A DNA stretch of 64,000 nucleotides from contig NC_091995.1 in assembly GCF_044704955.1 (NCBI RefSeq), positions 14,136,001 to 14,200,000 on the forward strand, written 5' to 3'. The notes under the pieces are model-generated. The model saw nothing but the letters and a program-made list of their open reading frames with translations. It did no database searches and was not told the origin of the DNA. This DNA is from Pristiophorus japonicus. Taxonomy: Eukaryota. This document shows positions 1-64,000 of the stretch, one piece after another. How positions within the stretch are numbered: position 1 is the first letter of the stretch; each line of letters begins with the position of its first letter. The position numbers and the translations under genes were made by a program.

Positions 1-274
1 GCTTCAAATGGCCAAAATACTGCTGATGCTGGAAATCTAAAATATAAGCAGAAGATGCTGAACATACTTCCAGCAGGTTTGGTTTATATTTATGGTACAA
101 TTTTGTATCGCTTATTGGAATAAGATTTCTATTCTGTCAGCTGTATGTGGTCATACTATTTGACTGCAATACAATTTGCATTTGGGAGATTTAAACCGGG
201 CTGCGGATCCACTATCGCCCGTTCTACACCATTTGCCGCCAAAGTCTTTAGCTCCTTATTCTGGGAATCTGAGT

Positions 275-290
275 GGCTCTGAAAAGAGCC
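275..290 (-). terminator. Orphan histone mRNA 3' stem-loop (with downstream HDE-like element)
   Basis: Minus strand ACACAAAA-GGCTCTTTTCAGAGCC-ACTCA, then TAAGGAGCTA at ~250-259. No histone ORF lies directly upstream. Confidence 0.9.
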
Positions 291-480
291 TTTTGTGTTC
301 AGATGGTCGGCCCCTCCTACCGCCTTAACATTTCAGGAAACGTACTCAATCTGCCTGACATTGGAGTGTGACGCCGCATCAAATAAAACTCCCAGCCAAG
401 GCAAATTGAATCATAATTGCTTCAAATGGCCAAAATACTGGGGGTGCGGGAAATCCAAAACACAAACAGAAAATGCCAGT

Positions 481-730
481 GGAGAACGGCCCATTTAAAA
501 CGGAGATGAGGAGGAATTTCTTCTCTCAGAGGGTCGTAAATCTGTGGAATTCTCTGCCCCAGAGCTGTGAAGGCTGGGTCATTGAATATATTAAAGGCGG
601 AGATAAGACAGATTTTTGAGCGGGAAGTGGAACTGAGGCCATGATCAGATCAGCCAAGATCTTATTGAATGGCAGAGCAGGCTCGAGGGGCCAAATGGCC
701 TACTCCTGCTCCTATTTTATGTTTTTATTA
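481..730 (+). mobile_element. CR1-like LINE 3' fragment
   Basis: gagatgaggaggaatttcttctctcagagggt...ggcctactcctgctcctat, the same 3' end as the long CR1 copies in the window. Confidence 0.85.
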
Positions 731-940
731 AACACTCAGTAGGCACTATTTCTATTAATGATGCATTTACTTCGCTCATGTAGTTTATTTTGATCAGCTG
801 GATGTGGTCATACTATTTGTCTACAATAAAATGTACATTTGGTGAGATTTAAATTGTGCCGCGCATTCGCTCCGCATCATTGCACAGAAAGTGGGATTTT
901 CCAGCGAAGTGATTCAGCTCCTTATAGCGGAAATGTGAGT

Positions 941-956
941 GGCTCTGAAAAGAGCC
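941..956 (-). terminator. Histone 3' stem-loop of H1-like gene A, HDE-like TAAGGAGCTG at ~915-924
   Basis: Perfect GGCTCTTTTCAGAGCC 35 nt after the stop codon at 992. Confidence 0.95.
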
Positions 957-991
957 TTTTGTGTTGAGACGCTCGGTCGCTGCTGGGCCGT

Positions 992-1600
992 CTACCTCCT
1001 CTTCGGGGCCCGTCGCTTCCGCCCCCCAGTCCGGGAGGATGCGGACCTCTTGGGGGCTTTTCTGGGCTTGGCCGCCGCGCCCTTGCGGGTGTTCTTGGCC
1101 GCCGGCTTCTTGACGCGTTTGTGGGCGGCGGGTTTGGCGGCCGCCGCTCTCTTGCGGGCCGGCTTCTTGGCGGCCCTTTTGCTCTTGGCGCCTCCTGCGG
1201 CCCCGTTCTCTCCTCCCTCGGCCTCCTCTTGTCCCCCGTCCTCCTTCTCCTCCTCTCGGTCCGGGTGCAGCGAGGCCGAGGAGGTGCCGGCGCCGCTCTC
1301 CGCCGGCGAGCCCTTGTTGGCCGTGGTACTGACCGACTGGGAGGGCCGGGCGCCGGCCTTGTCCAGCGGCTCGTAGCCGGAGGCCGAGATGGTCTTCTTC
1401 AGGGAGCCCAGCTTGGGGGCCGCCTGGCGCTCCTTGGTGGCGGCCACCGCCTCCAGGATCTGCTCGGCCACCGCGGCGGCGACGCCTTTCTGCGGCCGGT
1501 AGGCGGCCTTCTTCTTGGCGGCCGGCGCCGGGGGGAGGGCGGCGGCCTCATGAGGCGCGGCTGTGGGGAGCTCGGATTTGGCGGGCGCGATATCAGCCAT
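992..1600 (-). CDS. Divergent linker histone H1-like protein A (202 aa)
   Basis: ATG at 1600 (MADIAPAK). H1 globular helix 1/2 motifs VAEQILEAVAATKERQ and LGSLKKTISASGYE, K/A/P/R-rich tail, no introns, histone stem-loop downstream, TATA-like CTTATAG at ~1663-1669. Confidence 0.85.
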   Translation of the reverse strand: MADIAPAKSELPTAAPHEAAALPPAPAAKKKAAYRPQKGVAAAVAEQILEAVAATKERQAAPKLGSLKKTISASGYEPLDKAGARPSQSVSTTANKGSPAESGAGTSSASLHPDREEEKEDGGQEEAEGGENGAAGGAKSKRAAKKPARKRAAAAKPAAHKRVKKPAAKNTRKGAAAKPRKAPKRSASSRTGGRKRRAPKRR

Positions 1601-1726
1601 TTGGGCAAATACGCGCGGACCGGCTCCGCGCACAAACTGAGAGGGGCCGCGGGGCCCGGCGGCTATAAGGGCGGGAGGCGGACGGAGCAGGGGCAACCTG
1701 CCGCTCGGGGCCCGCCCCCTGTTCAG

Positions 1727-2310
1727 GAAGCCCCGCCCCCTGACCAGGGAGCCCCCGCTCAGGAGCCACACCCCTTGTCTAGGGAGCCCTACCCCCCCCT
1801 CCCCATGTCCAGAGAACACCGCCTTGGAACCCCTCCCCTCTGACCAGGGAGCCACACCCACCGCCTGGGAGCCCCTCCCCTCTGACCAGGGAGCCACACC
1901 CACCGCCTGGGAGCCCCTTCCCTCTGACCAGGGAGCCACACCTACCGCCTGGGAGTCCCTCCCCTCTGTCCAGCGATCCACACCCATCGCCTGGGAGTCC
2001 CTCCCCTCTGACCAGGGAACCACACCCTCCCACAGGGAGCCCCGCACCTCTGACCAGGAAGCCACACCCACCGCCAGGGAGCCCCACCCAGCACCCAGGA
2101 GCCCCGCCACCCTTCCCTTGTCCAGGGAGCCCCGTCCTCCCGACCAGAGAGCTGTGCCCCCTTCTCCAGGGAGCCATCCCCCCCCCCCCGTCTAGGGAGC
2201 CATGTCCACTGCCCGGGAGCCCCGCACCCCCCCTTGTCCAGGGAGCCGTGCCCACCGTCTGGGAGCCTTGCCCTCCTGTCCATGGAGCCACACCCACCGC
2301 CCTGAAGCTC
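1727..2310. repeat. 42-bp GC-rich minisatellite (two ~21-bp GGGAGCC subunits) upstream of H1-like gene A
   Basis: Unit gggagcccctcccctctgaccagggagccacacccaccgcct, about 6 clean copies plus decayed flanking copies. Confidence 0.9.
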
Positions 2311-2319
2311 CGCCCCTCC

Positions 2320-2590
2320 TAAAGATCCCATGGACACTATTTCGAAGAAGAGCAGGTGAGTTATCCCCAGTGTCCTGTTGCCAATATTTATCCCTCAATC
2401 AACATAACAAAAAAAATCAGATGATCTGGTCATTATCGCATTGCTGTTTGTGGCAGCTTGCTGTGCGCAAATTGGCTGCCACGTTTCCCACATTACAACA
2501 GTGACGACACTCCAGAAAGTACTTTGCTGGCTGTAAAGGGCTTTGAGATGTCCGGTTGGCCGTGAAGGGTGCTATATAAATGCAAGTCTT
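2320..2590 (+). mobile_element. tRNA-derived SINE, 3' part
   Basis: cagatgatctggtcattatc...gtgcgcaaattggctgcc...ctatataaatgcaagtctt, recurring at ~22890-23240, 31150-31420, 32630-32860 and 37430-37850. Confidence 0.75.
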
Positions 2591-2599
2591 TCTTTTCTG

Positions 2600-3690
2600 T
2601 AACAAATGATAGCAACAACAACTTGCCTTTCTGCAGCACGTTTCACCTCCCAAGGCATTGCACAGGAGTGATTATCAAGTAGAATTTGACCCTCATCCAC
2701 ATAGAATGGTACGGCCCAGCAGGAAGGTCATTCGGCCCATTGAGCCAGTGCCAGCTCTCTTGTAAGAACGCTTTGGCTAGTCCCACTCCACGCCCCTTCC
2801 CCCAACGCTGTAATTTCTTTTTTCCCATCAAGTACTTATCCAACTCCCTTTTGAAAGCCACAATTAAGTCTGCCTCCACTATCCTTTCAGGCAGTGCATT
2901 CCAGATCCTAACCACTCACTGCGTAAAACAAGTTTTTGCTCACGTCACCTTTGGTTCTTTTGCCAATCACCTTAAATCTGTGCCCTCTGGTTCCCTTCCA
3001 CCAATGGGAAATTTCTCTCTATCTACTCTGTCCCGGCCCGTCATGATTTTGAACACCTCTATCAAATCTCCTCTCAACCTACTCTGCTCTAAGGAGAACA
3101 ACCCCAGCTTCTCCAGTCTATCCACATAACTGAAGTCCCTCATCCTGGAAACATTGTTGTAAATCTTTTCTGCACCTTCTCTAATGCTTTCACATCCTTC
3201 CTAAAGTGTGGTGGCCTGAATTGGACACAATACTCCAGTTGAGGCCAATCCAGTGTTTTATAAAGCTTATAAGGAAATAGTAGGGCAGGTGACCAAAAGT
3301 CTGGTCAAAGAGGTAGGTTTTAAGGAACGTCTTAAAGGAGGAAAGAGAGGTAGAGAGGCAGAGAGTTTTTGGGAGGGAATTCCAAAGTTTAGGGCTTTGG
3401 CAGGTGAAGGCATGACCACCAGTGGTTGAACGATAATAATCAGGGATACTCAAGAGGGCAGAATTTGAGGAGTGCAGATATCTCGCCGGGGGTGGGCGTC
3501 GTTTGGTGGTACTGTAGGGCTGGAGGAGATTACAGAGATAAGTCGGGGCGAGATCATGGAGGGATTTGAAAACAAGGATGAGAATTTTAAAATCGGGACA
3601 TTGCTTAACCAGGAGCCAATGTAGGTCAGTGAGCACAGGGATGTTGGATGAACGGAACTTGGTGCAAGTTAGGACACGGGCAGCCGAGTT
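2600..3690 (-). mobile_element. L2-like LINE 3' end with nested CR1 fragment (~2700-3265)
   Basis: ORF 3190-3636 reads LHWLLVKQCPDFKILILVFKSLH...LWNSLP...FKTFLKTYLF, an L2 ORF2 C-terminus. Confidence 0.8.
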
Positions 3691-3869
3691 TTACGTGACT
3701 GCAATGGAACTCAATATCAGGCACATGGGGCAGCTTTCTCGACCTACATGTTTTCATTCAAATGATGCACTTTTAAATGCCATGTAATGATTGGTGCAAT
3801 AATACAATTAGCAAATTGAAATCAGGACAGTTGATGGGAGACAATATCAAGTGACAAGTGAATACAAAG

Positions 3870-4384
3870 TGTTAGAGTGGATTTTCGGACATAGCAAAGC
3901 ATGATGGGATAAGCCAACTATCTGCTTTTCCATTGAATGAATTTTGTACCAAGAAACCTATCTGCTATCCGCTGACATGAACTCTGCAGCAACAAGTGAC
4001 TCATGGCCAGGTATAGGCCACTGTTTCATAGAGAGCTTTGCAAACAAGCAGAATAACTAACCACAAAGGAAGATAAAGAGGAAGGGTGCCCCAAACACGT
4101 GCCATGCTATCAGGTTTCACTAGGACTAAAAAAGTTGTGCAACAATATGATTGGGAGAATGTAATTTTATGCGTTGCCATATGGATTGATTGGTTGTATG
4201 TAAATGAATTTAAATGATTGTATTCCGCCCTCTGTAAACTGCTTATAAGCCCACGGCACCAGGCACTCGGGGAGAAGGTGCTTCGCACGTCGCGGGATCT
4301 CAAACTCTTCTCCCAGAGCTCTGTTAGCAATAAAGTTGTCTCTCTTACTTTACCAGAGTCTATGTGAATTTATTTTCACTAACA
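3870..4384 (+). mobile_element. Solo LTR (515 bp)
   Basis: TGTTAG...CTAACA termini, 5-bp TSD CAAAG (3865-3869 and 4385-4389), TATA-like ttataa at ~4243 and AATAAA at ~4329. Confidence 0.85.
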
Positions 4385-6239
4385 CAAAGCTACTAGTTCC
4401 AGATTCACAGAAAGGAAATAATATCTGGTTTGGAAGGATATGCTATTTTCAAACTTCAATGCATCAAGGATGAACCCAAATCAGATCTATTTCTTGGATG
4501 GAAAACTCTCAATTTTATTTTAGTTCTAGTTTAATGTGTTGTGAAATTATTAATAATAACCATAATTTGGATCAGAACATTCCTACAACAGTGAAATGCC
4601 TTAGTGATACTGAAATACGACATTTCTCCTCATCACAAGTATTCACAATGAGCTCTTTGAATTTATGTGTAAACTAGCTGATATCCGTGCCATTACTCAT
4701 CGCGAGGCAGGAGGAATGTTTGTATATTGTAGAGGTAACATCGAGGCACTGATGTACAGTGATCGAATGAATCAAGGTGAAGCAGTTGGAGTTAGATTAC
4801 TGCTATTTTGCACTGCTTGGAAGGGATAATGGAGCTTCATGGCACTGGTAGCTTTGGTAGCACATGGTGTGTCTTGGGCTTTAGCACATCTGGTTTGGGG
4901 GTCCTGGGGATTGATAGTGGGGCTGCTGGAATCGTTCAGTTTGGGAATACTTCACTATGAAATTACTGTTGGAGGAGGAGCCTGTGGTTCAGTGAAATTG
5001 TGGAAAGGGGAGACTGAGATTTGGCAGAATTAATGGGTATAATGTAGGGTTTGCCTCAGGGGTGGATTCCAGCTGTCTGTCATCAGTGAGGGGAGGAGGA
5101 AGGGTGAAGTGGGGTTGAGGGTGGGGTGGTGGTATTCCAGGTCTGCGATGTTGATTTGAAACTTCATAAGCGATCTCTGCAGACAATAAATTAATGTTTT
5201 ATGAATTGGTCCTGGAAGTGCACCTACAAATCTGTCTTCCTCAGCATCTCTCTCTCTTTGCCTCTCCCTCTCTCTCTGTTTATATCCCTGCCCCTCTCCA
5301 TGTCGTATAAGTGTCAGTAATTAGAATATGTTTTTTTTTAATCAGCACAGGTGATAATAAAAAATAATTAGAGGATTTGCTTGTTTTTGAAATGCAATTT
5401 ATGGGGTTATGAGATTATGAGGAGCGGGCAGGGAAGTGGAGCTGAACCCAAGATCAGATCAGCCATGATCTTATTAAATGACAGAGCAGGCTCGAGGGGC
5501 CAAATGGTCGATTCCTGCTCCTATTTCTTATGTTCTTATGTAATTCTGTTTTTAAACTCAAATTAGGATGAGGATGGGCTCTCTTTTAGTTTAATGTTCT
5601 GCCTGCCTTTGAACACCAACTAAAGCTGCAAAACATGTGCCATTAGTTTAGTTTGACATGCTGTCTGTCTCTCTATATCTTTCTTTTTCTATCTTTCTCT
5701 CTCACCAACATGCACACACATGCTTTTAAATTACTATAAATTATATGCAAATAAAGCTTTTGAAACATTTCCTCCAGATTTTCTTCAAATCGTTTTGTAA
5801 AGCAACTGAATTGATTGTGTTGGAGATTGTGAGGGAAGTGATCTTTCATTTGGCTAACTTAAATACTATTGGTGAATTGTGAAAAAAATATCTACCCACT
5901 ACACATCCTCAGACTGCAGGATTTCTCTTTGGCTGTCAGTCACCAATCTGAATTAAAATATTGATTTCAGGCTGATTCAGGAGGAGCTGAGACTTTCAAC
6001 TGCATACTTTAAAGAAGGTAAAAAAAAAAAATCAGTGGATAAATCTAACCTTGCTGTTGTGAAATGTTATTTTTTTTACATTTTGTTCAAAACCTTAATT
6101 TGGATGCGAGAAGCATCTGATGGATTTTTGTTTTCAAAAAGTCGGGGTGGATGGAGTTAAGATGTAAATCATCCCTGATCTAATCGAATGGAGGAACAGG
6201 GCTGAGGTGCTGAACGGTCTCCTCCTGTTCCCTATGTTG

Positions 6240-7670
6240 GTGGAAGGCAGGAGAGATTAAATGACAAAAGCTCTGGCTGTACAAAGCAAAAGCAAACGGT
6301 AATGAGACAAGTAAAGAAACAAACGATAAGTCTAGAAGCGGTGTAAATGGGAATAGCAGAATGATCAACACTGCTATCTAAAAAAAATAGGGGCAGAGGT
6401 TATGGTCTGAAATTGTTGAACTCGATGTTGAGTCCAGAAGGCTGTAAAGTGCCTAAACGAAAGGTGAGGTGCTGTTCCTCGAGTTTGCGTTGAGCTTCAT
6501 TGGAACAGTGGAGGAGTCCGAGGACGGAGAGGTCAGAGTGGGACTGGAACGGAGAATTCATCATCATCATCATCACAGGCGGTCCCGCGAACGAGGATGA
6601 CTTGCTTCCACGAGTTCACAGGTGTTTCGATGAAGGACCCAATGTTCCAGTCCTGAACTCCAGTTGAGGGGGTGGAAGATGCCTGTGTGTGAATTTTTTT
6701 AACATGTGGTGACCGTTGCACACCAGCCACCACACGGGCTTGACGGAGCTCGGCCTTTATCCAATGACAAGGATTAACCAGGACGACTGGAGACCTGCTC
6801 TGCTGCACGGACCTAGTGCGCGCACACATATCGCGGTGTGGGCTGGCCCGTGCTGCCCCTGGGACCCCGCATCTTCTGGGCCCTGTACCCTCATCTGTCG
6901 CACCTCCGCCACGATCTCTCACCGCTCCTCTGCCACAAACACTCATCGCTCATCCACCCCACGCTGCTGTACCTGGGCCCTGCCGTTGCTTCTGCCCCAG
7001 CCTTCTGCCTCTGTGTAAAGAAATTTCCCCTCAAACTCCCTCTCAACCTCCCCCCAATCACTTAAAATCTATGGCCCCTGGTTGTTCACCTCTCTGCCGA
7101 GGGAAATAGATCCTTCCTCTCCACTCTATCCAGGCCCCTCATAATTTTATACACCTCAATAAGGTCACCCCTCAACCTCCTCTGTTCCAAAGAAAACAAA
7201 CCCAGCCTATCCAATCTTTCACCTTGGTTCCACATTCCTTAATACTCTTGCCGAACAAAAATCTACCAATCTCATTTTTGAAGTTTTCAATTGACCCCAT
7301 GGAAACGGAGAATTAAAGTGACAGGCGACCAGAAGCTCAGGGTCACACATACGGACGGAACAGAGGTGTTCCGCAAAATGGTCACCCCCCATCTGTATTT
7401 GGTCTCCCCAATGTAGAGGAGGCCACATCGTGAGCAGCGAATACAGTGTACTAAGTTGCAAAAAGTACAAATGAATCACTGTTTCACCTTGTTAGGAGTG
7501 TACGGGGACTTGGACAGTGGGAAGGGAGGAGGTAAAAGGGCTGGTGTGGCATCTCTTGCGATAGCACAAGAAGGTGCTGTGAGAAAAGAAAAGGGGTGGT
7601 GGTGCTGGGCGACGATCGAATGAGTGGACCAAGGTGTCGCGGAGGAAGCGGAGCGGTCCCTTCGGAGACG
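6240..7670 (-). mobile_element. Penelope-like element remnants, interrupted by other repeats
   Basis: 7330-7450 encodes a frameshifted GIY-YIG-type segment (resembling CGLLYIGET, then DHFAEHLCSV...VACHFNSP). Confidence 0.6.
6560..7000 (-). mobile_element. RTE-related short retroelement with (TGA)n tail
   Basis: Tail catcatcatcat at 6560-6573. Near-identical inverted copy at 8474-8905. Confidence 0.7.
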
Positions 7671-8473
7671 GTTAACGGATTAGATCAGCATTAACCTCCT
7701 TTTGAGATGGTCAATTTTGGAAAAAGAAGAAAAGTCCTGGATCCCACACAGCAGCATGTGCTGGAGAAAAGGGGACGGTAGAGGAGGGCGAAAGGCAGAG
7801 TGTGGAATGATGCGAGAAGAGCGCAGCAGCTGATTGGTGGATGCGGGAGTTGATGGCCTCATCAGGGGGGGGATTGTTTTTAGATTCGTTCCTGAGATGT
7901 GGGCGTCACTGGCAAGGCCGGCATTTATTGCCTGTCCCTAATTGCCCCTTGAGAAGGTGGTGGTGAGCCACCTTCTTGAACCCTGTGGGCTGAAGGGTCT
8001 CCCACAGGGCTGTTAGGGAGGGAGTTCCAGGATGGTGACCCAGCAACGATGAAGGAACGGTGATATATTTCCCTGACAGATTGGTGTGTGACTGGGAGTG
8101 GAACATGGAGGTGGTGGTGTTCCCTTGTGCTTGCTGCCCTGGCAATTCAACCAGGGGCACAACCAGTAGAACCTGCAAACTAACCAAAAACGTTTAAGAA
8201 AACCAAAATAAATAAAATCAAAATTGTCTTTCTGGTTGCGATGATGCACTCCAGTCCCTCCAGCGGAAGGCCTCGAGCATACCGGTAGAAATTGTGTGCT
8301 CTATCTCCATCGTAGCCCCCCCGACCTACAAGAGACCAGCTCCGTAGGTCGGGCTATAAACGAGGTGGAGTGTACCATTTCAACCTCCAGCGCGAGCTGC
8401 TCCAAGTGTGCGATGATTTTGAGATGGGCGACTGGATGACATCATCAAAACCCTAGTCACCGTTTTGGAGCAT

Positions 8474-8905
8474 GTGCAGGAACATCGGCAGGGCCCAGCT
8501 ACAGAGGAGTGGGACGGTCGGGTTAATGAGCGGCGAGTGTTTGTGGCGAGATGCGGTGAATGATTATGGTGGAGGAGCAGTGAGGGATCGTGGAGGAGGT
8601 GCAACAGATGAGGTTACGGGGCCCAGAAGAGCCGAGGGCCCAGGGGCGATGTGTGTATGCGCTAGGTCCATGCAGCAGAGCAGGTCTCCAGTCGTCCTGG
8701 TTAATCCTTGCCACTGGACCAAGACCTAGCCCTGTCCAGCCTGTGTGGTGGCTGGTGTGCAATGGTCACCACACGTTAAAAAAATTCACGTATAGGCATC
8801 TTCCACCCCTTCAATTGGAGTTCAGGACTGAAACATCGGGTCCCTCGTCAAAACACCTGTGAACTCGTGGAAGCAAGACATCCTCGTTCGAGGGTCTGCC
8901 TATGA
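8474..8905 (+). mobile_element. RTE-related short retroelement, second copy
   Basis: Reverse complement of 6560-7000. Ends gtggaagcaag...gagggtctgcctatgat, like the RTE 3' ends in the window. Confidence 0.7.
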
Positions 8906-9075
8906 TCTCGTGGGACGCCGGGCGCGAATGTAGCCACGGAAGAGATGCAGGCAGTCGGGCCGGAGGAGCCCCTCGACCACCCGCTGCATGGACCGGTTCA
9001 TGACCACCTTGGCCAGGCCCAGGAGCAGTCCTAAGAGGAGGCCCTCCGACCTGCCCCCACCCCCGCACTGGGTCA

Positions 9076-9532
9076 TCATCATCATCATCATCATAGGCAG
9101 TCCTTCGGAATCAAGGAAGTCTTGCTTCCACTCCTGAAGTGAGTTCTCTGGTAGCTGAACAATCCAATATGACAGCCACAGACTCTGTCACAGGTGGGGC
9201 AGATATTCGCCGACGGAAAGGGTGGGTGGGGCTGGTTTGCCGCACGCTCCTTCCGCTGCCTGCGCTTGACCTCTTCACGCACTCCGCGTTGAGATTCCAA
9301 GAGCTCAACGCCCTCCCGGACGCACTTTCTCCACCTAGGGCGGTCTTCGTCAAAGGACTCCCAGGTGTCAGTGGTGACGTCGTACTTTATCAGGGAGGCT
9401 TGTAACATTTTTGCTGTCCATCTTTGGCTCATTTGCCATGAAGGAGTTCCGCGTAGAGTATTTGCTTTGGGAGTCTCGTGTCTGGCATACGAACTATGTG
9501 GCCTGCCCAGCGAAGCTGATTCAAGTGTGGTC
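9076..9532 (-). mobile_element. RTE-clade LINE 3' part (continues at ~12036-12150 beyond the nested CR1)
   Basis: Encodes ..DTWESFDEDRPRWRK..CPTCDRVCGCHIGLFSYQRTH, with a (TGA)n tail. Confidence 0.85.
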
Positions 9533-12025
9533 ATAGAAACATAGAAAATAGGTGCAAGAGTAGGCCATTCGGCCCTTCGAGCCTGCACCGCCATTCAATG
9601 AGTTCATGGTTGAACATGCAACTTCAGTACCCCATTCCTGCTTTTTCGCCATACCCCTTGATCCCCGAGTAGTAAGGACTTCATCTAACTCCTTTTTGAA
9701 TATATTTAGTGAATTGGCCTCAACAACTTTCTGTGGTAGAGAATTCCACAGGTTCACCACTCTCTGGGTGAAGAAATTTCTCCTCATCTCGGTCCTAAAA
9801 GGCCTGTTCCTTATCCTTAGACTGTGACCCCTGGTTCTGGACTTCCCCAACATTGGGAACATTCTTCCTGCATCTAACCTGTCTAAACCCGTCAGAATTT
9901 AAAACATTTCTATGAGATCCCCTCTCTTTCTTCTGAACTCCAGTGAATACAAGCCCAGTTGATCCAGTCTTTCTTGATATGTCAGTCCTGCCATTCCAGG
10001 AATCAGTCTGGTGAACCTTCGCTGCACTCCCTCAATAGCAAGAATGTCCTTCCTCAAGTTAGGAGACCAAAACTGTACACAATACTCCAGATGTGGCCTT
10101 ACCAAGGCCCTGTACAACTGTAGTAACACATCCCTGCCCCTGTACTCAAATCCCCTCGCTATGAAGGCCAACATGTAATTTGCTTTCTTAACCGCCTGCT
10201 GTACCTGCATGCCAACCTTCAATGACTGATGTACCCTGACACCCAGGTCTCGTTGCACCTCCCCTTTTCCTAATCTGTCACCATTCAGATAATAGTCTTT
10301 CTCTCTGTTTTTACAACCAAAGTGGGTAACCTCACATTTATCCACATTATATTTCATCTGCCATGCATTTTCCCACTTACCTAACCTATCCAAGTCACTC
10401 TGCAGCTCATAGCATCCTCCTCACAGCTCACACTGCCACCCAACTTAGTGTCATCTGCATATTTGGAGATACTACATTTAATCCCCTCGTCTAAATCATT
10501 AATGTACATTGTAAACAGCTGGGGCCCCAGCACAGAACCTTGCGGTACCCCACAAATCACTGCCTGCCATTCTGAAAAGTACCCATTTACTCCTACTCTT
10601 TACTTCCTGTCTGCCAACCAGGTCTCAATCCATATCAGTACACTACCCCCAATCCCATGTGCTTTAACTTTGCACATTAATCTCTTGTGTGGGACCTTGT
10701 CGAAAGCCTTCTGAACGTCCAAATACATCAACTGGTTCTCCCTTGTCAATTCTACTGGAAACATCCTCAAAAAATTCCAGAAGATTTGTCAAGCATGGTT
10801 TCCCTTTCACAAATCCATGCTGACTTGGACCTATCATGTCACCTCTTTCCAAATGCGCTGCTATGACATCCTTAATAATTGATTCCATCATTTTACCCAC
10901 TACCAATGTCAGGCTGATCGGTCTATAATTCCCTGTTTTCTCTCACTCTCCTTTTTTAAAAAGTGGGGTTACATTGGCTACCCTCCACTCCATAGGAACT
11001 GATCCAGAGTTTATGGAATGTTGGAAAATAACTGTCAATGCATCCGCTATTTCCAAGGCCACCTCCTTAAGTACTCTGGGATGCAAACCATCAGGCCTCG
11101 GGATTTATCGGCCTTCAATCCCATCAATTTCCCCAACACAATTTCCCGACTAATAAGGACTTCCCTCAGTTCCTCCTTCTTACTAGACCTTCTGACCCCA
11201 TTTATATCCGGAAGGTTGTTTATGTCCTCCTTAGTGAATACCGAACCAAAGTACTTGTTCAATTGGTCTGCCATTTCTTTGTTCCCAGTTATGACTTCCC
11301 CTGATTCTGACTGCAGGGGACTTACGTTTGTCTTTACTAACCTTTTTCTCTTTACATATCTATACAAGCTTCTGCAGTCCATTTTAATGTTCCCTGCAAG
11401 CTTCTTCTCGTACTCTATTTTCCCTGCCCTAATCAAACCCTTTATCCTCCTCTGCTGAGTTCTACATTTCTCCCAGTCCCCGGGTTCACTGCTATTTCTA
11501 GCCAATTTGTATGCCACTTCCTTGGCTTTAATACTATCTCTGATTTCCCTTGATAGTCACGGTTGAGCCACCTTCTCTTTTTTATTTTTACGCCAGACAG
11601 GGATGTACAATGTTTGTAGTTCATCCATGCGGTCTCTAAATGTCTGCCATTGCCTAGCCACTGTCAACTCCTTAAGTATCATTTGCCAATCTACCCAAGC
11701 CAATTCACGTCTCATACCTTCAAAGTTACCCTTCTTTAATTTCGGTACCATGGTCTCTGAATTAACTGTTTCATTCTCCATCCTAATGTAAAATTCCACC
11801 TTATTATGGTCACTCTTCCCCAAGGGGCCTCGCACAATGAGATTGCTAATTAATCCTCTCTCATTACACAACACCCAGTCTAAGATGGCCTCCCCCCTAG
11901 TTGGTTCCTCGACATATTGGTCCAGAAAACCATCCCTTATGCATTCCAGGAAATCCTCCTCCACTGTATTGCTTCCAATTTGGTTAGCCCAATCTATATG
12001 CATATTAAAGTCACCCATGATAATT
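9533..12025 (-). mobile_element. CR1 LINE, 5'-truncated, frameshifted ORF2 (APE-RT)
   Basis: GDFNMHIDW, LDWVLCNE..GKSDHN, QHGFVKGKPCLTNLLEFF, RPHLEYCVQFWSP. Tail (TTTCTATG)n. Confidence 0.95.
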
Positions 12026-12341
12026 GCTGCACCTCGTCAGTGCTTCAATGCCGGGGATATTAGCCTGAGTGAGGACACCGAGGTTAGTGCGCCTGTCCTC
12101 CCAAGGGATTTGTAGGACCTTACGTAGACATCGTTGGTGATTATATGGTCCATGCTTTTGATCCATACAGAAGGCCCTGTAGACCATGAGTTTGGTGGTA
12201 CCCGCACTGGGTACCCAAAGATCAGGAGCTTGGGTCTGAAGTACAGCCAGAAATCGAGCAGCAACCTCTCCAAATAATGCAAGAGGGGCTGCAATCTCAC
12301 ACACCCCATAAAAACGTGGAACACCGCGCTCCCGCCACCCC

Positions 12342-12880
12342 CGTTGCTTCTAGCGCGTCGGGCTTGTGCCTTTAAATGGGAGCGCGGGAGACAGCTGGTC
12401 TCGCAGCTGATTGGCGGAGGCGGGAGGTGAAACCATGTGGGTAGCTTCTAGCGCGTCGGGCTCGTGGCTTGGTGGCGGCTTGCCCCTCCAGCTGATTGGC
12501 GGAGGCGGGAGGTGATACCATGTGGGTTGCTTCTAGCGCGTCGGGCTTGTGGCTTTGCGGCTGCTGGTCTCTCCAGCTGATTGGAGGTGGCAGGGAGGTG
12601 ATGACCACGTGGCCCCAACCCACGGTTGCTTCGAGCGCGTAGGGCTTGTGCCTTGGGCGGCGGCTTGTCCATCCAGCTGATTGGCGGAGGCGGGGAGATG
12701 ATGACCACGTGTTCACCTCCCTTCCCTTCCCACGGTTGCTTCTAGCGCGTCGTTCTCGTGGCTTTGCGGCGGCTGGTCTCTCCAGCTGATTGGCGGAGGC
12801 GGTGAGGTGATGACCATGTGGCCCTAGCCCACGGTTGCTTCTAGCGCGTCGGGCTTGCGCCTAGAAATAGGAGCGCGGGC
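12342..12880 (+). promoter_or_regulatory. Tandemly amplified CCAAT/GC-box promoter units upstream of H1-like gene B
   Basis: About 6 units of 85-110 bp (gttgcttctagcgcgtcggg...cagctgattggcggaggcggg) containing 5 inverted CCAAT boxes. TATA-like TTTAAAT at 12371 and TAGAAATA at 12862, each followed by GGAGCGCGGG. Confidence 0.75.
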
Positions 12881-12967
12881 AACGGCCGGCCCCGTTAGGC
12901 TGCGAAGGGCGGCGCCGAGGGAGGGGGGGCGGTGGGGTAGTACCGCTTGCACTTGCCGCTGCCCGAA

Positions 12968-13630
12968 ATGGCGAGACACGCTGCCAGCACCTGCCGCACG
13001 TCGGCGGCTGTCGTCGTCGCCCCTCTGCAGCGTAAAAGGCGCAAAAAGAAGAGGAATCGGCCGCGCCGGCCGTGCCAGCGACCGCGGCGCAAGCGAGTGC
13101 GGCGCATCAACCAGCTGATCCTGCAGGCGCTGTCGGCCCGCAAGCAGAGCGGCGGCCTGTCGCTGGCCTCGCTGCGGGAGGCGCTGCTGGCCAACGGCTA
13201 CGACGTGGAGAAGAACAAGACGTGCCTGCGGATGGCCGTGCGGGGGCTGGTGCGCAACGGCTCGCTGGTGAAGACCAAAAGGCGGGGCACCGCCACCGAC
13301 TACCTGCGGCTCAGCACGAAACAGGAGCAGCAGAAGGCGAAGAGGAAGATGCAGCAGAAGTGCAAGACTACCGCCGCCGCCACGCCGGTGTCCAGACCCC
13401 GGACCCGGGTCAAGGCCAAGCAGTCCAACAAGAAGAAATGCCGGATCAGGACCCCGCCCCCCAAGAAGCGGACCGAGTCCAGGATCCCGGCCCCCAGGAA
13501 GCGGACTGAGACCAGGATCCCGGCCCCCAGGAAGCGGACTGAGACCAGGAAGCGGACTGCGGTCAAAGTCACCACCAGGAAAACCAAAACTAAACCGAAA
13601 TTGACTAGGAAATCAAATTATTATAATTAA
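12968..13630 (+). CDS. Arg/Cys-rich divergent histone H1-like (protamine-like) protein B (220 aa)
   Basis: ATG at 12968 (gaaATGg). Winged helix INQLILQALSARKQSGGLSLASLREALLANGYDVEKNKTCLRMAVRGLVRNGSLVKT, basic tails, stem-loop 45 nt after the stop. Confidence 0.9.
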   Translation: MARHAASTCRTSAAVVVAPLQRKRRKKKRNRPRRPCQRPRRKRVRRINQLILQALSARKQSGGLSLASLREALLANGYDVEKNKTCLRMAVRGLVRNGSLVKTKRRGTATDYLRLSTKQEQQKAKRKMQQKCKTTAAATPVSRPRTRVKAKQSNKKKCRIRTPPPKKRTESRIPAPRKRTETRIPAPRKRTETRKRTAVKVTTRKTKTKPKLTRKSNYYN

Positions 13631-13675
13631 CGGGAGGCGGGAAAGAAGCAACAGCTTCAAACTCCAAACACAAAA

Positions 13676-13691
13676 GGCTCTTTTCAGAGCC
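13676..13691 (+). terminator. Histone 3' stem-loop of gene B, HDE-like AAAAAGGGCTG at ~13712-13722
   Basis: CACAAAA-GGCTCTTTTCAGAGCC-ACAA. Confidence 0.95.
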
Positions 13692-16062
13692 ACAATTTGT
13701 CTCTGCAAAAGAAAAAGGGCTGAAATTACCTGTACTAGATCAAAGCAAAATAACCGCGGAGGCTGGAATCTGAAATGAAAACAGAAAATGCTGGAATTCT
13801 CAGCGGGCCAGGCAGCATCTGTAGAGAAAAACACACCCCAGAGTTAACGCTTCAGGTCGACGACCCTTCGTCAGGACCCACATTACCAATTCACCAGAAG
13901 CTGAAATTCCCAATTTAGTTCGGGAATTCGTGCCCGTGCCAGTCCTTTTTTTGTGTGGAAAATTGATCCAATTGAGTCCCACACTTTCTCCCCTGGCACT
14001 CCCGCTCATGTCCCTGCAAGTTATCTTTTAGCCTGCTGAAAGAATAAGGGGAAGTTTTTATATTTCACTTAGTTTATTTCTGGAGGGCGACACACTCCCT
14101 GAATAGTACACGCTGGGTGGATATTGGCAGAGAAAGATCCGAAGGCTGAGATTTTTTAGGACAACAACCGGATCGGCCGCAATAATTGTCCAATCTTGTG
14201 TATTTCTGTGTAGGAAATAATTGGCTTGACTTATAACTGCGATTACCAAATCCGCCACTTCATATTTTCTGCTACAAATTGCGAGATGGCAGCAGTGCTC
14301 TAGCGTTCCTGTATCATTTGCAAGTGACTAGCGTGATTTACTTTCACTTTAGTGTTTCATCAAAGCTGTGCCATTGAATCCAATTACTAGCCGTTCGTTC
14401 TTGTCTGATTTTACCGATTTGAAGCGTTTTGGGACTTTTCTACATTCAAGGCGCTGTATAATTGCGAGTTGTCGATGTTGGGTTTCATTTTCCCCCGCAT
14501 AGGATGGGAGTAAGATGCATGTTCCAGTCCGTAATGGTCCACAGCCACTCAGGTTCTTAATGCATCTGTGGATTTGAGGCGAGCTGTTTCTCATGAGAAG
14601 TAGTGGTGGGTGGGCTAAATATGGTACCCCCTCTCCCAGGGAAGGGAAAGACCATCAAAATAACAAAGAGCGGTCTTGGCCCTAAACAAAAAAGTTCAGA
14701 TGTCTATTGGGACTTTCCCCTATAGGGTGGAAGGAAGAGAGGTGGAGTGGGACTAAATGGACAACTTTCAAAAACCCTACGCGTTTCCACAGTCTCCGAT
14801 AGTCCCGATCGCTGCTCTTGGAATTAGACCCCTCCGTTTGCGCTTCTACCGACACCAGTGAAGCTTCTGGAGATACGTGTGTAGGACCTCAGTAGCTGGA
14901 TCTCAGAAACATCCCTTCCTCAACGAGGACCAGCGCTGAGAAGTTGCTGCTGTTCATTGGCAAGACTGCTGTGGGTTCCTTCGACAGTGTAAGTGTATGT
15001 CAGTAAAGACATCCCCATCCTCACATAGAGCTCCGTATTCAGCCTTGGTTTGTGGTCCATAGTGTTGGTGCCTACTTTCAGGAGGTGTCGCCCACAGAGG
15101 CTTCTGATGTCGGTATGTTTTAAAGGTGATTAGGAAATGGCTCCCTGGTCGTCTTTTTGTGGATCCACTCTGCAACCAATTATTTCTGAAGCCTCTTTGG
15201 TGGTGTGGACCTTGAGTTGTCCCGAGTTTCTTACATAGAAACATAGAAAGTAGGTGCAGGAGTAGGCCATTCGGCCCTTCGATTCTGCACCACCATTCAA
15301 TAAGATCATGGCTGATCATTCACCTCAGTACCTCTTTCCTGCTTTCTCTCCATACCCCTTGATCCCTTTAGCCGTAAGAGCCACATCTACTTGGCCACTT
15401 TCCACTAGAGACAGGCCTTTCCCTGCTTTTCAAAGTGGGAAGTTTCTGGCTCGAAGATTAGACACCCTCGTCCCTTCCTTACAGCAGCATCTTGCTAGTA
15501 TGGCACCCAAACCAGAATTCTTTACCATTTTTGTCTTAAAAGCGACTACGCGTCCATCGCCTCCTCCAGAAGGTATCTGAGAGCTTTGAAGCGGACTGGG
15601 AGGGGAGAAAAAATATATATTTGCCATTATACTGGGGCTGTTTCTGAACAGATATCGCAGGGATCCGTCAAGTCGGCCTTTTGATGCCGGTGATGGCAGG
15701 CTGGACAAATCTCAATGTTTCTGTTCCTGAAATCCTACGATTGAGCACTTTCTCATAATCTCCCCATGGTCTCTAATTTTGAATCTTTGTGGGATTGCTT
15801 CTGCGTCTGCAGAGAAGTAACCCTGTTCAATTGTGCAAATATTAACACGTCAATATCAATGTTCATTATAAATCAGAGCCAATTTGCGCCTCTGCGAAGC
15901 GTGTCACAAAACGTAGTGCTGTATTGTGTATTTTCATGGGCAGTCCCTCGGGATAACTTTTAGTGTGTATTATATTCTACATTGTGTAGATATTGGGCAT
16001 TATATTCTACACATATTGGCGGTGTAGATTGGCTCAAGCTCGGATTTTTGCTTGCATTTGGT

Positions 16063-16078
16063 GGCTCTGAAAAGAGCC
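16063..16078 (-). terminator. Histone 3' stem-loop of gene C
   Basis: Minus strand AAC-GGCTCTTTTCAGAGCC-ACCAA, with weak HDE-like CCGAGCTTG at ~16035-16043. Confidence 0.95.
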
Positions 16079-16145
16079 GTTGAATTTATTTTAAAGCTCG
16101 ACAGTCTGCGCCTGTCCCATTTAAAGCAAATTTCCCCCCTTCTTT

Positions 16146-16925
16146 CTAGCGCCGCTTGGCGCCGATTCTGCGCCGCCGTCCCAGCTGCCGAGCCTTGCCG
16201 CCGCCGCCTCTGGCGGGCTTGTCTTTGCGGCGGCCCTTGGCGGCTGCCCCTTTGCGCTCGGCTCTGGGCTTGCGCCGAATCTGCGCCGCCCGGCTGGGCT
16301 TGGGCAAAGTGGCGGGCGGGCGGCCGCGCATGACCTGGGGGCAGCGGGAGGCGGCCGGGGTGGATTTGCCGGCGGCCAAGTGCTTCCTGATGAACGCCAT
16401 CGCCTCCGCCACCGCGTCTTCCTTGGGCGTTGTTACCGCCGCCGCCGGGCCGTACAGGAGGCTGCGGGAGCGGTTGAACCTGAAGGAGCCCGAGGCGCCG
16501 GTGCCGGCCGTCTGCACCAGCGAGCCCTTGCTCACCAGGTACCGCACGGTGTGGTTGACGCGGCTGTTGTTGCGCCTCACGTCGTAGCCCTTGGTGGACA
16601 GCGCCTTCTTGAGGGCGGCCAGCGAGATGCCGCGGCGCTCCTTGTTGGCGGCCGCCACCTGCAGGATGCGCTGGGTGACGGTCGGAGCCGCCGCCGCCGT
16701 GGCCGCCGCCGCCGCCTTCTTCTTGCGCCGCGGAGGGCTGCGCTTCTGCCGGCGTTGCGGCGGCCGCTGCGTCCGCCCCCTCCTCGTCCGCTTCTTCTTC
16801 TTCTTCTTGCTGCTGTCGCTGCTGCTCCTGGTGGTGGTGGCCAGGACCACTTTCTCCGCCGCGCCCGAATTCCCTGCCTCCTCCTCCTCCGCCGCCGCTG
16901 CCTTCTGGTGGTTGTCGTCACCCAT
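16146..16925 (-). CDS. Arg-rich histone H1-like protein C (259 aa)
   Basis: ATG at 16925 (MGDDNHQ). Well-conserved globular domain [70 protein letters not shown], followed by a stem-loop. Confidence 0.92.
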
Positions 16926-17065
16926 GCTTGGGGGCTCTATGGGGGGGGGTGGGGGGGGGAGTGGGAAGCAGATCTTTCCTCTCTCTTTCTCTCGCCCTGT
17001 CCCACGCCTCCGCACCAACACTTGGCTGGAACCAACAAGCGCCAGCCAGCCGCAAGCGGCCGCTC

Positions 17066-17083
17066 TTTATAGACAGGGGGCGG
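17066..17083 (-). promoter_or_regulatory. TATA box and adjacent GC box of gene C
   Basis: Minus strand TATAAA at 17066-17071, GGGGCGG at 17077-17083. Confidence 0.7.
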
Positions 17084-17561
17084 ACCTGGTGCAGCGCTCC
17101 AGCCCCCTGTGAATGGACGAAAAGTTGCTGGAAACGTTCAAAGTGGGAGGGGGGGGGCGGGGAGAGAAAGAGGGGGACAAGTTTAAATCCAATACCTAGG
17201 ATTGGGAATCAGGATCCGGTTAACCCATCTCCAACAACACGCATTATGAAGGAGCAAGGGGGAAACTTTGTGGTGTAGATAGATGAATGGCACTTGGTCT
17301 GAGTGCAATCTTTTGTATCTTCTCGTTCAAAATGACACACGCTGATCAGATTGCAGCTATCAGTAAAAGAGTAAACAGGTCGGGGCTTAGTCCGAAGACC
17401 TAAGACCTTTCAAAAGTCTTTAAAAGGTGACAAGTATCCAAAACCAGCAAGCTCAAGAAGTATGAGGACACATTGGAATGGCTGGGTTTGTTCTCATTGG
17501 AACACAGAAGGTTGAGAGGAGACCTCATTGAGGTGTACAAAATATTGAGGGGCCTGGACAT

Positions 17562-20078
17562 AGTATCAAACAAGAAATTAGGGATGCGTGCAATAAAGGT
17601 ACAGCAGTTATCATGGGTGACTTCAATCTACATATTGATTGGGCTAACCAAACTGGTAGCAATGCGGTGGAGGAGGATTTCCTGGAGTGTATTAGGGATG
17701 GTTTTCGAGACCAATATGTCGAGGAACCAACTAGAGAGCTGGCAATGTTAGACTGGGTGATGTACAATGAGAAAGGACTAATTAGCAATCTTGTTGTGCG
17801 TGGCCCCTTGGGAAATAGTGACCATAATGTGGTAGAATTCTTTATTAAGGTGGAGAGTGACAAAGTTAATTCAGAAACTAAGGTCTTGAACTTAAAGAAA
17901 GGTAACTTCGATGGTTTGAGGCGTGGATTGGCTAGAATAGACTGGCCAATTAAAGGGTTGACGGTGGATAGGCAATGACAAACATTTAAAGATCACATAG
18001 ATGAACTTCAGCAATTGTACATCCCTGTCTGGAGTAAAAATAAAATGGGGAAGGTGGCTCAACCGTGGCTAACAAGGGAAATTAAGGATAGTGTTAAATC
18101 CAAGGAAGAGGCATATAAATTTGCTAGAAAAAGCAGCAAACTTGAGGACTGGGAGAAATTTAGAATTCAGCAGAGGAGGTCAAAGGGTTTAATTAAGAGG
18201 GGGAAAATAGAGTACGAGAGGAAGCTTGCAGGGAACATAAAAAATGACTGCAAAAGTTTCTATAGATATGTGAAGAGAAAAAGATTAGTGAAGACAAACG
18301 TAGTCCGTTGCGGTCGGATTCAGGTGAATTTATAATGGGGAACAAAGAAATGGCAGACCAATTGACAAGTACTTTGGTTCTGTCTTCATGAAGGAAGACA
18401 CAAATAACCTTCCGGATGTACTAGGGGACTGAGGGTCTAGTGAGAACGAGGAACTGAAAGATATTCTTATTAGGCGGAAAATTGTGTTGGGGAAATTGAT
18501 GGGATTGAAGGCCGATAAATCCCCGGGGCCTGATAGTCTGCATCCCAGAGTACTTAAGGAAGTGGCCCTAGAAATAGTGATCATTGTCCAACAGTCTATG
18601 GACTCTGGATCAGTTCCTATGGACTGGAGGGTATCTAATGTAACACCACTTTTTAAAAAGAGAGGGAGAGAGAAAATGGGTAATTATAGACCGGTTAGCC
18701 TGACATCAGTAGTGGGGAAAATGTTGGAATCAATTATTAAGGATGAAATAGCAGCATATTTGGAAAGCAGTGACAGGATCGGTCCAAGTCAGCATGGATT
18801 TATGAAAGGGAAATCATGCTTGACAAATCTTCTGGAATTTTTTGAGGATGTAACAAGTAGAGTGGACAAGGGAGAACCAGTGGATGTGGTGTATTTGGAC
18901 TTTCAAAAGGCTTTTGACAAGGTCCCACATAAGAGATTGGTGTGCAAAATCAAAGCACATGGTATTGGGGGTAATGTACTGATGTGGATAGAGAACTGGT
19001 TGGCAGACAGGAAGCAAAGAGTCAGGATAACCGGGTCCTTTTCAGAATGGCAGGCAGTGACTAGTGGAGTGCCGCAGGGGTCAGTGCTGGGACCCCAGCT
19101 ATTTACTATATATATTAATGATTTAGATGAAGGAATTGAGTGTAGTATCTCCAAGTTTGCAGATGACACTAAACTGGGTGGCGGTGTGAGCTGTGAGGAG
19201 GATGCTAAGAGGCTGCAGGGTGACTTGAACAGGTTAGGTGAGTGGGCAAATGCATGGCAGATGAAGTATAATGTGGATAAATATGAGGTTATCCACTTTG
19301 GGGGCAAAAACATGAAGGCAGAATATTATCTGAATGGTGGCAGATTAGGAAAAGGGGAGGTGCAATGAGACCTGGGTGTTATGGTAAATCAGTCATTGAA
19401 AGTTGGCATGCAGGTACAGCAGGTGGTGAAGAAGGCAAATGGTATGTTGGCCTTCATAGCTAGGGTATTTGAGTATAGGAGCAGGGAGGTCTTACTGCAG
19501 TTGTACAGGGCCTTGGTGAGGCCTCACCTGGAATATTGTGTTCAATTTTGGTCTCCTAATCTGAGGAAGTATGTTCGTGCTATTGAGGGAGTGCAGCGAA
19601 GGTTCACCAGACTGATTCCCGGGATGGCAGGACTGGCATATGAGGAGAGATTGGATCAACTGGGCCTTTTTACACTGGAGTTTAGAAGGATGAGAGGGGA
19701 TCTCATAGAAACATAAGATTCTGACGGGATTGGACAGGTTAAATGCGCGAAGAATGTTCCCGATGTTGGGGAAGTCAAGAACCAGGGAACACAGTCTTAG
19801 GATAAGGGGTAGGCCATTTAGGACTGAGATGAGGAGAAACTTCTTCACTCAGAGAGTTGTTAACCTGTGGAATTCCCTGCCGCAGAGAGTTGTTGATGCC
19901 AGTGCATTGGATATATTCAAGAGGGAGTTAGATACGGCTAAAAGGATCAAGGGGTATCGAGAGAAAGCAGGAAAGGGGTACTGAGGGAATGATCAGCCAT
20001 GATCTTATTGAATGGTGGTGCAGGCTCGAAGGGATGAATGACCTACTCCTGCACCTATTTTCAATGTTTCTATGTTTC
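17562..20078 (+). mobile_element. CR1 LINE, 5'-truncated, disrupted ORF2
   Basis: GDFNLHIDW, RT motifs [19 protein letters not shown] and KFADD. 3' tail tttctatgtttcta. Confidence 0.95.
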
Positions 20079-21214
20079 TAGTGAATAGTAAGGGTCTATT
20101 TGCATTGGTGGAGGGGTCTATTATGAGGGAGCATAGTTTTAAGGCTGGTGGAAGGTTTAGAGGGGATTTGAGGGGAGTGGGGCTTCTTTACACAGAGGGT
20201 TGTGGGGATCTGGAACTTGTTGCCTGGAAGAGTGGTGGATGCAGAAACCCTCACCACTTTTAAGAGATGGTTGGATGGTTAAAGTGCCGTAACCTGCAGG
20301 GTTACGGACCCAGAGCTGGTAATTGGGATTAGACTGGATGACCTTTTGTTGGACGGAGCAGATATGATGGTAAGTACTGCAGGGAATAGAATATGGCCAG
20401 TGTGATCTCCTGGACTAGTTTCGATCGCCTGGATGGTTCAGAGAGGAATTTTCCCAGATTTTTTCTTCCTAAATTGGCCTGGGTTTTTATGTGGTTTTTG
20501 CCTCTCCCAGGAGATCACATGGCTCCAGTTGGGCTGGAGTGTAGCTGTTTTCTGTATAAGGGGTGTCGCAGTTGTGTGGGGTGGACTGGTTGGGCTGGGT
20601 GCTCTTTGCCTTTCCGCCATTGTTCATAGGTTTAGGGCTGCTGATCAAGGGCCGTGCGGCTCTTTGTCGGCCGGCGAGGACATGATGGGCCGGAATGGCC
20701 TCCTACTGCGCTGTAAATTTCTATGTTTCTAAGTACATTTAAGAATTAATTCTGCACTTTCAGTGGAGTTTGCCACTTTATAAGGAGTCCAATTTTTCAT
20801 CCCAAAGCTTCAACATCTCAGCCTACGCTCAATTGAAAGAAAGACTTGCATTTATTTGTCGCCTTTCACGACCTCAGGATGTCCCAAGGCACTTTACAGT
20901 CAATGAAGCAATTTCTGAAGTGTAACCACTGTTGTACTGTGGGAAACGCGGCAACCAATTTGTGCACTGCAACCTCCCAGAAACTACAAATGTGATAATG
21001 TACAGATAATCTGTTTTTGTTATGTTGATTGAGGAATAAATATTTATCAGGGCAGTTGGTAGCACTCTAGCCTCTAAATCAAGTTGAGCGTTCAAGCCGC
21101 ACTCCAGACTTGAGCACATAAGAACATAAGAACATAAGAAATAGGAGCAGGGGTAGGCCATACGGCCCCTCGAGCCTGTTCCGCCATTTAATACGATCAT
21201 GGCTGATCCGATTA

Positions 21215-22390
21215 TGGTGGAGGAGGGGGAGGGAAGGGGGAGAGGAGGGGGAGGGAAGGGGAGAGGAGGGGTGGGAGGGAGGGAGAGGAGGGGAAGGGAA
21301 GGGGAGAGAGGTGGGTGGGAGGGAGGGAGGGAGAAGAGGGGGGGAGAAGGAGGGGGAGGGAGAGGATGGGGAGGGAGAGGAGGTGGGTGGGAGGGGGGAA
21401 GAGGAAGGGGAGAGAGGGGGAGAGGAGGAGGAGGGGGAGGAGGGGGAAGGGAGGGGGAGGGAGGGAGAGAAGGTAGGTGGGAGNNNNNNNNNNNNNNNNN
21501 NNNNNNNNNNNNNNNNNNNNNNNNNNNNNNNNNNNNNNNNNNNNNNNNNNNNNNNNNNNNNNNNNNNNNNNNNNNNNNNNNNNNNNNNNNNNNNNNNNNN
21601 NNNNNNNNNNNNNNNNNNGGGGAAGAAGTGGGGGGAGAAGGAGGGGGAGGGAGAGGATGGGGAGGAGAGGAGGTTGGGGGGAGAGAGGGGGGAGGGAGGA
21701 GGAGGGGGAGGGGAAGGGAGGGGGTGGGAGGGAGAGGAGGGAGGTGGAGGGAGGGGGGGGGGGAACGGGGGAGGGAGAGGAGGTAGGTGGGAGGGGGAAG
21801 AGGAAGGGGAGAGAGGGAGAGAGGGGGAGAGGAGGAGGAGGGGAGAGGAGGAGGGGGAAGGGAGGGGGTGGAGGAGGGGAGGGGGAAGGAGGAGGGGAAG
21901 GGAAGGGGAGAGGAGGGGAAGGGAAAGGAGGGGAAGGGAAGGGGAGAGGAGGTGGGTGGAGGGAGGGAGAAGAGGGGGGAGAAGGAGGGGGAGGGAGAGG
22001 ATGGGGAGGGAGAGAGGGGTGGGTGGGAGAGAGGGGGAGAGGAGGAGGAGGGGGAGGAGGGGGAAGGGAGGAGGAGGGAGGGAGAAGAGGTGGGTAGGAG
22101 GGGGGAGGAGGGTGAATGGATGGGGAGAGGAGTGGGGAAGGGAGGGGGTGGAGGAGGGAGAGGGAAGGGGAGAGGAGGGGGAAGGGAGGCGGTGAGGAGG
22201 AGGGGGAGGGAAGGGGAGAGGAGGTGGGTGGGAGGGGGGGGAGAGGGAGGTGGATGGGAGGGGGGAAGAGGAAGGGGAGAGAGGGAGGAGGAGGAGGGGG
22301 TGGGGGGAGAGGAGGGTGGAGGGAGGGAGGGAGGGCGGAGGGAGGGGGGGAGCGAGGGAGAAAGAGCTGAATGGGAGGGAGTGGGGGGGA
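21215..22390. repeat. Polypurine G/A-rich low-complexity tract containing an assembly gap (N at 21484-21618)
   Basis: Almost only G and A on the + strand. All long Pro-rich and Gly/Glu/Arg-rich ORFs here derive from it. Confidence 0.95.
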
Positions 22391-22504
22391 GGCTGAATGG
22401 GCCCCGCTGCCAACGAAGAAGATGCTGGGCCGCAGCCGATGACACTTCGGGCTGGGCCTGCCCCAGTGAGATGCCGGCCGGGCGGGCCCTGCCACCGCCG
22501 ACAA

Positions 22505-22800
22505 CGCTGACGCCCGCACCGAGAAGCTGGGCCGGCGCCGAGGACCTCAGATGGGGCCAGCCCCCAGGAGATGCCGGGCAGGCCCCGCCGCCGATGAGGG
22601 AAGAGGTGTCAGGCCACATGGTCTGGGATAGGGTCGACGTCCCTTCGGTCAGAGACAGGACGTGCTGGGAGGGCCAGGCGCTACTGCGTACACTGCCGAA
22701 GGTGGCGCAGGGCTGTAACCCCATCCTCAGCAGCTCCTGCCGCACCGCGCCGAGCTGGAAACAGGCTGACAGATATCGGAGAATCACGAGGTAAGTATTC
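22505..22800 (-). pseudogene. Possible degenerate BRWD1/PHIP-family N-terminal fragment
   Basis: YLVILRYLSA..VRQELLRMGLQP..W...H..PD..QLLGAG resembles BRWD1 YFLIARYLSA..LVQELEQYQLLP..W...H..HVAPD..SLLGAG. Comparison is from recall, not a search. Confidence 0.35.
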
Positions 22801-23354
22801 GGCACAATTCCCGTTCAAGCGGGGATCCGAAACTTGAGCCCTTTATGTGGGACCTTGTCAAATGCCTTCTGGAAGTCCAAATACGCCACATAATGCCGAC
22901 TGACTCAAGTGCAGTGCTGAGGGAGCGCTGTCGGAGGTGCCGTCATTCAAATAAGATGCCCCTTCAGATGAACGCAAAGGAGCATATGGCACTCTTTCAA
23001 AGAGCAGGCGAGTTCTCCCCGGTGTCCTGTGACAAAATCTATCCCTCAACCAACATCACTGCAAAACAGATTATCTGGTCATTATCACCTTGCTGTGTGT
23101 GGGAGCTTACTGTGCACAAATTGGCTGCTGCATTTCCCGCATCACAACAGTAACACTTCAAAAAGTACTTCATTGGCTGTGGAGCGCATTGGGACGTCCG
23201 GAGGTTGTAAAAGTGCTGAATCAATGTAAGCTCTTTCTTTTAAATATGTAAAAGCATATATATATATTTAATATATATATATATATATATAAAATATATA
23301 TTGTGTATTTCCAATTATCCAGTTTCTTGTGATTTGCTAAATTATGAAATGAGT

Positions 23355-23790
23355 GGTGGTTTTGGAAAAAAGCCTTTGAATTTGGGTTTAGAAGTTGCGT
23401 TTTTCGCCCCTCTCCTCCTGGGGGATTTCCTCTTGGCTTTGGCGGGACTCCTGACGCCCTTTCACTTCAGTTTCACGGGATTTTTTTCTCGCGGGTTTTC
23501 TTGCTGAGTCGTCTGGCCTTCGCCCTCCACGGGCTGCGGATGGAAACGGTCAGCTCACCGCCTGCTGCATCTCGCTGCGGCTATTTGGGGGGGGGGGGTG
23601 AGGGAGACGGGGTGGTGTCTGCCTCACCCTGCCCGCCCGCTTGGCCGTAAAGGCCTGCCGGAACCTGGGGCGCTGTTGCTGTCCAGGTCATAGCTGAGCC
23701 AGCCGAGCGCGCCTTGCAGACGGGAGCGGGGCAATGCCTGCTTGGCGTGAGCGGCCCAGGGCTGCTCCGACCCAGCCACCTTTCCTATGG
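23355..23790 (-). pseudogene. Histone H1-like pseudogene D
   Basis: RLQGALGWLSYDLDSNSA (cf. LKKALAAGGYDVEKNNSR), tail KGVRSPAKAKRKSPRRRGAK with an upstream in-frame stop and frameshifts, decayed stem-loop GGCTTTTTTCCAAAACC at 23358-23374. 5' end cut by an RTE. Confidence 0.75.
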
Positions 23791-23792
23791 GT

Positions 23793-24253
23793 AGCATTGA
23801 AGCACTGACCACACTCGATCAGCTTCGCTGGGCAGGCCACATAGTTCGCATGCCAGACACGAGACTCCCTAAGCAAGTGCTCTACGCGGAGCTCCTTCAC
23901 AGCAAACGAGCCAAAGGTGGGCAGCGGAAACATTACAAGGACACCCTCAAAGCCTCCCTGGTAAAGTGCGACATCGCCACTAACACCTGGGAGTCCCTGG
24001 CCGAAGACCGCCCTGGGTGGAGAAAGTGCATCTGGGAGGCTGTTGAGGTCTTCGAATCTCAATGCCGCGAGCGTGAAGAGGTCAGGCGCAGGCGGTGGAA
24101 GGAGCATGCGGCAAATCAGTACCACCTCCCCACCCCCCTTCCTCCGACGAATGCCTGTCCCACCTGTGACAGGGTCTGCAGCTCTCGCATTGGACTGTTC
24201 AGCCACCAAAGAACTCACTTTCGGAGTGGAAGCAAGTCTTCCTCGATTCCGAG
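23793..24253 (+). mobile_element. RTE LINE 3' fragment, tail resumes at 28774-28797
   Basis: QLRWAGHIVRMPDTRLPKQVLY...CPTCDRVCSSRIGLFSHQRTH, split by the Gypsy insertion. Confidence 0.9.
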
Positions 24254-27200
24254 TGTTGTGTATGGAGAAAGAGTCAGACTGAACACTGTGAGCTCAAAGT
24301 AAAATGTGACCTTAGTCTTTTATTGCAGGTCTCCAGAGTGTCTCTCCAGCCTGTGAAGCCTTCTTAAATACCTGTGCTCCCAAGCGATTAGGAGATCCCT
24401 TGGGACTCCGGGGAATTATGAGATCCCTTGGGACTCCGGGGAATGAGCCCTCTGGTGGCTATACAGAGTAAATACATGTCCACATATATAACAACATCCC
24501 CCCCTCCCCAATGTCAATAGTGTAACTATTTACAATGTGAGTCGATCTGGGGCCCTTCTTGCCCTGGTTGATCATCACGGTGTGAAAGCTGGTGTTGTTG
24601 AATCATTTGTTAGGCCCTTGCTGGGCTGCTGTACAGCTGGCCTTGCTGGATTGCCTGGTGTGTTGGGTCCTACGGGGCTGCTGTGGATGATGGGTTCTGC
24701 TTCGTGGTCAACCGTGGTGCCGGTTGCCACTGGTGTGTGTGTTGGGGGATCAAAAAAGGTAGGGTCCAGGGTGGGTTGCTCAGGATAGTCCATGAATCTG
24801 AGTTTGATTTGGTCCAAGTGTTTCCGGTGAATGAGTCCATTTGAAAGTTTGACCCGAAACACCCTGCTCCCCTCTTTGGCCACGACAGTGCCAGGAAGCC
24901 ACTTGGGACTTTGTCCATAATTTAATACAAATACAGGATCATTGACTTCAATCTCGCGTGACACATTTGTGCTATCGTGGTATGCACTTTGTTGAAGCCG
25001 CCTGCTCTCTACCTGTTCATGTAGATCAGGGTGAATTAATGAGAGACTTGTCTTAAGTGCTCTTTTCATGAGCAGTTCAGGAGGTGGGATCCCAGTGAGT
25101 GAGTGGGGTCTTGTGCGGCAGCTAAGCAGGACTCGGGATAGGCGAGTCTGCAGTGAGCCTTCAGTTACCCTCTTCAAGCCTTGCTTGATGGTTTGCACTG
25201 CTCTCTCTGCCTGACCATTGGACGCTGGTTTAAACGGGGCAGATGTGACTTGTTTGATCCCGTTACTGGTCATGAATTCTTTGAACTCAGCATTGGTAAA
25301 ACATGGCCCATTGTCGCTCACCAGGACATCGGGTAAGCCGTGTGTGGCAAACATGCCCCGCAGGCTTTCAGTGGTGGCAGCGGACGTGCTAGCCGACATT
25401 ATCTCACATTCAATCCACTTGGAGTACGCATCTACAACCACAAGGAACATTTTATCCAAGAACGGGTCTGTATAGTCGACGTGTACCCTAGACCACAGTT
25501 TGGAGGGCCAAGACCATAAACTTAGCGGCCTCTCCCTGGGCACATTGCTTAACTGCGAGCATGGATTACATCTATGAACGCAGGACTCTATGTCCGCATC
25601 GATACCGGGCCACCGCACATGGGATCTGGCTATCGCTTTCATCATTACGATGCCTGGGTGGGTACTTTGAAGGTCTCTGCCCTTCTTGGGGATCACTACT
25701 CGATTGCCCCACAGAAGGCCGTCTGCCTGTATAGGCATTTCATCTTTGTGCCGCTGGAACGGCTTTATCCTTTCTTGCATTTCCACTGGGACACTGGACC
25801 AGCTCCCGTGAAGCACACAGCTTTTGTCTAGAGATAATAAGGGGTCTTGGCTTGTCCAGGCTTTGATCTGCCAGGCAGTGACGGGTGATTGCTCACTCTC
25901 AAATGCTTCCATAACATGGCTAGATCTGCGGGCTGCGCCATTTCCACCCCCGTGGTGAGCAATGGCAGCCTACTGAGAGCATCGGTGCAGTTTTCTGTGC
26001 CTGGTCTGTGGCGAATGGCGTAGTTGTATGCGGACAACGTGAGCGCCCATCTCTGGATGCGGGCCTGTACTCTCGGAAAACAGGGATATAAGTGGCTTAT
26101 GGTCAGTTTCCAATTCGATTTTTAGCCCAAACAGGTATTGATGAATTTTGTTTACCCCCTAAAAACCCGCTAACACTTCTTTTTCAATCATGCTGTCAGC
26201 TCTCTTGGCCTTAGACAGACTTCTGGATGCATAAGTTACAGTTTCCCAAAATCATTAGCTTATTGCAATACACACCCAATGCCATATGATGATACATCAC
26301 ATGCTAGTACCAAACACTTACATGGATCATACGACACAAGCAATTTGTTTGAGCAAATTTTCTCGCTTTTGCAAAGGCATTTTCTTGGTTTTTGCCCCAA
26401 ACCCATTCGTCCCCTTTTCATAGTAAGACATGTAATGGTTCTAGCAGTGTGCTGAGACCCGTTAAGAAGTTACCAAAGTAGTTCAGGAGTCCCAGAAACG
26501 ACCACAGCTCCGTCACATTCTGTGTCCTCGGTGCGTTCTCAACTGCCTCCGTCTTCGCGTTGGTGGGCCTGATGCCGCCTGCCGCAATCCTCCTTCCCAG
26601 GAACTCCACTTCAGGTGCCAGGAAAATGCACTTAGAGTGTTTTAACCTGAGCCCCACGTGGTTGAGTTGACTAAGAACCTCCTCCAGGTTCTGCAGATGC
26701 TCGACTGTGTTCCGACCTGTGACCAAGATGTCGTCCTGGAGGACCACGGTGTGCGGGACCGACTTCAGTAAGCTTTCCATGTTTCTCTGGAATATCGCCG
26801 CCGCTGATTGGATTCCAAATGGGCATCTGTTATAAACAAAAAGACCTTTGTGTGTGTTGATGCAGGTGAGGGCCTTCGATGATTCCTCCAGTTCCTGCGT
26901 CATGTAGGCTGACGTCAGATCCAGCTTTCCTCCCGCCAGCGTTGCAAAGAGGTCATCGGCTTTTGGTAGTGGGTATTGGTCCTGCAGGGAGAAACGATTG
27001 ATAGTTACTTTGTAATCGCCACAGATTCTGACGGTGCCGTCTCCCTTGAGGACTGGGACAGTAGGACTGGCCCACTTGCTGAACTCAGTTGGTGAAATGC
27101 TGCCCTCTCATTGCAGCCAGTCTAGCTCGATCTCTACCCTTTCTCTCATCATATACGGTACTGCTCTCGCCTTGTGATGGATGGGTCGCGCCCCCGGAAT

Positions 27201-28773
27201 TAGGTGGATCTGCACTTTTGCTCCTTGGAAGTTCCCGATGCCTGGTTCGAACAGCGAAGGAAATTTGTTTAAGACCTGGGCACACGAAGTGTCGTCAGTG
27301 GACGATAGCGCTCAGACGTCATCACAGTTCCTGCGTATCTTTCCCAGCCAGCTCCTGCCAAGCAGTGTGGGACCATTGCCTGGTACCATCCAGAATAGTA
27401 GCTTGTGCACCGCTCCATCATAGGAGATCTTTACGGTAGCACTGCCAATTACAGGAATCAGTTCTTTAGTGTAAGTTCTTAGTCTCGTGTGAACTGGAGT
27501 TAAGACTGGCCTTGAGGCCTTGTTGCACCACAATCTTTCTAAAGTCGTTTTGCCCATGATGGACTGGCTCGTGCCCGTGTCCAGCTCCATTGACACTGGG
27601 AGTCCATTTCCTTTAACATTCAGCATTATCGGGGGACAATTCGTGGTGAATGTGTGCACCCAATGTATCTCTGCCTCCTCTATCTGAGGCTCTGGTTCGT
27701 AGTGATCCTCCGTGGATCTATCCTCCTCTGCAACGTGGTGGTTTGAAAGTTTAACAGGCTTAGCAGCACATTCGTTGGTGGTGTCCCATTGTTCCACAGC
27801 CCTTGCAAATGTATCCTTTGAATCAGCATGAATGGAAACGATGATCACCCCCGCAGCGCCAACAAGGTGTTAATGGCCTTGCATTCATCACCTTTGACGG
27901 TGGACTCTGAGACATCTGCGGACATGTAGCTGCAGGTATGTGTGACCTGCCCTGTACGTTATGGTTCGAACATCACTTTGTTCACAGTACTTGTAGCAGC
28001 ACTTGTGTGATGAGAGATTTGCTGGTGGCAATGACCAGCTGGGCTATCACTATGGCCTTACTCAAGGCTGGGGTCTCTACAGTCAAAAGCTTGCGAAGTA
28101 TGGTTTTGTGGCCAATGCCAAGTAGGAAAAAGTCTCTGAGCATGTGCTCCAAATGTCCTTCAAATTCGCAATGTCCTGTAAGGCATCTTAGCTCAGCGAC
28201 ATAACTCACCACTTCCTGGCCTTCAGAACTTTTGTAGGTGTAGAATCGGTACTTCGCCATCAGAACGCTTTCCTTCGGGTCCAAATGCTGTCGGACCAGT
28301 GTGCACAAATCGCCGTACGATTTCTCCGTTGGTTTCGCTGGAGTGAGCAGGTTCTTCCTGAGGCCATACGTTGGTGCCCCACAGACAGTGAGGAGGATCA
28401 CTCTACATTTGGCAGTGCTCTCTTCCCCATCTAGCTCGTTGGCCACGAAGTATTGGTCGAGTCGCTCCACAAAAGTTTCCCAATCATCTCCCTCCGAGAA
28501 TTTCTCCAGGATGCCCACTGTTCTCTGCATCTTTGGGTTCGCTATCTGTATCTCGTCGCCAGTTGTGTATGAAGAAAGAGTCTGACTGAACACTGTGAGC
28601 TCAAAGTAAAGTGTGACCTTAGTCTTTTATTGCAGGTCTCCAGGAGTGCCTCTCCAACCTGTGAAGCCTCCTTAAATACCTGTGCTCCCAAGGGATTATG
28701 GGATCCCTTGGGACTCCGGGGAATTAGCCCTCTGGTGGCTGTACAGAGTATATACAAGTCCACATATATAACA
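24254..28773 (-). mobile_element. Full-length degenerate Gypsy (Mag-like) LTR retrotransposon
   Basis: LTRs 24254-24493 and 28562-28773, 5-bp TSD CCGAG, PBS TGGCGACGAG at 28552-28561 (tRNA-Ser-like), PPT at ~24497-24510. Gag 27982-28530, protease LDTG, RT LQDD, RNase H, integrase 24575-25912. Confidence 0.95.
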
Positions 28774-29263
28774 CCGAGGGATTGCCTATGATGATGATTA
28801 TTAACCATGTAGACAATGTGTGTATTCCCCACCTCAAATCCCCCCCCCCGCCCCCGTTCCCCACCTGTAAGTCCTGGGGAAGTAGACGGCACAGCGTCCT
28901 TTACATTGGTTCCAACCAATGGGCTTTCTCGTTTGCATCTGCCACGCCTCTGTGACCATCAGTGTCAGCCCTGGCTCAGTACTGTGGGCAGCAATCTCCA
29001 GTCTATGAGTCAGAAGGTTGTGGGTTCAAATCCCCACTTGAGCACAAAAATCTAGGCTGACATTCCAGTGCAATGCTGAGGGAGGGCTGCATTGTCTGAG
29101 GCGCCATCTTTTGGATAAGACGTTAAACCGAGGCCCGTCTGCTCTCATGTAGATGTAAAATATGGACATGCTTATTTATACTGTGAAAATGGCCGTCCTG
29201 GTTCGCCCTTTATCTATGATTGGTCACCTTGGAGGATAAGCCACACCCTGAAGTTTCTCTGGA

Positions 29264-29830
29264 ATTGGAGTATTGTGTACAGTTTTGGTCTCCTAACTTG
29301 AGGAAGGACATTCTTGCTATTGAGGGAGTGCAGCGAAGGTTCACCAGACTGATTCCCGGGATGGCGGGACTGACCTATCAAGAAAGATTGGATCAATTGG
29401 GCTTGTATTCACTGGAGTTCAGAAGAATGAGAGGGGACCTCATAGAAACGTTTAAAATTCTGACGGGTTTAGACAGGTTAGATGCAGAAAGAATGTTCCC
29501 AATGTTGGGGAAGTCCAGAACCAGGGGTCACAGTCTGAGGATAAGGGGTAAGCCATTTAGGACCGAGATGAGGAGAAACTTCTTCACCCAGAGAGTGGTG
29601 AACCTGTGGAATTCTCTACCACAGAAAGTAGTTGAGGCCAATTCACTAAATATATTCAAAAGGGAGTTAGATGAAGTCCTTACTACTCGGGGGATCAAGG
29701 GTTATGGCGAGAAAGCAGGAAGGGGGTACTGAAGTTTCATGTTCAGCCATGAACTCATTGAATGGCGGTGCAGGCTAGAAGGGCTGAATGGCCTGCTCCT
29801 GCACCTATTTTCTATGTTTCTATGTTTCTA
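29264..29830 (+). mobile_element. CR1 3' fragment
   Basis: LEYCVQFWSP...NLWNSLP, (TTTCTATG)n tail. Confidence 0.9.
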
Positions 29831-30249
29831 TGTAACTGGAACCGCCCAGACCAAGGTCTCACTGATTCTGCAAATTGTAACTCGATCCACTTTGACTTCC
29901 AGAAGCCAAAGAGGATAGATCTCCCCAGAAGTCACCAAGGGCCAGCCAAAGCGCCTTACCCTAGCACAAGTGCATGATCTTATTCCCCCCACCCCACCAT
30001 AGATGGGGCATTGTGTACGGATTGTTTAGAGGTTTATTGGTATGAAGTGAATAGTGCCAGTGTCGTGACTTCTGGATTTCATCTACTTCAACTATGTCCC
30101 TTGTAGGGGGTCGAAAGAACGTGATCCGTGTAAACTGAATTCCCAGCCACCCGTGTCTCTCCCCCCATCACCCCCCCCCCCCACCAAGTCTCTCGCTCTC
30201 TCTCTCTTCCACCCCCCCTCTTGGCCCAACGCTGCTTCTCTGCCCGCCG

Positions 30250-31035
30250 CTGGCCACACTCTCTCAGCCCCCCCCACTGGCCACACTTTCTCAGCGCCCC
30301 CCCCCCCCCCCCCACTGGCCACACTCTCTCTCGGACCCCCCCCCACTGGCCACACTCTCTCAGCCTCCCCAACTGACCACACTCTCTCAGCCCCCCCCCC
30401 CCACTGGCCACACTCTCTCAGCCCCCCCCCCACTGGCCACACTCTCTCAGCCTCCCCAACTGACCACACTCTCTCAGCCCCCCCCCCCACTGGCCACACT
30501 TTCTCAGCGCCCCCCCCCCCACTGGCCACACTCTCTCTCGGACCCCCCCCACTGGCCACACTCTCTCAGCCTCCCCAACTGACCACACTCTCTCAGCCCC
30601 CCCCCCACTGGCCACACTCTCTCAGCCCCCTCCCCCCCCCCCCACTGGCCACATTCTCTCAGCCCCCCCCCCACTGGCCACACTCTCTCAACCCCCCCCC
30701 CCCCCCCACTGGCCACACTCTCTCAGCACCCCCCCCCCCCGCACTGGCCACACTCTCTCTCGCCCCCCCCCACTGGCCACACTCTCTCAGCCCCCCCAAC
30801 TGGCCACACTCACTCAGCCCCCCCCCCCCCCCCACTGGCCACATTCTCTCAGCCCCCCCCCCCTCCCTCTGGCCACACTCTCTCTCGGCCCCCCCCCCCC
30901 ACTGGCCACACACTCTCAGCCCCCCCCCACTGGCCACACTCTCTCAGCCCCCCCCCACTGACCACACTCTCTCTTGGCCACGCCCACTGGCCACACTCTC
31001 TCGGCCCCCCCCCCCACAGGCCACACTCTCTCGGC
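30250..31035. repeat. C-rich minisatellite (CnACTGGCCACACTCTCTCAG), more than 20 copies with variable poly-C
   Basis: Directly visible tandem repeat. Confidence 0.95.
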
Positions 31036-33402
31036 CGCATGGAATGATTCAGTCAGGGCTGCACTTCCAGTTCGGGCGGGAGGCATTACGGGGGGGGGGG
31101 GCGTAGCTTGACAGACGCATGTGCAGAAAAAACACAGTACAAATAGTTACTCCCATAAAATATCCCATGGGCGCTATTTCGAAGAGGAGCAGGAGCATTA
31201 TCGCCGGTGTCCTGGCCAATATCTATCCCTCAATCAACATAACACAAACAGATGATCTGGTCATTATCACATTGCTGTTTGTGGGAGCTTGCTGTGCGCT
31301 AACTGACTGCTGCATTTCCTACATTACCACAGCAACAACTCTCCAAAAAGTACCTCATTGGCTGTAAAGCACTTTTGACACCTCCGGTGGTCGTGAAAGG
31401 CACTATATAAATGCAAGCTTTTCATTCTTCTTTCTTTCACACCAGCCCTGAATCTAGCGAGATCTTCCTTTCCAAAAAGCACATAATTTGAGTATTTCTT
31501 GTGGGGATTGCGGTTTACTCAAATCAGCTCCAGTGTGGTTCCCAGTGGCCGTGCCTTCTGCTGTCTAGGCTCAAAACTCTGGAACACCCTCCCTCAACCT
31601 CTCTAACTCCCTTTTCTCCTTTAAGACTTTACTTAAATTCTTTGACCAAGCTTTTGGTCACCTGTCCTAATTTCTCCTCATGTGGCTCGATTTGGTTTGA
31701 TAATCGTTCCTGTGAAGCGCCTTGAGATGTTACACTATGTCGAAGGTGCTATCTAAATGCAAGTTGTTGTTGTCATTGTGAGTGCGTGGTGAGTAGCAAA
31801 TACATTCCACCAGACTGACAGATGTACATGTAAGTCACTCTCACCCGGAGTCTCCCAGAACTGGATTCCGCTGCTCATAATTCGGGAGATCTCTGTGCTT
31901 CACATTTCCTCTTTGACCAAGCTTTTGGTCAGCTCTCCTAATATCTCCGATGTGGCTCGGAGTTAAATGTTGTCTTGTAACGCTCCCGTGAAGCGCCTTG
32001 GGACATTTAACTACGTTAAAGGCGCTGTATAAATACAAGTTGTTGTTGTTCTCGACTTGACAACTGGACACTTCGCAACCTACAAGCAACAGTGGGGTTG
32101 TTTATTCCCCGACTAACATTCACTTTCTTCTCAGGAACATGCGGAACAGGGGGAGGCCATTCAGCCCCTCGAACCTGTTCCATCATTCAATTAGATCATG
32201 GCTGGATTGGAGCTCTACTCACTTTACCTGCCTTGCTTCCTTAATACCCTTACCTCGCGAAAATCAATCTCTCTCAGTATTAACATCTTCAAACAACACC
32301 CAGCCACAACAGATTTGGTGGGGAGGGGGGATGGGGGGGGGGAGAAATCTATAAATTCCACTTCCCTTTGTGTGCAGAAGTGCTTCCTGTCATCACCCCT
32401 GAACAGCCAAGGAAATAGTTTCTCTCTATCTGCTCTATCAAATCCTTTAATCATCTTAAACATCTCATTTAGATCACCCCTTATGCTATCCTCTTGCTAC
32501 CAGTCTCTGCCTCAAACTAACGCTTTTGTCTGCAGCAGATGAAAAACAGCAACTGTCTGGTCAGAGTAAGACAGTTAAAACCCAAACCTTCCTCGGACTG
32601 CACTGACAACACCTTCGCTGCTGAAATGGTGACATATCGAAGAGCAGGGGCGTTCTCCCCGGTGACCCGGGCCAACACTTAGCCCTCAATCAACACTAAA
32701 AAACAGATTATCTGCTCATTATCACATTGCTGTTTGCTGTGTGCAAATTGGCTGCCGTTTTTCCCACATTACAATAGTGACTACACGCCAAAGGTACTTC
32801 ATTGGCTGTAAAGTTATTCTGAGGTCATGAAAAGCACCCTATAAATGCAAGTCTTTCTTTTAACTCAAGTCCAACAGGGACATTCACATTTTCCTAGTGT
32901 CTCGAAACCAACCAGGGTTTTGTTCCCTAATTGCCTCTCTTAATGTGCCAACTCCATCCATAGTGGTATAAATCCAGTACTGTGTTTGTGTGTGTGGGAA
33001 AGTAACAAGGAGCACAGTTATAACCAGGGATTTTTTAACTAGACCATTGCAGAATACAACGACATGTGATATGCGAGGATTGCACGAAGGGAAGGTATTT
33101 CTTACATTGCAAAATACCCGGGCGTGTAAGCCTAATACATCTCAGGGCCACATCTTCCAGGGGTATTGGAAATGTTGTAGGTGTCGGGAGCGGGGACCGG
33201 TGGGACCTTTCTTGAAATCTAAATTTCCATCAAAGTAAACAAATCAGTTTTGCATCAGCAAATGCCCTGTGCAATTATTTTGCCTTTACCTGTTAACCAA
33301 CAGTTTAGATCACAATGACAAGGTTGGCAGAATATGCAATTTCTTCCCAAGCACGAATCTGGCACAGACTCGATGTGCTGAATGGCCTCCTTCTGTCTCT
33401 CT

Positions 33403-33935
33403 TAGGCAGTCCCTCGGAGTCGAGGATGACTTGCTTCCACATTAATACGAGGTCTCAGGTGACTGATGAGCCCAATGCGGGACCTGCAGTTTCTGTCACA
33501 GATGAGACAGGTGGTGGTTGAAGGGATGGGTGGGTGGGGTGTTTGCGATGTTGTGCGCTCCTTCTGCTGTTTGTGCTTGGCTTCTGCGTGCTCCCAACGA
33601 AGAGACTCAATGTGTTCGGCGCCTTCCCAGATGCTTCTTCTCCAGTTTGAGCGGTCTTGGGCCAAGGATTCCCAGGTGTCGGTGGGGATGTTGCACTTTT
33701 TGAAGGCGGCTTCGAGCGAGTCCTTGAAGCGTTTCCTCTGGCCACCTGGGGCACACTTGCCGTGTCGGAGCTCTGAGTAGAGCGCTTGTTTTGGGAGTCC
33801 AGTATCGGGCACGCAGACGATGTGGCCCGTCCATGGGAGCTGGTCAAGCGTGGTCAGTGCTTCGATGCTGGGGATGTTGGCCTGAGCGAGAACACTGGTG
33901 GTACTTCTCAGGTGCTTTGATGTGCCTGCTGAACA
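33403..33935 (-). mobile_element. RTE LINE 3' fragment
   Basis: ORF 33402-33953 encodes the RTE C-terminus with a CCHH-like motif. Confidence 0.85.
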
Positions 33936-34502
33936 TAGTCCATCTATAGACAAGTGTTAGATAGTGAGGAGCTTTGTGCACAGTATAATTACGTGCATAC
34001 CACAATTGTGCCCGAGTTCCCTTGATCTGTTTTGCAGGATATTTGCTTGACTCCCTTTGCATTACACATTTCCATGGCACAATCTTGAAGAGACACCTGA
34101 CAGTGTGCCCATGCATGCGCCCATTTAGCCCCTGTACATAATCTCAAGATAATGGCAAGATATATAACTTTGGTAAACAGAGGAGACCGATTTAAGATAA
34201 TGGCCAAAAAAGACAGAAGTGGAGATGAGATGATGTTTTTTTTGTGCAGTGGGTTGTTACAGTCTGGAATGCACTGCCTGAAAGGTTGGTGGAAGCCAAT
34301 AATTACTTTCAAAAGGGAATTAGATATATATATATACTTTAAAAAAATTCCGGGCAAATGGAAAGAGCAAGGCAGTGGGACTAATTGGATAGCTCCTTCG
34401 GAGAGCCTCACAGGAAAGATGGACTGAATGGCCTCCTTTCGTGCTGTATGATTCAATGCCATGTCAGCTGTGGCTCAGGGGCTAGCTCTCTCGCCTCTGA
34501 GA

Positions 34503-37422
34503 CATAAGAACATAAGAATTAGGAACAGGAGTAGGCCATCTAGCCCCACGAGCCTGCTCCGCCATTCAATAAGATCATGGCTGATCTGGCCATGGACTCA
34601 GCTCCACTTACCCGCCCGCTCCCCGTAACCCTTAATTCCCTGATTGGTTAAAAATCTATCTATCTGTGATTTGAATACATTCAATGAGCTAGCCTCAACT
34701 GCTTCCTTGGGCAGAGAATTCCACAGATTCACAACCCTCTGGGAGAAGAAATTCCTTCTCAACTCGGTTTTAAATTGGCTCCCCCGTATTTTGAGGCTGT
34801 GCCCCCTAGTTCTAGTCTCCCCGACCAGTGGAAACAACCTCTCTGCCTCTATCTTGTCTATCCCTTTCATGATTTTAAATGTTTCTATAAGATCTGTATT
34901 TGTAATACAGATTGAGGATGAGGAAGTTGTGTCAGAAACGAGCGTACTATGCTTAAACAAAGGGGACTACAGTGGGATGAGGGCAGAGTTGGCTAAAGTA
35001 GACTGGAAACAAGGACTAAACGGTAGCACAATTGAGGAACAGTGGAGGACTTTTAAGGAGCTCTTTCATAATGCGCAACAAAAATATATTCCAGTGAAAA
35101 AGAAGGGCGGCAAGAGAAGAGATAACCAGCCGTGGATAACCAAGGAAATAAAGGAAAGTATCAAATCAAAGACCAATGCGTATAAGGTGGCCAAGGTTAG
35201 TGGGAAACTAGAGGATTGGGAAAATTTTAAGCAACAGCAAAGAATGACTAAAAAAAGCAATAAAGAAAGGGAAGATAGATTATGAAGGTAAACTTGCGCT
35301 AAACATAAAAACAGATAGTAAAAGCTTTTACAGATATATAAAACGGAAAAGAGTGACTAAAGTAAATGTTGGTCCCTTAGAAGATGAAAAGGGGGATTTA
35401 ATAATGGGAAATGTGGAGATGGCTGAGACCTTAAACAATTATTTTGCTTCCGTCTTCACAGTGGAAGACACAAAAACCATGCCAAAAATTGCTGGTCATA
35501 GGAATGTGGGAAGGGAGGACCTTGAGATGATCACTATCACTAGGGAGGTAGTGCTGGACAGACTAATGGGACTGAAGGTAGACAAGTCCCCTGGTCCTGA
35601 TGAAATGCATCCCAGGGTATTAAAAGAGATGGCGGAAGTTATAGCAGATGCATTTGTTATAATCTACCAAAATTCTCTGGACTCTGGGGAGGTACCAGCG
35701 GATTGGAGAGCAGCTAATGTAACGCCTCTGTTTAAAAAAGGGGACAGGCAAAAGGCAGGTAACTATAGGCCGGTTAGTTTAACATCTGTAGTGGGGAAAA
35801 TGCTTGAAACTATCATTAAGGAAGAAATAGCGGGACATCTGGATAGGAATAGTGCAATCAAGCAGACGCAGCATGGATTCATGAAGGGGAAATCATGTTT
35901 AACTAACTTGCTGGAATTCTTTGAGGATATAACGAGCATGGTGGATAGAGGTGTACCGATGGATGTGGTGTATTTAGATTTCCAAAAGGCATTCGATAAG
36001 GTGCCACACAAAAGGTTACTGCTGAAGATAAAGGTACGCGGAGTCAGAGGAAATGTATTAGCATGGATAGAGAATTGGCTGGCGAACAGAAAGCAGAGAG
36101 TCGGGATAAATGGGTCCTTTTCCGGTTGGAAATCAGTGGTTAGTGGTGTGCCACAGGGATCAGTACTGGGACCACAACTGTTTACAATATACATAGATGA
36201 CCTAGAAGAGGGGACAGAGTGTAGTGCAACAAAATTTGCAGATGACACTAAGATTAGTGGGAAAGCGGGTTGTGTAGAGGACACAGAAAGGCTACAAGGA
36301 GATTTGGATAGGTTAAGCGAATGGGCTAAGGTTTGGCAGATGGAATATAATGTCGAAAAGTGTGAGGTCATCCACCTTGGTAAAAAAAACAGTAAAAGGG
36401 AATATTATTTGAATGGGGAGAAATTACAACATGCTGTGGTGCAGAGGGACCTGGGGGTCCTTGTGCATGAATCCCAAAAGGTTAGTTTGCAGGTGCAGCA
36501 GGTAATCAGGAAGGCAAATGGAATGTTGGCCTTCATTGCGAAAGGGATGGGGTACAAAAGCAGGGAGGTGTTGCTGCAACTGTATAAGGTATTGGTAAGG
36601 CCGCACCTGGAGTACTGCGTGCAGTTTTGGTCACCTTACTTAAGGAAGGATATACTAGCTTTGGAAGGGGTACAGAGACGATTCACTAGGTTGATTCGAG
36701 AAATGAGGGGGTTACCTTATGATAGATTGAGTAGACTGGGTCTTTACTCGTTGGAGTTCAGAAGGATGAGGGGTGATCTTATAGAAACATTTAAAATCAT
36801 GAAAGGGATAGACAAGATAGAGGCAGAGAGGTTGTTTCCATTGGTGGGGGAGACTAGAACTAGGGGGCACAGCCTTAAAATACGGAGGAGCCAATTTAAA
36901 ACCGAGTTGAGAAGGAATTTCTTCTCCCAGAGGGCTGTGATCTGTGGAATTCTCTGCCCAAGGAAGCAGTTGAGGCTAGCTCATTGAATGTTTTCAAGTC
37001 AAAGATAGATAGATTTTTAACCAATAAGGGAATTAAGGGTTACGGGGAGAGGGCGGGTAAGTGGAGCTGAGTCCACGACCAGATCAGCTATGATCTTATT
37101 GAATGGCGGAGCAGGCTCGAGGGGCTAGATGGCCTACTCCTGTTCCTAATTCTTATGTTCTTATGTTCTTATCACCCCTCATCCTTCTGAACTCCAATGA
37201 GTAATGACCCAGTCTACTCAATCTATCATCATAAGGTAACCCCCTCATCTCCAGAACCAGCCTAGTGAATCGTCTCTGTACCCCCTCCAAAGCCAGTATA
37301 TCCTTCCTTAAGTAAGGTGACCAAAACTGCACGCAGTACTCCAGGTGCGGCCTTACCAATACCCTATACAGTTGCAGCAGGACCTCACTGCTTTTGTACT
37401 CCATCCCTCTCGCAATGAAGGC
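34503..37422. mobile_element. Plus-strand CR1 (34895-37170, 544-aa RT ORF) nested in an antisense CR1 of the same subfamily, inside a tRNA-SINE
   Basis: Minus-strand copy split between 34503-34894 and 37171-37422. SINE head at 34465-34502, SINE body from ~37426. Confidence 0.9.
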
Positions 37423-37929
37423 AATGAAGCTTGTGGGTCCAAGTCCCACTCCAGAGACTTGAGCACAAAAAAAAAAGGCTGATACTCCCAGAACAGAACT
37501 GAGGGATTGCTGCACTGTTAGAGGTGCCGTATTTCAGATGAGCTGTTGAACTGAGGCCCTGTCTGCTCTCTCAGGAGAACACAAAAGGTTCCGTGGCCCT
37601 ATTTCGGAGAAGAGTAGGGGAGCTTTCCCCAATGTCTTGGCCAATATTCAACTTCAATCAACATCATTAAAGAAACAGATGATCTGGTCAATGTCACATG
37701 GCTGTTTGTGGGAGCTTGCTGTGCGCAAATTGCCTGCCGCGTTTCCCACATTACAACAGTGACTACACTCCAAAAAAAAAAGTACTTAATTGGCTGTAAA
37801 TCGCTTTGAGACACCCCGAGGTTGTGAAAGATGCTTCATAAATGGAAGTTTTTATTTCTTTCTATGATTCCAGGTGCAATTATTGTCTGAAGGGGCCGCA
37901 GCCCAGCTTCCGGTTGTGGTCCTCACGGA

Positions 37930-38496
37930 TCAGCGAGCACACAAAGACAAGCAGGTCAGAGGGACAGCAGGTGGGAAGCACATTGGCTTGGCAAAATCAA
38001 CGACGCAACAGTCCGGGGGCCTGGAGGAGCCCATGTTCCACATTTTTATGGGGGGGGTGTGAGGTTGCAGCCCCTCTTCCATTATTTGGAGGGGCTGCTC
38101 CTCGATATCTGGCTGCACTTCAGCCCCCCGCTCCTGATCTTTGGGCACCCGGTGCGGAGGGGAGCGGGCAGGTCGGAGGGCCTCCTCGTGGGACTGCTCC
38201 CGGGCCCGGCCAAGGTGGCCATTATCCGGTCCAGACAGCTGGCGGTCGCTCGGCCCGACTACCTGCCTCTCTTCCGTGGCTACGTTCGCGCCCAGCCTCC
38301 CTGGAGATGGAGCATGCTGCCTTCCGCGACTGGTGGGCATCGTGCCACTGGAGAGCAGCATCGTAATCGGAAGCAGAATTTTAATTTGGTTTGTTAAGGT
38401 TCCCTTTGACGTTCATTTGTTAATTTGTGTGTTCTAGTGGTTGTGCCCCTTTTAACAAGGGGGCACCCCGTTGAATTGTATGATTTAAAAAGAGTT
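37930..38496 (+). mobile_element. Tx1-clade LINE 3' fragment
   Basis: RLQPLFHYLEGLLLDIWLHFSP, ending AAAAAGAGTT. Confidence 0.75.
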
Positions 38497-40961
38497 ACCA
38501 GAGTCCGGGAAAGGCAGAATGACTGAATATTGCTTCTCCGAATGCTTGCACACTTTTCAAGCATTGATATGCAGCTGGGCCGCTAATGCTAGAGTGCTGG
38601 TACTCGATACCCACAGCTCTACCAGAGGGCCTGTGCAGAGCTTGGCACGGCACCCAACAGGCAGCCAAGTTAAACTCAATCTCACCTTTATAACTTGAGC
38701 TGCTGCATACTTACCGTGGGATTTCACTTTTTGACTGGTCATCTACGTTTATTGTCGCGGCCCTCCTCTCTGTTTACAGGCAATTGGAGATGGCAGTTTA
38801 AGCAATAAAAAAAAACTGTAACTTAACAAAAAATTAAAAGGAAACTTAACAAATTAAATTACATTCCTTTTTTAAAGTATTTTAAAATACTATTTCCTTG
38901 GACCCTAGGTGATTTTTAAAAATTCGCATACAGCACGTGGGAGTCACTGGCAAGGCCGGTATTTATTGCCCATCCCTAATTGCCCTTGAGAAGATGGTGG
39001 TGAGCTGCCTTCTTGAACCGCTGCAGTCCGTGTGGTGAAGGTACTCTCACAGTGCTGACTTTGTTATAGCAGTTTGTTACAACTGATTGGCTCGCTATGC
39101 CATTTCAGAGGGCAGTTAAGAGTCAACCACATTGCTGTGAATCTGGAGTCACAAATAGGCCAGCCCGGTAAGGACGGCAGGTTTTCTTCCTTTAAAAGGA
39201 CATTAGTGAACCAGATGGATTTTTACCACAATCTGATAGTTTCATGGTCAACATTACTGATGCTGGCTTTTTAATTCCAGATTTATTTACTTAACTGATT
39301 TTAAATTCCCCAGATCATTACTGCAGGCCTGTGGCTTACTAATCCAGTAATATAACCACCATGCTACCATACCCATGATGACGCACTCCAGACCTCAATT
39401 GAAGATGTTGACTCTTTTAAATGCTGGCAATTGCCAATTTAAAGTCAAGCATGTGGCTCCTTTTTAAAGGGGCACAACCAATAAAACTTGTACATTAACA
39501 AAAAAAGTTTAAAGGAACAAATTAAATTAAAATTCTATTCCCGCGGGTGATGGTGCACTCCAGTCCCCAATCGGAGATGCTGGTGGTGCTTTGCCAATCC
39601 CATCAATCACCTAGCCGTGCAAAAACAAGTTAAGCTTATTTTCAATTAACTTTAAGAAGTGGCTATCATCAATCACTCCCAATGGGAATGCTGAGATCTT
39701 AGCCCAAGAGTTACCTCGTGGTGTTCAAAAAAGATAACAAATGTAAACTCTATTAAACACATCTTTAGGCCGCTCCTGACTGAGTTCACAATAAATGATG
39801 ATGCATCTCTTCTTATTCTTTACCCCAAACAAAACTATTTCACCAACCTTCCCTCCTCCCCATGGCAACAATGCCCTTTTAAGACGCCCTACCTCACCCA
39901 CCAGCTCTCCCCATGCTACCTGCTAAAGCAGACAAGAATTAGCCAGTCCCAACACCTAGCTAACTTCACGAAAATTAGATCCCTTAAAGGGGAAACAGAA
40001 TAAAAATAGAAACAAGGTAAGTTTAGGTCAGATAAAGATTGGGAAGATTGAGAGGAGATTTGATAGAGGGGGCTGAACAGAGTAGATAGAGAGAAAGTGT
40101 TCCCTTTGGCGGAAGGGTCCAGAACCAGAGGGGACAGATTTAAGGTGATCGGCAGAAGAACTAAAGGCGACGTAAGAAAAAAAACTGATTTGCGCAGCGA
40201 GTGGTTAGGATCAGGAATGCACTGCCTGAAAGGGTGATGAAGGCAGACTCAATCGTGGCTTTCAAAAGGGAATTGGATAAGTACCTGAAGGAAAATAAAT
40301 TTGCAGAGCTATGGGGAAAAGGCGGGGGAGAGTCAGCACGGGCTCGGTATGCCGAATGGCCTTCTTCCATGCTGTAACCATTCTATTCTAAAGCTGCTGA
40401 GGCTGGGGATATCAATTGAAAAAGCTGAGATTGATAGTGGTTTATTAGGCGAGGGTATTTAAAAAAAAATTAGTTCCTGGGATGTGGACGTCACTGGCAA
40501 GGCCAGCATTTATTACCCATTGCTAACTGCCCTTGAGATGGTGGTGGTAAGCCACCTTCTTCACAGTTTTGTCCAACTGAGTGACTGGCTCGACCATTTA
40601 AGGGGGCAGTTAAGAGTCAACCACATTGCTGTGGGTCTGGAGTCACATATAGGCCAGACCGGGTAAGGACAGCAGATTTCCTTCCCTAAAAAGAAATTAG
40701 TGAACCAGGTGGGTTTTTAGAACAATCCAATACTTTCATGGTCACTATTACTGATATTACTAACACTAGCTTTTTATTCCAGATTCATTAAATTAACTGA
40801 ATTTAAACTTCCCCCCAGCTGCCATGGTGGGATTTGAACTTGCATCTACTCACCAGTCCAGGCCTCTAGATTACTAAGCCAGTGACAGAAGCACTATGCT
40901 ACTGTTCCCAAATTGCAGAAGCAAGGGCAGCTAGATGGATATCAGCCACAATCCAATTGAA

Positions 40962-41722
40962 ACTCTTTTGAGTTTACCTGCAAAACATAAAACATTAAGA
41001 CCATGCCACCCGACCTGGGTGACACAGCAGACATTTTCAAGGCCCCTTTTTTTTTTTTAATTATTTTTTTGGTTTTTTTTTTGGGGCGCTAAAATCAAAT
41101 TTTCCCAGTGCCCCCTATAAAAGGGGAGGGGGACACTAAAAGCACCGGCAATTAAAACAAATTAAACTTTAAAACGTAAAATCAAATTAAAATTTGGTTG
41201 CCGGGCGTGATGATGCACTCCAGTCCCTCCGGTGCCCACCTCTCACGGAAGGCCGCGAGCGTACCGGTGGACAACGCGTGCTCCATCTCCAAGGACACCC
41301 TGGACCGGATGTAAGAGCGGAAGAGAGGCAGGCAGTCAGGTTGAACGACCCCCTCGACCGCCCGCTGCCTGGACCGGCTGATGGCACCCTTGGCCGTGCC
41401 CAGGAGCAGTCCTACGAGGAGGCCTTCGGACCTACCCGCTCCCCTCCGCACAGGGTGCCCAAAGATCAGGAGAGTGGGACTGAAGTGCAGCCAGAATTTC
41501 AGGAGCAGCCCCTTCAAATAGTGGAACAGGGGCTGCAACCTTGTGCACTCCATAAAAACATGGAACACGGACTCCTCCAGACCGCAGAAATTGCAGGCGG
41601 CCTGGGAGTCCGTGAACCGGCTTAAAAATTTATTGCACGGCACTGCTCCGTGCACCACCCTCCAGGCCAAGTCCCCAATGAATAGTGGGAGGACCCCTGC
41701 GTAGAGTGCCCTCCATCGGGGA
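40962..41722 (-). mobile_element. Tx1-clade LINE 3' fragment with 14-bp TSD
   Basis: zf-RVT-like WRVVHGAVPCN..CNFCGLEESVFHVFMEC. TSD ACAATCCAATTGAA at 40948-40961 and 41723-41736. Confidence 0.9.
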
Positions 41723-44479
41723 ACAATCCAATTGAATGGCAGAACAGGCTCAAGCAGCTGAATGGCCTCTTCCTATGATTTAACTTTGCCCCTTACAAAA
41801 AAGTTTTCATCTTCCCAGGCAAAACCACGAGCAAAGAGTTGGAGGGGCAGTGGGATGGGTGGGGCAGGGGGAGGAACATTTTGTAGCACTTGCTCAACTG
41901 TAATTGTCCAGCAAATTGGTCAGGTGGCAAATAGTTTGCGTAATGGGAGCCGATATAATGGTCACTCTCTGTGTGCTGTAATCTGTAGGGGCGCAACCCC
42001 TTCCCCCCAAAAAAACATCCCATTCATTCTCCTAGTGCTGTCACCAATGCACAGTTTAAACCACATCCTTTGGGGGGAAAGAAGTAACTCAAGCCCTTAA
42101 GGAATGAAAGGGTGACTGTTGCAAAGTTTCCATGTCAGCGATCCTGGCTATTGGCAACGGCCGCGCCCTCAACCTGAGATTTTTTTTTTCCTGATCGAAT
42201 AGTCAGAAAATTATGGGCTGGATGGGTGTGTGATTTCCTGAAACACACCCAGCTTAGGCCAGGGGAGCTAAATTGGAAAATCTGAACCATAAGTTTACAA
42301 CTTGGGATACATATAAGCACCTTGGGATGGTAAGAACAAGAACATTAGAAATAGGAGCAGGAGTAGGCCATACGGCCCTCGAGCCTGCTCCGCCATTCAA
42401 TAAGACCATGGCTGATCTGATCTTGGCCTCAACTCCACTTATCTGCCCGCTCCCCATAACTCTTGACTCCCTTATCATTTAAAAATCTGTCTGTCTCCAC
42501 ATTAAATATTTTCTGGAGCTCTGGAACTCCCTGCCTAAACCTTTATCTCTCTTTCCTCCTTCGAGACACTCCTTAAAACCTACCTCTCTGACCAAGCTAT
42601 TGGTCACCTGCGCTAATGTCTTCTTATATGGCTCGGCGTCAATTTTTTTGTCCCATAATACTCCTGCAAAGCATCTTGGGACATTTCACTACGTTAAAGG
42701 TGCTATACAAATACAGCAGCAGATGAGCTGAGACAAGGGCAGAGACAGGCAATGTTATAGAGGTGGAAATAGACAGTCTTAGTTATGCCACAGACATGTG
42801 GCCAGAAGCTAATTTCAGGGTCAAATATGACACCAAGGTTGCAAACAGTCTGGTTTATCCTCGGACAGAAGTTGGGGAGAAGGGTGGAGGGATAATATAG
42901 AAACATAGAAAATAGGTGCAGGAGCAGGCCATTCGAGCCTGCACCACCATTCAATATGATCATGGCTGATCATGCAACTTCAGTACCCCATTCCTGCCTT
43001 CTCCCCATACCCTCTGATCCCTTTAGCCGTAAGGGCCACATGTAACTCCCTTTTTAATATATCCAACGAACTGGACTCAGCAACTTTCTGTGGTAGAGAA
43101 TTCCACAGGTTCACAATTCTCTGGGTGAAAAAGTTTCTCCTCATCTCGGTCCTATATGGCTTACCCCTTATCCTTAGACTGTGACCCCTGGTTCTGGACT
43201 TCCCCAGCATCAGGAACATTCTTCTGATATCTAACCTGTCCAATCCCAGCCACAAGAAGCAGCCACACCCACTCCCAACAGAATGCCCCAACTTCACAAA
43301 GGTCAAGTGGAAGCAGGACCTCCCCCAGTCCCAGCCTCAACCCCTTGCTTCTATATTCAATGGGCATTCTTGTTCCATTCTGCCAAACCCTGCAACTTCA
43401 GGGCCTGAAACCTTCAACATTGAGATCAGAAAAAACCTTCCTACTCTCCTTAATTGCCAATTAGGAGGACACTGAGTTGCCCCAGTCTCATCAACCCAAA
43501 TCAGAGTAATTGAACAATAATTCAGTCTTTTTAAAGGGACAAACAACAAAAACCCCAAATCATACTGTTTCCTGGTATCGACATTGCCCCTTTAGTCTCT
43601 CTGGACCATCGGTCACAGAAAGCCTCAAGCAAGGAAAAAAAAACCTTTCTAGTTTGTGTGCGGACTTGAAAATAATAATTCCTCACCACATCAAATAAGT
43701 CGATTACCTCTTTAAGAAAATATCTGGCTCACACAAGAGATTATCAGGTGGGGTGTTTGCAGCCAATGAGAACAAAATGAATCTGGGATAAAACCACAGA
43801 CCCCTCCTCATTTGCTTTTACTGGGTTGGATCAGTTTTTTTTATAAATGATACTGGTATGAAGGTCCTGTTCGATATTGTGGTGAAGTTTTTATTTAATT
43901 CTGTAAACAAGCTTTAAGCTATCCGGTATGTATTTGTGGTGAGGTTCCAATAACAACTTAAGCTGTCGTTGATTGATTCATGTGGTAGCGGTTTAGAACT
44001 CTTCCTCAATTGCTGGTTCAATTGTTAATTTTAAATCTGAGATTGATTAAAATTTTTTTAACCGAAGATATTAAGGGATATGGGGTAAGTGCGGAGTTTG
44101 GTCACAGGACAGCCATGATCTCATGAATGGTGGAACAGGCTCGAGGGGCTGAATGGCCTCCTCCTGTTCCTATTTAGGATGAGGGTGTCACTGGCTGGGC
44201 CAGTGTTTATTGCTCATCCCTAATTGCCATTGAGAAGGTCCAGCCCTTTCAGAGGGGCAGTTAAGAAACCTTGTTGTGTGTGTCTGGAGTCACATAGGCC
44301 AGACCAGATCAGGACATCCGATTTCCTTCCCTAAAGGACATACTGTTTTTTTTAAATTCCAGATTTAATTACCTGAATTTAAAGTCCACAGCTGCCGTGA
44401 TGGGATTTGAGCTAGTGTACTCCTGTTCAGTAGCCACTAGTCCAGTGACATAACTACTATGCTAGTGTTTTCATTTTTT

Positions 44480-44871
44480 TAAACCGTGCTTGTCTCCTTA
44501 TTGTGGTAAAATTTGTATCTGACCGTGAGGATGCTCTCCTTCAGTTTCAACTGGTCATGAATGAGTTCAGTCAGCTCCTCGTATGACTTGTCCCTGGCGC
44601 TCCCGGGTGCCAGCAAATCCCATCCTCGTTGCCAATGTGGTGTATGTAGCACACAAATCACTGACTCCACACGGTCTGGTGTAAATCTAACTGGTGTGAC
44701 CTTCGTCCTTTATTGTTCAGCTCCAGAGTGCCTCTCAGGTGTGGTGGTCAGACTTTTATAGTGCCTGTTGCAGGTACTTCCAGGTTTCCCACCACAGCGC
44801 CCTCTGTGGTGTAGCATTGTGCTTACATTACATTTAAGGTACCAGGACGATACACACATCAATACATAACA
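44480..44871 (-). mobile_element. Truncated Gypsy: LTR (44636-44871), PBS and gag fragment
   Basis: PBS TGGCAACGAGGATGGG at 44619-44634, gag LLAPGSARDKSYEELTELIHDQLKLKESIL. Confidence 0.8.
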
Positions 44872-45124
44872 CTTATCAGGAACAATTTCAGCCAGTAACT
44901 CAACGTGGTTTTATTGGGATTCAAATGATAACTAGGTTGCTGATCCTCCTTGCCTACAGCTTTAGATATTCTCCATGACATTATTGTTTACAGTCTACCA
45001 CTGCCTAGATTTCCCTTGCAGGTGTCTGAGCTGATGTTAGATGCTCCATTCATTTGATTTCTGATGGAGCCCTTGGGGAAGAGATTATTACCTTGACATG
45101 GTTCCAATATTACCACTAGGTGAC

Positions 45125-45555
45125 AGTGTTGGCTTGGCAGTAGCCTCTGAATCAGAGGGTTGTGGGTTCAAGCCCCACTCCAAAGATTTGAGCACACATG
45201 ACCCTCCAGTGCAATACTGAGGGAGTGCTGCACTGTGGGCAGTGCTGGCTTTTTTTGGAAAACATGTTAAACCAAGTCTTTCTCAGCTGGATGTAAATGA
45301 ACCCCCAGCACTATTTTGAGGAAGAGCATGGGACTTCTCCCTGGTGTCCTGGGCCAATATTTATCCTTCAACCAACACCTTTAAAAACAGATGATCTGGT
45401 CATTAGCACCTGGCGGTCTGTGGGAGCATAAAAAATGGCTGCTGTGTTTCCTACATTGCACCAGTGACTGCACTCAAAGTACTTCATTGGTTGTAAAGCA
45501 CTTTGGGACATCCAGAAGTCATGAAAGGTGCTGTATAAATGCAAGTTCTTTCTCT
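45125..45555 (+). mobile_element. tRNA-derived SINE
   Basis: B-box-like ggttcaagccc at ~45166 and the same body and tail as other SINE copies. Confidence 0.75.
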
Positions 45556-45599
45556 TTATTTCTGTTGGTGCCCTCTGCTGGAGAGGTTCTGTATTACCA

Positions 45600-46115
45600 C
45601 CTGGGCGCACCAACATTAGCGCCCTCGACCAGGCCAACATCCCCAGCACTGAAGCACTGACCACACTCGATCAGCTCTGCTGGGTTGGCCACATAGTTCG
45701 CATGCCAGACACGAGACTCCCAAAGCAAGTGCTCTACGCGGAACTCCTTCTCTGCAAATGAGCCAAAGGTGGGTAGCAGAAATGTTACAAGGACACCCTC
45801 AAAGCCTCCCTGATCAAATGCGATATCTCCACTGACACCTGGGAGTCCCTGGCCAAAGACCACCCTAAGTGGAGGGAGTACATCCGGGAGGGCACTGAGC
45901 ACCTCGAGTGTCATCACCGAGAGCATGTAAAAATCAAGCACAGACAGCGGAAAGAGCGTGCGGCAAACCTGTCCCATTCACCCCTTCCCTCAACGACTAT
46001 CTGTCCTACCTGTGACAGGGACTGTGGCTCTCTTATTGGACTGTTCAGCCACCAAATAACTCTCTTCAGGAGTGGAAGCAAGTCTTCCTCGATTCCGAGG
46101 GACTGCCCGTGATGA
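45600..46115 (+). mobile_element. RTE LINE 3' fragment
   Basis: WVGHIVRMPDTRLPKQ, tail gagggactgcccgtgatga. Confidence 0.85.
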
Positions 46116-46407
46116 TCACCATTCAATCTGCGGTAGCTTATTAGAATAATCAAGCGTTGTTTTATAATTGGAGCTTTCGGGGTTGAATTTGCTAAATATT
46201 GTGATTTTGTATGATCAGTGCTACTTGCGATCAATGAGACAGTAGATTGAGAGAAACTGTTCCCTTTGGCTGAAGAGTTGAAAACCAGTGGGATGATTGT
46301 CAGAAGATCCAAAGGTGACATGAGGCAAACCTATTTTACACAGCGAGTGGTTGGGATGTGGAATGCACTGCCTGAGAGGGTGATGGAGGCGGATTCAATT
46401 GTTGCTT

Positions 46408-47415
46408 TCATCATCATCATAGGCAATCCCTGAGAATCGGAAGACTTGCTTCCACTCTTAAAATGAGTCCTTGGGTGGCTGAACAGTCCAATACAAGAGC
46501 CACAGTCCCTGTTACAGGTGGGACAGGTAGTCGTTGAGGGAAAGGGTGGGTGGGACAAGTTTGCCGCACGCTCTTTCCGCTTCCTGCACTTGATTTCTGC
46601 ATGCTCTCAGCGATGAGACTCCGTGCTCGTCGCCCTCCTGGATGCACTGCCTCCACTTAGGGCAGTCTTTGGCCAGGGACTCCCAGGTGTCAGTGGAGAT
46701 GTTGCACTTAATCAGGGAGGCTTTGAAGATGTCCTTGTAACGTTTCCTCTGCCCACCTTTGGCTCGTTTGCCGTGAAGGAATTCCAAATAGAGCGCTTGC
46801 TTTGGGAGTCTCATGTCTGGCATGTGGACAATGTGGCCTGTCCAGCGGCACTGATCAAGTGTGCTCAGGGATTCAATGCTGGGGACACTGGCCTGGTCGA
46901 GGACGCTGATGTTGGTGCGCCTGTCCTCCCAGGGGATTTGTAGGATCTTGCGGAGACATCGTTGGTGGTATTTCTCCAGCGACTTGAGGTGTCTACTGTA
47001 CACGGTCCATGTCTCTGAGCCATACAGGAGGGCGGGTATTACTACAGCCCTGTAGACCATGAGCCTGGTGACAGTTTTGAGGGCCTAGTCTTCAAACACT
47101 CTTTTCCTCAGGCGGCCGAAGGCTGCACTGGCGCACTGGAGGCACTGTTGATCTCGTTATCAATGTCTGCTCTTGTTAAGAGGCTCTCCAAGGTATGGGA
47201 AATGGTCCACATTGTCCAGGGCTGCGTCGTGGATCTTGATGACTATGGGGCAGTGCTGTGCGGTGAGGACAGGCTGGTGGAGGACCTTTTATTTTACGGA
47301 TGTTTAGCATAAGGCCCATGCTTTTGTACGCCTCAGTAAATACGTCGACTATGTCCTTGAGTTCAGCCTCTGTGTGCAAACGCAGGCGTTGTTAGCGTAC
47401 TGTAGCTCGACAACT
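46408..47415 (-). mobile_element. RTE LINE fragment
   Basis: YRAVVIPALLYGSETWT..YHQRCLRKILQIPW, (TGA)n tail. Confidence 0.9.
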
Positions 47416-47823
47416 GAGGGTGATGGAGGCAGATTCAATTGTGGCTTTCAAAAGGGAGTTGGCTAAGTACCTGAAGGAGAAAAAATTGCAAGGCAATGGG
47501 GAAAAGCCGGCATGGGCTCAACGGGCCGAATGGCCTTCTTCAGTGCTGTAACTATTCTAAAGTATTCTTCAGTGGCGTCCAAGCCATGATTTATTCATGA
47601 TCATGATTGGTAGATGCCCTGAACTCTACGGGTACCATGCCCTCTAAGTGGACCAAGATGGTCCGTGTCAAAGGTCTTCTAGTATTGTTGGTTTCAAATG
47701 TCTACACCTCCTCCTTGACAGGTAAACCTGAAGAACATCATCAGTGATGTGGGTGGGCAGTCTGAGTCACCAAGCGGCAGATGCCAACAGTGGGTACAAA
47801 CTGCTCTGTGCTCTGGTGAGTGC

Positions 47824-47861
<38 letters not shown>

Positions 47862-48541
47862 TTTATAATCTCTGTATGGTGATAGTCATGTTCCAATGTA
47901 GCTTTATTTAAGCTCTAGATTGATTTCTGTGTCATTTAAGTGGGGAGAGAACACCTTGCAGTCTTGTAGGCATTTTGAGCCCACTTTCCAAGGATTGGAA
48001 AGCTAATGAGTACGTATTCAATCCCCTGATTTGTGTTTATAATGAATTCGGAAGATCAAGGTATGCATTTGCCTTTAAGTTGCAGATCCGCTATATGTTC
48101 CTTCTGGCACAGATCTAACATTCCAATTTTGTTTGAACTGTTTCAGTCAAAATTCAAATGATCCAAATCTTTTCTTTTCTTATATTTAAAAAGCACAATT
48201 TAATTTGTGTGTGTGTGTTTGCCTTTTTAATGTTTTCCTATTGTTCGGTGCAACTCGCCAAGGCTTCTTCAGCAGCACCCCCCAAACCTGGGACCGCTGC
48301 CACCTAGAAGGAGAAGGGCAGCAGGTGCATGGGAACCCCTTCCCCAAGTCACACACCATCCGGACTTGGAAATAAATCGGCCGTTCCTTAATCGTTGCCT
48401 CCCTAACAGCACTGTGGGAGCACCTTCACCACATGGACTACAGCAGTTCAAGAAGGCAGCTCACCACCATCTTAAGGGCAATTAGGGACGGGCAATAAAT
48501 GCTGGGCCTTGCCAGCGACGCCCACATCCCAGGAACAAATA

Positions 48542-48925
48542 CAAGTTGAGTCTCCCTTATCCGGTACCCTCGGGACCTGGCCTGTCCCGGACGAGGGATT
48601 TTTCCGGACGAGGGGAGGTCACCGTGTTTGGGTGGACTGCGCCTTTAAGTGCTGTTGCGGGTGCGTGTGCTGGCTGGACCGACAGTCATTCAGTGTGCAG
48701 GGGCCCCCGAAGATTCGGCCCGACCCGACCCCCCCCCCCCACTGTAGGGAGGAACGGCCGGCACAAGGACTGTAGCTAAAGGAGTTTCAGCAGGCCGACG
48801 AGGAGAAAGATTTTATTTGGTGCGCAAGATTTTGACAGTCGCTTTCTGCGCATGCAGCCCAGGAATGGTGCCAGACGAGGGGTGGTGCCGGATAAGGGAG
48901 TCCTGGATAAGAGAGGTTTAACCTG
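48542..48925. mobile_element. Tc1/mariner-pogo (Tigger-like) MITE
   Basis: TA flanks, imperfect TIRs caagttgagtctcccttatcc / ggataagagaggtttaacctg. Confidence 0.8.
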
Positions 48926-51894
48926 TAATTATTATTTTTTAAAGTACCTTGTGTATTGGATTCCTTTCAGTTCTCTTTCCAGTCTGCAACTGTGACCCTA
49001 GATGATGACTGTGTGGGAGGGCTATGTGACTCACTAAATGAAATGGGAAGAGTCCCAGCACTAGTATCTCTCTGTTTGTGCTCTAAAGCTCACGGCAGAA
49101 GAACTGTTCCAGGCCAGTAACGTGCCGGTCAATATAACACAACTTCTTTGTGTTCATCCAGGACCTCGCGGTTAATTTTGGAGACTGGAAAGAAATCTAT
49201 GGAGCAGAAGATGACGATGATGAGGTATTTATCCAAAAATCCAATCTGTAGCTTTTGATGTGTCACCATCTCAAAAAAAAAAAAGGTCCATTGGATTGGC
49301 GTCTCTCCGCTATATGGGAGCAGCTGAGTGGTGACCTGGGCTCACTCAGCTGTGCTCACACCTCAACAGCCAAGTTGAGAGCAGCATTGGCATGAGGCAC
49401 TTGGCCCTCTTGGCCCCAGCCGAGACATTCCATGGGAATACCATACAAGAAGAAACGTGGAGGGGTTGTCTTGTGACTAAAGGTTGGGCCTATACTCATT
49501 GGAGTTTAGAAGAATGAGGTGATCTTATTCAAACATATATGAGGGGTCTTGACCGGTTGGATGCAGAGAGGATGTTTCCCTTCAGTGGGGGAATCTAGAA
49601 TGAGGGGGCACAGTTTCAGAATAAGGGGCCGCCCATTTAAAACAGATGAAGAGGAATTTCTTTGAGCATTGTGAATCTTTGGAATTCTCTGCCCCAGAGA
49701 GCTGTGGTGGCTGGGTCATTGACTATATTCAAGGTGGAGATAGACAGATTTTTGAATAAGGGACTGAAGGGTTATGGGGAACGGATGAGGACATGGAGCT
49801 GATTCCATGATCAGATCAGCTATGACCTTATTAAATGGCAGAGCAGGCTCGAGGGGGGAAATGGCCTTCTCCTGCTCCTATTTCTTATGTTCTTATGGAG
49901 GAAGAGAACTACATTCTCCTTTCGGGCAAATAATTCAACGCTATACAAGTATCTCTATTGCCATTCATGTGCGATAATGACCAGCCTTGCCTCCTGCTTG
50001 GCTGTCACACTGGTTAAGATTCCCATTTTGGCTTTAAAACATGGCCCATCTTTTAACCTTTAAAAATGGCTTAATTTGTTTTCAAATGTACCTGTTGCTC
50101 TGGAGGTTGGTAACCAGTGCACTACACCCTTTGTAGCCTCTACACAAGTAGACTGCAATAGCCCCCAATGCTACACCTATCCGTTCCATCACTTAGCCAC
50201 GTTCTTTGTTACCCGTGTCTTGATCTATAACCATCCATTTTCTCAGGCTAACAAACTTCCTTGCGACTTCTGAGCCATGTACCTCCAGTGTCATTTTTCG
50301 TCATAGATTCCTCAACATCTACCTTTATTGTTCCTTCAAGGGCCCCATCATTAGTCACTCTTGTCAAGCGATATGGTATCACCTTTTTGTCTCTGTCTTT
50401 CTCTGTCTCTTGTAATACTTAAGATAGCCTGACTATTTGTTTGGCTGGCAGTATTTCCTCAGTACAGTGGGCATACAGGTCCTATATGGTGCACATACCA
50501 CTATCTGTTTAAAATGACTACTGTCTCCTCAGGTCTCTGCTACCAAGGTAAATCATGCCAGGCTGGGTGAAGAAGATCTCAATGATACACTCGATTATGG
50601 TGACGGAGAGATTTCCTCGCGTAGTCTCCCAAAGTGAGAATGCACCATTGAACTAAATTGCTGAATCCTGTATTATATGAATAATCCTCGCTAAATTATA
50701 TTCAAGCCTAATGTAAATAAAATTTATTTGGATAAAATCGGTTTGATTGCATTCTATAATGTGGATAGTCTGAAATCCAGCATCTTAAACCCTCCTCTCT
50801 GCTCAAAACATGATGATGGGTTTACTCGCTTCATATCTCTCTCTCAAGCATTAGCCCATGTTTCTGTTTCCCATTGTTAATTATCTTGTCTGCAATTTCC
50901 AGATTGCACAAATACCACTAATCCTGGCCAGAAGCACATAGCATGCACGGCTGTCTTATGATTTTCTGTCTGTTAATTCAATGGACACATGTGTGAGCTT
51001 CAGTTGTGCAAATGGGTGCTGGGAGTGCTGAAGCACAATTACCTCCTCCAGCCCTGACCTAATGCTGTTTCTAAAAACTACTTGCTATCAAAGCAGAATG
51101 AAGTTGTAACCTTATCAATACATCCACCACCTTAAACATTCACTCCCTCCATCATCAACCCACCATGGCTGCAGTGTGTACTGTCTACAAGATGCACTGC
51201 AGCAACTCGCCAAGGCTTCTTCATCAGCACCTCTACCACCTAGAAGGGCAAGGGCAGCAGGCGCATTGGAACAACACCACCTCTGTATTTCCCTCCAAAT
51301 CACATACCAGCCTGACTTGGAAATATATCGGTCGTCCCTTCATCGTTGCCGGCTCACAATCCTGGTACTCCCTAACAGCACTGTGGGAGCACCTTCACCA
51401 CACGGACTGCAGCGGCTCAAGAAGGTGACCATTAGCGGGGAGAGGAGATTTTTTCCCCCCCCCCCCCCCACTCTGCGAGTTGTCTGGATCTGGAACGCTC
51501 GACGTGAATAGATGGTGGCAGCTGATCCCATCAATAATTTTAAAAGGGAGTTGGACAGGTACATGAGGACGAGGAGCTCACAGGGTGACGGACAAAAAGG
51601 AGGTTTGGGACTAAGCACGACTGCTCTTTCAAAGAGCCAGCACAGGCACGATGGGCCGAATGGCAGCCTCCTGTGCTGTAAGTTTTCTATGATTCTAGGA
51701 ATGATTCCGGTTGCACCCAACACGTGAGCCCTGATTTTCCCGGCTCCAGCCAAAATCAGTGTTGTGCTTGCCTGCAGTGCAGTTACACTGTCGGCGTGGA
51801 GCTCTCGTCTCCTCAACCTTCTGAATCCTCGCACCAGGAAGATGCACTGGGAGAAGTAGGCCGGAGAGACCTTTGTTCGAAACACCCCTTGCCC

Positions 51895-52110
51895 TTCTTC
51901 GAAATAGTGGCCAAGGGATCGTTTACGTCCACCTGAGAGAGCAGACGTGGCCTCGGTTTAACATCTCATCCAAAAGACGGCATCTCTGACCGTGCAGCAC
52001 TCCCTCAGCACTGCACTGGGAGTGTCAGCCTAGGTTTTTGTGCTCTAGTCCCTGAACCCATAACCTTCTGACGCCGAGGCGAGAGAGCGTACTACCCACT
52101 GAGCCATGGC
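51895..52110 (-). mobile_element. tRNA-derived SINE head
   Basis: Minus strand tggctcagtgggtag...ggttatgggttcagg, A/B-box-like. Confidence 0.75.
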
Positions 52111-53842
52111 TGACTTGACTTTGCGTGCATTTGGAATTGGTCACACACAATTATGTTGCAGCTTTGGTTTGTCTAATTCGAATTTTCGTCACCTTCCATC
52201 ACCGCTCCGGAAAGAGGCTGGGAATCTGAAGCACAACGCGAAAGGCATCACACATGTTCATTCAGATTTTGATCTCATGGGTTTGGTTTTTCAATCAAAG
52301 AAGTGACAAAAAATTCATCCAGTTATTTAATGTCACAGCTTTTCACAGATCAATTTACCATTTAACTGGGTATATCGTAAGTGCATCTGAATACCTGTAC
52401 CAGCAAGCTAAGGAAAAGTTCAAAGCACGAGGTCGCACTGTCTGAAAGCGGAACGACAAAGTGGGAGAGAGAGAAAAAATATTCATTCTTGGAATGTGGG
52501 CCTCATTGGCATTTGTGGTGACCGAGGAGTGGACCAAGTGATATACAAGGTCGACACTCAGGTAGAGACGACAAACTTCGGTATGTGGTTTATTCGCAGG
52601 CCTGGGGAGAATCTTCCGCGATCGCGCTCCACAGTTACATTTAAGTTACAGCATTATATAACTTTTTTAGTGCAAGCTTATCACGCAGGCAAAGCCTGCA
52701 TCTCATCATTTTTCTTAATTAAAGCATTGTGTGTCTACATTCTTTTCGAGTTACATTTCATCATATCTTATCTTGGACAGATAGTAACTATATCTTGCAG
52801 TACCCTTCTCAAACCTCATCTGTTCGGATCATTCGTGATTATTCTACCACTGATTGTTTTGCTACTTCGGTTTTAGTTTTTGCAAGTTAGCATAATTATA
52901 TGAGGATTGATAGTGTTTTCTCTACCCTAGCTTTTATGCATAGGTTTCAATGATCCCAGGCTATGCACCTTACTTTGGGGCTTTTTAGGGGTACTTTATT
53001 GCCCATCCTGAGTTATAAGGAGTGTCCAGTGCGAAATTGTACTTGTCATTTTATAGCCCTTAAAGTTAATAGTTAAAATTAAGGACTGGTGTGGGGCAGG
53101 TGTGCCATTTCATGCTACATTTTTTGGAGCTCAGTGAATCCAGGTGTATGGAGATCGGGCAGGAAAGGGGAGCTAAGGTCGATGATCAGCCATGTTCTTA
53201 TTGAATGGTTCATTGGGCCGTGGGGCCTACTCTCGCACTCCATTTCTAATGTTCTATTGCTGTAGGGGGTGGAGCAAATTTAACCTAACTCGCTCAGGAA
53301 GTAAACGCAGGAGTTTGGGTGGAACATCGGTTTTACATCTCCCGCATTTCTCCCCCACCCCTGCCCGCAGCTCAACATTGCTCTCCAAATGGAGCGTTAA
53401 ATCGGGCGGGCGGCTAAACCGGTATTGCAGCCGATCCTGTCAGTTTCCTGAGGAAAGGACTAGGTTAAAATTGCACCCATAGTGCCAAGAAATGTACCTG
53501 CTATTTTAGCTTTACATCCCACCTGCTGCCTGATTCTTCACAACCTTGGATATAATTGCAGTCATTTTCCCAAGTCCCACAAAATCTTAGCAGTTTAAAA
53601 GAAAAGCTTCCCTCCGCACCCCCCACCCCAATGTTTTTGAGCAAGGTAAGCTCCATGATCTAGGGGTTTGATAAGATCACAACAACATACACATTGTAAT
53701 TTCAGAACTCTTTGGCAACAATGGAGATGAAGTTCCTGCGAGAATAGGTCGCGCACCGGTTGATAGCGAGCGTTGAACGGCTGTGGTTGTGACCGCGCGC
53801 CGGGAAACGGGAGGGGCCCGGGTTTTCCCCCGACCCTTGGGT

Positions 53843-53962
53843 CTACAAACGTTGGTTTTTCCGCCTCAGGCAGTATTGCACGGTGCAGGCGATGGTGAGA
53901 ATCAGCGCTACACTTATCATTACTGTGCAGATCACAGCCGTGATGTTCACTCCGTTTGAGAT
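53843..53962 (-). CDS. Terminal coding exon (TM helix plus short tail) of VWA7-like membrane protein
   Basis: Acceptor ctccttgtgttttagcag (NAGNAG), phase 0, ISNGVNITAVICTVMISVALILTIACTVQYCLRRKNQRL*. Confidence 0.8.
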   Translation of the reverse strand: MSNGVNITAVICTVMISVALILTIACTVQYCLRRKNQRL

Positions 53963-56159
53963 CTGCTAAAACACAAGGAGAGAGGTGTGTAATGAGAGAG
54001 AGTGAGCGAGAGAGAACAAAAGAACATAAGAATTAGGAGCAGGAGTCGGCCATTCGGCCCCTCGAGCCTGCTCTGCCATTCAATGAGATCACGGCTGATC
54101 TGATCTTGGCCTCAACTCCACTTTCCTGCACCACCCCCATATCCCTTGATTCCGTTAATATCCAAAAACATGGCAATCTCTGTCTTGAAAATGCTCAAAG
54201 ACTGAGCATATTCAAAAAAGGGGGCGGTACCAAACAAAACCTGAAAACCCACTGTAACAGTTGCAAAGCATTACAAACAAGATCACAGAAACAGACCATT
54301 CAGTCCAACTGGTCTGTGCCGGGGTTTATGCTCCACACGAGCCTCCTCCCACCCTACTTCATCTCACCCCATCAACACATCCTTCTATCCTTTTCTCACT
54401 CATATGTTTATCTAGCTTCCCCTTAAATGTATCTATGATATTGGCCTCAACCACTCCCTGTGCTAATGAGTTCCTCATTCTAACCACTTTCCCCCGAATT
54501 CCCTATTGGATTGATTAGTGACTATCTACTTCTGGTTTCCCCCACAAGTGGAAACATCTTCTCTACATCTACCCTATCGAATCCTTTCATTATCTTAAAG
54601 CCCTCAATCAGGTCTCCCTTCAGTCATTTTTCTAGAGAAAAAAGCCCCTGATAGGTATAATCTCAGTTCTGGTATCATTCTAGTCAATCTTTTTTTTGCA
54701 TCTTCAAAGTGCTTCTATTTGTTTTTTATAATAGGGAGACCAGAACTGTTCACAGAACTCCAACTGTGGTCCAACCAGGGTTCAATACACATTTAACATA
54801 ACTCCCATGCTTTCCAATTCTATCCCTCTGGAAATGAACCCCAGTGCTTGATTTGCTTTTTTTAAGGCCTTATTAACCTAAATCGCTACTTTTACTTATC
54901 TGTGTCCCAAGATTTCTCTGTTCCTCTACCCCATTTAGATGCTTATTTTCCAACGACTATGTGGACTCCCCATTCTTCCTACCAAAATGTATTACCTCAC
55001 ACTATGCTGAAGTTAACTTAATAATCTCAGTTTCCTATGAACTAAACTCCAATTCTCTCCCCTCCTCTCCTGCAAGCACTAACTCATCCTGGGATACTGT
55101 TCCATTGCTATGTTTTTATGTGCGTCTTGACGATGGGCGCTAGCAGGCTAGTGGCCGTGAGGGAAGGTAATCTCTTTCAAACCTAATCCTGTTGTCACCC
55201 ACACCCCACCACCACACATGCACACATGCAAACTTTCCATCGGGATCACAGGCTAGTGAGCATAACAGCTGACCTGTCACGGAGCGATGCATCTAAGACC
55301 GGTAGATTGCTGATGACGAGGTCAAGCAGGTTTTTTCCTCAGAAATCTGATGGAATACTCTCCACTTGCCTGGATGAGTGCAGCTCCAACAACACGCAAG
55401 AAGCTGGATACCATCCAGCTTGATGAGCACCCCATCCACTACCTTAAACATGCACTCCCTCACCACCAGCGCACCGTGGCTGCAGTGTGTACCATCTACA
55501 AAATGCACTGCGGCAACTCACCGAGGTTTCTACGGCAGCACCTCCCAAACCCGCGACCTCTACCACCCAGAAGGACAAGGGCAGCAGACACATGGGAACA
55601 CCATGACCTTCAAGTTCCCCTCCAAGTCACACACCACACTGGTTTGGAAGTATATCGCCATTCCTGCATCGTCGCTGGGTTAAAATCCTGGAACTCCCTC
55701 CCTAACAGCGCTGTGGGAGAACCTTCACCACACGGACTGCAGCGGTTCAAGAAGGCGGCTCACCACCACCCTCTCAAGGGCAGTGAGGGATAGGCAATAA
55801 ATGCCGGCCTTACCAACGACACCCACATCCCGTGAACGAATAAAAAAATAGAGCAGGAAATCTGGCTGCCTTCACCCCACTCCACCCCAACCCCACAACC
55901 CCTTTCTCCCTCACCCATGGCCAAGAAGACCAATGGTAACAGCCTCACTGCCTCCCTGACTCAGATCAGCTAACTCGGACAGAGAGCAGGGATTTTGGGC
56001 CTCTGGACCTTCTGATCTTTATGGGCTCAGCATCAAGCCAATGAGCCTTGAGGGGAGTGTCCCCAAGAGGAAACAACGTGAAGAACTTGCACATGGACAG
56101 CGCTTTTCAGGATGTCCCAAAGCGCTCAAGGCCAATGAAGACCTTTTTGAAGAGTAGTC

Positions 56160-57790
56160 ACAACAACAACAATTTGTAATTATATAGCGCCTCTAAAATG
56201 TCCCAAGGTGTTTTAAGACAAAAAATTCGACATTGAGCCACATAAGTAGAAATCCAGTGACCAAAGGCTTGGTCAAAGAGGCAGGTTTTCAGGAGCATCT
56301 TGGAAGAAAGAGAGGTAGAGAGGTAAAGAGCTTTAGGGAGGGAGTTCCAGAGTTTGGGGCCCAGGCAGCTGAAGGCATGGCCACCAATGGTTGAGCAATT
56401 AGAATCAGGGATGCTCAGGAGGGCAGAATTTGAGGAGCGCAGACATCTCTTGAGGTTGTGAGGCTGGAGGAGATTACAGAGACAGGGAGGGGTGAGGCTA
56501 TGGAGGGAATTGAAAACAAGGATGAGAATTTTAAAATCGAGGCATTGCTTAACCGAGAGCCAATGTAGGTCAGCGAGCACAGGGGGTGATGGGCAGGCCA
56601 CATTGTCCCCATGCCTGACACGAGACTCCCAAAGCAAGCGCTCTACTCGGAACTCCTTCACGGAAAACGAGCCAAAGGTGGGCAGAGGAAACGTTACAAG
56701 GACACCCTCAAAGCCTTCCTGATAAAGTGCAACATCCCCACTGACATCTGGGAGTCCCTGGCCAAAGACCGCCCTAAGTGGAGGAAGTGCATCCAGGAGT
56801 CTCAACGCTGAGAGAATGCAGAAATCAAGCGCAGGCAGCGGAAAGAGCATGCGGCAAACCTGTCCCACCCTCCCTTACCCTCGACGACTATCTGTCCCAC
56901 CTGTGACAGGGACTGTGGTTCTCGTATTGGACTGTACAGCCACCTAAGGACTCATTTTAAGAGTGGAAGCAAGTCTTCCTCGATTCCGAGGGACTGCCTA
57001 TGATGATGGGTGATCGTGACTTGGTGCGAGTTAGGACATGGGCTGCCGAATTTTGGATGACCTCAAGTTTTCGTAGTGTAGAATGTAGGAGGCCAGCCAG
57101 GAGTGATTTGGAATAGTCAAGTCTGGAGGTAACAAAGGCATGGATGAGGGTTTCAGCAGCAGAAGAGTTGAGGCAGGGCAATGTTACGGAGGTGGAAATA
57201 GGCGGTTTTAGTTATGCCGCAGATACGTGGCTGGAATCTCATTTCAGGGTCAATGCCTAGGCTGCGAACAGTCTGGTTCAACCTCAGATAAATGCTAGGG
57301 AGAGGGATGGAGTCTAGACAGGGAACGCAGTTTGTGGCAGGGGACCAAAGATAATGGTTTCGGTCCTCCCAATATTTCATTGGAGAAAATTTCTGCTCAT
57401 CCAGTACTGGATGTCGGACAAGCAGTCTGACAATTTAAATACCAAGCAGGGGTCGACAGAAGTAGTGGAAAGGGAGAGCTGGGTTTCGTATGCGTACATG
57501 TAGAAACTGACTCCGTGTTTTTGGATGATATCGCCAAGGGGCAGCATGTAGGTGAGAAATAGAAGGGGGCCAAGGATAGATCCTTGGGGGGGGGGAACAC
57601 CAGAGGCAACGTCGCAGGAGTGGGAAGAGAAGCCATTGCAGGAGATTTTCTGGCTATGATTAGATAGATACGAATGGAACCAGGCGAGTGCAGTCCCACC
57701 AGCTGGACGATGGTGGAGAGGTGTTGGAGGAGAATGGAGTGGTCAACTGTGTCAAAGGCTGCAGACAAGTCCAGAAGGATGAGGAGGGAT
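56160..57790 (-). mobile_element. L2-like LINE with nested plus-strand RTE (~56590-57008)
   Basis: SAAFDTVDH, LIHAFVTSRLDY, LHWLSVKQCLDFKIL. Confidence 0.85.
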
Positions 57791-58166
57791 AGTTACCTTC
57801 AGTGGACCGTCCCCAAGAGAAAACAACGTAAAGGACTTTCAGATAGACAGCGCCTAACTTCTAACGTCCGCACTCGAGAGCGTGACATCTCTTTTGAGTC
57901 CTGCGTGCTCGAATAGGGGAATTAATTTACTGGAAATATGGTAAAAGGAGTTGATCTCAGGTGGATGATAGAGTGTCTCACTCTCTCCGTCAACCTTCCA
58001 TGCGAAAGAAATATTGCATGTCAGGATATCAGGATGTCCCAAAGCGCTCTAAGGCCAAGGAAGTCCTTTGTTGCAGAGTAGTCTCTGTGGTAATGTGGGA
58101 GATAGGCACATTGAACGACATTGCGTAACATTGAACGACACTTTTAAAATGATAAGGAAAACTTAC

Positions 58167-58254
58167 AGGTTGTGTGTAGTCTATAAGAAGCTCCTTGAAA
58201 TTCCCAACCATGTCCATTATGAGAAGGCGGACGGATGGAGAACAACAGTCCAAT
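58167..58254 (-). CDS. Internal exon of VWA7-like gene (88 nt)
   Basis: ctttctctccacag| ... |gtaagt, phase 2 to 0, (R)LDCCSPSVRLLIMDMVGNFKELLIDYTQP. Joins both neighbouring exons in frame. Confidence 0.85.
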
Positions 58255-59073
58255 CTGTGGAGAGAAAGCCCATTGAGATTCGGTTCGTGCAAGCCTCGCG
58301 CAATGTGGTCTCCTTGGGGTGGACGCCTTCCTTGGGACCACTGCCCGTAAAGTGGGGGCAGAAGGCGGTCCTTCCAGTCAGTAAGTCGGACCCCGATTTA
58401 AAGGGGGGGGGTTGCGGGCACAGTGGCCGTGAGTCCCAAAGCGGGCGGTGCACCAGGGGAGTCTGGGGACATTAAATGGCCTGCTTCAATGCTGTAAAAT
58501 CCAGTGAGTCTAGGCGGGGCCACTAGATAATGATCAGGACTGGGAGCGCCTGCTAATTTTTCCTCCTTTCTGTACAGAGGTACTGATGAGAGAAGTCAGG
58601 ACCCCCCCCACCCATCTCTGCTCAGATCTATTCACTCAGGACTGGGAATTTGAAACAGGAACCTGCTTCACCTTCAGTGACACAGCACCACATTGTAAGT
58701 AAAAGGTGAATCCGATGCCCCGTGGCTGCAGTGTGTACCATCTACAAGATGCCCTGTGCATCTCGCCAAGGCTTATTTGGCAGCACCCCCCAAACCCATG
58801 ACCTCTACCACCGAGAAGGACAAGGGCAGCAGGTGCATGGGAACACCGTCATCTCCACGTTCCCCTCTCTCTCCAGGCCCCCCATGATTTTGAACACCTC
58901 TATCAAATCTCCTCTCAACTTTCTCTGCTCTAAGGAGAACAACCCCAGCTTCTCCATTCTATCCACTGTAACTGAAGTCCCTCATCCCTGGAACCATTCT
59001 TGAAAAGCTGATACCATCATTTTTGCAATACATTAAAGTCGGGAGAGTGAGGGCAAGCAGACAGTGCACTTAC

Positions 59074-59306
59074 CGGATGGAGCAGTTGTACTCTTTGACA
59101 CCAGTGGCCATTACCGTCGAACAAAGAAGCTGATGCTGGTCAGTGTCTGGAGCTTGGACAGTTAATGATCTTGTCGGACCTTCATCCCATGTGATGAAGT
59201 CGATCCCCCAGACGTGGGTGCTACAGTCTGAACTGTGTTGCTGATCGGCAGTACAATGGCCAATGTATTTTGTGATGTTGTACTGTGGCGGTTTTTCATC
59301 TATTAT
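59074..59306 (-). CDS. Internal exon of VWA7-like gene (233 nt); upstream exons not found in the window
   Basis: gcttatgctccag| ... |gtaagt, phase 0 to 2, IIDEKPPQYNITKYIGHCTADQQHSSDCSTHVWGIDFITWDEG...YNCSI. The D..PP / C..C..W / CCS..V.L...D.VGN pattern matches the VWA7-family C-terminal domain from recall. Confidence 0.8.
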
Positions 59307-59681
59307 CTGGAGCATAAGCATATACAAACAAGAGTAGGTCATTCAGCCCCTCGAGCCTGTTCCGCCATTCAATTAGATCATGGCCGATCTATATCTTAAC
59401 TCCATCTACCCGGCTTGGTTCCGTCACCCTTAATACCCTCGCTTTAATGTATTTGCTTCATGCATTCTAAGCTTAAGAATTCATCGCAACACATTGCTGT
59501 TGAGAACTAGTTGGTTTATTAACAAAGGTTTAACAATCACAGTACACAATACCAGTTCATCTACCAGGCTCACAACCACCTGCCTCATCGTGGATCCCCT
59601 AAACTCAACTGGCTGGGGTTTTATTGTGTCTTGTGAACATCACGTGACTGGCTAAGCCACTCACAATACAACAGCTCTACA

Positions 59682-59982
59682 ACTATTTTGGTAGAATGGT
59701 AATTCAAGTGCCCACTTTTGTAAGGGCCCAAAAAACTCACAAATTAACTAATAAACATTAAAGGGAACCTTGGCCAATCAAAATAAATTAAAATTTAGTT
59801 CCCTGTTGAAATGATGCACTCCAGTCCCTGTGGCGCCCACCTCTCGCGGAAGGCCGCGAGCGTACCGGTGGACACCCTGGCTCGAACATAACCGCGGAAG
59901 AGTGGCAGACAGTTGGGCTGAACGATACCCTCGACCGCCCGCTGCCTGGACTGGTTGATGGCCACTTTAGCCATGCCTAGGA
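59682..59982 (-). mobile_element. Tx1 3' fragment with 14-bp TSD ACAACAGCTCTACA
   Basis: TSD at 59668-59681 and 59983-59996, FRERWAPQGLECII C-terminus. Confidence 0.85.
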
Positions 59983-59996
59983 ACAACAGCTCTACA

Positions 59997-60400
59997 ACTC
60001 TTTTAGTTGAAGAAAAATAAACATTAAATCAAGTTCCCCCTGATTAAAGATGGGGGATACTCCAAACACTTTTCAAGTGCCCTTTTTTGTGCTTTATTGG
60101 GGTTTTTTTTGTGGGTTTTTTTGGGGCACTAAAACCACAAATTATACAAGTGCCCCCTAGCTAAAAGGGAGGGGACACCAAAACCCGGCAATAAAACAAA
60201 TTAAACTTTAAAACATATAAAATCAAATTAAAATTTGGTTGCCAGTGATGATGTAATCCAGTCCCTCCGGCACCCACCTCTCACGGAAGGCCACGAGCGT
60301 ACCGGTGGACACCACAAGCTCCATCTCCAGGGATGCCACCCTAGCTCAGATGTAACCGCAGAAGAGAAGCAGGCAGTCGGGATGAACAACCCCCTCAACC
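59997..60400 (-). mobile_element. Tx1 3' fragment
   Basis: Homologous to 41000-41350, ending AAAAGAGT on the minus strand. Confidence 0.85.
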
Positions 60401-60489
60401 AAGTCCACAGCACCTAGTATCCCAGTCGGTCTCCCTTCCAAGTCTTAACTCTGCTATTGCATCTGAGATCAGACTAGTATGGCTATAGG
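60401..60489 (-). pseudogene. Degenerate 5S rRNA copy (internally deleted)
   Basis: acagcacctagtatcccagtcggtctcccttccaagt...gagatcagac...gtatggctatag matches the reverse complement of vertebrate 5S. Confidence 0.8.
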
Positions 60490-60499
60490 TAGAATGACA

Positions 60500-60608
60500 G
60501 CTTTACAACTGCACCTGGTATTCCATCTAAGTACTAACCAAGCCTGACTCTGCTTAGCTTCTAAGATCAGACAAGATCGGTCATTTTCAGAGTAGTTTGT
60601 CCATAGAC
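60500..60608 (-). pseudogene. Degenerate 5S rRNA copy
   Basis: gcacctggtattcc..aagtactaacca..ctgcttagcttctaagatcagacaagatcgg..ttcag..ccatagac matches the reverse complement of 5S. Confidence 0.85.
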
Positions 60609-62525
60609 AATAATTCTACAATTATTTTAGTTGTATTTAAAAAAACAATTAAATCAAGTGCCCCCTGATTAAAGGGGGGGGGGAACGCACTAAACATTTT
60701 CAAACAAGTGACAAACTTGTGAGCATACTCACAGGTGCATACATTACATTCGGCCAACAAAAACCTAGCGATCTCAGTTTTGAAATGTTTAATTGTCCCC
60801 CCCCCCCCAGCATCAACATCTTTTTTGAGAGAGTGACTTGATGATTTCCACTAACCCTGTGTGTGATGAAGTGATGCCTGACATCGGCCCTCAACAGCCT
60901 GGCTCCAGTTTTATGCCATCTCTTGTTCAGGACACCCCCCAGCCACGCCAGAGGTAATAGCTTCTCTCTATCTACACTTTCAAATCCTTCAACCATCTTA
61001 AATCAGCCAAGGGGGCAGAGTGGAGGATGTTTGGGAAGGATACTGGTGCAGATTTTCCCATTCCTACACCGGGGATCACTGGGTGCAGCCAATACTGGAA
61101 AATTGGGAAGGGCAGAACGCATCGCCCTAACAGAGCAAGGCCCCGAAATTCCGTCAATTCTTTGCAGGGCCAAGGGAGAAGAACGAGGAGGGTGGGACTA
61201 ATAGTTCTTTCCAAAGAGACAGCACAGGTTCGATGGGTCAAATGACGTTCTTCAGCTGTAAGATTCTTTGATTCTATGAAAATCTGATGGGCTCCATCAG
61301 GGGTGCCCGATTTTTACATATTGAGTGCGCTCAGTAATCTATTAACCCCAGGAGCATGAACTGAATAATCTGCTCTAATAAACATCCAAGGGGAGTCACC
61401 ATTGACCAGAAACTTAACTGGACCAGCCACATAAATACAATGGCAACAAGAGCAGGTCAGAGGCTGGGTATTCTGCGGTGAGTGTCTCACCTCCTAAGCC
61501 TTTCCACCATCTACAAGGCACAAGTCAGGAGTGTGATAGAATACTCTCCACTTGCCTGGATGAGTGCAGCTCCAACAACACTCAAGAAGCTCGACACCAT
61601 CCAAGACAAAGCAGCCCACTTGATTGCTCCCTCATCCACCACCTTAAACAGTCACAACACCCAGCCCCGGCGCACCGTGGCTGCCGTGTGTCTACAAGAT
61701 GCACTGCAGCAACTCGCCAAGGCTTCTTTGACTGCACCTCCCAAACCCCCGACCTCTGCCACCTAGAAGGACAAACATAAGAACATAAGAAATAGGAGCA
61801 GGAGTCGATCATTTGGCCCCTCAAGACTGCTCCACCATTCAATGAGATCATGGCTGATCTGATCTTGGCCTCAACTCCACTTCCCCACCCACTCCCCATA
61901 ACCCTTGACTCCCTTATCATTCCAAAATCCGTCTATCTCCACCTTAAATATATTCAATGAATCCACAGTTCTTTAGGGTAGAGAATTCCAATGATTCATG
62001 ACCCTCAGAGAAGAAATTCCTCCTCATCTCTGTTCTAAATGGGTGACCCCTTCTTCTGAAACTGTGCCCCCTAGTTCTAGATCCCCTTCCCAAGAAGGGA
62101 AACATCCTCTCTGCATCTACCTTGTCAAGCCCCCTCAGAATCTTATACATTTCAATAAGACAAGGGCAGCAGGCACCTGGGAACACCACCACCTCCACGT
62201 TCCCTTCCAAATCACACAACATCCTGACTTAGGAATATATCATCCATTCCTTCATCGTCGCTGCGTCATGATCCTGGAACTCCCTCCCTAACAGCACTGT
62301 GGGAGCACCTTCACCACACGGACTGCAGCGGTTCGAGAAGGCGGCTCACCACCACCTTCTCAAGGGCGATTCGGGATGGGTAATAAATGCCGGCCTTGCC
62401 AGCGATGCCCACATCCCATGAACTAATTTTTTTTTTTTAAAGTAGCAAGGGAGAAAGAAGGGATAAAAATAAATCAGAAAATGAGGGAGCGAGAGAGAGG
62501 AAGCAGCATAAACTACGAAGTTATA

Positions 62526-62948
62526 CAGGTTGTACCTCTCCAGTCCGGAACTCTCGGGACCTGACCTGTGCCGGAACAGAGAACTTGCCGAACCACGGGA
62601 GGTCACGCCGAGCCTAGCCTTACTGGTACCTGATGTCAGCACCCGAACTGCTGAACGCCTCCGCCATGCTCCAGCTACGAAACTCGGGCCTCACTCTCTC
62701 TCTCTCTCTCTCCGTGCTGGTTTGCTGGTTTTTTTTAAAGATCGCGTCGACCCGCCGTCACCCCCCACCGGACCCAGACCCGCCACCGCCCCCGGACCCG
62801 CCACCGCCCCCAACCCGCCCCAGGACCCGGACCTGACGCCCCCCCCTCTCTGCCACTGCCCATGCCGCTCACGCTGCAGGTACGGAACTGATGCCGAACC
62901 ATGGGTGGTGCCGGATCAGAGAGTCCCGGACTGGAGAGGTACAACCTG
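62526..62948. mobile_element. Tigger/pogo-like MITE with GC-rich interior
   Basis: Perfect 23-bp TIR CAGGTTGTACCTCTCCAGTCCGG, TA target duplication. Confidence 0.9.
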
Positions 62949-62950
62949 TA

Positions 62951-64000
62951 TACTGTAATGGATTGGTTAACGGATAGAAAACAAGAGAGTAGGGATAGAA
63001 TGGTCATTTTCAGGTTGGCAGGCTGTAACTAGTGGGGTGCTGCAGGGATCAGTGCTGGGGCCTCAGCTATTTACAATTTATATTAATGTCCGAGATGAAG
63101 GGAGCGAGTGTAATGTATCCAAGTTTGCTGACAATACAAAGCTAGGTAGGACAGTAGACAGTGAGGAGAACACAAAACTTCTGCAAAGGGATATAGACAG
63201 ACTTAGTGAGTGGGCAGTAAGATGGCAGATGGAGTATAATGTAGGAAAATGTGAGGTTATTCGCTTTGGTAGGAAGAATAGAAAAACAGAATATTTTTTT
63301 AAATGGTGAGAAACTTTTAAATGTTGCTGTTCAGAGAGATTTTGGGTGTCCTTGTGCAAGAAACACAGAAAGCTAGCATGTGAGTACAGCGAACAATAAG
63401 GAAGGCAAATGGCATGTTGCCCTTTATTGCAAGGGGGATGGAGTACAAGAGTAAGGAAGTCCTGCAACAATTGTACAGGGCTTTGGTGAGACCACACCTG
63501 AAGTACTGTGCACAGTTTTAGTATCCTTATCTAAGGAAGGATATACTTGCTTTGGAGGCGCTACATCAGAGGTTCACTAGATTGAAACATAGAAACATAG
63601 ACAATAGATGCAGAAGTAGGCCATCCGGCCCTTCGAGCCTGCACCACCATTCAATAAGATCATGGCTGATCATTCCTTCAGTAGCCCCTTCCTGCTTTCT
63701 CTCCATACCCCTTGATCCCTTTAGCCGCAAGGGCCATATCTAACTTCCTCTTGAATATATTCAATGAACTGGCATCAACAACTCTCTGCGGTAGGGAAAT
63801 CAATAGGTTAACAACTCTGAGTGAAGAAGTTCCTCCTCATCTCAGTCCTAAATGGCCTACCCCTTATCCTAAGACTATGTCCCCTGGTTCTGGACTTTCC
63901 CAACATCGGGAACATTCTTCCTGCATCTAACCTGTCCAGTCCCGTCAAAATTTTATATGTTTCTATGAGATTCCCTCTCATCCTTCTAAGCTCCAGTGAA
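62951..64000. mobile_element. Two CR1 fragments (+ 62951-63583; - 63586-64000)
   Basis: [15 protein letters not shown], and an inverted CR1 3' tail. Confidence 0.9.

What the first reader, a model, noticed from the sequence alone, without database searches (positions are those of the whole stretch)
275..23790. H1-only cluster of fast-diverging, Arg-enriched linker-histone genes that keep replication-dependent stem-loops
Seen: three intact intronless H1-like genes, one pseudogene and one orphan stem-loop within 24 kb. No core histone gene occurs in the 64 kb. The proteins differ greatly from each other, and B and C each have about 40 Arg by manual count. Known: somatic H1s are Lys-rich with few Arg. 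Sperm protamine-like (PL) proteins are thought to derive from H1 by a Lys-to-Arg shift. Variant H1s such as H1.0 are polyadenylated rather than stem-loop processed. Inference: a birth-and-death family of germline/spermatid H1-PL intermediates in a cartilaginous fish, still using SLBP/U7 processing.
Basis: partly seen in the sequence, partly recalled or inferred. Interest (0 to 1): 0.8.

Follow-up and report, generated by a model that had tools for sequence, protein, structure and literature searches.

The report
Ancient shark variant-histone cluster in MHC
These are three intact members of an old family of arginine-enriched DNA-packing (histone H1) genes of sharks and rays, lying among ordinary core-histone genes in the immune (MHC) gene region; they likely serve germ cells, probably loosening rather than tightly packing DNA, and one is predicted to have lost the folded DNA-gripping domain.

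Summary
In detail: three intact intronless H1-derived genes (A, B, C; B and C have 40 Arg each), a decayed pseudogene and an orphan stem-loop. 'H1-only' is a window-edge effect. An intact H4 lies 6 kb outside, and the window is the right end of a ~520-kb mixed cluster: 12 intact variant H1s, 12 intact core genes (divergent H2Bs, an H2A.X-like H2A), no Lys-rich H1. It is interleaved with VARS1 and SAPCD, with VWA7 beyond (MHC class III); sawfish shows nearly the same order. The lineages are old: A and C occur in sharks and rays, and sister lineages in a chimaera. Their globular domains derive from replication-dependent H1, not H1.0, and diverge no faster than the shark's Lys-rich H1. C lacks two site-I lysines; A's winged helix is predicted unfolded. 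Net charge is mostly lower than in Lys-rich H1, so 'protamine intermediate' is not supported; an H1t-like germ-line role is likeliest. Expression is untested.

The parts
130..318 (-). Duplicated copy of gene A's 3' flank with the orphan stem-loop (Rfam hit 250-295); no coding sequence upstream
916..961 (-). Stem-loop and downstream element of gene A; predicted pairing with the genome's own U7-like RNA -15.7 kcal/mol, as strong as in Lys-rich H1 genes
992..1600 (-). Gene A, 202 aa: H1-derived; helix 1 conserved, helix 3 and wing degenerate (prolines), acidic patch after the domain; predicted unfolded; same position and strand as a sawfish H1.10-like gene
12404..12820 (+). Upstream array of ~85-109 bp units, five with a reverse CCAAT box, in front of gene B
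12968..13630 (+). Gene B (sub-lineage B1), 220 aa, K32 R40, 5 Cys; predicted winged helix with altered wing; 33-bp x3.2 tail repeat at 13447-13550
13671..13715 (+). Stem-loop of gene B; U7 pairing weak (-10.2, 13% of shuffles as strong)
16039..16083 (-). Stem-loop of gene C; U7 pairing weak (-8.6, 30% of shuffles as strong)
16146..16925 (-). Gene C, 259 aa, K28 R40; globular domain of replication-dependent type lacking the K69 and K85 equivalents; third local copy of lineage C, with a diverged tail that lacks the GRP(R/K) AT-hook-like motif of most orthologues
23331..23780 (-). Frameshifted pseudogene of the A2 sub-lineage with broken stem-loop; its 5' end abuts a LINE-like ORF at 23787-24302 (LINE label recalled)

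Best explanation
The window holds three intact members of an old cartilaginous-fish family of arginine-enriched H1 variants that arose from replication-dependent H1 and sit with variant core histones in a cluster inside the MHC class III region; they likely act as germ-line, H1t-like linker histones that are predicted to grip the nucleosome less firmly than the Lys-rich H1. Shown: sequences, cluster content, gene order, orthologues, tree position, residue changes. Inferred steps: (1) The genes are transcribed and their mRNAs end at the stem-loop by SLBP/U7, well supported for A and weakly for B and C. (2) C-type proteins keep the fold and the linker-DNA site (R42, R94 equivalents) but lack two of three site-I basics, so they would bind the dyad loosely and rely on Arg tails and, in most orthologues, an AT-hook-like motif. 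(3) A-type proteins would be disordered, weakly charged DNA binders. (4) With the divergent H2Bs and the H2A.X-like H2A they would open or mark spermatocyte/spermatid chromatin before true protamines replace histones.
For: Mixed cluster at C19:13.637-14.160 Mb: 12 intact variant H1 ORFs, 12 intact core genes, 4 pseudogenes, no Lys-rich H1 in 764 kb scanned. Lys-rich H1s lie in arrays on C9 and C2056. Cluster H2Bs are 68-79% and H2As 90% identical to array copies, against 92% and 95% between array copies. Orthologues: A in 8 named elasmobranch species, C in 12, B in 2 other sharks; sister lineages in Callorhinchus. Tree of 73 columns: C+D+E+F+Callorhinchus 100/99, B 100/100, none joins H1.0 or H1t. 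C matches GH1/H1.1-H1.4 at E 1e-22 to 2e-17 but H5/H1.0/H1x at about 1e-6 to 2e-5. The K85 equivalent is non-basic in 30 of 30 C/D/E/F/Callorhinchus rows and the K69 equivalent in 28 of 30, against basic in 18 of 18 bony-vertebrate and 5 of 5 shark Lys-rich H1s (site roles from PMC2685081, one passage). AlphaFold2: A has no domain (pLDDT 52, one helix, 13 rows), B folds with 6 rows and matches H1.1-H1.4 structures; the Atlas model of A is also poor (0.44). Sawfish MHC chromosome: nearly the same gene order around vars1. Precedent: H1t has R/(K+R) 0.31; stem-loop sperm H2Bs cluster in Hydractinia (PMC5011920, passages).
Against: No expression data of any kind were obtained. Arg-rich H1 also marks non-germ cells (H5 in erythrocytes; PMC4584325, section 14). 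Promoter motif counts showed nothing germ-line-specific. U7 pairing of B and C is not above shuffles. H1t keeps both site-I basics, so the likeness is functional guesswork, not homology. Paralogue dN/dS is not low: A pairs 0.39-1.21, D pair 1.48, C pairs 0.73-0.80, Lys-rich pairs 0.60-0.68, on few changes and GC3 near 0.87. Window B keeps basic K69/R73/K85 equivalents and has the highest charge, so 'loosening' does not fit it. Low pLDDT from a shallow alignment is not proof of disorder. The Atlas's second feature hit for A is a cluster named 'protamine-like protein' (0.93).
Confidence: 0.5

Rival explanations
1. They are spermatid or sperm protamine-like packers, on the way from H1 to protamine, with B the best candidate.
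For: B has K+R 33%, net charge 0.29 per residue, an RKRRKKKR run and 5 Cys. B's wing is altered, and the wing is said to be dispensable in the fish PL-I (PMC4584325, section 14). Atlas feature hit 'protamine-like protein' for A.
Against: A and C carry less net charge than Lys-rich H1; the longest Arg run is 4 in C and under 3 in A and B. B's Cys are private: 0 in its closest orthologue, 0-1 in 4 of 4 orthologues counted. The tree joins replication-dependent H1, while PL origin is proposed from H1.0/H5 (PMC11607694, passages). No alternative reading frame of the tails is Lys-rich, so no frameshift switch. Sharks have true protamines (recalled). No PL-I or HILS1 sequence was available for the tree.
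Confidence: 0.2
2. They are somatic specialist H1s (erythrocyte, lymphoid or other differentiated cells; an H5-like role reached independently) or oocyte/embryo histones.
For: Arg gain is also the mark of H5 (PMC4584325, section 14). The cluster lies among broadly used and immune genes. CpG o/e of 0.89-0.99 fits broadly open genes.
Against: Stem-loop ends suit dividing or pre-meiotic cells better than terminal ones; the genome has two Lys-rich H1.0-like genes without stem-loops for that role; loss of site-I lysines is the opposite of H5.
Confidence: 0.18
3. It is an old minor replication-dependent cluster, made partly redundant by the large Lys-rich arrays, whose H1s drift under weak selection, with Arg gained through GC-biased substitution.
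For: GC3 0.76-0.92; Arg codons in C are mostly CGN (31 of 40); paralogue dN/dS 0.4-1.5; gene conversion evens out C's domain (dS 0.07-0.18 against 0.67-0.98 in tails); pseudogenes.
Against: Open frames, stem-loops and gene order kept between sharks and rays. Lineage-specific motifs are invariant. H1.0-like genes have GC3 0.85-0.91 with R/(K+R) only 0.15-0.20, and B has array-like GC at codon positions 1-2 (0.53) with high Arg.
Confidence: 0.12

Closest known systems
Mammalian H1t (H1.6), with TH2A/TH2B, in the HIST1 cluster
   Same: Intronless variants inside a clustered histone locus on the MHC chromosome; derived from replication-dependent H1; raised Arg (0.31 in the one H1t row); accompanied by variant H2A/H2B with stem-loops (PMC8015243, PMC5223428, passages).
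   Different: Not orthologous in the tree; six lineages instead of one gene; more Arg; site-I lysines lost in C/D/E/F; located at VARS1 in class III, where reedfish shows no annotated histone gene; testis expression not shown.
Protamine-like PL-I proteins (Mullus PL-I, bivalve PL-I)
   Same: Winged helix with Lys/Arg-mixed tails; altered wing in B.
   Different: PL-I is listed as polyA+ and grouped with replication-independent H1 (PMC4584325); these genes have stem-loops, group with replication-dependent H1, and A and C are weakly charged.
Replication-dependent vertebrate H1 (H1.1-H1.5, chicken GH1) and the shark's own Lys-rich array H1
   Same: Gene form, stem-loop, domain sequence (C 62% to bat H1.1; the shark array H1 58%).
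   Different: R/(K+R) 0.38-0.59 against 0.03-0.16 (one partial row 0.25); 0-1 S/T-P-x-K/R sites against 2-5; no H1 box within 300 nt in A, B, C against 7 of 7 array genes.
Hydractinia sperm H2B.2/5/6 cluster
   Same: Clustered, intronless, stem-loop variants used in male germ cells (PMC5011920, passages).
   Different: H2B not H1, SPKK repeats, a lineage without protamines; here expression is unknown.

Membership tests
Linker histone H1 (PF00538) | Winged-helix domain by profile | tested here: met
   B 33.9 bits, C 59.8 bits, cut-off 22.4; B model matches H1.1-H1.4
Linker histone H1 (PF00538) | Winged-helix domain in gene A | tested here: not met
   No Pfam hit; no folded domain in two predictors; homology by profile only
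Replication-dependent histone genes | Intronless, stem-loop 35-67 nt after the stop, clustered with core genes | tested here: met
Replication-dependent histone genes | Downstream element pairing with U7 | tested here: inconclusive
   A -15.7 (p 0.01); B -10.2 (p 0.13); C -8.6 (p 0.30); array H1s -12.7 to -15.9
Replication-dependent histone genes | S-phase, non-polyadenylated mRNA | not testable with these tools
   no RNA data obtained
H1t (H1.6) | Orthology of the globular domain | tested here: not met
   The single H1t row stays among bony-vertebrate H1s, outside the starred variant clades
H1t (H1.6) | Spermatocyte-specific expression | not testable with these tools
   no RNA data obtained
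Protamine-like PL-I | Basic content above somatic H1 | tested here: not met
   K+R 22% (A), 26% (C), 33% (B) against 27-31% in Lys-rich H1; only B is slightly above
Protamine-like PL-I | Origin from the replication-independent H1.0/H5 line, polyA mRNA | tested here: not met
   Tree and PDB matches favour replication-dependent H1; H1.0 served as proxy, no PL-I row
Protamine-like PL-I | Replaces histones in mature sperm | not testable with these tools
   needs sperm proteomics

The most novel reading that the evidence does not exclude
Cartilaginous fish independently built a complete second, germ-line histone set inside MHC class III: six H1 lineages, several H2B variants and an H2A.X-derived H2A without the SQ-Y tail. 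One lineage (A) is a linker histone that discarded its winged helix yet has been kept in sharks and rays since their split, a natural test of what H1 tails do without the globular domain.
Probability: 0.3. Interest if true: 0.75.

Novelty: new variant of a known kind. Interest (0 to 1): 0.52.

Why it matters
If germ-line, this is a vertebrate testis-histone system that arose independently of H1t/TH2A/TH2B and is far more elaborate, in the lineage closest to the root of jawed vertebrates. It offers a graded natural series (intact Lys-rich H1, site-I-deficient C, wing-altered B, unfolded A) for asking how the globular domain and Arg tails divide the work of chromatin binding. It also adds a histone cluster to the map of the shark MHC that the cited MHC paper does not discuss (0 occurrences of 'histone' in its main text). 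The genes are already annotated by NCBI as 'histone H1-like', and function is untested, which caps the score.

Tried and rejected
Expression: no RNA holder listed for 12400-17400; no reads were laid, so expression is open. Frameshift origin of Arg: rejected, no Lys-rich alternative frame in 12 of 12 variant tails. Germ-line promoter motifs (MYB, X-box half sites, CRE): scattered in variant and array genes alike, no shuffle control, not used. Synteny with the WBP11-linked histone locus: the search rang nowhere, uninformative. Positional orthology to mammalian HIST1: not shown; reedfish has vwa7-vars1-sapcd1 with no annotated histone gene in the table part read. Protein HMM on the pseudogene: no hit. 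Paralogue dN/dS: too few changes and GC-biased, not decisive. Atlas structure search for A: TM under 0.4, meaningless for an unfolded model. Literature: six searches bearing on novelty and one on dogfish sperm proteins listed no paper on these shark H1 variants; listings only were seen, and subscription papers are not held. Two papers asked for were not held. Earlier-findings look-ups by gene A's sequence and by MHC words returned nothing.
Full report
What is in the window. Three intact intronless reading frames are each followed, 35-67 nt after the stop, by a perfect histone stem-loop: A 992-1600(-), B 12968-13630(+), C 16146-16925(-). B and C each have 40 Arg. B and C carry a Pfam linker-histone domain; A does not, but a profile of its family hits GH1 and H1.1-H1.4. 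The orphan stem-loop at 250-295 belongs to a 75%-identical duplicate of A's 3' flank. The pseudogene at ~23331-23780(-) is a decayed copy of the A2 gene (z 7.7 against 100 shuffles).

The 'H1-only' reading fails just outside. The window is G000:C19:14,136,001-14,200,000 of a 5.9-Gb genome; a UniRef record labelled Pristiophorus japonicus matches one of its genes at 100%. I scanned 764 kb (13.536-14.300 Mb) in separate 10-kb pieces plus the window. An intact H4 lies 6 kb left of the window. From 13.637 to 14.160 Mb there are 12 intact variant H1 frames (A x3, A2, B x2, C x3, D x2, E), 2 H1 pseudogenes, 12 intact core genes (4 H2A, 4 H2B, 1 H3, 3 H4) and 2 core genes with stops. No Lys-rich H1 lies there, and no histone gene from 14.16 to 14.30 Mb. 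Lys-rich H1s (K52-73, R7-8 in the 7 measured) sit in large arrays with core genes on C9 and C2056. The cluster's H2Bs are 68-79% identical to an array H2B (array copies 92% to each other). Its H2A best matches H2A.X among single-domain PDB chains but ends without SQ-Y.

Location. A Pfam scan of 148 of 1644 candidate frames found exons of valyl-tRNA synthetase (13.86-13.90 Mb), SAPCD (13.93-14.01 Mb) and one VWA7 exon (14.28 Mb). An upstream GST-like exon points to VARS1 (that domain's link to VARS1 is recalled). The supplement of PMC10751288 (three table parts and two term searches read) lists, on the sawfish MHC chromosome: HSP70s, smx5, H2B, H1, H4, H2B, H3, H2A, H2B, H1, vars1, SAPCD, H4, H2B, one uncharacterised gene, H2A, H2A, H1.10-like(-), H1.11L-like(-). 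That is nearly the order found here, and the 585-nt H1.10-like gene fits the 194-aa A orthologue P0093. White shark has 22 small unnamed genes around vars1, several matching orthologue lengths (identity inferred from length). In reedfish vwa7, vars1 and sapcd1 are adjacent with no annotated histone gene. The paper's main text has no occurrence of 'histone'.

Age and descent. A has relatives in 8 named elasmobranch species, rays included, C in 12, B in Heptranchias and Heterodontus. A profile search added lineages D, E, F and two Callorhinchus proteins. In a 62-row, 73-column tree without A, C+D+E+F+Callorhinchus form a starred clade (100/99) and B another (100/100); none joins H1.0 or H1t. With A included and 18 rows dropped for time, A is one clade (99/97), and the larger grouping falls to 82/89. 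The alignment is short, deep forks are open, and no PL-I, HILS1 or H1T2 row was available. Domain identity to Heptranchias is 81% (A, 54 columns), 84% (B) and 81% (C), against 71-75% for Lys-rich H1; full-length identity is 67, 58 and 45% against 71%. So the tails move and the domains do not. C paralogues show domain dS 0.07-0.18 against 0.67-0.98 in the tails, which suggests gene conversion.

Anatomy and likely working. Numbered as H5 (site I K69, R73, K85; site II R42, R94; PMC2685081, one passage; mapped by spacing), C/D/E/F/Callorhinchus lack a basic K85 in 30 of 30 rows and a basic K69 in 28 of 30, while keeping R42 and R94 in 30 of 30. Weaker dyad binding is inferred. Ten of 12 C orthologues counted carry a GRP(R/K) AT-hook-like motif (label recalled); window C has lost it. 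B folds as a winged helix (pLDDT 77-90 over the domain) and keeps site I. A keeps helix 1 almost invariant but has prolines in helix 3 and the wing; AlphaFold2 gives one helix at pLDDT 52 with 13 rows, and the Atlas model is as poor. Net charge per residue is 0.13 (A), 0.29 (B), 0.20 (C), against 0.21-0.28 for Lys-rich H1. U7-like genes exist; pairing is strong for A and not above shuffles for B and C.

Verdict. The best reading is an H1t-like germ-line variant set that likely loosens or marks chromatin before protamines arrive (0.5). Rivals are sperm PL packers (0.2, mainly B), somatic or oocyte specialists (0.18) and weakly selected drift with GC bias (0.12). Against my reading: there are no expression data, promoters are uninformative, paralogue dN/dS is not low, B does not fit loosening, and the Atlas offers a 'protamine-like' neighbour for A. 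Precedent for stem-loop germ-line variants comes from PMC5223428, PMC8015243 and PMC5011920 (passages); the PL comparison from PMC4584325 (passages and section 14) and PMC11607694 (passages). My searches listed no paper on these genes, but subscription papers are not held. This scan has noted the same family in other cartilaginous fish; those are unchecked notes, not support.

Noticed in passing
L105 / G000:C19:13719692-13720360(-): Gene E's reading frame runs through its own stem-loop; the stop codon occupies positions +3 to +5 after it, at the expected cleavage site.
   Followed up: partly
L044:1122-1508, L048, L054, L118: Four identical H2A proteins with an H2A.X-like body and no SQ-Y tail; two have broken stem-loops and two have no U7 pairing above shuffles.
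   Followed up: partly
L040, L042, L051, L055: Four different H2B variants, 68-79% identical to array H2B; three carry a Cys in the histone fold and altered N-tails.
   Followed up: partly
L007, L015, L087 (C9 and C2056 arrays): The shark's Lys-rich array H1 has a more derived globular domain (branch 0.71; 58% to bat H1.1) than variant C (62%); at least 150 H1 matches and 1062 exact stem-loops genome-wide.
   Followed up: partly
L083-L085 (C19:59.2-63.4 Mb): Lys-rich-type H1 copies with an internal stop whose stem-loop lies about 2.5 kb downstream, probably split by an insertion.
   Followed up: no
L001, L002 (C19:74.39 and 74.49 Mb): Two divergent H1.0-like genes without stem-loops on the same chromosome.
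   Followed up: no
L120-L121 and L073: Retrovirus-like zinc knuckle, RT, RNase H and integrase frames beside the cluster, in pieces; observed only.
   Followed up: no
window 60503-60608(-): Degenerate 5S rRNA copy, 46 bits.
   Followed up: no
window 1817-2089 and 21219-22391: A 42-bp x6.5 minisatellite upstream of A that keeps a long frame open 5' of the true ATG, and a 1.1-kb GA-rich low-complexity tract.
   Followed up: no
L057:1602-1742 (C19:13.7976 Mb): A frameshifted B-type pseudogene between D and A.
   Followed up: partly

What the first reader, a model, noticed from the sequence alone, without database searches (positions are those of the whole stretch)
12968..13630. H1-like gene B looks like a protamine/H1 hybrid with five cysteines
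Seen: the protein starts MARH. It has an N-terminal block RKRRKKKRNRPRRPCQRPRRKRVRR, Arg (about 40) exceeding Lys (about 32), and 5 Cys. The conserved wing [10 protein letters not shown] is replaced by RRGTATDYLRL. Known: typical H1s largely lack Cys, whereas mammalian P1 and some shark protamines are Arg/Cys-rich and cross-link by disulfides. Inference: a candidate disulfide-forming sperm chromatin protein or protamine precursor.
Basis: partly seen in the sequence, partly recalled or inferred. Interest (0 to 1): 0.72.

Follow-up and report, generated by a model that had tools for sequence, protein, structure and literature searches.

The report
Arginine-rich shark linker histone variant
This is an intact gene for an unusual arginine-rich version of the DNA-packing protein histone H1, from a family seen only in sharks and rays, which probably helps pack DNA in developing sperm, though its cysteines are mostly not shared with its relatives and nothing shows yet that they cross-link.

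Summary
B is not a protamine/H1 hybrid. It is an intronless H1 gene ending in a histone stem-loop, one of three divergent H1 genes in the window. It belongs to a 12-member elasmobranch H1 clade (100/99 support) in which all members are Arg-enriched and none keeps the canonical wing loop. Wing loss is described for fish sperm PL-I, and a language-model search puts both B and its Cys-free closest relative beside spermatid-H1 or protamine-like clusters, so a male-germline role is the best reading (about 55%). No expression data support it. The cysteines are weakly supported. The closest relative (Heptranchias) has none. A Mobula relative also has five and shares one site (C36). At 2.3%, scattered singly, they are far from a protamine pattern. 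B is closer to replication-dependent H1s than to the H5/H1.0 line from which protamine-like proteins are said to derive. Verdict: new variant of a known kind; disulfide function about 20%, cleaved protamine precursor under 10%.

The parts
12340..12880 (+). Upstream tandem repeat (85-110 nt units) with five inverted CCAAT boxes and GC boxes; probable promoter region, CpG o/e 0.88
   Evidence: promoter function is inferred
12968..13630 (+). Gene B: intronless Arg-rich H1 variant, 220 aa
13031..13105 (+). N-terminal basic block, residues 22-46 (13 Arg, 5 Lys, C36)
   Evidence: same block in P0001 and P0026
13073..13075 (+). C36, the only Cys shared with a relative (Mobula P0026); Tyr in 7 of 11 relatives
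13106..13312 (+). Winged-helix globular domain, residues 47-115; GC3 0.99; contains C86 at a position that is Arg in 8 of 11 relatives
13280..13312 (+). Altered wing loop and last strand (RRGTATDYLRL)
13313..13627 (+). C-terminal tail, 17 Arg, 22 Lys of 105 residues, Thr-rich, no S/TPxK motif, C132 and C158
13447..13550 (+). 33-nt (11-aa) tandem repeat, 3.2 copies, absent from relatives
13671..13715 (+). Histone 3' UTR stem-loop (RF00032, 37.7 bits, gathering 34) followed by a purine-rich HDE-like run
   Evidence: HDE judged by eye
16146..16925 (-). Neighbour gene C: a different Arg-rich H1 variant with intact wing and its own stem-loop (16039-16083)
992..1600 (-). Neighbour gene A: highly diverged H1-like ORF (no Pfam hit) with stem-loop (916-961)

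Best explanation
B is a functional, intronless linker-histone H1 variant of an Arg-rich elasmobranch clade that arose from the replication-dependent (stem-loop) H1 line. Shown: winged-helix domain, basic tails, stem-loop, clade membership. Inferred: its mRNA is processed by the SLBP/U7 route, so it is more likely made in spermatogonia or spermatocytes (like mammalian H1t) than stored as a polyadenylated late-spermatid mRNA. The protein binds DNA mostly through the Arg block and the Arg/Lys tail, while the altered wing and lost basic residues (S61, E71, C86) weaken specific docking on the nucleosome. It would act as a germline H1 or intermediate protein during the histone-to-protamine change. 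The cysteines are mostly recent, tolerated single-base gains that are not needed for this role; C36 may be older.
For: Pfam Linker_histone 33.9 bits over cut-off 22.4; model matches H1 chains best. Stem-loop and no polyA hexamer in 1 kb downstream. 12-row clade 100/99 spanning 9 named species, 8 sharks and 1 ray. Arg 10.6-20.5% in all 12 against 0.9-3.2% in 5 canonical H1 rows and 7.1% in the H1t row. 0 of 12 keep the GTGASGS loop and 7 of 11 relatives have deleted it. PMC4584325 section 14 says this hairpin is dispensable in the sperm PL-I of Mullus. No S/TPxK motif, as in HILS1 (PMC6069787 passages). ESM features: B first hit 'spermatid-specific linker histone H1' 0.93; Cys-free P0001 first hits 'protamine-like' 0.94 and the same spermatid cluster 0.93, so the likeness does not need Cys. 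Intact ORF, GC3 0.99 in the domain, end branch 0.22 like P0001's 0.20.
Against: No expression evidence for any tissue. ESM names are automatic, and no negative control (such as H5) was run. Arg enrichment also marks the erythrocyte histone H5. A stem-loop without polyA signal fits late spermatids poorly. B's exact sequence is not in the 15-billion protein collection, whereas neighbours A and C are. Two of the three B1 members have five Cys, and five is above the neutral expectation under most parameter sets, so 'incidental' may understate them.
Confidence: 0.55

Rival explanations
1. One reading: B is a sperm or late-spermatid protein whose cysteines form inter-chain disulfides that lock condensed chromatin, as in eutherian protamines.
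For: B and Mobula P0026 are the two most Arg-rich members and each has five Cys. They share C36 inside the Arg block and group together in the N-half tree even with that column dropped (88/87, not starred; one change). With no CpG excess, P(>=5) is 0.001-0.018, and the ORF's CpG o/e is 0.98. Cys-containing H1-like PL-I proteins are known (Zhang et al. 1999, title seen in a reference list).
Against: Closest relative by identity, P0001, has 0 Cys, and B groups with it in the whole-domain tree (98/70). Four of five sites are not shared with P0026. 2.3% Cys, single and scattered. All five are TGC, and C36 and C86 lie one base from the Tyr or Arg codons of relatives. The gene was picked for its Cys.
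Confidence: 0.2
2. B is a somatic differentiation variant, an H5-like Arg-rich H1 of nucleated erythrocytes or other resting cells, or a general embryonic H1.
For: H5 is Arg-enriched and compacts erythrocyte chromatin. The gene has a CpG-island promoter region with CCAAT and GC boxes and a normal stem-loop.
Against: B scores 40-54 bits with replication-dependent H1s and only 12-19 bits with H1.0/H5. The wing, used for nucleosome binding, has decayed across the family. Nearest ESM clusters are germline-named.
Confidence: 0.15
3. B is a redundant paralogue under relaxed selection or a young pseudogene; Cys, the tail repeat and the domain changes are drift.
For: Three conserved basic positions lost in the domain (S61, E71, C86). 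Private tail repeat. Not in the protein collection. Neighbour A is degenerate, there is an orphan stem-loop at 250-295, and the Mobula relative has lost helix 3.
Against: Open frame, 68 of 69 domain codons end in G/C, CpG retained, stem-loop intact, branch not longer than its relative's; several new basic residues gained (R88, K102, R105).
Confidence: 0.12
4. B is a precursor that is cleaved to release a protamine-like peptide, or a true H1-protamine fusion.
For: The N-block is 52% Arg and 72% basic over 25 residues. Cleavage of PL precursors is known in molluscs, tunicates and a liverwort (PMC13148410 passages).
Against: In those cases the released peptide is in the C-terminal half; B's tail is only 16% Arg with Lys above Arg. 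The N-block is colinear with the tails of relatives, not an inserted module. MARH is not conserved.
Confidence: 0.07

Closest known systems
Unstudied elasmobranch 'histone H1-like' gene models: Heptranchias perlo XP_067830038 (P0001), Mobula hypostoma XP_062903895 (P0026) and nine paralogues
   Same: Same clade, Arg-rich N-block, diagnostic helix 1-2 sequence, decayed wing; 60% identity to P0001.
   Different: B has five Cys (P0001 none), a private 11-aa tail repeat and the longest genuine tail; P0026 has lost helix 3.
PL-I sperm proteins (Mullus surmuletus PL-I; Cys-containing PL-I of invertebrates)
   Same: Winged helix plus Arg/Lys-rich tails; wing hairpin motif dispensable (PMC4584325 section 14).
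   Different: PLs are described as derived from replication-independent H5/H1.0; B is closer to replication-dependent H1 and has a stem-loop. Replacement of histones in sperm is not shown. The Mullus sequence was not compared directly.
Mammalian H1t (H1.6)
   Same: Testis variant encoded within a histone gene cluster (PMC8015243 passage), raised Arg, few S/TPxK motifs.
   Different: Not orthologous: the pig H1t cluster row P0091 sits among mammalian canonical H1s, keeps the wing, and has 7% Arg and no Cys.
Mammalian HILS1 (H1.9)
   Same: Divergent domain, no S/TPxK motif; B's first ESM hit is a cluster with this kind of name.
   Different: HILS1 lies in a sarcoglycan intron outside the cluster, is listed as replication-independent and has a short tail; orthology not tested by tree.
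Cysteine protamines (eutherian P1/P2; dogfish scylliorhinines, recalled)
   Same: Arg cluster near the N-terminus, some Cys, pI about 12.
   Different: Protamines are 50-110 aa with up to 80% Arg and have no winged helix; B is 220 aa, 18% Arg, 2.3% Cys. No scylliorhinine sequence was available to compare.

Membership tests
Linker histone H1/H5 | Winged-helix globular domain | tested here: met
   Pfam PF00538 33.9 bits > 22.4; three helices and hairpin in the model; the top five Foldseek hits are H1 chains
Linker histone H1/H5 | Basic N- and C-terminal tails flanking the domain | tested here: met
   net charge +64
Canonical somatic H1 | Lys-rich tails, S/TPxK motifs, GTGASGS wing | tested here: not met
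   R/(R+K) 0.56 against 0.03-0.10; 0 motifs; wing altered
Replication-dependent histone gene | No intron, 3' stem-loop, no polyA signal | tested here: met
   (1 kb downstream scanned for two hexamers)
Replication-dependent histone gene | U7-binding downstream element | tested here: inconclusive
   purine-rich run seen by eye; no U7 pairing test
Replication-dependent histone gene | Clustered with core histone genes | tested here: inconclusive
   Only H1-like genes found in 64 kb; three queries carrying H4, H2B or H3 parts hit only H1 loci, H2A not queried; no genome held
Protamine-like (PL-I) | Winged helix with Arg- and Lys-rich tails | tested here: met
   R+K 32.7%, Arg 18.2%
Protamine-like (PL-I) | 30-50 residue protamine-like stretch in the C-terminal half (PMC13148410) | tested here: inconclusive
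   Tail is 37% basic but 16% Arg; the Arg peak (13 of 30) is N-terminal
Protamine-like (PL-I) | Descent from replication-independent H5/H1.0 | tested here: not met
   40-54 bits with H1.1-H1.4/GH1, 12-19 bits with H1.0/H5; stem-loop; no H5 row was available for the tree
Protamine-like (PL-I) | Sperm-specific and displaces somatic histones | not testable with these tools
   needs tissue RNA and sperm protein data
Protamine (P type) | Short (50-110 aa), very high Arg, no globular domain | tested here: not met
   220 aa, 18% Arg, winged helix
Cysteine-cross-linked sperm proteins | Cys kept among orthologues | tested here: inconclusive
   1 of 5 sites shared, with 1 of 11 relatives; closest relative has none; P0026 has five
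Cysteine-cross-linked sperm proteins | Disulfide bonds in mature sperm | not testable with these tools
   needs reducing and non-reducing gels or mass spectrometry
H1t (H1.6) orthologue | Groups with H1t in the domain tree | tested here: not met
HILS1 (H1.9) orthologue | Shared ancestry and sarcoglycan-intron location | not tested
   no HILS1 sequence among fetched proteins; B lies among H1-like genes and repeats

The most novel reading that the evidence does not exclude
Elasmobranchs carry their own cluster of stem-loop H1 genes that is turning into protamine-like sperm proteins, independently of the H5/H1.0 route. Within it an Arg- and Cys-rich sub-lineage (B and the Mobula gene, sharing C36) cross-links sperm chromatin by disulfides, and the Mobula copy, whose helix 3 is replaced by an Arg/Gln run, shows a later step. 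It would be a living vertebrate series of H1-to-cysteine-protamine intermediates.
Probability: 0.15. Interest if true: 0.7.

Novelty: new variant of a known kind. Interest (0 to 1): 0.42.

Why it matters
The idea that protamines evolved from H1 rests mostly on invertebrates and one teleost genus. A shark-and-ray clade of Arg-rich, wing-decayed H1 genes, apparently from the replication-dependent line, gives named genes in nine species with which to test it in vertebrates using ordinary testis RNA and sperm proteomics. The relatives carry only automatic 'histone H1-like' names, and ten literature searches of the open-access library found no description of the family. If the cysteines prove incidental, B is an ordinary fast-evolving germline H1.

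Tried and rejected
No whole genome is held, so synteny, copy number and dN/dS could not be examined. Sequencing runs: no RNA holder listed; one run, X1, of unrecorded kind. Its contigs gave depth in 19 of 30 bins over 12700-17300; those on B start at 12907 and end at 13678, and the bins without cover include DNA just upstream of B and between B and C. This would fit an RNA library, but the kind and tissue are unknown and holes prove nothing, so it is not used as evidence of expression. The MARH start as a protamine P1 signature was rejected (relatives start differently). The match of C132 to a Cys in 4 of 11 relatives was not counted: it lies in a poorly aligned tail and is a gap in the three-way alignment. 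P0158's five Cys were not counted as support: three lie in a C-terminal extension that no other member has. Folding B's 3' end gave an alternative pairing (z -1.13) and was uninformative; the Rfam hit is the test used. 'scylliorhinine' found 0 papers, so the known dogfish proteins could not be compared. Earlier scan findings: none in three look-ups. No complex prediction was run. Longer or shorter protein forms were not searched (all three searches used near lengths), and the two profile searches scored only 8000 candidates, so further orthologues may exist.

Full report
Observation. The ORF at 12968-13630 (+) encodes 220 aa with 40 Arg, 32 Lys and 5 Cys at residues 9, 36, 86, 132 and 158. All five Cys codons are TGC. 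Residues 22-46 hold 13 Arg and 5 Lys. Against chicken GH1 the wing reads RRGTATDYLRL for [10 protein letters not shown]. Contigs of run X1 match 12907-13508 and 13521-13678 with no differences, covering all five Cys codons; the run may be the window's own sample, so this only argues against typing-level error.

Anatomy. Pfam places a linker-histone domain at 47-109 (33.9 bits, cut-off 22.4). The AlphaFold model from a 12-row alignment has three helices and both wing strands, block pLDDT 80-91 over the domain and disordered tails. The five Foldseek hits at E<=0.001 are all H1 chains. The gene has no intron and ends in a histone stem-loop at 13671-13715 (RF00032, 37.7 bits) with a purine-rich run behind it and no AATAAA or ATTAAA in the next kilobase. 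Upstream lies a GC-rich tandem repeat with five inverted CCAAT boxes. The tail has a private 33-nt repeat and no S/TPxK motif. Two more H1-like genes with stem-loops (A at 992-1600, C at 16146-16925) and an orphan stem-loop at 250-295 lie in the window. No core histone gene was found with the three queries that carry H4, H2B or H3 parts.

Family. The single-sequence search gave 5 hits among 2137 candidates, all from sharks; profile searches and the full scan added more. In a globular-domain tree of 55 rows (54 chosen by hand from about 190 fetched proteins, plus B; gene A left out; 81 columns, many forks open) B lies in a 12-row clade with support 100/99. The 11 relatives come from Heptranchias (3), Heterodontus, Pristiophorus, Scyliorhinus, Hemiscyllium, Chiloscyllium, Stegostoma, Rhincodon and Mobula. 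The window is therefore taken to be from a shark or ray (inference). B, Heptranchias P0001 and Mobula P0026 form a subgroup, B1 (97/68; 86/65; not starred). All 12 are Arg-enriched (10.6-20.5%) against 0.9-3.2% in five canonical rows. None keeps the GTGASGS loop, and 7 of 11 relatives have deleted it. So the Arg block and the wing change are family traits. In Rhincodon and Hemiscyllium a family member shares a contig with another Arg-rich H1 variant, which suggests an old cluster. B scores 40-54 bits against H1.1-H1.4 and GH1 but 12-19 bits against H1.0, H5 and H1x; no H5 or H1.0 row was available for the tree. The pig H1t cluster row falls among mammalian canonical H1s, away from B.

Cysteines. 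Of 11 relatives, none shares C9, C86 or C158; one (P0026) shares C36, where 7 have Tyr; C86 replaces an Arg found in 8. C132 aligns with Cys in four relatives in one alignment and with gaps in another, and is not counted. The closest relative by identity, P0001 (60%), has no Cys. Against that, P0026 is the most Arg-rich member and also has five Cys, and it groups with B in the N-half tree with the C36 column dropped (88/87; one change), while the whole-domain tree groups B with P0001 (98/70), where P0026 is a long, aberrant branch. A mutation model on B's own codons expects 0.8-3.3 Cys; P(>=5) is 0.001-0.018 without CpG excess and up to 0.23 with it. The ORF's CpG o/e of 0.98 favours the lower values, but the gene was selected for this trait. 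The fair reading is a mild excess, one possibly old Cys in the Arg block, and no conserved network. At 2.3% and scattered singly the pattern is unlike cysteine protamines (their higher Cys share is recalled, not from a call).

Is it alive? The frame is open, 68 of 69 domain codons end in G or C, the stem-loop is intact, and the branch (0.22) equals that of P0001 (0.20). B has lost three basic positions (S61, E71, C86) and gained others (R88, K102, R105). From recall, S61 and E71 correspond to the second DNA-binding site of H5; this was not checked in a call. B's exact sequence is absent from the protein collection while A and C are present; the ESM Atlas holds it. Neither shows expression.

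How it probably works. Shown: an H1 fold with Arg-rich tails, decayed wing and stem-loop mRNA end. Inferred: weaker specific nucleosome docking and stronger tail-driven DNA binding, in the male germline. Support is indirect. PMC4584325 (section 14 read) states that the G(V/T)GASGS hairpin is dispensable in the sperm PL-I of Mullus when nucleosomes are absent. PMC11607694 (section 10 read) notes hairpin loss in other PL precursors. PMC6069787 (passages) reports that spermatid HILS1 lacks S/TPxK motifs and condenses DNA poorly. The ESM feature search ranks a spermatid-specific H1 cluster first for B (0.93), and protamine-like and spermatid H1 clusters first for Cys-free P0001 (0.94, 0.93); these are automatic names, leads only, with no negative control. 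The stem-loop points to an H1t-like stage rather than a stored late-spermatid mRNA (PMC8015243 passages on stem-loop mRNAs and the cluster location of H1t; the staging is my inference). Odds: germline H1 variant with incidental Cys 0.55, disulfide cross-linker 0.2, somatic H5-like role 0.15, decaying paralogue 0.12, cleaved precursor or fusion 0.07 (not strictly exclusive).

Comparison with what is known. B is a member of the H1 family and of the stem-loop gene class. It works, probably, like a PL-I or testis H1, but fails the descent test for PL proteins as described in PMC13148410 and PMC13251019 (passages) and fails the size and Arg tests for protamines. Cys-containing H1-like sperm proteins are already known (Zhang et al. 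1999, title seen in a reference list only), and a PL-I-named transcript is testis-enriched in coelacanth (PMC3750513 passages). PMC13148410 says sharks use PLs, citing Bloch 1976; my recall is that the dogfish has Cys protamines, which I could not check. PMC12216123, PMC8812575, PMC10858212 and PMC9138527 were seen as passages and added only general background. Ten searches returned no paper describing this elasmobranch clade; I saw listings and abstract starts only, not all hits were listed, the library lacks most subscription and older papers, and no supplements were read.

Verdict. Observation confirmed; interpretation partly supported. New variant of a known kind, interest 0.42. The family is the more interesting object than B's five cysteines.

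Noticed in passing
P0026 (Mobula hypostoma XP_062903895), residues about 84-100: Helix 3 and the first wing strand are replaced by an Arg/Gln run, with no precomputed Pfam hit; Arg 20.5%, five Cys. Could be a frameshift, an assembly error or a step towards a protamine.
   Followed up: partly
window 16146-16925 (-): Gene C is a second Arg-rich H1 variant (Arg 15.4%) with an intact wing; it groups with Mustelus, Hypanus and Hemitrygon proteins (99/92), so it is a separate conserved elasmobranch lineage. Its 3' UTR has an AATAAA before the stem-loop.
   Followed up: partly
window 992-1600 (-): Gene A has a stem-loop and an H1-like start and tail but a domain too diverged for Pfam, with an acidic stretch; present in UniRef.
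   Followed up: partly
window 130-318 and 786-984: The 3' end of gene A, with stem-loop and downstream element, is duplicated (75% identity) without a coding region: an orphan stem-loop at 250-295.
   Followed up: partly
window 13667-13693, 939-965, 273-299: 27 bases around the stem-loop are identical in B, A and the orphan copy, although the proteins are very different; strong constraint or gene conversion.
   Followed up: no
window 12340-12880: The upstream region of B is a tandem array that multiplies an inverted CCAAT plus GC-box unit five times; A also has a GC-rich tandem array upstream (about 1750-2300).
   Followed up: no
P0141, P0164, P0126 (Carcharodon, Hemiscyllium, Rhincodon): A third Arg-rich shark H1 lineage (100/100), on the same contigs as B-family genes in two species.
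   Followed up: no
window 60503-60608 (-): Isolated 5S rRNA-like match (46 bits), probably a pseudogene or SINE head.
   Followed up: no
window 24575-28530 (-); 9500-12020, 17600-19720, 34870-36990: Remnants of an LTR retrotransposon (gag, protease, RT, integrase-like ORFs) and several CR1-like LINE copies, judged from ORF translations; labels are from recall.
   Followed up: no
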